Positions 1-64,000 of a stretch of 64,000 nt of DNA are shown one piece after another. A program made the translations under genes and the position numbers. Numbering within the stretch: position 1 is the first letter of the stretch; every line of letters starts with the position of its first letter. The stretch is from positions 806,001-870,000 of the forward strand of contig NC_086097.1 of assembly GCF_963921235.1 (NCBI RefSeq), in the 5' to 3' direction. The notes beneath the pieces are model-generated. The model was not told the origin of the DNA. It searched no databases and was given only the letters and a program-made list of their open reading frames with translations. The DNA is from Mobula hypostoma (taxonomy: Eukaryota).

Positions 1-3000
1 CTGTAGTTACATGTGGGTTACAATGACACACTGATGGACTGTAGTTACAAGTGGGTTACAGTGGCACACTGATGGGCTGTAGTTACAAGTGGGTTACAGT
101 GGCACACTGATGGGCTGTAGTTACAAGTCGGTTAGAGTGACACACTGATGGAATGTAGTTACAAGTGGGTTACAGTGACACACTGATGGACTGTAGTTAC
201 AAGTGGGTTACAGTGGCACACTGATGGGCTGTAGTTACAAGTCGGTTAGAGTGACGCACTGATGGATTGTAGTTACATGTGGTTTACAGAGGCACACTGA
301 TCAACTGTAGTTACATGTGGGTTACAATGGCACACTGATGGACTGTAGTTACAAGTCGGTTAGAGTGACACACTAATGGGCTGTAGTTACAGGTGGGTTG
401 CAGTGACACACTGATGGACTGTAGTTTCATGTGTGTCAGTTTGACACACTGATGGGCGGTAGTTACAAGTGGGTCAGTTTGACACACTGATGGCCTGTAG
501 TTACATGTGGGTTAGAGTGACACACTGATGGGCTGTAGTTACAAGTGGGTTACAGTGACACACTGATGGATTGTAGTTACAAGTGGGTTACAGTGGCACA
601 CTGATCAACTGTAGTTACATGTGGGTTACAATGGCACACCGATGGACTGTAGTTACAAGTCGGTTAGAGTGACACACTAATGGGCTGTAGTTACAAGTGG
701 GTTGCAGTGACACACTGATGGGCTGTAGTTACAAGTGGGTTACAGTGGCACACTGATGGGCTGTAGTTACAAGTGGGTCAGTTTGACACACTGATGGACT
801 GTAGTTACATGTGGGTTGCAGTGACACACTGATCGACTGTAGTCACAAGTGGGTCAGTTTGACACACTGATGGACTGTAGTAACAAGTGGGTCAGTTTGA
901 CACACTGATGGACTGTAGTTACAAGTGGGTTACAGTGGCACACTGATGGACTGTAGTAACAAGTGGGTCAGTTTGACACACTGATGGACTGTAGTTACAA
1001 GTGGGTTACAGTGGCACACTGATGGACTGTAGTTGCATGTCGGTCAGAGTGACAAACTGATGGACTAGTTACAAGTGGGTTACAGTGGCACACTGATGGG
1101 CTGTAGTTACAAGTGGGTTGCAGTGACACACTGATGGGCGGTAGTTACAAGTGGGTTACAGTGGCACACTGATGGACTGTAGTTACAAGTGGGTCAGTTT
1201 GACACACTGATGGACTGTAGTTACAAGTGGGTTACAGTGACACACTGATGGACTATAGTTGCATGTCGGTTAGAGTGACAAACTGATGGACTAGTTACAA
1301 GTGGGTTACAGTGGCACACTGATGGGCTGTAGTTTTGAGTGGGTTACAGTGACACACTGATGGGCTGTAGTTACAAGTGGGTTACAGTGGCACACTGATG
1401 GGCTGTAGTTTTGAGTGGGTTACAGTGACACACTGATGGGCTGTAGTTATAAGTGGGTTGCAGTGGCACACTGATGGACTGTACTTACATGTGGGTTAGA
1501 GTAGCACACTGATGGGTTGTAGTTACAAGTGGGTTACAGTGGCACACTGATGGGCTGTAGTTTCAAGTGGGTTACAGTGACACACTGATGGACTATAGTT
1601 ACATGTGGGTTAGAGTGGGACACTGATGGGCTGTAGTTACAAGTCGGTTAGCACACTGATGGGCTGTAGTTACATGTGGGTTGGAGTGACACACTGATGG
1701 ACTGTAGTTACATGTGGGTTACAGTGGCACACTGATGGAATGTAGTTACAAGTGGGTTACAGTGACACACTGATGGACTGTAGTTACAAGTGGGTTACAG
1801 TGGCACACTGATGGGCTGTACTTACAAGTCAGTTAGAGTGACACACTGATGGGTTGTAGTTACATGTGGTTTACAGAGGCACACTGATCAACTGTAGTTA
1901 CATGTGGGTTACAATGGCACACCGATGGACTGTAGTTACATGTGCGTTAGAGTGGCACACTGATGGACTATAGTTACATGTGGGTTAGAGTGGCACACTA
2001 ATGGTCTGTAGTTACAAGTGGGTTGCAGTGACACACTGATGGGCTGTAGTTACAAGTGGGTTACAGTGGCACACTGATGGACTGTAGTTACATGTGGGTT
2101 AGAGTGGCACACTGATGGACTATAGTTACATGTGGTTTAGAGTGACATACTAATGGACTGTAGTTACATGTGGGTTACAGTGACACACTGATGGGCTGTA
2201 GTTACAAGTGGGTTACAGTGGCACACTGATCAACTGTAGTCACAAGTGGGTCAGTTTGACACACTGATGGACTGTAGTAACAAGTGGGTCAGTTTGACAC
2301 ACTGATGGACTGTAGTTACAAGTGGGTTACAGTGGCACACTGATGGACTGTAGTAACAAGTGGGTTACAGTGGCACACTGATGGACTGTAGTAACAAGTG
2401 GGTTACAGTGGCACACTGATGGACTGTAGTAACAAGTGGGTTACAGTGGCACACTGATGGGTTGTAGTTACAAGTGGGTTACAGTGACACACTGATGGAC
2501 TATAGTTGCATGTCGGTTAGAGTGACAAACTGATGGACTAGTTACAAGTGGGTTACAGTGGCACACTGATGGGCTGTAGTTTTGAGTGGGTTACAGTGAC
2601 ACACTGATGGACTGTAGTTACAAGTGGGTTACAGTGGCACACTGATGGGCTGTAGTTTTGAGTGGGTTACAGTGACACACTGATGGGCTGTAGTTATAAG
2701 TGGGTTGCAGTGGCACACTGATGGGCTGTAGTTACATGTGGGTTAGAGTAGCACACTGATGGGTTGTCGTTACAAGTGTATTAGAGTGACACACTGATGG
2801 GCTGTAGTTTCAAGTGGATTACAGTGACACACTGATGGACTATAGTTACATGTGGGTTAGAGTGACACACTGATGGGCTGTAGTTACAAGTCGGTTAGCA
2901 CACTGATGGGCTGTAGTTACATGTGGGTTGGAGTGACACACTGATGGTTTATAGTTACATGTGGTTTACAGAGGCAAACTGATCAACTGTAGTTACATGT

Positions 3001-6000
3001 GGGTTACAATGGCACACTGATGGACTGTAGTTACATGTGCGTTAGAGTGGCACACTAATGGTCTGTAGTTACATGTGGGTTAGAGTGGCACACTAATGGT
3101 CTGTAGTTACATGTGGGTTAGAGTGGCACACTAATGGTCTGTAGTTACATGTGGGTTACAGTGGCACACTGTTCAACTGTAGTTACATGTGGGTTACAAT
3201 GGCACACCGATGGACTGTAGTTACATGTGCGTTAGAGTGGCACACTAATGGTCTGTAGTTACAAGTGGTTTAGAGTGACACACTGATGGGCGGTAGTTAC
3301 AAGTGGGTCAGTTTGATACACTGATGGACTGTAGTTACATGTGGGTTAGAGTGGGACACTGATGGACTGTAGTTACATGTGGACTACAGGGGCACACTGA
3401 TGGACTGTAGTTACAAGAGGGTTAGAGTGACACACTGATGGAATGTAGTTACAAGTGGATTAGAGTGGCACACTGATGGGCTGTAGTTACAAGTGGGTTA
3501 CAGTGACACACTGATGGACTGTCGTTACAAGTCGGTTAGAGTGACACACTAATGGGCTGTAGTTACATGTGGGCACACTGATGGACTGTAGTAACAAGTG
3601 GGTCAGTTTGACATACTGATGGACTGTAGTTTCAAGTGGTTTACAGTGGCACACTGATGGACTGTAGTTGCATGTCAGTTAGAGTGACAAACTGATGGAC
3701 TAGTTACAAGTGGGTTGCAGTGACAAACTGATGGACTAGTTATAAGTGGGTTACAGTGGCACACTGATGGGCTGTAGTTTCAAGTGGGTTACAGTGACAC
3801 ACTGATGGGCTGTAGTTATAAGTGGGTTACAGTGACACACTGATGGACTGTAGTTACATGTGGGTTAGAGTGACACACTGATGGACTATAGTTACATGTG
3901 GGTTAGAGTGACACACTGATGGACTGTAGTTACATGTGGATTAGAGTGACACACTGATGGGCGGAAGTTACAAGTGGGATAGGGTGACACACTGATGGAC
4001 TGTAGTTACAAGTGGGTTACAGTGGCACACTGATGGGCTGTAGTTTTGAGTGGGTTACAGTGACACACTGATGGGCTGTAGTTACAAGTGGGTTACAGTG
4101 GCACACTGATGGGCTGTAGTTTTGAGTGGGTTACAGTGACACACTGATGGGCTGTAGTTATAAGTGGGTTGCAGTGGCACACTGATGTACTGTACTTACA
4201 TGTGGGTTAGAGTGACACACTGATGGGTTGTCGTTACAAGTGTATTAGAGTGACACACTGATGGGCTGTAGTTTCAAGTGGATTACAGTGACACACTGAT
4301 GGACTATAGTTACATGTGGGTTAGAGTGACACACTGATGGGCTGTAGTTACAAGTCGGTTAGCACACTGATGGGCTGTAGTTACATGTGGGTTGGAGTGA
4401 CACACTGATGGGTTGTAGTTACATGTGGTTTACAGAGGCACACTGATCAACTGTAGTTACATGTGGGTTACAATGGCACACTGATGGGCTGTAGTTACAT
4501 GTGGGTTGGAGTGACACACTGATGGAATGTAGTTACAAGTGGGTTACAGTGGCACACTGATCAACTGTAGTTACATGTGGGTTACAATGGCCCACTGATG
4601 GACTGTAGATACATGTGCGTTAGAGTGGCACACTGATGGACTGTAGTTACATGTGGGTTAGAGTGGCACACTAATGGTCTGTAGTTACAAGTGGTTTAGA
4701 GTGACACACTGATGGGCTGTAGTTACAAGTGGGTCAGTTTGATACACTGATGGACTGTAGTTACATGTGGGTTAGAGTGGGACACTGATGGACTGTAGTT
4801 ACATGTGGACTACAGTGGCACACTGATGGACTGTAGTTACAAGAGGGTTAGAGTGACACACTGATGGAATGTAGTTACAAGTGGATTAGAGTGGCACACT
4901 GAGGGGCTGTAGTTTTGAGTGGGTTACAGTGGCACACTGATGGGCTGTAGTTTCAAGTGGATTACAGTGACACACTGATGGACTATAGTTACATGTGGGT
5001 TAGAGTGACACACTGATGGGCTGTAGTTACAAGTCGGTTAGCACACTGATGGGCTGTAGTTACATGTGGGTTGGAGTGACACACTGATGGGTTGTAGTTA
5101 CATGTGGTTTACAGAGGCAAACTGATCAACTGTAGTTACATGTGGGTTACAATGGCACACTGATGGACTGTAGTTACATGTGCGTTAGAGTGGCACACTA
5201 ATGGTCTGTAGTTACATGTGGGTTAGAGTGGCACACTAATGGTCTGTAGTTACAAGTGGTTTAGAGTGACACACTGATGGGCGGTAGTTACAAGTGGGTC
5301 AGTTTGATACACTGATGGACTGTAGTTACATGTGGGTTAGAGTGGGACACTGATGGACTGTAGTTACATGTGGACTACAGTGGCACACTGATGGACTGTA
5401 GTTACAAGAGGGTTAGAGTGACACACTGATGGAATGTAGTTACAAGTGGATTAGAGTGGCACACTGATGGGCTGTAGTTACAAGTGGGTTACAGTGACAC
5501 ACTGATGGACTGTCGTTACAAGTCGGTTAGAGTGACACACTAATGGGCTGTAGTTACATGTGGGCACACTGATGGACTGTAGTAACAAGTGGGTCAGTTT
5601 GACATACTGATGGACTGTAGTTTCAAGTGGTTTACAGTGGCACACTGATGGACTGTAGTTGCATGTCAGTTAGAGTGACAAACTGATGGACTAGTTACAA
5701 GTGGGTTGCAGTGACAAACTGATGGACTAGTTATAAGTGGGTTACAGTGGCACACTGATGGGCTGTAGTTTCAAGTGGGTTACAGTGACACACTGATGGG
5801 CTGTATTTATAAGTGGGTTACAGTGACACACTGATGGACTGTAGTTACATGTGGGTTAGAGTGACACACTGATGGACTGTAGTTACATGTGGGTTAGAGT
5901 GACACACTGATGGACTGTAGTTACATGTGGATTAGAGTGACACACTGATGGGCGGAAGTTACAAGTGGGATAGGGTGACACACTGATGGACTGTAGTTAC

Positions 6001-9000
6001 AAGTGGGTTACAGTGGCACACTGATGGGCTGTAGTTTTGAGTGGGTTACAGTGACACACTGATGGGCTGTAGTTACAAGTGGGTTACAGTGGCACACTGA
6101 TGGGCTGTAGTTTTGAGTGGGTTACAGTGACACACTGATGGGCTGTAGTTATAAGTGGGTTGCAGTGGCACACTGATGGACTGTACTTACATGTGGGTTA
6201 GAGTAGCACACTGATGGATTGTCGTTACAAGTGTATTAGAGTGACACACTGATGGACTGTAGTTACAAGTGGGTTACAGTGGCACACTGATGGGCTGTAG
6301 TTTTGAGTGGGTTACAGTGACACACTGATGGGTTGTAGTTACATGTGGGTTAGAGTAGCACACTGATGGGTTGTCGTTACAAGTGTATTAGAGTGACACA
6401 CTGATGGACTGTAGTTACAAGTGGGTTACAGTGGCACACTGATGGGCTGTAGTTTTGAGTGGGTTACAGTGACACACTGATGGGTTGTCGTTACAAGTGG
6501 ATTAGAGTGACACACTGATGGGCTGTAGTTTCAAGTGGATTACAGTGACACACTGATGGACTATAGTTACATGTGGGTTAGAGTGACACACTGATGGGCT
6601 GTACTTACAAGTGGGTTACAGTGGCACACTGATGGGCTGTAGTTTCAAGTGGGTTACAGTGACACACTGATGGACTATAGTTACATGTGGGTTAGAGTGA
6701 CACACTGATGGGTTGTAGTTACAAGTGGGTTACAGTGGCACACTGATGGGCTGTAGTTTCAAGTGGGTTACAGTGACACACTGATGGACTATAGTTACAT
6801 GTGGGTTAGAGTGGGACACTGATGGGCTGTAGTTACAAGTCGGTTAGCACACTGATGGGCTGTAGTTACATGTGGGTTGGAGTGACACACTGATGGACTG
6901 TAGTTACATGTGGGTTACAGTGGCACACTGATGGAATGTAGTTACAAGTGGGTTACAGTGACACACTGATGGACTGTAGTTAGAAGTGGGTTACAGTGGC
7001 ACACTGATGGACTATAGTTACAAGTCGGTTAGAGTGACACACTGATGGGTTGTAGTTACATGTGGTCTACAGAGGCACACTGATCAACTGTAGTTACATG
7101 TGGGTTACAATGGCACACTGATGGGTTGTAGTTACAAGTGGGTTACAGTGACACACTGATGGACTATAGTTGCATGTCGGTTAGAGTGACAAACTGATGG
7201 ACTAGTTACATGTGGGTTAGAGTGACACACTGATGGGCTGTAGTTACAAGTGGGTCAGTTTGACACACTGATGGACTGTAGTTACAAGTGGGTTACAGTG
7301 GCACACTGATGGGCTGTAGTTTTGAGTGGGTTACAGTGACACACTGATGGGCTGTAGTTATAAGTGGGTTGCAGTGGCACACTGATGGACTGTACTTACA
7401 TGTGGGTTAGAGTAGCACACTGATGGGTTGTAGTTACAAGTGTATTAGAGTGACACACTGATGGGCTGTCGTTACAAGTGTATTAGAGTGACACACTGAT
7501 GGGCTGTAGTTTCAAGTGGATTACAGTGACACACTGATGGACTATAGTTACATGTGGGTTAGAGTGACACACTGATGGGCTGTAGTTACAAGTCGGTTAG
7601 TACACTGATGGGCTGTAGTTACATGTGGGTTGGAGTGACACACTGATGGGTTGTAGTTACATGTGGTTTACAGAGGCACACTGATCAACTGTAGTTACAT
7701 GTGGGTTACAATGGCACACTGATGGGCTGTAGTTACATGTGGGTTGGAGTGACACACTGATGGAATGTAGTTACAAGTGGGTTACAGTGGCACACTGATC
7801 AACTGTAGTTACATGTGGGTTACAATGGCCCACTGATGGACTGTAGTTACATGTGCGTTAGAGTGGCACACTGATGGACTGTAGTTACATGTGCGTTAGA
7901 GTGGCACACTGATGGACTGTAGTTACATGTGGGTTAGAGTGGCACACTAATGGTCTGTAGTTACAAGTGGTTTAGAGTGACACACTGATGGGCTGTAGTT
8001 ACAAGTGGGTCAGTTTGATACACTGATGGACTGTAGTTACATGTGGGTTAGAGTGGGACACTGATGGACTGTAGTTACATGTGGACTACAGTGGCACACT
8101 GATGGACTGTAGTTACAAGAGGGTTAGAGTGACACACTGATGGAATGTAGTTACAAGTGGATTAGAGTGGCACACTGATGGGCTGTAGTTACAAGAGGGT
8201 TAGAGTGACACACTGATGGAATGTAGTTACAAGTGGATTAGAGTGGCACACTGATGGGCTGTAGTTACAAGTGGGTTACAGTGACACACTGATGGACTGT
8301 CGTTACAAGTCGGTTAGAGTGACACACTAATGGGCTGTAGTTACATGTGGGCACACTGATGGACTGTAGTAACAAGTGGGTCAGTTTGACACACTGATGG
8401 ACTGTAGTTTCAAGTGGTTTACAGTGGCACACTGATGGACTGTAGTTGCATGTCAGTTAGAGTGACTCACTGATGGACTAGTTATAAGTGGGTTACAGTG
8501 GCACACTGATGGGCTGTAGTTTCAAGTGGGTTACAGTGACACACTGATGGGCTGTAGTTATAAGTGGGTTACAGTGACACACTGATGGACTGTAGTTACA
8601 TGTGGGTTAGAGTGACACACTGATGGACTATAGTTACATGTGGGTTAGAGTGACACACTGATGGACTGTAGTTACATGTGGATTAGAGTGACACACTGAT
8701 GGGCGGAAGTTACAAGTGGGATAGGGTGACACACTGATGGACTGTAGTTACATGTGCGTTAGAGTGGGACACTGATGGACTGTAGTTACATGTGGTCTAC
8801 AGTGGCACACTGATGGGCTGTAGTTACAAGAGGGTTAGAGTGACACACTGATGGAATGTAGTTACAAGTGGATTAGAGTGGCACACTGATGGACTGTAGT
8901 TACAAGTGGGTTACAATGGCACACTGATGGACTGTAGTTACAAGTGGGTTACAGTAACACACTGATGGACTGTAGCTGCAAGTGTGTTGCAGTGGCACAC

Positions 9001-12000
9001 TGATGGGTTGTAGTTACAAGTCGGTTAGAGTGGCACACTGTTGGGCTGTAGTTACATGTGGGTTACAGAGACACACTGATGGGCTGTAGTTACATGTGGG
9101 TTACAGTGGCACACTGATCGATTGTAGTTACATGTGGGCTACAATGGCACACCGATGGACTGTAGTTACATGTGGGTTAGAGTGGCACACTGATGGACTG
9201 TAGTTACATGTGGTTTAGAGTGGCACACTGATGGGCTGTAGTTTCAAGTGGGTTACAGTGACACACTGATGGGCGGTAGTTACAAGTGGATTGGAGTGAC
9301 ACACTGATGGGTTGTAATTACATGTGGGTTACAGTGGCACACTGATGGACTGTAGTTACATGTGGACTACAGTGACACACTGATGGACTGTAGTTACATG
9401 TGGGTTAGAGTGGGACACTGATGGGCTGTAGTTACAAGTCAGTTAGCACACTGATGGGCTGTAGTTACATGTGGGTTGGAGTGACACACTGATGGACTGT
9501 AGTTACATGTGGGCTACAATGGCACACTGATGGACTGTAGTTACATGTGGGTTAGAGTGGCACACTGATGGACTATAGTTACATGTGGTTTAGAGTGGCA
9601 CACTGATGGGCTGTAGTTACATGTGGGTTACAGTGGCACACTGATCAACTGTAGTTACATGTGGGTTACAATGGCACACTGATGGACTGTAGTTACATGT
9701 GGGTTAGAGTGGCACACTAATGGTCTGTAGTTACAAGTGGTTTAGAGTGACACACTGTTGGGCGGTAGTTACAAGTGGGTCAGTTTGATACACTGATGGA
9801 CTGTAGTTACATGTGGGTTAGAGTGGGACACTGATGGACTGTAGTTACATGTGGACTGCAGTGGCACACTGATGGACTGTAGTTACAAGAGGGTTAGAGT
9901 GACACACTGATGGAATGTAGTTACAAGTGGATTAGAGTGGCACACTGATGGGCTGTAGTTACAAGTGGGTTACAGTGACACACTGATGGACTGTCGTTAC
10001 AAGTCGGTTAGAGTGACACACTACTGGGCTGTAGTTACATGTGGGTTGCAGTGACACACTGATGGACTGTAGTTACAAGTGGGTCAGTTTGACACACTGA
10101 TGGACTGTAGTTTCAAGTGGTTTACAGTGGCACACTGATGGACTGTAGTTGCATGTGGGTTAGAGTGACACACTGATGGACTGTAGTTACAAGAGGGTTA
10201 CAGTGACACACTGATGGAATGTTGTTACAAGTGGGTTACAGTGGCACACTGATGGACTGTAGTTACAAGTGGGTCAGTTTGACACACTGATGGACTGTAG
10301 TTTCAAGTGGTTTACAGTGGCACACTGATGGACTGTAGTTGCATGTGGGTTAGAGTGACACACTGATGGACTGTAGTTACAAGAGGGTTACAGTGACACA
10401 CTGATGGAATGTTGTTACAAGTGGGTTACAGTGGCACACTGATGGGCTGTAGTTACATGTGGGTTAGAATGATACACTGATGGACTGTAGTTGCATGTCG
10501 CTTAGAGTGACACACTGATGGACTAGTTACAAGTGGGTTACAGTGGCACACTGAGGGGCTGTAGTTTTGAGTGGGTTACAGTGACACACTGATGGGTTGT
10601 CGTTACAAGTGGGTTACAGTGGCACACTGATGGACTATAGTTACATGTGGGTTAGAGTGGGACACTGATGGGCTGTAGTTACAAGTCGGTTAGCACACTG
10701 ATGGGCTGTAGTTACATGTGGGTTGGAGTGACACACTGATGGACTGTAGTTACATGTGGGTTGGAGTGACACACTGATGGACTGTAGTTACATGTGGGTT
10801 ACAGTGGCACACTGATGGAATGTAGTTACAAGTGGGTTACAGTGGCACACTGATGGACTATAGTTACATGTGGGTTAGAGTGGGACACTGATGGGCTGTA
10901 GTTACAAATCGGTTAGCACACTGATGGGCTGTAGTTACATGTGGGTTGGAGTGACACACTGATGGACTGTAGTTACATGTGGGTTACAGTGGCACACTGA
11001 TGGAATGTAGTTACAAGTGGGTTACAGTGACACACTGATGGACTGTAGTTACAAGTGGGTTACAGTGGCACACTGATGGACTATAGTTACAAGTCGGTTA
11101 GAGTGACACACTGATGGGCTGTAGTTACATGTGGGTTACAGTGGCACACTGATGGAATGTAGTTACAAGTGGGTTACAGTGACACACTGATGGACTGTAG
11201 TTACAAGAGGGTTAGAGTGACACACTGATGGACTATAGTTACAAGTCGGTTAGAGTGACACACTGATGGACTGTAGTTACATGTGGGTTACAGTGGCACA
11301 CTGATGGGCTGTAGTTACAAGTCGGTTAGAGTGACACACTGATGGGTTGTAGTTACATGTGGTTTACAGAGGCACACTGATCAACTGTAGTTACATGTGG
11401 GTTACAATGGCACACTGATGGACTGTAGTTACATGTGCGTTAGAGTGGCACACTGATGGACTGTAGTTACATGTGGGCTACAATGGCACACTGATGGACT
11501 GTAGTTACATGTGGGTTAGAGTGGCACACTGATGGACTATAGTTACATGTGGTTTAGAGTGGCACACTGATGGGCTGTAGTTTCAAGTGGGTTACAGTGA
11601 CACACTGATGGGCTGTAGTTACATGTGGGTTACAGTGGCACACTGATCAACTGTAGTTACATGTGGGTTACAATGGCACACTGATGGACTGTAGTTACAT
11701 GTGGGTTAGAGTGGCACACTGATGGTCTGTAGTTACAAGTGGTTTAGAGTGACACACTGATGGGCGGTAGTTACAAGTGGGTCAGTTTGATACACTGATG
11801 GACTGTAGTTACATGTGGGTTAGAGTGGGACACTGATGGACTGTAGTTACATGTGGACTACAGTGGCACACTGATGGACTGTAGTTACAAGAGGGTTAGA
11901 GTGACACACTGATGGAATGTAGTTACAAGTGGATTAGAGTGGCACACTGATGGACTGTAGTTACAAGTGGGTTACAGTGACACACTGATGGACTGTAGTT

Positions 12001-15000
12001 ACATGTGCGTTAGAGTGACACACTGATGGACTATAGTTACATGTGGGTTAGAGTGACACACTGATGGACTGTAGTTACATGTGGATTAGAGTGACACACT
12101 GATGGGCGGAAGTTACAAGTGGGATAGGGTGACACACTGATGGACTGTAGTTACATGTGGGTTAGAGTGGGACACTGATGGACTGTAGTTACATGTGGTC
12201 TACAGTGGCACACTGATGGGCTGTAGTTACAAGAGGGTTAGAGTGACACACTGATGGAATGTAGTTACAAGTGGATTAGAGTGGCACACTGATGGACTGT
12301 AGTTACAAGTGGGTTACAGTGACACACTGATGGACTGTAGCTGCAAGTGTGTTACAGTGGCACACTGATGGGTTGTAGTTACAAGTCGGTTAGAGTGGCA
12401 CACTGTTGGGCTGTAGTTACATGTGGGTTACAGAGACACACTGATGGGCTGTAGTTACATGTGGGCTACAATGGCACACCGATGGACTGTCGTTACATGT
12501 GGGTTAGAGTGGCACACTGATGGACTGTAGTTACATGTGGTTTAGAGTGGCACACTGATGGGCTGTAGTTTCAAGTGGGTTACAGTGACACACTGATGGA
12601 CTATAGTTACATGTGGGTTAGAGTGGGACACTGATGGGCTGTAGTTACAAGTCAGTTAGCACACTGATGGGCTGTAGTTACATGTGGGTTGGAGTGACAC
12701 ACTGATGGACTGTAGTTACATGTGGGCTACAATGGCCCACTGATGGACTGTAGTTACATGTGGGTTAGAGTGGCACACTGATGGACTATAGTTACATGTG
12801 GGTTACAGTGACACACTGATGGGCTGTAGTTACATGTGGGTTACAGTGGCACACTGATCAACTGTAGTTACATGTGGGTTACAATGGCACACCGATGGAC
12901 TGTAGTTACATGTGCGTTAGAGTGGCACACTAATGGTCTGTAGTTACAAGTGGTTTAGAGTGACACACTGTTGGGCGGTAGTTACAAGTGGGTCAGTTTG
13001 ATACACTGATGGACTGTAGTTACATGTGGGTTAGAGTGGGACACTGATGGACTGTAGTTACATGTGGACTACAGTGGCACACTGATGGACTGTAGTTACA
13101 AGAGGGTTAGAGTGACACACTGATGGGCTGTAGTTACAAGTGGGTTGGAGTGACACACTGATGGACTGTAGTTACATGTGGGCTACAATGGCACACTGAT
13201 GGACTGTAGTTACATGTGGGTTAGAGTGGCACACTGATGGGCTGTAGTTTCAAGTGGGTTACAGTGACACACTGATGGGCTGTAATTACATGTGGGTTAC
13301 AGTGGCACACTGATGGACTGTAGTTACATGTGGGTTAGAGTGGGACACTGATGGGCTGTAGTTACAAGTCAGTTAGCACACTGATGGGCTGTAGTTACAT
13401 GTGGGTTGGAGTGACACACTGATGGACTGTAGTTACATGTGGGCTACAATGGCCCACTGATGGACTGTAGTTACAAGTGGGTTACAGTGGCACACTGATG
13501 GACTATAGTTACATGTGGGTTACAGTGACACACTGATGGGCTGTAGTTACATGTGGGTTACAGTGGCACACTGATCAACTGTAGTTACATGTGGGTTACA
13601 ATGGCACACCGATGGACTGTAGTTACATGTGCGTTAGAGTGGCACACTAATGGTCTGTAGTTACAAGTGGTTTAGAGTGACACACTGTTGGGCGGTAGTT
13701 ACAAGTGGGTCAGTTTGATACACTGATGGACTGTAGTTACATGTGGGTTAGAGTGGGACACTGATGGACTGTAGTTACATGTGGACTACAGTGGCACACT
13801 GATGGACTGTAGTTGCATGTCAGTTAGAGTGACACACTGATGGGCTGTAATTACATGTGGGTTACAGTGGCACACTGATGGGCTGTAGTTATAAGTGGGT
13901 TACAGTGGCACACTGATGGGCTGTAATTACATGTGGTCTACAGTGGCACACTGATGGGCTGTAGTTACAAGAGGGTTAGAGTGACACACTGATGGAATGT
14001 AGTTACAAGTGGATTAGAGTGGCACACTGATGGACTGTAGTTACAAGTGGGTTACAGTGACACACTGATGGGCTGTAATTACATGTGGGTTACAGTGGCA
14101 CACTGATGGACTGTAGTTACATGTGGGTTACAATGGCACACCGATGGACTGTAGTTACATGTGCGTTAGAGTGGCACACTGATGGACTGTAGTTACATGT
14201 GGGTTAGAGTGGCACACTGATGGACTGTAGTTACAAGTGGTTTAGAGTGACACACTGATGGGCGGTAGTTACAAGTGGGTCAGTTTGATACACTGATGGA
14301 CTGTAGTTACATGTGGGTTAGAGTGGGACACTGATGGACTGTAGTTACATGTGGACTACAGTGGCACACTGATGGACTGTAGTTGCATGTCAGTTAGAGT
14401 GACTCACTGATGGGCTGTAATTACATGTGGGTTACAGTGGCACACTGATGGGCTGTAGTTATAAGTGGGTTACAGTGGCACACTGATGGGCTGTAATTAC
14501 ATGTGGGTTACAGTGGCACACTGATGGGCTGTAGTTACAAGTGGGTTACAGTGGCACACTGATGGACTGTAGTTTCAAGTGGGTTAGAGTGACACACTGA
14601 TGGACTGTAGTTACATGTGGGTTACAGTGACACACTGATGGACTGTAATTACATGTGGGTTACAGTGGCACACTGATGGGCTGTAGTTACATGTGGGTTA
14701 CAATGGCACACCGATGGACTGTAGTTACATGTGCGTTAGAGTGGCACACTGATGGACTGTAGTTACATGTGGGTTAGAGTGGCACACTGATGGACTGTAG
14801 TTACAAGTGGTTTAGAGTGACACACTGATGGGCGGTAGTTACAAGTGGGTCAGTTTGATACACTGATGGACTGTAGTTACATGTGGGTTAGAGTGGGACA
14901 CTGATGGACTGTAGTTACATGTGGACTACAGTGGCACACTGATGGACTGTAGTTGCATGTCAGTTAGAGTGACTCACTGATGGACTAGTTATAAGTGGGT

Positions 15001-16354
15001 TACAGTGGCACACTGATGGACTGTAGTTACATGTGGGTTACAGTGGCACACTGATGGGCTGTAGTTTCAAGTGGGTTACAGTGACACACTGATGGACTGT
15101 AGTTACATGTGGGTTAGAGTGACACACTGATGGACTATAGTTACATGTGGGTTAGAGTGACACACTGATGGACTGTAGTTACATGTGGGTTACAGTGGCA
15201 CACTGATGGGCTGTAGTTACATGTGGGTTACAGTGACACACTGATGGACTGTAATTACATGTGGGTTACAGTGGCACACTGATGGGCTGTAGTTTCAAGT
15301 GGGTTACAGTGACACACTGATGGACTGTAGTTACATGTGGGTTAGAGTGACACACTGATGGACTGTAGTTACATGTGGGTTAGAGTGACACACTGATGGA
15401 CTGTAGTTACAAGTGGGTTAGAGTGACACACTGATGGACTGTAGTTACAAGAGGGTTAGAGTGACACACTGATGGACTGTAGTTACAAGTGGATTAGAGT
15501 GGCACACTGATGGACTGTAGTTACATGTGGGTTACAGAGACACACTGATGGGCTGTAGTTACATGTGGGTTACAGAGACACACTGATGGGCTGTAGTTAC
15601 ATGTGGGTTACAGTGGCACACTGATCGATTGTAGTTACATGTGGGCTACAATGGCACACCGATGGACTGTAGTTACATGTGGTTTAGAGTGGCACACTGA
15701 TGGGCTGTAGTTACAAGTGGGTTAGAGTGACACACTGATGGACTGTAGTTACCTGTGGGTTAGAGTGACACACTGATGGGCTGTAGTTACAAGTGGGTCA
15801 GTTTGACACACTGATGGGCTGTGGTTATATGTGGATTAGAGTGACTCACTGATGGGCTATAGTTACATGTGGGTTAGAGTGACACACTGATGGGCTGTTG
15901 TTACATGTGGGTTAGAATGACACACTGATGGGCTGTAGTTACATGTGGGTTAGAATGACACACTGATGGGCTGTAGTTACATGTGGGTCAGCTTGACACA
16001 CCTGATGGCGTGTAGTTACACGTGGGTCAGTTTGATACACTGATGGACTGCAGTTACATGTGGGTCAGTTTGACACACTGATGGACTGTAATTACAAGTG
16101 TGTTAGAGTGACACACTGATGGGCTGTAGTTACATGTGGGTCAGCTTGACACACCTGATGGCGTGTAGTTACACGTGGGTCAGTTTGATACACTGATGGA
16201 CTGCAGTTACATGTGGGTCAGTTTGACACACTGATGGACTGTAGTTACAAGTGTGTTAGAGTGACACACTGATGGGCTGTAGTTACATGTGGGTCAGTTT
16301 GACATACTGATGGACTGGAGGTACGCGTGGATCAGTGTGACACACTGAAGGACT
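1..16354 (+). repeat. 38-bp tandem satellite, consensus ~CTGTAGTTACA(A/T)GTGGGTTA(C/G)AGTG(A/G)CACACTGATGG(A/G); open at the left window edge
   Basis: CTGTAGTTAC recurs at 1, 39, 77 and onward continuously to ~16350. Recurrent 36-, 33- and 28-bp deletion variants. No ORFs in the track. Confidence 0.98.
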
Positions 16355-16419
16355 TCAGAATTTACTTTGGCTAACTCCTCTGTCATACCACTGTATCTCT
16401 TTACAAGTAGGCAATATAC

Positions 16420-16900
16420 CATCTAAATGTTGCTATCGCGCTCACGGAACCTCATTTTTGTTCCTCTAATCAAGGATTTCCTATCAACGATGCAGTCCTC
16501 TTGATCTCTCTTCTCTTCTCGGCCACAGCACGACGCTTAGTGCCAAACACCCAGTTACTGTGGCTTCCCCCAGTAAGTTGTTCTTCTCAATACTATCTCA
16601 AGTTGTATAATTATTATTGTGGAGAACGGCCACAGGTGTACTCTGTTCTGGCTACGTATTACTCCTTCTCCTGATATCACCCAGTTACCTGTCTCCTGCA
16701 ACGTAGGGGTAACTACCTCCCTCCATCTCCTGTCTATCACCTCCTCATTTTCCCATGTAGTCAAAGGTCATCAAGCTGCAGCTCCAGTTCCTTAATACAT
16801 TCTCTCAGGAGCTGCAATTCAGTGCACCTGGTGCAGATGTTCTTATCTTGGAGACTGAAGGTCTCCCAGACTTCCTGCATCCCACACAGAATTTAAAACA
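16420..16900 (-). mobile_element. Degenerate CR1 LINE ORF1 fragment
   Basis: ORF 16555..16764 (ENEEVIDRRWREVVTPTLQETGNWV) resembles ORF 24077..24421 (ENEEIMDSSYREVVTPKEQRTGNWV). Adjacent sequence resembles the start of the esterase region. Confidence 0.8.
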
Positions 16901-17049
16901 CTCCCTTTGGAGCCTCTCTCACTCAAGTTCTATGCTCTAACAGATGAGAAATGAACAAATAAGAACAGAGAGAGAGAGTAACGTACAAGATACGTTACCT
17001 CACCCAAGTCTAATGAGCCAAAGCCACTCTAAAGACCCGTAACGCCGCT

Positions 17050-18550
17050 TCAAGGAATTATGGATCTGCATTCCCAGATCGCTCTTTTCCACTGTACTCC
17101 TCACTGCCCTACTGCTCACTGCGCAAGACCTCCTTACCCTGACTGGTTTTCCCAAAGTACACTTCACACTTGTCTGCATTGAATTCCATGTGCCATTTTT
17201 CAGCCAGTCCAGATCCCGCTGCAAGCCTTGATAGCCTTCCTCCGTGTCATCCGCAAATTTGCTGATCTAGTTTTCCACTTTATTATTCAGGTTGTTGATA
17301 TAGATGACAAAAAACAATGGACCCAGCACTGATCCCTACAGCACTCCACTAGCCACAGGCCCCCGGTCAGAGAGGAAAGCATCTACAACCACTCTCTGGC
17401 TTCTCCCACAAAGCCATGTCTCATCCAATTTACTATCTCCTCTTGAATGCCAAGTGACTCAACCTTGTTTACCAACTTCACATGCAGGACTTTGTCAAAG
17501 GCCTTGCTAAAACCCATGTAGACCACATCCACTGCCTTGCCTTCATCAACTTTCCTGTTAACTTCCTCAAAAAACTCTATAAGATTGGTTAGACAGGACT
17601 TTCCATGCACAAAGCCATGTTGACTTTCCTTAATCAGTCCCTGTCTATCCAAATACTTACATATCTGATCCATTAGTGTTAAACCTTACTTCTACTTATT
17701 CCCCGTTACCCGATGCAAGAACACACAGTACTACGGAAGATAAAGCAACAGCTTTTTTATTTAGTAGCTCGCTACTGGAGAGAGAGCACTTAGGCACACA
17801 CAAGGGCCCGTATCAGTGGTCTCTCTCTCAAAGCACAGACACAGAGTTTTTATATCATTTTTGTCATGTAGCAGGAAACAAGTTTTTAGCTACCCCCATA
17901 GTCACTTGCCCAGCAATAGTGGTATTTTAAGACAAAGATCCCTTAGTTACCTTAAAAGGCAAAAGCCATCAAACTCAAGACAATGTGCACGATTAGGTAA
18001 TTCCTCACTTTTCAACCGTAGTTTCATACTTCTTATACAGAATAATTAAATTACTACATCCTGTCCTGCAAGTGAAACAAGGATTGCAAGGTCATATTGA
18101 ACCTTTGTCCAACTTAAGAGTATTTATAAAACTAGCTTACGAGACAAAGACTGAAAAGCGGAACCCAATTCACAAAACATAACTTCTGCAAAATTGTCAG
18201 TCTGAAAGCAACACAGGCAGACTACCCAGACAGAAGTCCGAGCAACCCCTCCTCACAAGGGTCCGAAACCCGCCCCCCCAAACCCCTTCAACCCTTCAAC
18301 ACCTCATTAGAATACCTTCCAATAACTTTCCCAATACTGATGTCAGGCTCACCAGCCTATCATTTCTTGGCTTATTCTTAGAGCCTTTCCTAAACAACGG
18401 AACAACATTAGTTATCCTCTGATCCTCTGGTACCTCACCTCCAGCTAAGGACATTTAAGTATCTCAGCCAGAGCCCCTGCAATTTCTGCACTAGCCTCCC
18501 ACAGGATCTGAGGGAACATCTTGTCTGGCCCTGGGGATTTATCCACCCTT
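17050..18550 (-). mobile_element. Degenerate CR1 LINE reverse-transcriptase fragment, interrupted by a solo LTR
   Basis: ORF 17383..17673 [21 protein letters not shown]...[10 protein letters not shown]1 sequence resumes at ~18305. Confidence 0.88.
17677..18301 (-). mobile_element. Probable solo LTR (~625 bp)
   Basis: Imperfect inverted termini TGTTAAA...TTCAACA. On the minus strand TATAAAAA (~17850) precedes AATAAA (~17757) and the terminal CA. CATTAG is repeated at 17671-17676 and 18305-18310. Confidence 0.65.
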
Positions 18551-18551
18551 A

Positions 18552-18722
18552 GTGGAATGCACTGTCTGAGTCAGTGGTGGAGACAGATACATTAGTGAAG
18601 TTTAAGAGACTACTAGACAGGCATATGGAGGAATTTAAGGTGGGGGGTTATATGGGAGGCAGGGTTTGAGGGTCGGCACAACAATGTGGGCCGAAGGGCC
18701 TGTAATGTGCTGTACTGTTCTA
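18552..18722 (+). mobile_element. CR1 3'-terminal fragment (subfamily of the 60032-63128 copy)
   Basis: Matches the reverse complement of ~60050-60215 (GGTCGGCACAAC...GGGCCGAAGGGCCTG...GTGCTGTACT). Confidence 0.85.
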
Positions 18723-19059
18723 GTTTGCCTGTGCTGGGACTAGGTAGAATAACAGTTTGACATGGGCCTGCTTCTCTGCTGTAGTGTTTTATGACTGTAA
18801 GTTAAATAATAGACATATTAGATGGGCGTTGATAAGAATGAATATTTCACTCAATGAACATAGGAGTCTTGAACTCACTATCTGAATGATGGTGGAGAGA
18901 GAGAGAGACTCTCACTACATTTAAAAAGTTACCTGGATGAGGATAATTTATGGGATTCTGCTCCAAGAACTGGGAATTAGGATTAATTTTAAGAACATCC
19001 TTGACCACCGGGCCACAGGATGTGAAGTGGCAAATTTCAAGAAGTATTTAAGAATGGAC

Positions 19060-19240
19060 AGATAAAAACAGAAAATAATGGAAATAAATACTCAGCGGGC
19101 TCAGAGAGGATGAAAGACAATGTTTCAATTTGATGACCTTTCATCAGAATGGAGAAAACCAGAACTGAAATACATTTAAGTTGTAGAAGATGCAGAGGGT
19201 TAGAGAGAACAAAAAGAATGCATGATAGCATGGAGACCAC
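19060..19240 (-). mobile_element. Old Penelope-like repeat remnant with decayed hammerhead-like core
   Basis: Minus strand TTCTGATGAAAGGTCATCAAATTGAAACATTG at ~19118-19149 parallels the core of the younger copies. Confidence 0.45.
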
Positions 19241-20568
19241 AAGGTGCCAAATGGTCCGTTCCTGCTTCTTTTTTCTGCATCCATGTTTAGTGTTATGAAA
19301 TGCTGGAGTACAGATCCAGTCCTGGCCTTAAGTAAGGATGTGCAGGCCCTGGAGAGGATACAGAAGTGATTCTGGCATGAGGCCCATTAGTTATCATGAT
19401 AGACCAGAGAAGCTGGAATAGTATCATTGAAACAGAGGAGGTCAATCTGATAGCAAAGAAAACATAGAAACTGGTGGAGGGGTCAAAAGCCAGGGAAACT
19501 GGGATGAAAGTGAAATGAAGGACAATACCTATTATGCAGGGAGGGAGGACAGGATCTGGAGTGGACTGGCAGGGACTGTAGCGCAGACAGATTGAGTTGT
19601 AGTGTCCAAAGAAGAATTAAATATGTACTTAAAGGGGGAAAAAAGTAGGAATGTGGAGAAAGAGTGGGGAAGATGGACTGGATGAATCATCCTTCATGGA
19701 TATAACAAACTCAATTTCTTCCTTCACGGATGCAATATTTCTGGGATTCCATTCAATCATTCCCCAAAAGGGTCACCAGCTCTGTGCCCACGTACACTAC
19801 CTCACCAGTTCTTTGTCTTTTTGCACTATTTATTATATATCTTGTTAATAAAAACTACAAATTACAATATTTATTACACTGTACTACCACCGCAAAATAA
19901 CACATTTCATGACGTATGGTAGTGATATTAAACCTGATTCAGATTCTTCTTGTTACCTTCTCAGAAGGTTCTATTGCAATTCAATGTTTTCTTATAAATG
20001 CCACTTGCACAAATTAGAAATCTGCAGATGATTTAAGGACAGTAATGTCATAAACATGATAAAAGATCTCCAATGACAACAATTTGTATTAATGTAACAG
20101 CCCTAGCAAGAGCCCAAAGCACACCATCAGATGTTGTCAAAAACTGATGCCACATTATGGCAGGGGAACAAAAGTTTGATTAATGACATCATTTCTAAAA
20201 AGTACATAAAGGAGAAAAGAAAGTTAGAAGAATACTTAGCATGCAGAAAGTTCTGGAAGCTGGGCAACAAAGAGAACAGTGATGAACTGAAACATATCAA
20301 TAATACCCCAGCGCAGTAAAATTTAAAAAGGCGATTGTTGACTTCAGGAAAGGGAAAGAGCGTGACCATGCAATGAAAATAAGATTCAGATTTACTTATT
20401 TATCACATTTATGTTGAGCAAAATGTCTCATTTTCAACTTTCATTCCTGCTCGTTGCTGCCAATACACACTTCTGTTGATTCTGATATCTTAGAAAACCA
20501 TAGAAACCGTAAAAAAAACTACAGCACAGAAACAAGACCCTTCTTGGCTGTGCCGAACCATTTTCTGC

Positions 20569-23485
20569 CTAGTCCCACTGACCTACACACGGACCATATC
20601 CCTCCATACACCTCCCATCCATGTATCTGTCCAATTTATTCTTAAATGTTAAAAAAGAACCCGCATTTACCACCTCGTCTGGCAGCTCATTCCATACTCC
20701 CACCACTCTCTGTGTGAAGAAGCTCCCCCCCCAATGTTCCCTTTAAACTTTTCTCCCCTCACCCTTAACCCATGTCCTCTGGTTTTTTTCTCCCCTTGCC
20801 TCAGTGGAAAAAGCCTGCTTGCATTCACTCTATCTACACCCATCATAATTTTACATACCTCTATCAAATCTCCCCTCGTTCTTCTACGCTCCAGGGAATA
20901 AAGTCCTAACCTATTCAACCTTTCTCTGTAACTGAGTTTCTCAAGTCCCGGCAACATCCTTGTAAACCTTCTCTGCACTCTTTCAACCTTATTTATATCC
21001 TTCCTGTAATTTGGTGACCAAAACTGAACACAATACTCCAGATTCGGCCTCACCAATGCCTTATACAACCTCATTATAACATTCCAGCTCTTATACTCAA
21101 TACTTTGATTAATAAAGGCCAATATACCAAAAGCTCTCTTTACCTGTGACGCCACTTTTAGGAAATTTTGTATCTGTATTCCCAGATCCCTCTGTTCTAC
21201 TGCACTCCTCAGTGCCTTACCATTTACCCTGTATGTTCTACCTTGGTTTGTCCTTCCAACGTGCAATACCTCACACTTGTCAGTATTAAACTCCATCTGC
21301 CATTTTTCAGCCCATTTTTCCAGCTGGTCCAAATCCCTCTGCAGGCTCTGAAAACCTTCCTCACTGTCTACTACACCTCCAATCTTCGTATCATCAGCAA
21401 ATTTTCTGATCCAATTTACCACATTATCATCCAGATCATTGATATAGATGACAAATAACAATGGACCCAGCACTGATCCTTGTGGCACACCACTAGTCAC
21501 AGGCCTCCACTCGGAGAAGCAATTCTCTACTACCACTCTTTGGCTTCTACCATTGAGCCAATGTCTAATCCAATTTACCACCCCTCCATGTATACCTAGC
21601 GAATGAATTTTCCTAACTAACCTCCCATGCGGGACCTTGTCAAAGGCCTTACTGAAGTCCATGTAGACAATATCCACTGCCTTCCCTTCATCCACTTTCC
21701 TGGTAACGTCCTTGAAAAACTCCAATAGGTTGGTCAAACATGACCTACAACGCACAAAGCCATGTTGACTCTCCCTAATAAGTCCCTGTCTATCCAAATG
21801 CTTGTAGATTCTGTCTCTTAGTACTCCCTCCAATAACTTACCTACTACCAACGTTAAACTTACTGGCCTATAATTTCCCAGATTACTTTTCAATCCTTTT
21901 TTAAACAACGGAATAACATGAGCCACTCTCCAATCCTCCGGCACCTCACCTGTAGACAGCGACATTTTAAATATTTCTGCCAGGGCCCCCGCAATTTCAA
22001 CACTAGTCTCCTTCAAGGTCCGAGGGAACAACCTGTCAGGTCCCAGGGATTTATCCACTTTAAGTTTCCTCAAGACAGCAAGCACCTCCTCCTTTTCAAT
22101 CTGTACAGTTTCCATGATCTCACTACTTGTTTCCCTTAACTCCATAGACTTCATGCCAGTTTCCTTAGTAAATACAGACGCAAAAAACCTAATAAAGATC
22201 TCCCCCATTTCCTTTGGTTCCGCACATAGCCGACCACTCTGATCTTCAAGAGGATCAATTTTATCCCTTACAATCCTTTTGCTTTTAATATACCTGTAAA
22301 AGCTCTTTGGATTATCCTTCACTTTGACTGCCAAGGCAACCTCATGTCTTCTTTTAGCCCTCCTGATTTCTTTCTTAAGTATTTTCTTGCACTTTTTATA
22401 CTCCTCAAGCACCTTATTTACTCCCTGCTTCCTATACATGTCATACAACTCCCTCTTCTTCTTTATCAGATTTCCAATATCCCTTGAGAACCAAGGTTCC
22501 TTATTCCTATTCACTTTGCCTTTAATCCTGACAGGAACATACAAACTCTGCACTCTCAAAATTTCTCCTTTGAAGGCTTCCCACCTACCGATCACACCTT
22601 TGCCAGGGAACAACCTGTCCCAATCCACGCTTTTTAGATCCTTTCTCATTTCTTCAAATTTGGCCTTCTTCAGTTCAGAACCTCAACCCTAGGACCAGAT
22701 CTATCCTTGTCCATGATCAAGTTGAAAGTAATGGTGTTATGATCACTGGAACCAAAGTGCTCCTCTACACAGACTTCCGTCACTTGTCCTAACTCGTTTC
22801 CTAACAGGAGATCCAATATTGTATCCCCTCTAGTTGGTCCCTCTATATATTGATTTAGAAAACTTTCCTGAACACATTTTACAAACTCTAACCCATCTAG
22901 ACCCCTAACAGTATGGGAGTCCCAATCAATATATGGAAAATTAAAATCCCCGACCACCACAACTTTATGTTTCCTGCAGTTGCCTGCTATCTCTCTGCAG
23001 ATTTGCTCCTCCAATTCTCGTTGACTATTGGGTGGTCTGTAATACAATCCCACTAATGTGGCCATACCTTTCCTGTTTCTCAGCTCCACCCATAAGGACT
23101 CAGTAGACAAGCCCTCTAATCTGTCCTGCCTGAGCACTGCTGTAATATTTTCCCTAACAAGCGATGCTACTCCCCCACCTTTCATTCCTCTGCCTCGATC
23201 ACATCTGAAACATCGGAACCCTGGAACATTAAGCTGCCAGTCCTGCCCCTCCTGTAGCCACGTTTCACTAGTTGCTATAATGTCATAATTCTACGTGTCA
23301 ATTCATGCCCTCAACTCATCCGCCTTCCCCGCAATACTCCTAGCATTGAAATATATACACCTCAGAAGATTTTTACCACCACTCACAACCTTTCTATTAG
23401 CGAATTTGCTTGAACTTTTAACATCATTTATTTTCACCCCAGCCACACTGTCAGCTCTGGCACTCTGGTTCCCATCCCCCTGCAA
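20569..23485 (-). pseudogene. CR1 ORF2 (AP endonuclease + reverse transcriptase), disrupted
   Basis: YFNARSI, YYRPP, GDFN, LDL, SDH (APE); [32 protein letters not shown] (RT). Two in-frame stops near 23291-23305, a 1-nt deletion near 22670 and a frameshift at the poly-C run near 20724-20732. Confidence 0.93.
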
Positions 23486-23487
23486 AT

Positions 23488-24090
23488 CTAGTTTAAAGCC
23501 TCCCCAATAGCACTAACAAACCTCCCTGAAAGGATATTGGTCCCCCTGTTCAAGTGTAACCCATCTCTCTTGTACAGGTCCCACCTGCCCCAGAAGAGGT
23601 CCCAATGATCCTGAAATCTGAAACCCTGCCCCCTACACCAGTTTCTCAGCCACTTGTTCATCCTCCAGAGCATCCTATTCCTACCCTCACTGGCACCTAG
23701 CACAGGTAGCAATCCTGAGATTACCACCCTGGAAGTCCTGCTTTTCAACTTCCTACCAAGCTCTCTATACTCACTCTCCAGGACCTCCTCACTCTTCCTT
23801 GCTATGTCATTGGTACTGATGTGCACCACGACATCTGGCTGATCACCCTCCCACTTCAGAGTGTCATGCAAGCGATCAGAGACATCCTTGACCCTGGCAC
23901 CTGGGAGGCAACAAACCATCCTGGATTCTCTGTCACGACCACAGAACCTCCTATCTGCACCTCCTACTATCGAGTCCCCTATCACTACCGCTCTCCTCTT
24001 TTTCCACCCTCCCTTCTGCACTGCAGAGCCAGACTCAGTGCCAGAGGTCCGGCTACTGCAGCTTGTCCCAGGTAAGTCATCCCCCCCCAA
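23488..24090 (-). pseudogene. CR1 ORF1 SGNH/GDSL esterase-like domain
   Basis: VVIGDSIV, LPGAR, VHISTND and DGLHLN blocks characteristic of SGNH hydrolase domains in CR1 ORF1p. Confidence 0.88.
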
Positions 24091-24421
24091 CAGTATCCAA
24101 TGCAGTATACTTGTTGTTGAGGGGAATGGCCACAGGGGAACCCTGCTCTGCCTGCCCTTTCCTCTTCCCTCGCCTGACAGTGACCCAATTTCCTGTCCTC
24201 TGCTCTTTTGGCGTAACTACCTCCCTGTAGCTACTATCCATAATCTCCTCGTTCTCCCGAATGATCCGCAGGTCATCCAGCTCCTGCTCCAGTTCCCTAA
24301 AGCAGTTTGTCAGGAGCTGCAGCTCGATGCACTTCTTGCATGTGTCGTTGTCAGGGACACTGGAGGGCTCCCTGACTTCCCGCATCCTGCAAGAGGAGCA
24401 TTCCAACATCCTGCCTGGCAT
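24077..24421 (-). pseudogene. CR1 ORF1 N-terminal part: Cys-rich zinc finger plus coiled-coil
   Basis: CSSC...CKKC motif followed by heptad-like LQLLTNCFRELEQELDDLR. Frame changes to the esterase ORF at a poly-C run (~24081-24088). Confidence 0.8.
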
Positions 24422-24540
24422 TGTCTCTACTCTAAACTATCTGAACAAAAAAAAACTTACCAGAACCTACCCTGGCCTCTGCCTGTTCTCGCCGAAGCCT
24501 GTTGAGCCAGAGCCGTCCCACTCTTACTCAGTCCACTCCG

Positions 24541-24605
24541 GCGATGGCCGCTGTATATGGCAGTCTGTTTTTAAACTTTAGCGCGCTACGTCACGCGCCT
24601 GCGCA
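24541..24605 (-). promoter_or_regulatory. Putative CR1 internal promoter motifs (NRF1-like, CRE-like, TATA-like, YY1-like)
   Basis: CGCGCCTGCGCA 24594-24605, TACGTCA 24587-24593, minus-strand TTTAAAAA ~24567-24574 and GCGGCCAT ~24544-24551, with CpGs retained. Confidence 0.4.
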
Positions 24606-24959
24606 GTGCAGACCCTTCTCCCCGAGCAGTGTTTTTAAAAAAATGACTTTTTCTACCCGAGTTCTTCTCTCCCTTCTCAGCTGCTTGCTTCGACTGAAAC
24701 CTTTTCCATTAATGTCCAAGTACTGAAGGATTTTTATAAGCTCTTCAAGTCTCACCTAAACAAAAACTACATAATTATCAATGAATCATAGGTATAGGTC
24801 TTTCTGATGGCACACTCACATCTCATTCTGAGGATGAAGATTACATTTTGTGTTTCACTATCTTCAATGAATTTGTATTGGGAACAAAGAGCAGGAATGA
24901 GACAAGTGATTTTGTCCAGATTAAGAGGGAAATCAGACAGGATTATGTTCCCTCACATA

Positions 24960-25215
24960 ACCTACAGAATTTCTTTAGCCAGAGAGTGGTGAATCTGTGG
25001 AATTCACTGCCACAGGTGGCTGTGGAGGCCAAGTTATTGGATGCATAAAAAGCAGGTTGATAGATTTTTGATTAGTCAGGGCATAAAGGGATACAGGAAG
25101 AAAGCAGGAGATTGGGCTGCAAGAGAAAATGGATCAGCCATGATGAAATAGTGGAGCAGACCTGATGTACCAAATGGCCTAATTCTGCTCCTATATCTAT
25201 ATTCTTATGGTCTCT
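24960..25215 (+). mobile_element. CR1 3'-terminal fragment
   Basis: FFSQRVVNLWNSLP coding end plus AATGGCCTAATTCTGCTCCTATATC...TTATGGTCT tail. Confidence 0.85.
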
Positions 25216-25217
25216 AT

Positions 25218-26253
25218 AGCAAGAAGATTCTAAGAGAAATTAGCAGTAATCCAGGCATGATAGAAACATAGAAACATAGAAAATAGGTGCAGGAGTCATA
25301 GGAACATAGTTAGGCCATTCAGCCCATCGAGTCTGCTCTGCCATTCCATCACAGCTGATCCTGGATCCTACTCAACCCCATACACCTGCCTTCTCGCCAT
25401 CTCCTTTGATGCCCTAACCGATCATAATTGGTGGATGCAATGTTAACAACTTAGACTATGCAGATGACATAGTGCTGATAGCTACTTCTAAAGAGAAACT
25501 CCAAGAAATACTAGAAAAAGGCGTCACAGAAAGTACAAAGAGAGGATTGACCATCAACTGCAAAAAGACTGGATGTATGATCGTCACAAAGAAGAAAGAC
25601 ATACAGAAATGTTAACTGAAAGTGGGCAACAAAACAATTAAACAAACATAGAAGTTCAATTAATTAGGGGTATGATAACATCTGATGGTAGGGCTGATGT
25701 TGAAACTGGGAGTAGTATTGGGATCGCTAAATACACGTCCAACCGTTTGAGCAAGATACTAAAGAATAACAGAATTTCTATTGGTACAAAACTCAGTGCT
25801 GCAATGCTACATCCATTCAACATTAAAATATGGAAGCAAATGTTGGATAATATCAAAGCAATATGAGGGAAGGCTCGAAGCTGTAGACATACGGTTTTTG
25901 AGAAGAATGATGAATATATCGTGGAAGGACAGAGTAACAAATGAGGAAGTGTTGCGAAAAGCCAGAATAAGAAGAGAGCTGATATCACCAATCAGGAAAA
26001 GGCAGCTGGAATTTCTGGCACATGTACTGATGAAAGGGAAGATTGAACATCTTGCAGCAATGGGAAATTTGATGGAAGAAAAAGTCGCAGTTGACAGCGC
26101 ATGACATTCGTGAGTCACAGCAAGGGATGGACAGACCAACATTTTGAAAAGCTTATTATTAGAACTTTTCACTTTAAAGACAGATGGAAGACCATGATCG
26201 CCCTCATCATATGGCATGGCACCTAAGGATGATGGTGATGATGATGATGACGA
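25218..26253 (+). mobile_element. RTE-clade LINE 3' fragment with (GAT)n tail; contains a short minus-strand CR1 tail at ~25260-25423
   Basis: Translates to NVNNLDYADDIVLIA...GLTINCKKT and ORF 25781..26104 (LKYGSKCW...RFLRRMMNISWKDRVTNEEVL...RKRQLEFLAHV). Ends in GATGATGAT. Confidence 0.85.
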
Positions 26254-27019
26254 CATTGAACATACAGTGAAATGCACTGTTTGCGTTAACAACCAACATG
26301 CCCAAGGATGTGCTCAGGGCAGCCTGTAAGTATTGCCCAACATAGCAGGTCCTCAGTGCTTGGTAGAACAACACAGAACACAACACAACAAGCAACAAAA
26401 CAACAATGCAACAACAACTCAGCATTGAAAAGGGTCAGTAGCTGGGCGCTCACATATCAGATGATCTGCCTGGGCCCAGCACATTGATATAATCATAAGG
26501 AAGGGTACCAGCAGCTCTACTTTCTTAGGTGGTTAAGGAGATTCAGCTCATCACCAAACACTTCTGCAGATACACTGATGAAAGTAGAGTGCAGACACAA
26601 GGGATGCTGGAATCTGGAGCAACAATCGCCTACAAGAACTTAGCAGATCGAGCAACATCTGTGGGAAGAAAGAAACTGTCCACATTTCAGAAAGAACTTT
26701 TAGGCAGTCAGTGCATTGAGGAGGGGTGTAGCGGGTGAACTCCTCACCCTACCCAACATTACCTGCTGTCATCTTACACCTCAACAATATCTTTCCTCCT
26801 ATCATTGCTGCTCAATCCTTCATCAGATGGAATTCAATGCAGACAAGTGCCAGGTGTTGCACTTTGGCAGGACAAACCAGAGTAGGTTTTACATGGTGGG
26901 TGGTAGGGCAGAGGGAGTACAGATCCATAATTCCTTCAAAATGGTGTCATAGTCAGGTAGGGTCATAAAGAAAGCTTTTGTCACATTAGCCGACATAAAT
27001 CAATGCACTAAATAATGTT

Positions 27020-27256
27020 AAGCAACACACATCAAAGTTGCTGCTGAACGCAGCAGGCCAAGCGGCATCTCTAGGAAGAGGTACAGTCGACGTTTCGGGC
27101 CGAGACCCTTCATCAGGAATAACTGAAGGAAGGGTCTCGGCCTGAAACGTCGACTGTACCTCTTCCTAGAGATGCTGCCTGGCCTGCTGCGTTCACCAGC
27201 ATTTTGTGTGTGTTGCTTGAATTTCCAGCATCTGCAGAATTCCTCGTGTTTGCATT
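27020..27256. mobile_element. Palindromic Penelope-like non-autonomous element with 13-bp TSD
   Basis: Arms ~27020-27112 and ~27128-27218 are inverted copies. ACTAAATAATGTT occurs at 27007-27019 and 27257-27269. Confidence 0.8.
27084..27124 (-). ncRNA. Minimal type I hammerhead ribozyme motif
   Basis: Minus strand AUUC-CUGAUGA-A-GGGUCUCGGCCC-GAAAC-GUC-GACUG: catalytic boxes, stem II hairpin and GUC triplet; stem I has one mismatch. Confidence 0.7.
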
Positions 27257-27269
27257 ACTAAATAATGTT

Positions 27270-27568
27270 GCGTGGATTTCCAGCATCTGCAGATTTTGTC
27301 TTGTTTATGATTTGATTACTACACTACAAAGTCTCTCCAGGGATGCCTATTCCGAAGAACTTTAAATCTTCCCTTCAACGGGAGTTTAGTCAAACCCTCT
27401 GTCACTGCTCCCCTCTGTGATCTCTGCTGCTCTCCGACTGTCACCTCCCCAACTTTTAAATCTTTTCCTCATCTTTTGCCAAAGGGTCTCAGCCCAAAAC
27501 ATTAACTGTACTTTTTTCCCATAGATGCTGTCCGGCCTGCTGAGTTCTTTCAGCACTTTGTGTGTGTG
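27270..27568 (+). mobile_element. Older Penelope-like repeat with degenerate hammerhead core
   Basis: GGATTTCCAGCATCTGCAGA...AAAGGGTCTCAGCCCAAAAC...AGATGCTGTCCGGCCTGCTGAGTTC resembles the younger elements. Confidence 0.65.
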
Positions 27569-29329
27569 CTACTGAAAAAAGGAATTGGGTTGTTTTCTTG
27601 AAGTTGTACAAGACTTTGGCGAAGCCTAATTTGTAGTATTGTGTGCAGTTTTGGTCACCCACCTACAGGAAAGATGTAAACAAGGTTGAAAGAGGGCAGA
27701 GAAAATTTACAATGATGTTGCTGGGACTTGAGGATCTGAGTTATATGAAAAGGACTTTATTCCCTGAAGCTTAGGAGAATGAGGGGAGATTTGATACAGG
27801 CATACAAACTTACGAGGGACTTTGTTAGGGAAAATGCAATCAGGCTTTTTCCACAGAGATAGAGGTCATGGATTAAGGGTGAAAGGTGAAATGATTAAGG
27901 AGAACATGAGGAGGAACTTCTTCACTCAGAGGGTGATGTGAGTGTGGAATAAACTGCCAGCACAAGGGGTGGATGCGGGTTCAATTTCACCATTTACAAG
28001 AACTTTGGATGGTACATGAATGTGAGGGGTATAGAGGACCATGGTCCAGACGCAGGTCTATAGGACTAGGCAGATTAATGGTTCAGCGGAGTAGACGGGA
28101 CAAAGGGCCTATTTCTGTGCTGTAATGTTCCAGCATTCACTGACTCTGCCAGATTGTTTACTCGTGAAAGTATCGGGACTGGCTGTATCACAGTCTAACA
28201 TGGCAATGCGTATCCGCAAGAATGTAAGAAGCTGAAGACGTCAGTGGACTCATCATGGGCACATCCCTCTTCACCATCTCAAGTTGGCAACATCCATCAT
28301 CAAAGATCCCCACAATCCAGACCATGCTATCTTAGATACTGATGGTGGGAAAACAGTGCCAGCTGTGGCACTACAATTAGCACTGTTCCACCATATGTGA
28401 GGAAAAGAACCAGGAGAGCAGGGGAGCATACAAGTGTTTCAGTGTTCACATATAAGACTCAGAGAACATGCCACCACTCTGTTGCCAGTCAGGGATGTCT
28501 CAAAGTGGTGCAGGGCAGAAAGCAAACAGCTAGTTGTCGTGGAGTGCATCAGCTACCAGCAACACGGGGACAGTAATTGTTTAAATGTTTCATAGTTACT
28601 GTGAGAGAATTTGCCTTGACCTCAGAAAGCACATTCCAGATTGCAACCACTCAGTAGGAAATATTCCTCCTCAGATTCTCCCCATGCCTCCCACCCCTTA
28701 CCATAAATCTCTGTTCTCTTGTCTCAGATAGACCCTGCCATGGGAAAAATATGTTCAATATCTACCCATCTGAGGATAGAAAGTGAGGAACTGAGGTCTC
28801 AAGGAACAGACTATAATGATCATTTTGTTAAGTATTACTTCTTTATACTGGATGCAATCACATAGTAAATCTGTCATGCTTGTAGCCAATAATACAATTT
28901 GGGAAATCTTATAAATCTAATGACCATTGGCCTGGTTATGGAGTCGTTGTTCACAGGATAAGTGAATGGAGACAGGAGACAGTAGAGTAGGGGACAGAAC
29001 CGATCGCTGCAAGACCAGAGGATGAAGCCAACAGTCTGAGCTTGGAGTTAATGGCTATTGGACTAATGGATGGAGCCAGTAGGCTAGTGTGATGGAAACA
29101 GCAACTACACAGGTCATTGGCTGTAGCAGTAGGGGCACAGTTTGTGATCAGAATTAAAGAACAGGATGTGGCAATTATGACCTGCAAGTGGTGTTTGTGA
29201 CTTAAGGGCTGGAGTGAGTGGCCGGGAGGGAATTGAGTTGGTGGTCAGAGGAGAGTGGAGGCAGTCGCAGGCTGGGAGTAGAGTCAATGACAGGAAGGAA
29301 CTAAGTGATCGATCGATCGAGCAATACAG

Positions 29330-29790
29330 CATGGATACTGGCCGTTTGGCCCAACAAATTCATGCTGACTAAGCTACTAACCATCTGATCCCAATTACTT
29401 GTGTTCAGCCCATACCCCTTAAAGTCCCAATCCTTCCACATATCAATCTAAATGTCACTATTGTGCCTGCCTCACACACTTCCTCTGGCAGCTCATTCCA
29501 TTTACTTGTAGCCTCAATGTGAAAAAAAACTGCCACCATACTCTGCCAGCAATGCTCGTTTAAATGAGTGATGCACATCTACTCTGAGGTCCCTCTGTTC
29601 CATTTCACAACCTAGTTCCTTGGCAATCAGAAAAGGTTCTCTTTATTTCCACTCTTTGCCTCCTGCCAATCAGCAAGGCTTTACCATGCTAGTAGTTTTC
29701 CTGTCATACCACGGGCTCTTATGTTGTTAAGCAGCTTCCTGTGCAGCACCTTGTCAAAGGCCTTCTGAAAATCCAAATACACTACATTGA
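29330..29790 (-). mobile_element. Fragmented old CR1 remnants
   Basis: CR1-type 3' UTR near 29330-29520 and VVYLDFQKAFDKV in ORF 29681..29902. Confidence 0.7.
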
Positions 29791-30139
29791 TCAATTCAAT
29801 ATAGGTACATTGCGCCAATATAGGCGCAACGAAAGCGTGCTGTGCGCAAGGCCCAAGCAGCATCCACTGCCACGACAGCACCCACCCACTTGTGTCCCAC
29901 ATGTGGATGAGCTTTCAGGGCCCGGATTGGCCTCATCAGTCACCTCCGGACCCACAGCCACCAATCTCCCATTTGACTTTGAAGCCATGGTCATCTTCGA
30001 CTATGGAGGACGAACAACAACAACAACATAGGTACATTTAATGTCAGAGAAATGTATACAATATACATCCTGAAATTATTTTTCTTCGCAAACGTCCACC
30101 AGTGCCCAAAGAATGAATGACAGTGAAATGTTAGAACCC

Positions 30140-30460
30140 CAAAGTCTCCATATATCTTGCTCAACTCTCTATCACCTCACCCCTCTTCATTGTCCTAACC
30201 TCCCTCATCACCTTATCCCTCTTCATTTCCCCAATACCTCCTCACACAGCCTCATCCTCCCTCACCCCCATATCCCCCTCACATCCATTTCCATTCACCC
30301 ACCCTCACTCCCCCTCACACCCTCATCCTATCCTCCCTCACATCCATCCCCCATATCAATTTTACCCACATCCCTCACCTCTCCCCCATCTCCTCTTAAT
30401 TTTTCTCACACCTCCTAATCCTCTTTATGCACCTCGCACCCATCTTCCCCTCATCCAACA
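30140..30460. repeat. C/T-rich low-complexity tract
   Basis: CCCTC/CCTCA-rich and nearly devoid of G on the plus strand. Confidence 0.85.
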
Positions 30461-30800
30461 ACCCGGCGCTTGCTTTCACGCGGAGCCGAGTTCTGAGCCT
30501 CGTCTCCATCCTCGGCTTCTCCTCACTCACCCTCAGCCGCTCGATTTACTCCGAAACCGCCTCCGACAGCGGAGTCGCAGCATCAGCACCGGCTCCCGAG
30601 TCCCGCCTGTAAATACCCGAGCAGAGCCGGAATCGCCCGAGTTCCGTGGGCCGTGTCCGAGCAGAGCCGGAAACGCCCGAGCTCCGTGGGCCGTGTCCGA
30701 GTCGCCGGAAACGCCCGAGTTCCGTGCGCCGTGGCCGAGACGCTGGAAACGACCGACCTCTGTGTGATGTATGTTATGCAGCTTGGCCCCGCAGGAACGC
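30460..30800 (-). promoter_or_regulatory. CpG island, candidate promoter/first exon, with a 40-bp GC-rich tandem repeat
   Basis: Dense CpG in a CpG-poor background. About 3.5 copies of CCGAGCAGAGCCGGAA(T/A)CGCCCGAG(T/C)TCCGTGGGCCGTGT from 30617. Minus-strand donor AGG|GTGAGT at 30531/30530. Confidence 0.6.
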
Positions 30801-30906
30801 TTTCTAGTTCGACTGTATCTGTGCGTGGTTTAATAGAATAGTACAGCACAGTACAGGCCCTTCGGCCCACAAGGGATTCTTACTAGCTCTTCTTTCAGTT
30901 AGTCCT

Positions 30907-31570
30907 GAATTTTCTCTCCATTTAGAAAATAGTCTACCCTTTCATTTCTTCTACCAAAGTGCATGACCATACACTTCCTGACACTGTATTCCATCTGCCG
31001 CTTCTTTGTCCATTCTCCTAATCTGTTTTAGTCTTTCTGTAGCCTCTCTACTTCCTCAAAACTACCTGCCCCTCCACTTATCTTCATATGGTCTGTAAAC
31101 TCTGCAACAAAGCTATCAATTCCATCATCCAAATCATTGACATATAGCATAAAAAGAGGCCGTCCCAACACAGACCCCTGTGGAACACCACTAGACACCG
31201 GCAGCCAACCAGAAAAGCCCATTTACTCCCACTCTTGTTAAGCAACCTCATGAGTGACAACATGTCAAAGGCCTTCTAAAAATCCAAATACATGACATCC
31301 ACCGATTCACCTTTATCTATCTTGCTTGTTATTTCTTCAAAGACTTCAAACAGATATGTCAAGCAAATTTTTCTCTTAAGGAAAGCATGCTGAGTATGAC
31401 CTATTTTATCATGTGCCTTGAAGTCCCCCAAAACTGCATCCTTAACAATTGATTCCATCTTCTCAACCACTGAAGTTAGGCTGACTGGCTTATAATTTCC
31501 TTTCTTGTCTCTCTCCCTTGCAAATGGACAATTGCAATTTTTTCTCCTCCTGAGCCATGCCAGAATTTTT
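30907..31570 (-). mobile_element. Degenerate CR1 RT fragment
   Basis: ORFs 31028..31222 ([10 protein letters not shown]) and 31276..31608 (GNYKPVSLTS). Confidence 0.85.
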
Positions 31571-32124
31571 CTTTTCATGCAGAGAGCGGGGATCTGGGGG
31601 TCTTCCACCAGGCCATCAGACTGCTTAATTCATGCTGACGCAGCTGTATTTTTATGTTATATTGACTGTTCTGTTGTACATACTATTTAATATAAATTAC
31701 TTTAATCAGAATCAGGTTTATTATCACCGGCATGTGACGTGAAATTTGTTAACTTAGCAGCAGCAGTTCAATGCAATACATAATCTAGCAGAGAGAGAAA
31801 AGAAATAAATAAAATAAAACATAATAATATATCAACAAGTAAATCAATTACGTATATGGAATAGATTATTAAAAAATGTGCAAAAACAGAAATACTGTAT
31901 ATTAAAAAAAAGTGAGTTAGTGTCCAATGGTTCAATGTCTATTTAGGAATGGGATGGCAGAGGGGAAGAAGCTGTTCCTGAATCGCTGAGTGTGTGCCTT
32001 CAGGCTTCTGTACCTCCTACCTGATGGTAACAGTGAAAAAAGGGCATGCCCTGGGTGCTGGAGGACTTTAATAATGGACGCTGCCTTTCTGAGACACTGC
32101 TCCCTAAAGATGTCCTGGGTACTT

Positions 32125-32473
32125 CTCCTCCGGGAGAAGGCTCAGGAGCTTGAAGACTCATACAGCCAGATTTGGGAACAGCTTCTTTCCAACTGAGATA
32201 AGACCGCTGAACGGATCCTGACCCGGATCTGGGCGATACCCTCCAAATATCCGGTCCTGCCTCTCGGTTTTTTTTGCACTACCTTACTTTCCATTTTTTC
32301 TATTTTCTATTTATGATTTATAATTTAAATTTTTAATATTTACTAATTTTTACTATTTTTAATATTTAATATTTGTAATCCAGGGAGTGGGAAGCGCAGA
32401 ATCAAATATCGCTGTGATGATTGTACATTCTAGTACCAATTGTTTGGCAACAATAAAGTATAAAGTATAAGTA
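32125..32473 (+). mobile_element. Rex1/Babar-type 'family C' 3' fragment nested in family A, 5-bp TSD TACTT
   Basis: Highly similar to 43125-43460. TACTT at 32120-32124 and 32474-32478. Confidence 0.88.
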
Positions 32474-33130
32474 TACTTTGTAGGCTAGTGCCCAAGATAG
32501 AGCTGACTAGATTTACAACCTTCTGCAGCTTCTTTCGGTCCTGTGCAGTAGCTCCTCCATACCAGACAGTGATGCAGCCTGTCAGAATGCTCTACACGGT
32601 ACAACTATAGAAGTTTTTGAGTGTATTTGTTAACATGCCAAATCGCTTCAAACTATTAATAAAGTATAGCCACTGTCTTGCCTTCTTTATAACTACATCG
32701 ATATGTTGGGACCAGGTTAGGTCCTCAGAGATCTTGACACCCAGGAACTTGAAGCTGCTCACTCTCTCCATTTCTGATCCCTCTGAGGATTGGTGTGTCT
32801 TCCTTCGTCTTACCCTTCCTGAAGTCCACAATCAGCTCTTTCGTCTTACTGAAGTTGAGTGCCAGGTTGTTGCTGCGGCACCACTCCACTAGCTGGTATA
32901 TTTCGCTCCTGTATGCCCTCTCTTAACCACCTGAGATTCTACCAACAATGGTTGTATCATCAGCAAATTTGTAAATGGTATTAGAGCTATACCTAGCCAC
33001 ACAGTCATGGGTATATAGAGAGTAGAGCAGTGGGCTAAGCACACACCCCTGTGGTGTGCCAGTGTTGATCGTCAGCAAAGAGGATACGTTATCACCAATC
33101 CACACAGATTGTGGTCTTCCGGTTAGGGAG

Positions 33131-33962
33131 TGTCATAGTCATGGTCATAGTCATACTTTATTGATCCCAGGGGGAAATTGGTTTTCATTACAGTTGCACC
33201 ATAAATAATAATTAGTAATAGAACCATAAATAGTTAGATAGTAATATGTAAATTATGCCAGTAAATTATGAAATAAGTCCAGGACCAGCCTATCAGCACA
33301 GGGGGTCTGACCCTCCAAGGGAGGAGTTGTAAAGTTTGATGGCCACAGGCAGGAATGACTTCCTATGACGCTCTGTGCTGCATCTTGGAGGAATGAGTCT
33401 CTGGCTGAATGTACTCCTGTGCCCACCCAGTACGTTATGTAGTGGATGGGAGACATTGACCAAGATGGCATGCAACTTAGACAGCTTTTCAGACACCACC
33501 GTGAGAGAGTCTAGTTCCATCCCCACAACATCACTGGCCTTATGAATAAGTTTGTTGATCCTGTTGGTGTCTGCTACCCTCAGCCTGCTGCCCCAGCACA
33601 CAACAGCAAACATGATAGCACTGGCCACCACAGACTCGTAGAACATCCTCAGCATCGTCTGGCAGATGTTACAGGACCGCAGTCTCCTCAGGAAATAGAG
33701 ACGGCTCTGACCCTTCTTGTAGAAAGCGTCAATGTTCTTTGACCAGTCCAGTTTATTGTCAATACGTATCCCCAGGTATTTGTAATCCTCCACAATGTCC
33801 ACACTGACCCCCTGGATGAAAACAGGGGTCACCGGTGCCTTAGCTCTCCTCAGGTCTACCACCAGCTCCTTAGTCTTTTTCACATTAAGCTGCAGATAAT
33901 TCTGCCCACACCATGTGACAAAGTTTCCTACAGTAGCCCTGTACTCGACCTCATCTCCCTTG
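33131..33962 (-). mobile_element. Rex1/Babar-type 'family B' 3' fragment ((GACTAT)n tail) nested in family A
   Basis: LQLNVKKTKELVVD...YKYLG...SRLYFLRRL...SFLPVAIKLYN. Highly similar to 52040-52870. Confidence 0.9.
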
Positions 33963-35637
33963 TGGAGGATCCAATTACAGAGGGAGGTACAGAGGCCCAG
34001 GTTCTGCAACTTCTCAATCAATTTGTGAGAATTATCGTATTACATGCTGAGCTATAGTCGATGAACAGCATCCTGACGTAGGTGTTTGTGTTGTCCAGGT
34101 GGTCTAAAGCCGTGTGAAGAGCCATGGAGATTGCGTCTGCCGTTGACCTATTGTGGCGATAGGCAAATTGCAATGGGTCCAGGTCCTTGCTGAGGCAGGA
34201 GTTCAGTCTAGTCATGACCAGCCTCTCAAAGCATTTCATCACTGTCGATGTGAGTGCTACCGGGCGATAGTCATTAAGGCAGCTCAGATTATCCTTCTTA
34301 GGCACTGGTATAATTGTTGCCTTTCTGAAGCAAGTGGGAACTTCCGCCCGTAGCAGTGAGAGGTTGAAAATGTCCTTGAATACTCCTGCTAGTTGGTTGG
34401 CACAGGTTTTCAGAGCCTTACCAGGTACTCTATCGGGACCTTCTGCCTTGCGAGGATTCACCCTATTTAATAAAGACAGTCTAACATCGGCCTCTGAGAC
34501 AGAGATCACAGGGTCATCAGGTGCAGCAGGGATCTTCACAGCTGTAGTTGTGTTCTCCTTTTCGAAGCGGGCATAGAGGGCGTTGAGTTCATCCGCTAGT
34601 GAAGCACTGCTGTCGTTGGGTTTCGCTGTGTAGGAAGTAATGTCTTGCAGTCCCTGCCAGAGTTGCCGTACATCTGATATCGCCTTCAACCTCGTTCGAA
34701 ATTGTCCCTTCGCCCTTGAAGTAGCCCTCCGCAAATCATACCTGGTTTTCTGGTAAAGACCTGCATCGCCAGACTTGAATGCCACAGATCTAGTCTTCAG
34801 CAGATGACGTACCTCCTGGTTCATCCACGGCTTTTGGTTTGGGAATGTGCAGCAAGTCTTTGTAGGCACACACTCATCCACACAGGTTCTAATGAAGTCG
34901 GTAACAACTGCAACATACTCATCCAGATTCAAAGATGAATCCCTGAGTACAGTCCAGTCCATTGATTCAAAGCAATTGCACATTGTACATTCAGACAGAG
35001 ACGTAACATGAAGATTTTTACTCCTTATGTGTATGAAGGATGTACGGTAAGTGATAAAGTCAATTCAATTCAATGTGCCTATTCTGATTTTGTTTGTTTT
35101 TATTGTGCAGGGAGGGGGAAGTTGGGAATTGATGATTGTGCTACCTTTCATTTCTTTCTTGCTTTCGTGGCTACCTGGAGAAGAAGAATTTCAGAGTTGT
35201 ATATTTTGATAACAAATGACGGGTTGCAGATGACTGACAGCAATGAAGAACACACATATTTCATTCATGGATGTCAGTGAGTTACTGAGTCTTCTTTCTA
35301 TTCTGGGTGTCTCAGATGACGGATGCTGCTTTCCTGTGACATGGCTCCCAGGAGATGTGATTCAGCCAACAAGGTTATGTGCTGCCCTATCTTCTGCCTA
35401 GTTACTCTTTTTCCCTTAATACATTTATAACATTTATTTGGATTCTCTTTAATCCTCTCCACCAAGGTCATCCCATTCCCCCTCATTTCCCTCTTGATTT
35501 CCTTCTTAAGAACACTGCTGCATCTCCCTACAAGCCAGAGATTCACTCAGTCCCTACTGCCTGTATCTGACCCAGGCAGTGAACCTGGGAATGTATAGGG
35601 ACTAGGGCCTGCACAGTTTGTAGGGAATACAGGAACT

Positions 35638-35980
35638 AGAATCAGAATGAGGTTATTATCACTGACAAATGCCATGAAATATGATATGCTTGTGGCAGCA
35701 GTGCAGTGCATTACATTTTTAAATGACTATATTACAATAAAAAATGATACGAATAGATTGTAAAAGAGGAATAGTGAAGTGAGGTAGTGTTGATGGATTC
35801 ATGGACCATTCAGAAATCTGATGGTGGAGGGAAAGAAGCTGTTCCTACAATGTTGAGTGTGGGTCTTCAGGCTCCAGTATCTCCTCCTTGATGGTAGGTA
35901 GTAATGGAAAGAGGGATATCACGGAAGCTGATGGTCCTTAATGATATATGCCATGTAATTGAGACATCACCTACTGAAGA
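35638..35980 (-). mobile_element. Older Rex1/Babar-type 3' remnant
   Basis: GAATCAGAATGAGGTTATTATCAC tail and GGAAAGAAGCTGTTCCT...GTCTTCAGGCTCC resemble the family A 3' end. Confidence 0.6.
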
Positions 35981-36126
35981 GAGGATTCTGGTAAATTGAT
36001 ACAAACCACTCATTCTGTTTTACTAATGGTAGACAGTGACCGATCTGAGTCAGGTTCATTATGAATTTCCTGCTCTTGAACCAAACAGATGAACTTAGAG
36101 CGTGGATCAGTACTTGGAGCTATGAT

Positions 36127-36411
36127 GTCAAAGTTGCTGGTGAACGCAGCAGGCCAGGCAGCATCTGTAGGAAGAGGTGCAGTCGACGTTTCAGGCCGAG
36201 ACCCATCGTCAGGACGAACTGAAGGAAGAGTTAGTAAGAGATTTGAAAGTGGGAGGGGGAGGGGGAGATCCAAAATGATAGGAGAAGACAGGAGGGGGAG
36301 GGATGGAGCCAAGAGCTGGACAGGTGATTGGCAAAAGGGGTAGCAAGATTAATGTGCCAGCAACTTTGATGTGTGTTGCTTGAATTTCCAGCATCTGCAG
36401 AATTCCTCGTG
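36127..36411. mobile_element. Palindromic Penelope-like element with 14-bp TSD
   Basis: CTTGGAGCTATGAT at 36113-36126 and 36412-36425. TCAAAGTTGCTGG / CCAGCAACTTTGA inverted arms. Confidence 0.82.
36181..36220 (-). ncRNA. Minimal type I hammerhead ribozyme motif
   Basis: Minus strand GUC-CUGACGA-U-GGGUCUCGGCCU-GAAAC-GUC-GACU. Confidence 0.65.
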
Positions 36412-36528
36412 CTTGGAGCTATGATTTTGTGGGCATTACAGAGACTTGGATGGCTCAAGGGCAGGAATCGTTACTTCGAGTTCCAAGCTTTAAGTGTTTC
36501 AGAAAGGGTAGGGAGAGAGGCAAAAGAG

Positions 36529-37192
36529 ATTAGATTATGAGGACATTCAGTCCTCGTTTATTGTCATTTAGAAATGCATGCATTAAAAAATGATACATTG
36601 TTCCTCCAGAATGATATTGCAGAAACACAGGACAAACCAAGACTGAGACTGACAAAACCACATAATTATAACATATAGTTACAACAGTGCAAAGCAATAC
36701 CATAATTTGATAAAGAGCAGACCATGGGCACGGTAATAAAAGTCTCAAGTCCCGATAGCCCATCATCTCACACAGATGGCAGAAGGGAGAATCTCTCCCT
36801 GCCATGAACCTCCAAGCGCCGCAAACTTGCCGATGCAGCACATTCGGAAGTGCCCAACTGCAGCGGGCTCCAAGTCTGTCCAAAAACTTCGAGCCTCCAA
36901 CCAGCCCTCTGACACCAAGCACGGAGCACCATCTCTGCTGAGCACCTCGACCCCACCCCAGCCGCCGAGCAACAAGCAAAGCCGAGGACTCGGGGCCTTC
37001 CCCTCTGGAGATTCTGAATCACACAGTAGCAGCGGCAGCGAAACAGGCATTTCAGAAGTTTCACCAGATGTTCCTCCGTGCTGTCACGTATGTCTGCTCA
37101 AATCAGGATTGTGCATGGCCCCCCACTTGACAGATAACAGACATCACCACCGGAGTGGCTGCTCCGAGCTGCATCACGCCGCCATCTTCTCA
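36529..37192 (-). mobile_element. Non-coding ~660-bp retroposon (SINE-like/non-autonomous) nested in CR1
   Basis: Minus strand begins AGAAGATGGCGGCG and ends GACAATAAACG...CATAATCTAATC. Interrupts the CR1 APE region. Confidence 0.7.
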
Positions 37193-39418
37193 TCCCGCCA
37201 TGAAAGTGTCAAGGCTGCAGAAATGGAGGGATTGTCTACGGAGTCTCTGTGAGTGGAAATTAGGAGCAGGAAGGGGTCAATAATTCTTCAGGGTGTTTTT
37301 TATAGACCACCCAATAGCAACAGGGACATCGAGGAGCAGACGGGGAGACAGATTCTGGAAAGGTGTAATAATATCAGGGTTGTCGAGGTGAGAGATTTTA
37401 ATTTCCCAAATATTGATTGCAATATGAGGGGTTTAGATGTGATGGAGTTTGTTAGGTGTGTCCAGGAAGGTTTCTTGACAGAATATGTAGATAAACCTAC
37501 AAGAGGAGAGGCTGTACTTGATCTGGTATTGGGAAATGAACATGATCAGGTGTCAGATCTCTCACTGGGACAGCATTTTGGAGATAGTGATCACAATTCT
37601 AACTCCTTTACCATAGCATTGGAGAGGGATAGGAACAGACAAGTTAGGGAAATGTTTAATTGGAGTAAGGGGAAATATGAGGCGATCAGGCAGGAACTTG
37701 GAAGCATAAATTGGAAACAGATGTTCTCAGGGAAACGTACGGAAGAAATGTGGCAAATGTTCAGGGGATATTTGCATGGGGTTCTGAGTAGGTACATTCC
37801 AATGAGACATGGAAAGGATGATAGGATACAAGATCTGTGGTGTACAAAGGCAGCTGTAAATCTAGTCAAGAGGGTAAAAAGAGCTTACGAAAGGTTCAAA
37901 AAATTAGGTAATGATAGGAATCTAGAAGATTATAAGGCTGGCAGGAAGGATCTTAAGAATGAAATTAGGAGAGCCAGAAGGGACCATGAGAAGGCCTTGG
38001 CGGACAGGATTAAGGAAAACCCCAAGGCATTCTATAAGTATGTGAAGAGCAAGAGGATAAGACATGAGAGAATAAGATCAATCAAGTGTGACAACGGAAG
38101 AGTGTGTATGGAACCAGAGGAAATAATGGTGGTCCTTAATGAATACTTTGTTTCAGTATTCACTATGGAAAAGGATCTTGGTGATTGTAGGGATGACTTA
38201 CAGTGGGCTGAAAAGCTTGAGCATGTAAATATTAAGAAAGAGGATGTGCTGGAGCTTTTGGAAAGCATCAAGTTGGAGAAGTCACCGGGACGGGATGTAC
38301 CCCAGGCTACCGTGGGAAGCGAGGGAGGAGATTGCTGAGCCTCTGGCAATGATCTTTGCAGCATCAATGAGGACGGGAGAGGTTCTGGAGGATTGGAGGG
38401 TTGCAGATGTTGTTCCATTATTCAAGAAAGGGAGTAGAGATAGCCCAGGAAATTTTAGGCCAGTGAGTCTTACTTCAGTGGCTGGTAAGTTGATGGAGAA
38501 GATCCTGAGAGGCAGGATTTATGAACATTTGGAGAGGCATAATATGATTAGGAATAGTCAGCATGGCTTTGTCAAAGGTAGGTCATGTCTTACGAGTCTG
38601 ATTGAATTTTTTGAGGATGTGACTAGACACAGTGATGAAGGTAGAGCAGTAGATGTAGTGTATATGGATTTCAGCAAGGCATTTGATAAGGTACCCCATG
38701 CAAGGCTTATTGAGAAAGTAAGAAGGCATGGGATCGAAGGGGAAATTGCTTTGTGGATCTAGAACTGGCTTGCCCACAGAAGGCAAAGAGTGGTTGTAGA
38801 CGGGTCATATTCTGCATGGAGGCCAGTGACCAGTGGTGTGCCTCAGGGATCTGTTCTGGGATGCCTACTCTTCGTGATTTTTATAAATGACCTGGATGAG
38901 GAAGTGGAGAGATGGGTTAGTAAATTTGCTGATGACACAAAGGTTGGGGGTGTTGTGGATTGTGTGGAGAGTTGTCAGGGGTCACAGCGGGACATTGATA
39001 GGATGCAAAACTGGGCTGAGAAGTGGCAGATGGAATTCAACCCAGATAAGTGTGAGGTGGTTCATTTTGGTGGGTCAAATATGATGGCAGAATATAGTAT
39101 TAATGGTAAGACTCTTGGCAGTGTGGAGGATCAGAGGGATCCTGGGGTCCGAGTCCATAGGACACTCAAAGCTGCTACGCAGGTTGACTCTGTGGTTAAG
39201 AAGGCATACGGTGCATTAGCGTTCATCAATCGTGGGATTGAGTTTAAGAGCCGAGAGGTAATGTTGCAGCTATATAGGACCCTGGTCAGACCCCACATGG
39301 AGAATTGTGCTCAATTCTGGTCGATTCACTACAGGAAGGATGTGGAAACTATAGAAAGGGTGCAGAGGAGATTTGCAAGGATGTTGCCTGGATTGGGGAG
39401 CATACCTTATGAGAATAG

Positions 39419-40903
39419 AAACATAGAAACATAGAAACATAGAAAATAGGTGCAGGAGTAGGCCATTCGGCCCTTCGAGCCTGCACCGCCATTTAATTTG
39501 ATCATGGCTGATCGTCCAACTCAGAACCCAGCCTTCCCTCCATACCCCCTGACCCCTGTAGCCACAAGGGCCATATCTAACTTCCTTTTAAACATAGCTA
39601 ATGAACTGGCCTCAACAGTTTGCTGTGGCAGAGAATTCCACAGATTCACCACTCTCTGTGTGAAGAAGTTTTTCCTAACCTCGGTCCTAAAAGGCTTCCC
39701 CTCTATCCTCAAACTGTGACCCCTCGTTCTAGACCTCCCCAACATCGGGAACAATCTTCCCGCATCTAGCCTGTCCAATCCCTTTAGGATCTTATACGTT
39801 TCAATCAGATCCCCCCTCAATCTTCTAAATTCCAACGAGTACAAGCCCAGTTCATCCAGTCTTTCTTCATATGAAAGACCTGCCATCCCAGGAATCAATC
39901 TGGTGAACCTTCTTTGTACTCCCTCTATGGCAAAGATGTCTTTCCTCAGATTAGGGGACCAAAACTGCACACAATACTCCAGGTGTGGTCTCACCAAGGC
40001 CTTGTACAACTGCAGTAGTACCTCCCTGCTCCTGTACTCGAATCCTCTCGCTATAAATGCCAGCATACCGTTCGCCTTTTTCACCGCCTGCTGTACCTGC
40101 ATGCCCACTTTCAATGACTGGTGTATAATGACACCCAGGTCTCGTTGCACCTCCCCTTTTCCTAATCGGCCACCATTCAGATAATAATCTGTTTTCCTAT
40201 TTTTGCCACCAAAGTGGATAACTTCACATTTATCCACATTAAATTGCATCTGCCATGAGTTTGCCCACTCACCCAACCTATCCAAGTCACCCTGCATCCT
40301 CTTAGCATCCTCCTCACTGCTAACACTGCCACCCAGTTTTGTGTCATCCGCAAACTTGGAGATGCTGCATTTAATTCCCTCATCCAAGTCATTAATATAT
40401 ATTGTAAACAACTGGGGTCCCAGCACTGAGCCTTGCGGTACCCCACTAGTCACCGCCTGCCATTCTGAAAAGGTCCCGTTTATTCCCACTCTTTGCTTCC
40501 TGTCTACTAACCAATTCTCCACCCACACCAATACCTTACCCCCAATACCGTGTGCTTTAAGTTTGCACACTAATCTCCTATGTGGGACCTTGTCAAAAGC
40601 CTTTTGAAAATCCAAATATACCACATCCACTGGTTCTCCCCTATCCACTCTACTAGTTACATCCTCAAAAAATTCTATGAGATTCGTCAGACATGATTTT
40701 CCTTTCACAAATCCATGCTGACTTTGTCCGATCATTTCACCGCTTTCCAAATGTGCTGTTATCACATCCTTGATAACTGACTCCAGCAGTTTCCCCACCA
40801 CCGACGTTAGGCTAACCGGCCTATAATTCCCCGGTTTCTCTCTCCCTCCTTTTTTAAAAAGTGGGGTTACATTAGCCACCCTCCAATCCTCAGGAACTAG
40901 TCC
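39419..40903 (-). mobile_element. Young 5'-truncated CR1 (different subfamily) nested antisense in CR1, 7-bp TSD AGAATAG
   Basis: Uninterrupted 452-aa RT ORF 39521..40879. (TTTCTATG)n tail. AGAATAG at 39412-39418 and 40904-40910. Confidence 0.95.
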
Positions 40904-41325
40904 AGAATAGGTTGTGTGAACTCGGCCTTTTTTCCTTGGAGCGACGGAGGATGAGAGGTGACCTGATAGAGGTATATAAGATGATGAAAGGCATTGACCC
41001 TGTGGATAGTCAGAGGCTTTTTCCCAGGGCTGAAATGGCTAGCACGAGAGGGCATAGTTTTACAGTGCTTGGAAGAAGGTACAGAGGAGATGTCAGGGGT
41101 AAGTTTTTTACACAGAGAGTGGTGAGTGTGTGGAATGGGCTGCCAGCAGCGGCAGTGGAGGCGGAAACGATAGGGTCTTTTAAGAGACTCCTGGATGGGT
41201 ACATGGAGCTTAGAAAAATAGAGGGCTATGGGTAAAGCCTAGGTGGTACTAAGGTAGGGACATGTTCGGCACAGCTTTGTGAGCTAAAGGGCCTGTATTG
41301 TGCTGTAGGTTTTCTACGTTTCTAT

Positions 41326-41667
41326 GAGACCAACTGAATATTGAAAGAACTAGACAGGCTGGATGTGGTGAGGATGTTTCCTTTGGTGGGGTAAGCAGAA
41401 TGAGAGAGCGCAGCCTCAGAATTGAGGGGGACGTTTTAGAACAGAAGTAAGAAGGAATTTTTTTTTGCCAGAGTAGTGAACCTGTGGAATATTGGTAAGA
41501 TTGCAGTGGAGGCAAAGTCCGGCGGTATATTTAAAGCAGAAGTTGATCATTTTCTGATTGGTCAGGGTAACATAGGATATGGCAAGAAGGCATAATGGAA
41601 TGGCAGAGCAGACTTGATGGGCTGAATGGCCTAATTCTGCTCCTATGTCTTATGGTCTCATGGTCTT
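41326..41667 (+). mobile_element. Degenerate CR1 3' end
   Basis: Ends AATGGCCTAATTCTGCTCCTATGTCTTATGGTCTCATGGTCTTA. Confidence 0.8.
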
Positions 41668-41689
41668 ATTCAGCAGAGATGGAGTGATA

Positions 41690-42057
41690 ATCAACCGAAG
41701 ATCCAGTGGGGGCATGGTGGTAATCCACTGAACAGCCAGTGGAGACATGGTGGTAATCCACTGAACAGCCAGTGGAGACATGGTGGTAATTCACTGAACA
41801 ACCGGGGGCATGGTGGTAATTCACTGAACAGCCAGCGGAGACGTGGTGGTAATCCACTGAACAGCCAGCGGAGACGTGGTGGTAATTCACTGAACAGCCA
41901 GTGGAGACATAGTGGTAATTCACTGAACAGCCAGTGGAGACGTGGTGGTAATCCACTGAACAGCCAGTGGAGACATGGTGGTAATCCATTGTACAGCCGG
42001 GGGGGGGGCGGGGGGACATGGTGGCAATCCACTGAACAACCAGTGGAGACATGGTGG
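41690..42057 (+). repeat. 33-bp minisatellite, left part (CAGCCAGTGGAGACATGGTGGTAAT(C/T)CACTGAA)
   Basis: Visible tandem units; 11-aa periodicity in ORF 41666..42052. Confidence 0.95.
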
Positions 42058-43461
42058 CATGCCTGAATGACTATCAACCTGTGGCTCTGACATCAATTGC
42101 TATGAAGTGCTTCGAGAGATTGGTTATGGCACACATCAACCACCACCTACCAGTCAACCTCGACGCTTTGCAATTCGCCTACCGGAGCAACAGGTCAATG
42201 GCAGCTGCCATCTCTCTGGCCCTACATTCCTCCTTAGAACACCTGGAGAATAAAGACGCATATGCAAGGCTCCTTTTCATTGACTACAGCTCTGCCTTTA
42301 ATACCATCATTCCAAATAAACTGATTCCTGAGCTCCGGAACCTGGGCCTTAGCACTCAGATCTGCAGCTGGATCTTCAACTTCCTCACAGACAGGACCCA
42401 GGCTGTAAAAATAGGGGACAAGCTCTCCTCTACAATTACTCTGAGCACCGGTGCCCCACAAGGCTGTGTACTCAGCCCCCTGCTGTACTCACTGTACACC
42501 CATGATTGTGTAGCCAAGCTTCCATCAAACTCAATATATTGTTTGCTGATGACACAACAATTGTAGGCCATATCTCGGGTAATGATGAGTTTGAGTACAG
42601 AGAGGAAATTAAGAACCTGGTGGCATGGTGCGAAGACAATAACCCATCCCTCAATGTCAGCAAGACGAAGGAATTGGTTGTTGACTTCAGAAGAAGTAGC
42701 GGACTGCACGACCCAATTTACATTGCTGGTGCGCAAGTGGAACAGGTCAAAAGCTTTAAGTTTCTCGGGGTCAATATCACAAATGACCTGACTTGGTCCA
42801 ACCAAGCAGAGTCCACTGCCAAGAAGGCCCACCAGTGCCTTTACTTCCTGAGAAAACTAAAGAAATTTGGCCTGTCCCCTAAAACCCTCACTAATTTGTA
42901 TAGATGCACCGTAGAAAGCATTCTTCTAGGGTGCATCACAACCTGGTTTGGAAGTTGTCCTGTCCAAGACCAAAAGAAGCTGCAGAAGATCCTGAATACA
43001 GCGCAGCACATCACACAAACCAATCTTCCGTCCGTGGACTCACTTTACACCGCACGCTGTCGGAGCAGTGCTGCCTGGATAATCAAGGACACGACTCACC
43101 CAGCCAACTCACTTTTCGTCCCTCTTCCCTCTGGGAGAAGGCTCAGGAGCTTGAAGACGCGTACAGCCAGATTTGGGAACAGCTTCTTTCCAACTGTGAT
43201 AAGACTGCTGAACGGATCCTGACCCGGATCTGGGCCGTAGCCTCCAAATATCCGGACCTGCCTCTCGGTTTTCTCGCACTACTTTACTTCCTATTTTTCT
43301 ATTTTCTATTTATGAGTTATAATTTAAATTTTTAATACTTACTAATTTTTAGTATTTAATATTTGTAATCCAGGGAGTGTGAAGCACAAAATCAAATATC
43401 ACTGTGATGATTGTACATTCTAGTACCAATTGTTTGGTGACAATAAAGTATAAAGTATAAA
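42051..43461 (+). mobile_element. Rex1/Babar-type 'family C' LINE, 5'-truncated, (AAAGTAT)n tail
   Basis: ORFs 42051..42566 and 42506..43222 ([29 protein letters not shown]), one frameshift near 42540. CAATAAAGTATAAAGTATAA end. Confidence 0.93.
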
Positions 43462-43640
43462 AGCCAGTGGAGACGTGGTGGTAATTCACTGAACAGCCAG
43501 TGGAGACATGGTGGTAATTCACTGAACACACAGTGGAGACGTGGTGGTAATTCACTGAACAGCCAGTGGAGACGTGGTGGTAATTCACTGAACAGCCAGT
43601 GGAGACCTGGTGGTAATTCACTGAACACACAGTGGAGTCA
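43462..43640 (+). repeat. 33-bp minisatellite, right part
   Basis: Same unit resumes immediately after the LINE tail. Confidence 0.93.
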
Positions 43641-44221
43641 GAGGGGTAAATCCAACTGGAGACTGAAGAACTTCTGGCATAGTGAATGCTGGAAGACGTC
43701 AAGAATTTTCAAAGGAAATTGGATAAGTAATGAAAGGACGGGAAGATCGCTGTACACAAGGAACTGAAGAGATTTGCTGAAGAAACAGCACAGGTTGTGA
43801 TGGGTTGAGCAACCTCCCCTCCTACGTAGTGTGATGCCCGCTGCGATGAAGGTGCAGATGTTTGGTGAGGTGGGGTGGGCAGGAAGGGGCTGAATTGGTA
43901 ATGGTCTGTACGGAGAAGCTGCAGTCTGAGCCGGCAGAGCTGCAGCTGCAGCAGTGCAGAGCGGGGATCACCACTGCAGCATCATCGCAAGGGGACGGAA
44001 CAGACAGTTCTCCGAGGACATTGCAGAAGCAGGTAATGATCAATATAAACTGACAACAGCAGCCAGAGAGCTGGCATTAACACCAGTGCCATCAGTCAGA
44101 CTGCGCAGGGCATCGTCCGCTGTTATTCAGCATGGTGAAGGGAGAGGGGAGAGAACAATGGAGGCTGTGGACGGAGCAAAGGCTGGCTGTAGTCTGTACA
44201 TGCAAGCACCAGGTACTACAC

Positions 44222-45073
44222 AGGAGAGAGGGGGAGAGGGGAGAGGGGAGGGGGAGAGACAGAGGGAGGGGAGAGAGAGAGACAGAGGGAGGGGAGGGAG
44301 AGGGGAGCGGGGAGGGGGGATGGGAGGTAGAGAGGGAGAGGGGGGAGAGACAGAGAGCAGTGAAATGAAAAGAGTACAACTGACAGTGAAAGAGGAGGTG
44401 AGATGGTGGGGGAAACACACAGATACGCAGCGAGAGAGAGTGGGGGAAGGGAGAAAGGAACGGGCAGGCAGAGACGGGACTACATAAAGGAAGAAAAAGG
44501 GATACACATCAAAATACTGAGGAAAAGAAAGGGACAAGCATAAAGGCGGAGGGAGAGCTCGGGAGATGGTGAGAGTGAGAGACAGATACAGAGTGGGGGC
44601 AGACAGAGACAGGACAGACAGAGGGCTGAAACGGATACAGAGAGGGGGAGATGGAAACAGAGAAGTGGAGACAGACAGAAAGAAGGGAGGGAGACAGAGA
44701 GTGGGGAAGAGTAGATACAGGGAGGGGGGAGACAGATAAAGGGAGCGGGAGATGGAGACAGAGAGGGGAGACAGAGAGAGAGGGGGAGATGGAGACAGAG
44801 ATATGGGAAGGGAGACAGAGAGAGTGGAGACAGAGGCAGAGAGGGTGGTGGAGAAACAGGGAGATGGGGAGACAGATACAGGGAGTGGGAGATGGCGACA
44901 GAGAGAGGGGGAGATAGAGACAAGGAGAGAGGGAGAATGAGAATAAGAGACGGAACAAAGATGCAGGAGATGGCAAATTGGACGGGTAGACAGAGACAGA
45001 GAGGGACAAAGAGCGGGGTAAGACAGAGAAAGGGTCAGAGAAAATGAGGCAGAGAGAGGGGAAATATTTAAAC

Positions 45074-45117
<44 letters not shown>
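44222..45117. repeat. G/A-rich low-complexity tract ending in a (GA)n microsatellite
   Basis: GGAGACAGAGAG-type motifs; (AG)n at ~45082-45115. Confidence 0.9.
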
Positions 45118-45274
45118 GGAAATACCTTGAGAGAAGCAGTGAGAGAATCAAAATGTAAGGAGGGTCAAACACAGGGAATATGATAGAGGAAAAGTGTAAA
45201 ATTATAATGAAAACATCAATGTCCTTCAAAAGAACAATGGACTAAGGATAGAAGAAGGAAAAAGAAACATTGCG

Positions 45275-46140
45275 GACCCTAGTCCTGCCTGGATCTCAGA
45301 CCCTGGTCCTGTCTGGATCTCAGATCCTTGTCCTGTCTGGATGTCAGACCCCTGTCCTGTCTGGATGTCAGACCCCTCTCATCTGGATCTCGGACCCTCC
45401 TCCTGCCTTGATCTCAGGCCCTTCTCCTGTCTGGATCTCAGATCCTTGTCCTGTCTGGATGTCAGACCCTTGTCCTGCCTGGATCTCAGACACTTGTCCT
45501 GTCTGGATCTCAGACCCATGTCCTGTCTGGATGTCAGACCTTTGTCCTGCCTTGATCTCAGAAGCTTGTCCTTCCTGGATCTCAGACCCTTGTACTGCCT
45601 TAATCTCAGACCCTTGTCCTGTCTGGATTGCAGATCCTTGTCCTGACTGAATGTCAGGCCCTTGTCCTGCCTTTGAACACAGACCCTTGTGCTGCCTGGA
45701 TATCAGACCCTTGCCCTGCCTTATTCTCAGACCCTTCTCCAGTCTAGATCTCAGACCCTTGTCCTGCCTGGATCTCAAACCCTTGTACTGCCTTAATCTC
45801 AGACCCTTGTCCTGTCTAGATCTCAGACCATTGTCCTGTCTGGATCTCAGACCCTTTTCTTGCCTGGATGTCAGATCCTTGTCCTGTCTGGATATTAGAC
45901 CCTTTTCTTGTCTGGATCTCAGACCCTTGTCCTGCCTGGATCTCAGACTCTTGTCCTGCATTAATCTCAGACCGTTGTTCTGCATTAATCTCAAACCCTT
46001 GTCCTGTCTGGATCTCAGACCCTTTTGTGGTCTGGATGTCAGATCCTTGTCCTGTCTGGATCTCAGACCCTTGTCCTGCCTTAATCTCAGACCCCTCTCC
46101 AGTCTGGATCTCAGGCCCCTCTCCTGAATGGATATCAGAC
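45275..46140 (+). repeat. 24-bp minisatellite (CTGGATCTCAGACCCTTGTCCTG(T/C))
   Basis: Tandem units; 8-aa periodicity (WISDPCPV / LDLRPLSC) in overlapping ORFs. Confidence 0.95.
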
Positions 46141-46579
46141 ATGCCATTTGCAGTTCTTGCACTCACCACGAGGTTCACTGTTAATTATTCTCAGGAATAT
46201 TTGCTCAAGCAACAACTTCCAGTTTTATTAATGCCAATAGCCACTGTTAACCAGGGTCATTGTTGTTAATCCTGTTCACTATTTACCACAGACAGCCGAG
46301 GAGGCCAAGTCACTGGGTACAGTGAAAGGCACAGTTGATATGTCCTGGATCAGTCAGTGTGTCAAAGATTACGTGGAGAATGCAGGAGAATGGGGTTGAG
46401 AGGATAAGAAATTACCCATGGTGTAAAGGCAGAGCAGATTTGAAGTGCCAAATGGCCTAGTTGTGTTCCTATGTCTGATGGACTAAACATGTCCATTCCC
46501 GTGTAACCAACCAACAACCAACAATCCCCACATGCTAAATTTACAAGGCAACAGTAACTAGTCTCAGTGTGATAAAAGC

Positions 46580-46702
46580 AGAGATTCTGCAGATGCTGAA
46601 AATCTAGAGGAACACAAAAAAAATAGTGGAGGAACACAGCAAATCAGGCACCATCTATGAAGGGAATAGACAGTTGATATACAGGTCAAAACCCTTCATC
46701 AG
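46580..46702 (-). mobile_element. Degenerate Penelope-like arm
   Basis: TTCTGCAGATGCTGAAAATCTAGAG...AAACCCTTCATCAG parallels the arms of the younger elements. Confidence 0.6.
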
Positions 46703-46799
46703 TAAAAATGACCACATGTTGACACAAACAATCCCATTTGCTTCAGAAGAGGAAAGCTACTTTTCTTAAAAGCTCTGAGCCACACATACCTCCAGACCA

Positions 46800-47066
46800 T
46801 CGGTGTACTGATCTGACCCACGATTATCTACAGCCCACGTGTACTCCCAGCCCATCAGTGTGTCACTGTGACCCCCACGTCTCCAGTCCGTCCGTGTGTC
46901 ACTCTGACCTACACTCTCCAGTCCGTCAGTGTGTCACTCTGACCCCTTCGTCTCCAGCCCATCAGTGTGTCACTCTGACCCACACTTACCCCCAGCCCAT
47001 CAGTGTGCTTTGGCCCACACATACTGCTAGCTCATCAGTGTGTCGCTGTGACCCACATGTACTTCC
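46800..47066 (-). repeat. Diverged, inverted monomers of the 38-bp satellite
   Basis: CAGCCCATCAGTGTGTCACTCTGACCC is the reverse complement of the satellite's GGGT(C/T)AGAGTGACACACTGATGGGCTG, at ~38-bp spacing. Confidence 0.85.
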
Positions 47067-47074
47067 AGTGTGCT

Positions 47075-48143
47075 CTGACATTGAATTCTTCTGACTTGAA
47101 TTAAGAAAGTGCAAGAGTAAAAGTAGCCAGAAAGCAGTTATATACAATCCTCCCAACAGGAGCCGTGATGTGGACCACAGATTACAACAGGAAATAGAAA
47201 AGGCATGTCAAAATGGCAAGGTAATGATAGTCATGGGCGATTTCAACATGCAGATTGATTGGGTAAGTCAGGTTGGTAATGGATCTCAAGGGAGTGAGTT
47301 TTTTGAATCCTACAAAATGGCTTTTAAGAGCAGCGTTTCATTGAGCCTAATAGGGGATCAGCTATCACTGCATTGTGTGTTATGTAATGATCCAAAGTTC
47401 TGGAGTTGATTAGGGAGCTTAATGTAAAAGAATCCTTAGGAGGCAGTGATCACATTATGATTGAGTTCAACCGGAAATTTGACCATAAGTCTGGCCCATC
47501 GAGTCTGCTCCACCATTCAATCATGGCTGATCCTTTTTTCTTCTCCTCCTCAACCCCAGTTCCCAGCCTTCTCCCCGTAACCTTTGATTCCACGTTCAAT
47601 CAAGAACCTTTTGAACTCATCATCTTAGAAAAGATGTGCTGACATTGGAAAGAGTTCAGAGGAGGTTCACAGGGATAATTCCTGGAATGGAAGGGTAGTC
47701 ATACGAGAAACATTTGATGGCTCTGAGTCTGTACTCGCCGAAATTTAGAAGAATGAGGGGGTTCTCATTGAAACCTTTCAAGTGTTGAATGGCCTAGACA
47801 GAGTAGATGTGGAAATGATGTTTTCCAGTGTGAGGGAGTCTAGGACAAGAGGGCACAGCCTCGAGTTAGAGGGGCATCCATTTAAAACGGAGATGTGGAG
47901 AAATTTCTTTAGCCAGATGGTGGTGAATTTCTGGAATTTGTTACCATAGGCAGTTGTGGAGGACAGGTCGTTGGGTGTATTTTAGGCAGATATTGATAGG
48001 TTCTTGATTATACATGGCATGAAAGTTTACAGAGAGAAGGCCGAGGAGTGGAGCTGAGGAGGGGAAACAGGATCAGCCATAATTGAATGGCAGAGCAGAC
48101 TCGATGAGACAAGTGGCTTAATTCTGCTCCTGTATCTTATGAT
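47075..48143 (+). mobile_element. CR1 fragments: APE piece, short inverted 3'-end piece (~47482-47610), RT end and tail
   Basis: MGDFNMQIDW and LGGSDHIMIEF in ORFs; CR1 3' UTR ending TCTTATGATCT at ~48143. Confidence 0.8.
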
Positions 48144-48195
48144 CTGACCCACATGTACCTCCAGTCCATCAGTGTGTCACTCTCACCCACATGTA
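48144..48195 (-). repeat. Further inverted satellite-like monomer(s)
   Basis: CTGACCCACATGTACCTCCAGTCCATCAGTGTGTCACTCTCACCCACATGTA. Confidence 0.8.
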
Positions 48196-48695
48196 CAGTA
48201 CCAGTAAAAATTATTCACACCTCCTCCCCTGCTGGTTTTCATGTTTTATTATTTTACAACATTGAAGCACAGTGGATTTAATTTGGCTTTTTTGAGACTG
48301 ATCAACAGAAAAAGACTCACGGCAAAGTGAAAACAGATCTCTACAAAGTGAACTAAATTAATTGCAAATGTAAAATACAAAATAATTGATTGCATAAGTA
48401 TTCATTCCCTTCACGTCAGTATTTAGTAGATGCACCTTTGGCAGCAATTACAGCCTTGAGTCTGTGTGGATAGGTCTCTAACAGCTTTGCACATCTGGTC
48501 ACTGCAATTTTTCCCCATTCTTCTTTACAAAACCCAAGCTCTGTCAGATTACATGGGGATCGTCAGTGAACAGCCCTTTCCAGGTCCAGCCACAAATTCT
48601 CAATTGAATTAAAGTCTGGACTCTGACTTGGCCACTCCAGGACATTAACTTTGTTGCAGTTGAGCCATTCCTGTGTAGCTTTTTTGCCGTGTCCA
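48196..48695 (-). mobile_element. Tc1/mariner transposon remnant (one TIR plus transposase C-terminal motif)
   Basis: TA|CAGT terminus at 48194-48199. Minus strand ~48590-48646 encodes [19 protein letters not shown] (Tc1 SPDLNPIE motif). Confidence 0.85.
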
Positions 48696-48699
48696 ATTG

Positions 48700-49475
48700 A
48701 GAACCTATCAAGTTCCGCCTTAAATACACCCAACAGCTGCCTGTGGTAACAAATTCACCAGCCCCTGGCTAAAGAAATTTCTCTGCATCTCTGTTTTAAA
48801 TGGACGTCCCTCTATCCTGAGGCTGTACCCTCTTGTCCTGGACTCTCCCACCATGGGAAATGTCCTTTCCACATCTACTCTGCCTAAGCATTTCAAAATT
48901 CAAAAGATTTCAATGAGATCCAGCCTTCATCCTTCTAAATTCCAGTGAGTACAGACCCAGAGCTATCAAATGTTCCTCATATGATAACCCTTTCAATCCC
49001 AGAATCATCCTTGTGAACTTCCTCTGGACCCTCTCCAATGCCAGCACATCTTTTTCTGAGATGAGGAACCCAAAACTGTTCACAATACTCAAGGTGAGGC
49101 CTCACCAGTGTCGTATAAAGCCTCAGTGTCACATCTTTGCTCTTGTATTCTAGACCTCTTGAAATTAATGCTAACATGGCATTTGCCTTCCACACCACCA
49201 ACTCTACCTGCAAGTTAACCTTTAGTGTGTTCTGCACAAGGACTCTCAAATCCCTTTGCATCTCAGATTTTTGGATTTTCAACAGATTCATCAGGCAAGA
49301 TTTTCCCTTAAGGAAACCATACTGACTTTGTCCCATCTTGACCTGTGTCACCAAGTACTCCATAACTTCTTCCTTAACAATTGACTCCAAAATCTTCCCA
49401 ACCACTGAGGTCAGGCTAACTTGTCTATAATTTCCTTTCTGCAGCCTTCCTCCTTTCTTAAAGAGTGGGATGAGA
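48700..49475 (-). mobile_element. Degenerate CR1 with internal deletion
   Basis: ORF 48977..49618 jumps from GKSCLMNLL to EMQRDL; LVRPHLEYCEQFW. Confidence 0.85.
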
Positions 49476-50897
49476 CATACTGGACAACAGCACATAGAAA
49501 CCATAGAAACCATAGAAACTACAGCACAGAAACAGGCCCTTTGGCCCTTCTTGGCTGTGCCGAACCATTTTCTGCCTAGTCCCACTGACCTGCACACGGA
49601 CCATATCCCTCCATACACCTCCCATCCATGTATCTGTCCAATTTATTCTTAAATGTTAAAAAAGAACCCGCATTTACCACCTTGTCTGGCAGCTCATTCC
49701 ATACTCCCACCACTCTCTGTGTGAAGAAGCCCCCACTAATGTTCCCTTTAAACTTTCCCCCCCTCACCCTTAACCCATGTCCTCTGTTTTTTTTCTCCCC
49801 TTGCCTCAGTGGAAAAAGCCTGCTTGCATTCACTTTATCTATACCCATCATAATTTTATACACCTCTATCAAATCTCCCCTCATTCTTCTACGCTCCAGG
49901 AAATAAAGTCCTAACCTATTCAACCTTTCTCTGTAACTGAGTTTCTCAAGTCCCGGCAACATCCTTGTAAACCTTCTCTGCACTCTTTCAACCTTATTTA
50001 TATCCTTCCTGTAATTTGGTGACCAAAACTGAACACAATACTCCAGATTCGGCCTCACCAATGCCTTATACAACCTCATCATAACATTCCAGCTCTTATA
50101 CTCAGTACTTCGATTAATAAAGGCCAATGTACCAAAAGCTCTCTTTACGACCCTATCTACCTGTGACGACACTTTTAGGGAATTTTGTATCTGTATTCCC
50201 AGATCCCTCTGTTCCACTGCACTCCTCAGTGCCTTACCATTAACCCTATATGTTCTACGTTGGTTTGTCCTTCCAACGTGCAATACCTCACACTTGTCAG
50301 TATTAAACTCCATCTTGCCATTATTCAGCCCATTTTTCCAGCCGGTCCAAGTCCCTCTGCAGGCTCTGAAAACCTTCCTCACTGTCTACTACACATCCAA
50401 TCTTTGTATCATCAGCAAACTTGCTGATCCAATTTACCACATTATCATCCAGATCATTGATATAGATGACAAATACAATGGACCCAGCACTGATCCCTGT
50501 GGCACACCACTAGTCACAGGCCTCCACTCAGAGAAGCAATTCTCTACCACCACTCTCTGGCTTCTTCCATCGAGCCAATGTCTAATCCAATTTACCACTT
50601 CTCCATGTATACCTAGTGACTGAATTTTCCTAACTAACCTCCCATGCGGGACCTTGTCAAAGGCCTTACTGAAGTCCATGTAGACAATATCCACTGCCTT
50701 CCCTTCATCCACTTTCCTGGTAACCTCCTCGAAAAACTCCAACAGATTGGTCAAACATGACCTACCACGCACAAAGCCATGTTGACTCTCCCTAATAAGC
50801 CCGTCTATCCAAATGCTTGTAGGTTCTGTCTCTTAGTACTCCCTCCAATAACTTACCTACTACTGACGTTAAACTCACCAGCCTATAATTTCCCGGA

Positions 50898-51100
50898 ACA
50901 CACATAAAAGTTGCTGGTGAACGCAGCAGGCCAGGCAGCATCTCTAGGAATAGGTGCAGTCGACGTTTCAGGCCGAGACCCTTCGTCAGGACTAACTGCA
51001 CCTCTTTCTAGAGATGCTGCCTGGCCTGCTGCGTTCACCAGCAACTTTTATGTGTGTTGCTTGAATTTCCAGCATCTGCAGAATTCCTGTTGTTTGCATT
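50898..51100. mobile_element. Palindromic Penelope-like element with 14-bp TSD (one mismatch)
   Basis: TATAATTTCCCGGA 50884-50897 and TATAATTTCCTGGA 51101-51114; inverted arms. Confidence 0.82.
50957..50997 (-). ncRNA. Minimal type I hammerhead ribozyme motif
   Basis: Minus strand AGUC-CUGACGA-A-GGGUCUCGGCCU-GAAAC-GUC-GACU; stem I AGUC/GACU fully paired. Confidence 0.72.
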
Positions 51101-51589
51101 TATAATTTCCTGGATTACTTTTCGATCCTTTTTTAAACAACGGAACAACATAAGCCACTCTCCAATCCTCCGGCACTTCACCTGTAGACAGCGACATTTT
51201 AAATATTTCTGCCAGGCCCCAGCACATGAAGGATGGTGACCAGTTCCTTATAAGCCTTTAATCTTTTGCTCATGAAACGTAACCAGGGCCAAATCTGAGG
51301 ACATCAGGACAACTCCCTGTGCTTGCATATTCATGGTGATTCCTCCCTGATACAGAGGTATGACCACAAACTTGGGACTTTGAACTTTAAACCAGAGTGG
51401 TGATGGAAGATTCTGGCATCTTGTCAGAGAGGTAGCATTCAATGGGTGATCATTGACTCTCCCAGATTATACACAGATCCCAGCCATTAGTGGGATTCAC
51501 CTGTCTTTAGAGAGTGATAAGTAGTCTATCTGCTTTTAAGTTTCACTGTGATTTCGTGTCCTCTCATGACTTACTTGCTTACTCAGGTT

Positions 51590-51711
51590 AAGGACTCCCC
51601 TGGGGTACAGGAGATTCAGACCCACTCCACACCCAGCCTCTGGGGACGGGAGATTCTGGTCAGCTACACACCTGACTCCTGGGGATGGGAGATTCGGGCC
51701 ACCTCCACACA
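51590..51711 (+). repeat. Diverged monomers of the 38/39-bp GGGGATGGGAGATTCT minisatellite
   Basis: CCTGGGGATGGGAGATTC, TCTGGGGACGGGAGATTCTGG. Confidence 0.8.
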
Positions 51712-52039
51712 TAACTGTGTGGCTAGGCATAGCTCAAATACCATCTATAACTTTACTGTTGACACAACCATTGTTGGTAGAATCTCAGGTGGTAACAAGA
51801 GGGCGTACAGGAGTGAGATATGCCAACTAGTGGAATGGTGCCACAGTAACAACCTGGCACTCAACGTCAGTAAGACGAAAGAGCTGATTGTGGACTTCAG
51901 GAAGGGTAAGACGAAGGAACACACACCAATCCTCGTAGAGGGATCAGAAGCGGAGAGAGTGAGCAGATTTAAGTTCCTGGGTGTCAAGATCTCTGAGGAT
52001 CTAACCTGGTCCCAACATATCGATGTAGTTATAAAGAAG

Positions 52040-53035
52040 TCTTATAGTCATAGTCATAGTCATACTTTATTGATCCTGGGGGAAATTGGTTTTCATTACA
52101 GTTGCACCATAAATAATTAAATAGTAATAAAACCATAAATAATTAAATAGTAATATGTAAATTATGCCAGGAAATAAATCCAGGACCAGCCTATTGGCTC
52201 AGGGTGTCTGACCCTCCAAGGGAGGAGTTGTAAAGTTTGATGGCCACAGGCAGGAATGACTTCCTATGACGCTCTGTGTTGCATCTCGATGGAATGAGTC
52301 TCTGGCTGAATGTACTCCTGTGCCCACCCAGTACATTATGTAGTGGATGGGAGACATTGTCCAAGATGGCATGCAACTTGGACAGCATCCACTTTTCAGA
52401 CACCACCGTCAGAGAGTCCAGTTCCATCCCCACAACATCACTGGCCTTACGAATGAGTTTGTTGATTCTGTTGGTGTCTGCTACCCTCAGCCTGCTGCCC
52501 CAGCACACAACAGCAAACATGATCGCACTGGCCACCACAGACTCGTAGAACATCCTCAGCATTGTCCGACAGATGTTAAAGGACCGCAGTCTCCTCAAGA
52601 AATAGAGACGGCTCTGACCCTTCTTGTAGACAGCCTCAGTGTTCTTTGACCAGTCCAGTTTATTGTCAATTTGTATCCCCAGGTATTTGTAATCATCCAC
52701 CATGTCCACATTGACACCCTGGATGGAAACAGGGGTCACCGGTACCTTAGCTCTCCTCAGGTCTACCACCAGCTCCTTAGTCTTTTTCACATTAAGCTGC
52801 AGATAATTCTGCTCACACCATGTGACAAAGTTTCCTACCGTAGCCCTGTACTCAGCCTCATCTCCCTTGCTGATGCATCCAACTATGGCAGAGTCATCAG
52901 AAAACTTCTGAAGATGACAAGACTGTGCAGTAGTTGAAGTCCGAGGTGTAAATGGTGAAGAGAAAGGGAGACAAGACAGTCCCCTGTGGAGCCCCAGTGC
53001 TGCTGATCACTCCGTCAGACACACAGTGTTGCAAG
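52040..53035 (-). mobile_element. Rex1/Babar-type 'family B' 3' fragment
   Basis: ORF 52191..52790; TAGTCATAGTCATAGTCATACTTTATTG tail. Confidence 0.92.
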
Positions 53036-53754
53036 ATTCTTGGCAGTGTGGAGGATCAGAGGGATCTTGGGGTCCAAGTCCATAGGACACTCAAAGCTGC
53101 TATGCAGGTTGACTCTGTGGTTAAGAAGGAATACGGTGCATTGGCCTTCATCAATCATGGGATTGAGTTTAAGAGCTGAGAGGTAATGTTGCAGCTACAT
53201 AGGACCCTGGTCAGACCCCACTTGGAGTACTGTGCTCAATTCTGGTCGCCTCACTACAGGAAGGATGTGGAAGCTATAGAAAGGGTGCAGAGGAGACTTG
53301 CAAGGATGTTGCCTGGATTGGGGAGCATGCCTTATGAGAATAGGTTGAGTGAACTTGGCCTTTTTTCCTTGGAGCGACGGAGGATGAGAGGTGACCCGAG
53401 AGAGGTGTACAAGATAATGAGGCATTGATCGTGTGGATAGTCAGAGGGCTGAAATGGCTAGCACGAGCGGACATAGTTTTGAGGTGCTTGGAAGCAGGTA
53501 CAGAGGAGATGTCAGGGGTAAGTTTTTTACACAGAGAGTGGTGAGTGCGTGGAATGGGCTGCCGGTGGCGGTGGTGGAGGCAGAAACAATAGAGTCTTTT
53601 AAGAGACTCCTGGATGGCTACATGGAGCTTAGAAAAATAGAGGGCTATGGGTAAGCCTAGGTAGTTCTAAGGTGGGGACATGTTTGGCACAGCTTTGTGG
53701 GCCAATGGGCCTGTATTGTGCTGTATGTTTTCTATGTTTCTATTATAGGTTTCT
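53033..53754 (+). mobile_element. CR1 3' fragment (subfamily of the 36085-41325 copy)
   Basis: Matches 39107-39418 plus 40911-41325; ORFs 53186..53428 and 53433..53654. Confidence 0.92.
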
Positions 53755-54412
53755 AAGGCAAGATAGTGGGTAGATATACTTTATTAGGAGTTTGAAGAAC
53801 TTTGGTATGTCAGCAAATACATTCAAAAACTTCTATTGATATACCATGGAGAGCATTCTGACAGGCTGCATCACTGTCTGGTATGGAGGGGCTACTGCAA
53901 AGGACCGAAAGAAGCTGCAGGGGGTCATAAATCTAGTCGGCTCCATCTTGTGTATTAGCCTACAAAGTACCCAGGACATCTTCAAGGAGTGGTGTCTCAG
54001 AAAGGCGGCGTCCATTATTAAGGACCTCCAGCACCCAAGGCATGGCCTTTTCTCACTGTTACCATCACATAGGAGATACAGAAACCTGAAGGCACACACT
54101 CAGTGATTCAGGAACAGCTTCTTCCCCTCTGCCATCCAATTCCTAAATGGACATTGAACTCTTGGATGCTTCCTCACTTTTTTTAATATACAGTATTTCT
54201 GTTTTTTTGCATTTTTTTAATCTATTCAATATACGTATACCATAATTTATTTATTTATTTATTTATAATAATAATAATAATAATAATAATAATTATTATT
54301 ATTATTTCTTTTCTCTTCTATATTATGTATTGCATTGAACTGCTGCTGCTAAGTTAACAAATTTCACGTCATACGCCGGTGATAACAAACCGGATTCAGA
54401 TTTGGATTCTGA

Positions 54413-56663
54413 TATTTTGGCCATCTGCACACCGGATCCTGGGGATGGGAGATTCTGGCCATGTGCACACCGGATCCTGGGGATGAGGAATTCTGGCCAT
54501 CCGCACACCGGATCCTGAGGATGGGAGATTCTAGCCATCCGCACACCGGATCCTGGGGATGGGAGATTCTGGCCATGTGCACACCGGATCCTGGGGATGA
54601 GGAATTCTGGCCATCCGCACACCGGATCCTGAGGATGGGAGATTCTAGCCATCCGCACACCGGATCCTGGGGATGGGAGATTCTGGCCATCCGCACACCG
54701 GATCCTGAGGATGGGAGATTTTGGCCATCTGCACACCGGATCCTGGGGATGGGAGATTCTGGCCATGTGCACACCAGATCCTGGGGATGGGAGATTCTGG
54801 CCATCCGCACACTGGATCCTGAGGATGGGAGATTCTGGCCATGTGCACACCAGATCCTGGGGATGGGAGATTCTGGCCATCCGCACACCGAATCCTGAGG
54901 ATGGGAGATTCTAGCCATGTGCACACCAGATCCTGGGGATGGGAGATTCTAGCCATCCGCACACCGGATCCTGGGGATGGGAGATTCTGGCCATCCGCAC
55001 ACCGGATCCTGAGGATGGGAGATTCTAGCCATGTGCACACCGGATCCTGGGGATGGGAGATTCTGGCCATCCGCACACCGGATCCTGGGGATGGGAGATT
55101 CTGGCCATCCGCACACCAGATCCTGAGGATGGGAGATTCTAGCCATGTGCACACCGGATCCTGGGGATGGGAGATTCTGGCCATCCGCACACCGGATCCT
55201 GGGGATGGGAGATTCTGGCCATGTGCACACCGGATCCTAGGGATGGGAGATTCTGGCCATCCGCACACCGGATCCTGGGGATGGGAGATTCTGGCCATGT
55301 GCACACCGGATCCTGGGGATGGGAGATTCTAGCCATCCGCACACCGGATCCTGGGGATGGGAGATTCTGGCCATCCGCACACCGGATCCTGGGGATGGGA
55401 GATTCTAGCCATCCGCACACCGGATCCTGGGGATGGGAGATTCTGGCCATGTGCACACCGGATCCTGGGGATGGGAGATTCTGGCCATCCGCACACCGGA
55501 TCCTGGGGATGGGAGATTCTAGCCATCCGCACACCAGATCCTGGGGATGGGAGATTCTGGCCATCCGCACACCGGATCCTGAGGATGGGAGATTCTAGCC
55601 ATGTGCACACCGGATCCTGGGGATGGGAGATTCTAGCCATGTGCACACCGGATCCTGGGGATGGGAGATTCTAGCCATGTGCACACCGGATCCTGGGGAT
55701 GGGAGATTCTAGCCATCCGCACACCAGATCCTGGGGATGGGAGATTCTGGCCATGTGCACACCGGATCCTGGGGATGGGAGATTCTGGCCATCCGCACAC
55801 CGGATCCTGGGGATGGGAGATTCTAGCCATCCGCACACCGGATCCTGGGGATGGGAGATTCTGGCCATGTGCACACCGGATCCTGGGGATGGGAGATTCT
55901 GGCCATCCGCACACCGGATCCTGGGGATGGGAGATTCTGGCCAGCCGCACACCGGATCCTGGGGATGGGAGATTCTGGCCAGCCGCACACCGGATCCTGG
56001 GGATGGGAGATTCTGGCCATGTGCACACCGGATCCTGGGGATGGGAGATTCTGGCCATCCGCACACCGGATCCTGGGGATGGGAGATTCTCGCCATCCGC
56101 ACACCAGATCCTGGGGATGGGAGATTCTGGCCATCCGCACACCGGATCCTGAGGATGGGAGATTCTAGCCATGTGCACACCGGATCCTGGGGATGGGAGA
56201 TTCTGGCCATCCGCACACCGGATCCTGGGGATGGGAGATTCTGGCCATGTGCACACCGGATCCTAGGGATGGGAGATTCTGGCCATCCGCACACCGGATC
56301 CTGGGGATGGGAGATTCTGGCCATGTGCACACCGGATCCTGGGGATGGGAGATTCTAGCCATCCGCACACCGGATCCTGGGGATGGGAGATTCTAGCCAT
56401 CCGCACACCGGATCCTGGGGATGGGAGATTCTAGCCATCCGCACACCGGATCCTGGGGATGGGAGATTCTGGCCATGTGCACACCGGATCCTGGGGATGA
56501 GGAATTCTGGCCAGCCGCACACCGGATCCTGGGGATGGGAGATTCTGGCCATCCGCACACCGGATCCTGAGGATGGGAGATTCTAGCCATGTGCACACCA
56601 GATCCTGGGGATGGGAGATTCTGGCCATCCGCACACCAGATCCTGGGGATGGGAGATTCTGGC
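54413..56663 (+). repeat. Homogeneous 38-bp minisatellite CTGGCCAT(CC/GT)GCACACCGGATCCTGGGGATGGGAGATT
   Basis: About 59 near-identical tandem units; BamHI site GGATCC in most units. Confidence 0.98.
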
Positions 56664-58116
56664 CTCCTCCAAACGTAACCCCTGGGGACGCAAGATTCTG
56701 TCCAACTCCACACCTGACACTTGGGGGAAATGAGAGATCCTGTGCAGCTCCACACCTGACACCTAGGAATGGCAGATTGTAGACAGCTCCAGAGTGACCC
56801 CTGGGGACAGGAGTTTCTGGTCTGCTCCACACTCGACCCCTGGGGGAGGGGACATTCTGGACTTCTCCATGCCAGATCCCTGGGGGACAGGAGATTCTGG
56901 CCAGCTCCACATCCAACACCTGGGAATAAGAAATTCTGGCCAACTCCACACACAGGACCTTCTGTCCAGCTCCTTACCTGACCCCTGGGGGATGGGAGAT
57001 TCTGGCCACCAGGAGTCAGGTGTGGTGCTGGCCCAAATCTCCTATCCCCAGGGGTCAGCTAAGGAGCTGGCCAGAAACTCTCATTCCCAGGGGTCTGGTG
57101 TGGAGCTGACTGGCCCGAATCTCCCTTCCCCAGGCGTCGGGTATGTAGCTGACCAGAATCTCCTGCCCCCCCCCCACCGGGGACTGGTGTGGTTATATGA
57201 GAATCCGCTATCCCCCAGGGTTTGCTTGTGTAGCTGACCAGAATTTCCCCTCCCCAGGGGCATGGGACATTCTAGTCAGCTCCACACCAGACCTCTGGGG
57301 ATGGGGGCCAGCTCCTTGGCAGATGGAAGATTGTGGCCAGCTCCACACCCAGTCGCTGGGGACAGGAGATTCTAGTCAGCTCCACATCAGACCCCTGGGG
57401 ATGGGAGATTCTCGTCAGCTTCACATCAGACCCCTGGGGATGGGAGATTCTAGTCAGCTTCACATCAGACCCCTGGGGATGGGAGATTCTCGTCAGCTTC
57501 ACATCAGACCCCTGGGGATGGGAGATTCTCGTCAGCTTCAAATCAGACCCCTGGGGATGGGAGATTCTCATCAGCTCGACATCAGACCCCTGGGGATGGG
57601 AGGTTCTAGTCAGCTTCACATCAGACCCCTGGGGATGGGAGATTCTAGTCAGCTTCACATCAGACCCCTGGGGATGGGAGATTCTCGTCAGCTTCACATC
57701 AGACCCCTGGGGATGGGAGATTCTCGTCAGCTTCACATCAGACCTGTGGTGGACTGCAGACTCTGGCCAGCACCACACCTGATCGCTGGGGACGGGAGAT
57801 ACTAGTCAGGTCCACACCCGACACCAGGGGATGGGATATTCTGGCCAGTTACTCACACGACCCCTATGGGATGGAAGGCTCTGGCCAGCTCCACACATGA
57901 CCCCGGGGTGGGGGATTTTGGTGAGCTCCATACCCAACCCCTGGAGACTAGAGATTCAGGTCAGCTCTACATCCAACCCCAGGGGATGAGGGATTCTGGC
58001 CAATTCCACACCCAACCCCTGGGGACGGGATATTCTGACCAGCCCTGACCCCTGGATACAGGATATTTTGGTCAACTCCACACACGAGCCCTGGGGGCAG
58101 AATCTTCTGGCCAGCT
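56664..58116. repeat. Diverged field of the same repeat family, with an inverted block (~57010-57265) and a homogenised 39-bp sub-array (~57372-57743)
   Basis: CCCTGGGG...GGAGATTCTGG motifs; reverse-orientation CCAGAATCTCC...CCCCAGGGG; CT(A/C)GTCAGCTTCACATCAGACCCCTGGGGATGGGAGATT about 9 times. Confidence 0.9.
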
Positions 58117-58172
58117 TGGTTATGTAGTAGCTGCCCCCACTTTACCTCTCGGTGTTCTTACTCCTCCCTCAC

Positions 58173-58429
58173 CAGTTGTAGTGTCGTCCAGAGCTTCCAC
58201 ATTTCCTTCGGCCTCCGGCCTCCTGACAGAGGCAACACAGGAGGACACATTGCCTCCGGCCTCCGGCCTCCTGACAGAGGCAACACAGGAGGACACATTG
58301 CCTCCGGCCTCCAGCCTCCTGACAGAGGCAACACAGGAGGACACATTGCCTCCGGCCTCCTGACAGAGGCCACACAGGAGGACATAAGCTGGTGCAGCAG
58401 TTCCTTGGATATTTCATGACACTGACGAT
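58173..58429 (-). other. Candidate internal exon of unknown gene containing a 48-bp tandem repeat
   Basis: Acceptor TCATTTTCAG| with upstream T-rich tract; donor CTG|GTGAGG; open frame DRQCHEISKELLHQLM...KEMWKLWTTLQL. No homology recognised. Confidence 0.3.
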
Positions 58430-58526
58430 CTGAAAATGACTGTTTCTGACGGGTAAATAAAGTTAAAAAGAAAACCCGGATGGGAGTTGGGTTAGCCAAT
58501 CGGAAAACCCAGACAGGAGACAAGGG

Positions 58527-58957
58527 TTTCTGCAGATGCTGAAAACCCAGAGCAACACACACAAAATGCTGGATGAACCCAGCAGGTCAGATAACATCTC
58601 TGGACAGAAATCCCTTAGACCAGGAGTTCACAACCTTTTTTATGCCATGCACTCTAACTATTAATCGGGAGTCTGTGAACTCCAGTTTGGGAACCCCTGC
58701 CTTAGGCGGATGTCTATCCTGTAGAGGCTTTCCTCCTGCTTTCCATGGGAGTTCAGTGAGACACTTCTTCACTGCTATCCCCCCATTATCTTGGCTGATC
58801 TCCAGTAGACAGATTGTGATGCTCCAAAATTCTTATTCTGTCTTCTGTCCCTTCCTTTCCAGTCCAAATGAAGGATCTCAACACCAACCTTGACTCTTTA
58901 AAATTTCCTTAGATGCTGCCTGACCTGCTGAGTTCATCCAGCATTTTGTGTGTTTCT
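58527..58957. mobile_element. Older palindromic Penelope-like element
   Basis: ACACACAAAATGCTGGATGAACCCAGCAGGTCAG (~58557) is inverted against CTGACCTGCTGAGTTCATCCAGCATTTTGTGTGT (~58920). Confidence 0.7.
58621..58699. mobile_element. 79-bp hAT-type (Charlie/MER5-like) MITE
   Basis: TIRs CAGGAGTTCACAA / TTGGGAACCCCTG; 8-bp TSD CCTTAGAC (58613-58620) / CCTTAGGC (58700-58707). Confidence 0.8.
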
Positions 58958-59269
58958 TTTAACGTGGAGAGGAATGGGGTTAGCTGATTGGATCCTCAAG
59001 CCTAATCTGTTATTTAGTGTCTTGGCTGATCTGGTTGTGGCTTTAACTGCAGCTTTCTGTCCCTTTCCCACGCCTGGCAGAGTTTATTGTCATGTGCACA
59101 GATACAGTAAGGCACATGCACAATGGAAAATAACTGGGGCAGCATCACAGGCACTGGCCCTAATTCTCCATAGATTGTCACCAGAATCCCAATTCCTCGC
59201 TACTCAACTACACTCAGCCCAACTGCAACCTCACAAATATGGTACATGCACAGTGGAAACAGTTGTACC

Positions 59270-60031
59270 CCAACTCTCTGTTTTCTATTGGTTAACCAGC
59301 TATTGGTACATCACCCCCAAGTCTATGCATCCTTATCTTATGGATAAGTCTTTCATGCGGCGCCTTACCGAACATCTTCTGGAAATCCAAATAAATAACA
59401 TCCATCTTTTCCCCTCCCACTGCGCTTATTATATCCTCAAAGAACTTCAGTAAGTTTGCCAAACAGGACCTGCCTTTGCTGAATCCATGCTGCCTCTGCC
59501 AGATGGATCCACTTCTTTCCAGATGCCTTGCTATTTCTTCTTTAATGATAGCTTCAAGCATTTTCCCAACTACAAATGTTAAACTAACTGGCTTATAGTT
59601 ACTTGGTTTTTTTTTGCCTACATTCTTTTATGAACAGCGGCATGACATTCGCCATCTTCCCATCTGCTGGGACCTGCCCAGAGACCAGAGAATTTTGGTA
59701 AATTATCACCAAAACCTCTACTATAACTTATGTCATTTCTTTCAGTACCCTGGGATGCATTCCATCAGGACCAGGGGACATAGCTATCTTTAGGCCCATA
59801 AGTTAACTCAGCACTATCTTTTTAGTGATAGCTATTGTATCGAGATCTTCACCTCCCATTGCATTCATAGCATTTCTCTTTAGGATGTTAGATGTGTCCT
59901 CCACTATGAAGACAGACACAAAATAGTCATCCAAAGACTGTCATTTCCTCATTACCCAAAATCAATTCCCCCTTCTCGTCCTCCAAGGGACCTACGTTCA
60001 CTTTATCCATTCTTTTCCGCTTTATATAATT
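59270..60031 (-). mobile_element. Older CR1 RT fragment, apparently continuing at ~63129-63320
   Basis: ORF 59292..59561 QHGFSKGRSCLANLLKFFEDI...IYLDFQK. Confidence 0.8.
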
Positions 60032-63000
60032 AGAACATAGAACATAGAATAGTACAGCATAGTGCAGGCCCTTCGGCCCACAATGTTGTGCCGACCCTCA
60101 AACCCTGCCTCCCATATAAGGCCCCACCTCAAATTCCTCTATATATCTGTCTAGTGGTCTCTTAAACTTCACTAGTGTATCTGCCTCCACCACTGACTCA
60201 GGCAGTGCATTCCACGCACCAACCACTCTCTGAGTAAAAAACCTTCCTCTAATATCCCCCTTGAACTTTCCACCCCTTACCTTAAAGCCATGTCCTCTTG
60301 TATTGAGCAGTGGTGCCCTGGGGAAGAGGTGCTGGCTATCCACTCTATCTATTCCTCTTATTATCTTGTACACCTCTGTCATGTCTCCGGTCATCCTCCT
60401 TCTCTCCAAAGAGTAAAGCCCTAGCTCCCCTAATGTCTGATCATAATGCATACTTTCTAAACCAGGCAGTGTCCTGGTAAATCTCTTCTGTACCCTTTCC
60501 AATGCTTCCACATCCTTCCTATAGTGAGGTGACCAGAACTGGACACAGTACTCCAAGAGTGGCCTAAGAGTTTTATAGAGCTGCATCATTACATCGCGAC
60601 TCTTAAACTCTATCCCTCGACTTATGAAAGCTAACACCCCATAAGCTTTCTTAACTACCCTATTCACCTGTGAGGCAACTTTCAGGGATCTGTGGACATG
60701 TACCCCGAGATCCCTCTGCTCCTCCACACTACCAAGTATCCTGCCATTTACTTTGTACTCTGCCTTGGAGTTTCTCCTTCCAAAGTGTACCACCTCACAC
60801 TTCTCTGGGTTGAACTCCATCTGCCACTTCTCAGCTCACTTCTGCATCCTATCAATGTCTCTCTGCAATCTTTGACAATCCTCTACACTATCTACAACAC
60901 CACCAACCTTTGTGTCGTCTGCAAACTTGCCAACCCACCCTTCTACCCCCACATCCAGGTCGTTAATAAAAATAACGAAAAATAGAGGTCCCAGAACAGA
61001 TCCTTGTGGGACACCACTAGTCACAATCCTCCAATCTGAATGTACTCCCTCCACCACCACCCTCTGCCTTCTGCAGGCAAGCCAATTCTGAATCCACCTG
61101 GCCAAACTTCCCTGGATCCCATGCCTTCTAACTTTCTGAATAAGCCTACCGTGTGGAACCTTGTCAAATGCCTTACTAAAATCCATATAGATCACATCCA
61201 CTGCACTACCCTCATCTATATGCCTGGTCACCTCCTCAAAGAACTCTATCAGGCTTGTTAGACACATTCTGCCCTTCACAAAGCCATGCTGACTGTCCCT
61301 GATCAGACCATGATTCTCTAAATGCCTATAGATCCTATCCCTAAGAATCTTTTCCAACAGCTTTCCCACCACAGGCGTAAGGCTCACTGGTCTATAATTA
61401 CCTGGACTATCCCCACTACCTTTTTTGAACAAGGTGACAATATTCGCCTCCCTCCAATCCTCCGGTACCATTCCCGTGGACAACGAGGACATAAAGATCC
61501 TAGCCAGAGGGTCAGCAATCTCTTCTCTCGCCTCGTGGAGCAGCATGGGGAATATTCCATCAGGCCCCGGGGACTTATCTGTCCTAGTGTATTTTAACAA
61601 CTCCAACACCTCCTCTCCCTTAATATCAACATGCTCCAGAACATCAACCTCACTCATATTGTCCTCACCATCATCAAGTTCCCTCTCATTGGTGAATACC
61701 AGAGAAGTATTCATTGAGGACCTCGCTCACTTCCACAGCCTCCAGGCCACATCTTCCCACCTTTATCTCTAATTGGTCCTACCTTCACTCCTGTCATCCT
61801 TTTTTCTTCACATAATTGAAGAATGTCTTGGAGTTTTCCTTTACCCTACTTGCCAAGGCCTTCTCATGCCCCCTTCTTGTTCTTCTCAGCCCCTTCTTAA
61901 GCTCCTTTCTTGCTTCCCTATATTCCTCAATAGACCCATCTGATCCTTGCTTCCTAAACCTCATGTATGCTGCCTTCTTCCACCTGACTAGATTTTCCAC
62001 CTCACTTGTCACCCGTGGTTCCTTCACCCTACCATTCTTTATCTTCCTCACCAGGTCAAATTTATCCCTAACATCCCGCAAGAGATCTCTAAACATCGAC
62101 CACATGTCCATAGTACATTTCCCTGCAAAAACATCATCCCAATTCACACCCGCAAGTTCTAGCCTTATAGCCTCATAATTTGCCTTTCCCCAATTAAAAA
62201 TTTTCCTGTGCTCTCTGATTCTATCCTTTTCCATGATAATGCTAAAGGCCAGGGAGCGGTGGTCACTGTCCCCCAGATGCTCACCCACTGAGAGATCTGT
62301 GACCTGACCCAGTTCATTACCTAGTACTAGATCTAGTATGGCATCCCCCCTGGTCGGCCTGTCCACATACTGTGACAGGAATCCGTCCTGGACACACTTA
62401 ACAAACTCTGCCCCATCTAAACCCTTGGAACTAATCAGGTGCCAATCAATATTAGGGAAGTTAAAGTCACCCATGATAACAACCCTGTTATTTTTGCGCC
62501 TTTCCAAAATCTGCCTCCCAATCTGCTCCTCTGTATCTCTGCTGCTACCAGGGGGCCTATAGAATACCCCCAATAGAGTAACTGCTCCCTTCCTGTTCCT
62601 GACTTCCACCCATACTGACTCAAAAGAGGATCCTGCTACATTACCCACCCTTTCTGTAGCTGTAATAGTATCCCTGACCAGTAATGCCACCCCTCCTCCC
62701 CTTTTTCCACCCTCTCTATCCCTTTTAAAGCAGTGAAATCCAGGAATATTGAGAATCCATTCCTGTCCTGGTGCCAGCCAAGTCTCTGTAATGGCCACAA
62801 CATCATAATTCCATGTATGTATCCAAGCTCTCAGTTCATCACCTTTGTTCCTGATGCTTCTTGCATTGAGGTACACACAGTTTAGCCCTTCTATCTTACT
62901 ACCTTTACACCGTTTATTCTGCTTCTCTTTCCTCAAAGCCTCTCTATATGTTAGATCTGGTTTTACTCCACACACTTCTTTCACTGCTCTGTCACTCCGG

Positions 63001-63128
63001 GTCCCATCCCCCTTACAAATTAGTTTAAACCCTCCCGAACCCTGCTAGCAAACCTACCTGCAAGGATATTGCTCCCCCTCGAGTTCAGGTGCAATCCATC
63101 CAATCTGTACAGGTCTCACCTTCCCCAG
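60032..63128 (-). mobile_element. CR1 with end of ORF1, complete but disrupted ORF2, and (TTCTATG)n tail
   Basis: ORFs 61794..62984 (APE), 60836..61714 (RT, FADD) and 60098..60820; AGAACATAGAACATAGAATAG tail. Confidence 0.95.
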
Positions 63129-63749
63129 AACTTTTACTATCTGTTTTGATATTTTGTGCCAGTTTATTTTTATAATCTAGCTTCCCTTTCTTTATTGCTC
63201 GCTTTGTGGTACTTTGTTGCTTTTTAAAGTTTTACTGATCTTCCAGTTTCCCACTATTCTTGGCGACTTTTTATGCACAATTTTTAGTTTGATGCCTTCT
63301 TTTATTGCCTTTTCTCATTCCGTTGAATGTTGTTTTTGTTGCATGTGTGAAAACACACCGCGGCAAGTTCCTAATACATGTAAATGTATACGGCAAACAA
63401 AGTTGATGCTTCCTTGATCCTTGAAACCCATCTGGTCACGGGGACAATGTACAAAGTTCTTACCAACCCTGCAGGAATTGAACTCCATTCGGTAATCACC
63501 GGCACTCAGAAGTGACGCACTGACTGCTAGTTAACAATGCTGCTCTAACCATGTCTTCAGAAGAGACAGTTACCACAAAACTGAGCACCTGTGGTTCTTC
63601 ACCAGTTCCTGTCTGTTAGTCGGATGTTGACCCTTGCATCTGCATATCTGTGTTTCCTGCGGTTTGGAAGGACGTTAAGTTTCTGACTGGGATCGTGGAA
63701 CATTCTGGGGCCACGTCACATACTCCAACTAGTGAAGACTAGGAAAAGT

Positions 63750-64000
63750 ACCCACAGGAAAGATGTCAATATGATTAAAGGAGTACAGAGAAAATTTACA
63801 AGGATTTTGCCAGAACCTTTCCGGTGCTTCACGAAACTAGTGTGCAGAATGCCTGATAATTCCTGCATTTCCCAAACCCATAATTAATGTCAGGGTCTCC
63901 TGCATCAGAAGGGAGCGGTAGTCACTTTAGGACCTTGTCCCTCAGCATCAGAGTACAGAGAAAATTTACAACAATGTTGCCAGGACTTGAGGACCAAATA
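63750..64000 (+). mobile_element. Short degenerate CR1 fragments
   Basis: AGAGTACAGAGAAAATTTACAA (RVQRKFT) occurs at ~63780 and ~63950. Confidence 0.55.

Follow-up and report, generated by a model that had tools for sequence, protein, structure and literature searches.

The window analysed here, 64,000 nucleotides of Mobula hypostoma contig NC_086097.1, is vertebrate DNA rich in repeats. Positions 1-16354 are taken up by a 38-bp satellite, and LINE fragments in the remainder carry domains of the RT, AP-endonuclease and SGNH types. Of the 107 open reading frames of at least 100 aa, 31 were scanned with Pfam, and 13 of these matched RT or AP-endonuclease families. We confirmed three short insertions, E1 (27020-27256), E2 (36127-36411) and E3 (50898-51100), which a preliminary description had read as recently mobile palindromic elements carrying minimal hammerhead ribozymes. 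The whole inserts measure 203-285 bp and contain no open reading frame. Their parts are listed in Table 1, together with older relatives in the window.

These insertions are real and fairly young. The proposed target-site duplications (TSDs) of 13-14 bp are borne out, with 13/13 identical positions in E1, 14/14 in E2 and 13/14 in E3; random pairs of window positions gave a 13-mer with at most one mismatch within ±3 bp in 209 of 200,000 trials. E2 and E3 both break CR1 coding sequence, and for each of them an uninterrupted CR1 paralogue in the window, in which the TSD word occurs once, represents the empty site: positions 21714-21993 for E3 (261/280 identical) and 62840-62701 for E2 (104/140 identical). 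Public contigs that skip E2 are present in two organisms. E1 is flanked by a CR1 piece on one side and an older relative on the other, and no empty site spanning it was found among paralogues in the window. Recent mobility is supported for all three.

Each insert follows the same order: TSD, the reverse-complemented element end lacking its tail, a joint, the forward end with its tail, and TSD. A head-to-head inverted, 5'-truncated copy is thereby present in all three young inserts, and also in the older pair O2/O3. Of the inverted arms ascribed to each insert, inverted sequence does occur in all three, but the arms themselves range from 92 bp (E1) through 63 bp (E3) to 13 bp (E2), and with only 13 bp E2 is therefore barely palindromic. 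Nor do the arms form a palindrome that reaches both TSDs, because tails of 38 (E1), 42 (E2) and 43 bp (E3) stand at the right end only, with no mirror image. The 92-bp arms of E1 differ by five substitutions and two gaps, the 63-bp arms of E3 by two substitutions. Microhomology of 4 nt is found at two of the three joints (E1 and E3), where simple arithmetic predicts at least 4 nt at about 1.6% of random joints; the E2 joint holds a 17-nt filler instead. Other copies continue beyond 36339, the upstream end of the E2 arm. Among the three young copies compared, the length of the arms, the joint and the reach upstream all vary. Folds of arm plus tail are no more stable than those of shuffled sequences (z -0.1 to -1.3).

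Table 1. Parts of the young inserts E1-E3 and their older relatives (O1-O5 and one fragment) in the window.
Feature	Position	Strand	Basis
E1 left TSD, 13 bp	27007..27019	+	sequence match
E1 inverted arm: tail-less 3' end of the element, starting 16 nt ahead of C3	27020..27132	-	
E1 minimal hammerhead, C3..C17; stem I 2 contiguous bp	27089..27116	-	
E1 forward arm, begins in core (G8) at 4-nt microhomology 27129-27132	27129..27218	+	
E1 tail, 38 bp, mirror copy absent	27219..27256	+	
E1 right TSD	27257..27269	+	sequence match
E2 left TSD, 14 bp, within CR1 endonuclease region	36113..36126	+	paralogue + sequence match
E2 inverted arm, including ~125 nt of pyrimidine-rich upstream sequence	36127..36339	-	
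E2 minimal hammerhead; private changes at 36205 and 36216; stem I 3 bp	36185..36212	-	
E2 joint filler, 17 nt, no source found	36340..36356	.	
E2 forward piece: 13 bp overlap with inverted arm + 42 bp tail	36357..36411	+	
E2 right TSD	36412..36425	+	sequence match
E3 left TSD, 14 bp, within CR1 ORF2	50884..50897	+	paralogue + sequence match
E3 inverted arm, starting 9 nt ahead of C3	50898..50998	-	
E3 minimal hammerhead; stem I 5 bp, stem II 4 bp	50962..50989	-	
E3 forward arm, begins at 4-nt microhomology	50995..51057	+	
E3 tail, 43 bp	51058..51100	+	
E3 right TSD, one mismatch at a CpG	51101..51114	+	sequence match
O1: tail, ATG-started block, decayed hammerhead, tail-less arm	27266..27568	+	
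O2: ATG block shared with O1, decayed hammerhead, tail-less arm	58708..58956	+	
O3: older arm + tail, inverted composite with O2	58520..58608	-	
O4: decayed hammerhead, arm, tail	46584..46705	-	
O5: most divergent relative, 11/11 core retained	19070..19147	-	
31-bp fragment, from just 5' of the hammerhead region	30878..30908	-	

We searched the window for the hammerhead with the pattern CTGANGA-N9-17-GAAACGTH, using 100 shuffles as a control. The minus-strand motif described earlier for each insert was recovered: the pattern matched three times in the window, always inside E1-E3, and 0 times in the 100 shuffles. Every insert thus holds one core-intact minimal type I hammerhead, located only in the inverted arm, with 11/11 core positions (C3-A9, G12-A15.1, U16.1, H17) in E1, E2 and E3 alike and with stem III reduced to ACGU without a loop, as had been claimed. 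An intact stem I of 5 bp is found only in E3; the break in the E2 stem is private to that copy, because 94% of the depth of sequencing run X1 reads the pairing base. An Rfam scan gave 0 matches in the window at E<=1; library hammerhead models therefore miss the minimal form.

At two dinucleotides of the core, N7-G8 and 11.1-G12, the young copies carry C or U at the first base and retain the catalytic G. Judged from this small sample of sequences, the variable base beside a retained G fits selection in master elements. The absence of the G8 CpG variant among the differences listed for public contigs was also considered as a sign of selection and was set aside, since that listing is cut short and the private changes of E2 truncate alignments at that point. 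In four old copies the core is kept at 34/44 positions versus 168/240 for the arm (Fisher p=0.37). A core no better preserved than its arm is as expected for dead copies; the only one of the four with 11/11 core positions is O5, the most divergent (arm 34/60). In folding predictions, the hammerhead shape of isolated motifs lies 4-5 kcal/mol above the minimum. In whole minus-strand transcripts the predicted probability of stem II is 0.0 for E1, 0.03 for E2 and 0.92 for E3, and that of the closing pair of stem I is at most 0.02. No insert has two sense motifs, and a cis dimer is therefore impossible. Dimer cleavage of PLE hammerheads is reportedly the subject of Lunse et al. 2017. The hammerheads in the E1-E3 stubs would be inherited from the master element and are probably inert and decaying neutrally.

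The presence of decayed relatives was confirmed near 19.1, 27.3-27.6, 30.9, 46.6 and 58.5-58.95 kb. Two of them, O1 and O2, share a block of 96 bp at 68% identity that none of 1000 shuffles matched as well. This block sits just before the decayed hammerhead and opens with an in-frame ATG, followed by a protein-like alignment of about 30 codons. The upstream sequence of E2 does not match it (447 and 596 of 1000 shuffles score equally). O1 has the permuted order tail-block-hammerhead-arm over about 300 bp, compatible with direct tandems of pseudo-LTRs (pLTRs). O1 and O2 may represent an older unit, about 300 bp long, internally deleted and possibly non-autonomous, similar to the Penelope-derived retrozymes of Li et al. 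2026. A candidate TSD of the O2/O3 composite (12/14) lies away from the ends and is tentative.

Public contigs bear out the suggestion that copy number may be high: the family is of very high copy, with 97,790 and 88,257 contig records aligning to E2 in DNA-type runs of two organisms. In run X1 the summed depth over E2 exceeds that over the flanking CR1 by a factor of about 15-30, a ratio that is not a copy number and leaves some differences uncounted. Among 15 joints listed (281 more were present), eight pass from the inverted arm to the forward piece at other points, four are strand changes, two skip the insert and one runs backward. Loose ends past the tail are heterogeneous (agreement 0.41-0.43), and those beyond the E2 upstream end share a continuation (agreement 0.68-0.70). 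The shared upstream continuation, together with the varied joints, indicates that the family is longer than any of the inserts and that its joints are variable. Six CpG-decay variants occur at 0.8-2.5% in run X12, which is only guessed to be RNA, versus 6.5-8.6% in X1; the difference would fit, weakly, transcription of younger copies. A raw DNA run (X21) was uninformative, with 2 of 10,085,944 reads on E2.

A Penelope-like origin is supported by the combination of inverted and forward anatomy, a one-sided tail, the minimal hammerhead, the TSD and heterogeneous 5' truncation. Within this framework the element's 3' end, its pLTR, consists of UTR, minimal hammerhead, arm and tail. The autonomous partner was sought in several ways. 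An RT/GIY-YIG protein was found neither by a six-frame scan of the window for protein motifs of Penelope-like elements (PLEs) nor by Pfam among the 31 of 107 frames scanned. Pattern scans of contigs from viruses, metagenomes and genomes brought up no relatives; three pattern matches in viral contigs were dismissed as chance in GC-rich phage DNA. Protein searches with the ORF-like piece of O1/O2 yielded 1 candidate in one case and 22 in another, of which not one reached E<=10, from a query too short for such a blank to count, and two phmmer matches to this piece proved to be unrelated repeat proteins. With the partner protein not found, PLE membership therefore rests on non-coding anatomy.

This anatomy has clear precedents. 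In Craig et al. 2021 (PMC8557442), PLE insertions are described as 5'-truncated, often adjoining an inverted truncated copy, with a tail of 30-40 bp at one end. For rotifers, Arkhipova et al. 2013 (PMC3846280) report the same PLE anatomy, there with TSDs of 8-10 bp and with microhomology at the joints. E1-E3 resemble EN+ PLE insertions, as these sources portray them, in the head-to-head inverted truncated copy, the one-sided tail, the TSD, the strong 5' truncation and the microhomology joints, but differ from them in TSDs of 13-14 rather than 8-10 bp, tails of 38-43 rather than 30-40 bp, and the absence of an ORF. The ribozyme is equally familiar. The minimal hammerhead without a stem III loop (min-HHR) was defined for metazoan PLEs by Cervera and De la Pena 2014 (PMC4209133), who place it in the fish elements Xena, Poseidon and Neptune, describe opposite-strand hammerhead pairs 100-700 bp apart, and give no cleavage for monomers and low cleavage for dimers; cartilaginous fishes are unnamed in the parts of the text consulted and in two of the three supplementary files. 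As far as that text describes the min-HHR, our motifs share its type I topology, the absence of a helix III loop, the palindromic 15.2-16.2, a helix I of 4-5 bp, the unpaired base after A9 and a G at 10.1. Unlike the Schistosoma form described there, with 7-8 bp in helix II, those of E1-E3 have a 4-bp helix II in which position 11.1 is often U (G-U). Searches of the literature on hammerheads or Penelope in sharks, elasmobranchs and cartilaginous fish, and of supplementary files, gave no description of the family. The PLE footprint itself is already published, and E1-E3 belong to a known and largely ordinary kind.

The closest biochemical model is PAc, a Poseidon element from Anolis (Frangieh et al. 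2024, PMC11167929). According to that study, the PAc protein, a predicted dimer, cleaves both strands of the target in vitro and extends each of them, with reverse transcription starting at two sites bounding the tail. The PAc hammerhead, which cleaved only with protein, is dispensable for in vitro insertion and left no RNA-seq read ends; later joining steps and the TSD are excluded from the reconstitution as described. The hammerhead lies upstream of the tail in PAc as in our family. The PAc ORF starts inside the hammerhead, whereas in the E1-E3 family the reading frame that follows the hammerhead is not open.

We conclude that E1-E3 very probably derive from the 3' end of a very high-copy endonuclease-positive (EN+) PLE, inserted with severe 5' truncation and, as we infer, from two primers. 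In such an integration the element's RT/GIY-YIG protein would place nicks 13-14 nt apart on the two strands of the target, and each target 3'-OH would prime cDNA on element RNA, one at the tail end and the other about 40 nt inside. The top-strand primer, using the inner start site, would produce the tail-less inverted arm, and the bottom-strand primer, starting at the tail end, the forward arm. Both cDNAs would stop early and then anneal via about 4 nt of microhomology or filler, after which repair would fill in the TSD. The palindrome would arise at insertion and would not be the replicating unit. The polarity of both arms agrees with two-strand priming. Neither of the two papers listed in a single search for Penelope with twin priming dealt, by its title and abstract opening, with the PLE mechanism.

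A related possibility, which we rate as unlikely, is that the same PLE family forms its inverted arm by self-priming or fold-back on one template, not from both target strands. Arkhipova et al. 2013 (PMC3846280), in the section available, favour self-priming on an antisense template for head-to-head palindromes of rotifer PLEs. The E3 arms are concordant in their variants, so that one template fits E3 equally well, and the E3 joint uses hammerhead stem I bases. E1 speaks against fold-back: its forward arm carries a variant shorter by 2 bases that O2 and O3 match exactly, and its inverted arm the longer variant of E2 and E3. The difference is a linked 2-base gap plus substitution, each variant being exactly common to other copies, and it stands beside a perfect TSD. 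A fold-back copy would start identical, so the mosaic arms of E1 favour two templates, or gene conversion at a later date. The 13-bp overlap of E2, too short to be informative on variants, is joined through a 17-nt filler, which also sits poorly with fold-back. Discordance thus stands at one of two informative inserts, the E1 sequences hinting at two templates. The E3 forward arm begins at +2 to +6, counted from where the hammerhead is predicted to cleave; as one of six arm ends, this could be chance. That the stubs are double-primed PLE integrations copying two RNA molecules (E1), and sometimes a hammerhead-cleaved RNA template (E3), is something we put forward only tentatively, as a rather doubtful extension of the two-primer model.

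The non-autonomous palindromic family proposed earlier is not supported as a discrete unit, given that arm length, joint and upstream extent differ and contigs show other joints. In a high-copy family, such heterogeneous joints are best read as those of truncated insertion stubs, not of a fixed MITE or a tandem retrozyme. A discrete, short, retrozyme-like element with its own RNA replication and PLE proteins supplied in trans seems to us quite improbable. The 96-bp block of O1/O2 before the hammerhead and the permuted, roughly 300-bp order of O1 lean towards it, as do the PLE-derived retrozymes that, in the accessible text of Li et al. 2026 (bioRxiv 10.64898/2026.07.22.740005), average 363 bp in one chondrichthyan. 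With animal non-LTR retrozymes, as described by Cervera and De la Pena 2020 (PMC7229834) and Li et al. 2026, E1-E3 share a non-coding length of a few hundred bp, a type I hammerhead, an origin from PLE pLTRs and a TSD of more than 4 bp. Retrozymes in these sources consist of units in direct tandem, every unit having its own hammerhead, whereas E1-E3 are single, inverted and heterogeneous, with no joint or length in common. The term retrozyme-like therefore fails for them: no direct tandem units were found among E1-E3 or in the window, nor any partial direct tandems forming pLTRs among its young copies. The upstream sequence of E2, moreover, is unlike the O1/O2 block and extends further in other copies. 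Finally, a DNA-transposon MITE that carries a hammerhead-like motif by chance would account for short, non-coding inserts with inverted repeats and a TSD, but is scarcely credible and was rejected, as there are no fixed-length TIRs abutting both TSDs (the inverted repeats vary from 13 to 92 bp and do not abut the right one) and the motif, seen 0 times in shuffles, combines all 11 core bases with both stem I and stem II. To our knowledge, a 13-14 bp TSD matches no common DDE superfamily.

As elements, E1-E3 matter little, since both motif and anatomy are already published. Their value is as material: the family is huge and young, its TSDs are clean and its subfamilies can be told apart by markers, and it lends itself to counts of arm mosaicism and of 5'-end positions, which bear on the steps of PLE integration after priming and on the role of the hammerhead. 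The reach of the two-template reading rests on the tens of thousands of copies in the family. If it is true, the formation of inverted pLTRs and the cleavage of PLE hammerheads in vivo would be answerable from genome sequence alone.

Within the window, the other features (see table) include a near-complete CR1-type LINE and tandem repeats. G skew is strong in the 38-bp satellite, and the minisatellite unit of 33 bp is present at two sites.

Features of the window
Feature	Position	Strand	Description
38-bp satellite	1-16354		433 copies, 85% matches
CR1-type LINE, near-complete	20667-24216	-	ordered SGNH esterase ORF, AP endonuclease, RT
O1, older relative	27266-27568	+	~300 bp
Minisatellites	45275-46140, 54414-56664, 57322-58037, 41684-41998, 43462-43637		units of 24, 38, 39 and 33 bp
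Short element	~58622-58698		imperfect terminal inverted repeats; 8-bp flanking repeat with 1 mismatch
O2, older relative	58708-58956	+	

The decayed relatives O1 and O2 of the young Penelope-like stubs have in common an ATG-started block a short way upstream of the hammerhead, and the order in O1 is permuted, with the tail first. This organisation possibly represents an old non-autonomous derivative. The inverted pair formed by O2 and a further older relative, O3, is broken up by the short inverted-repeat element, which resembles a hAT-type MITE.

For the 17-nt filler at the joint of the young stub E2 (36340-36356), a search of the window returned no convincing source. The insertion point of the stub E1 lies right where the tail of an older family copy begins (27257-27310), and the final 4 bases of E1's target-site duplication are identical to the family sequence. 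Although only a single case, it would fit insertion directed at the element's own end.
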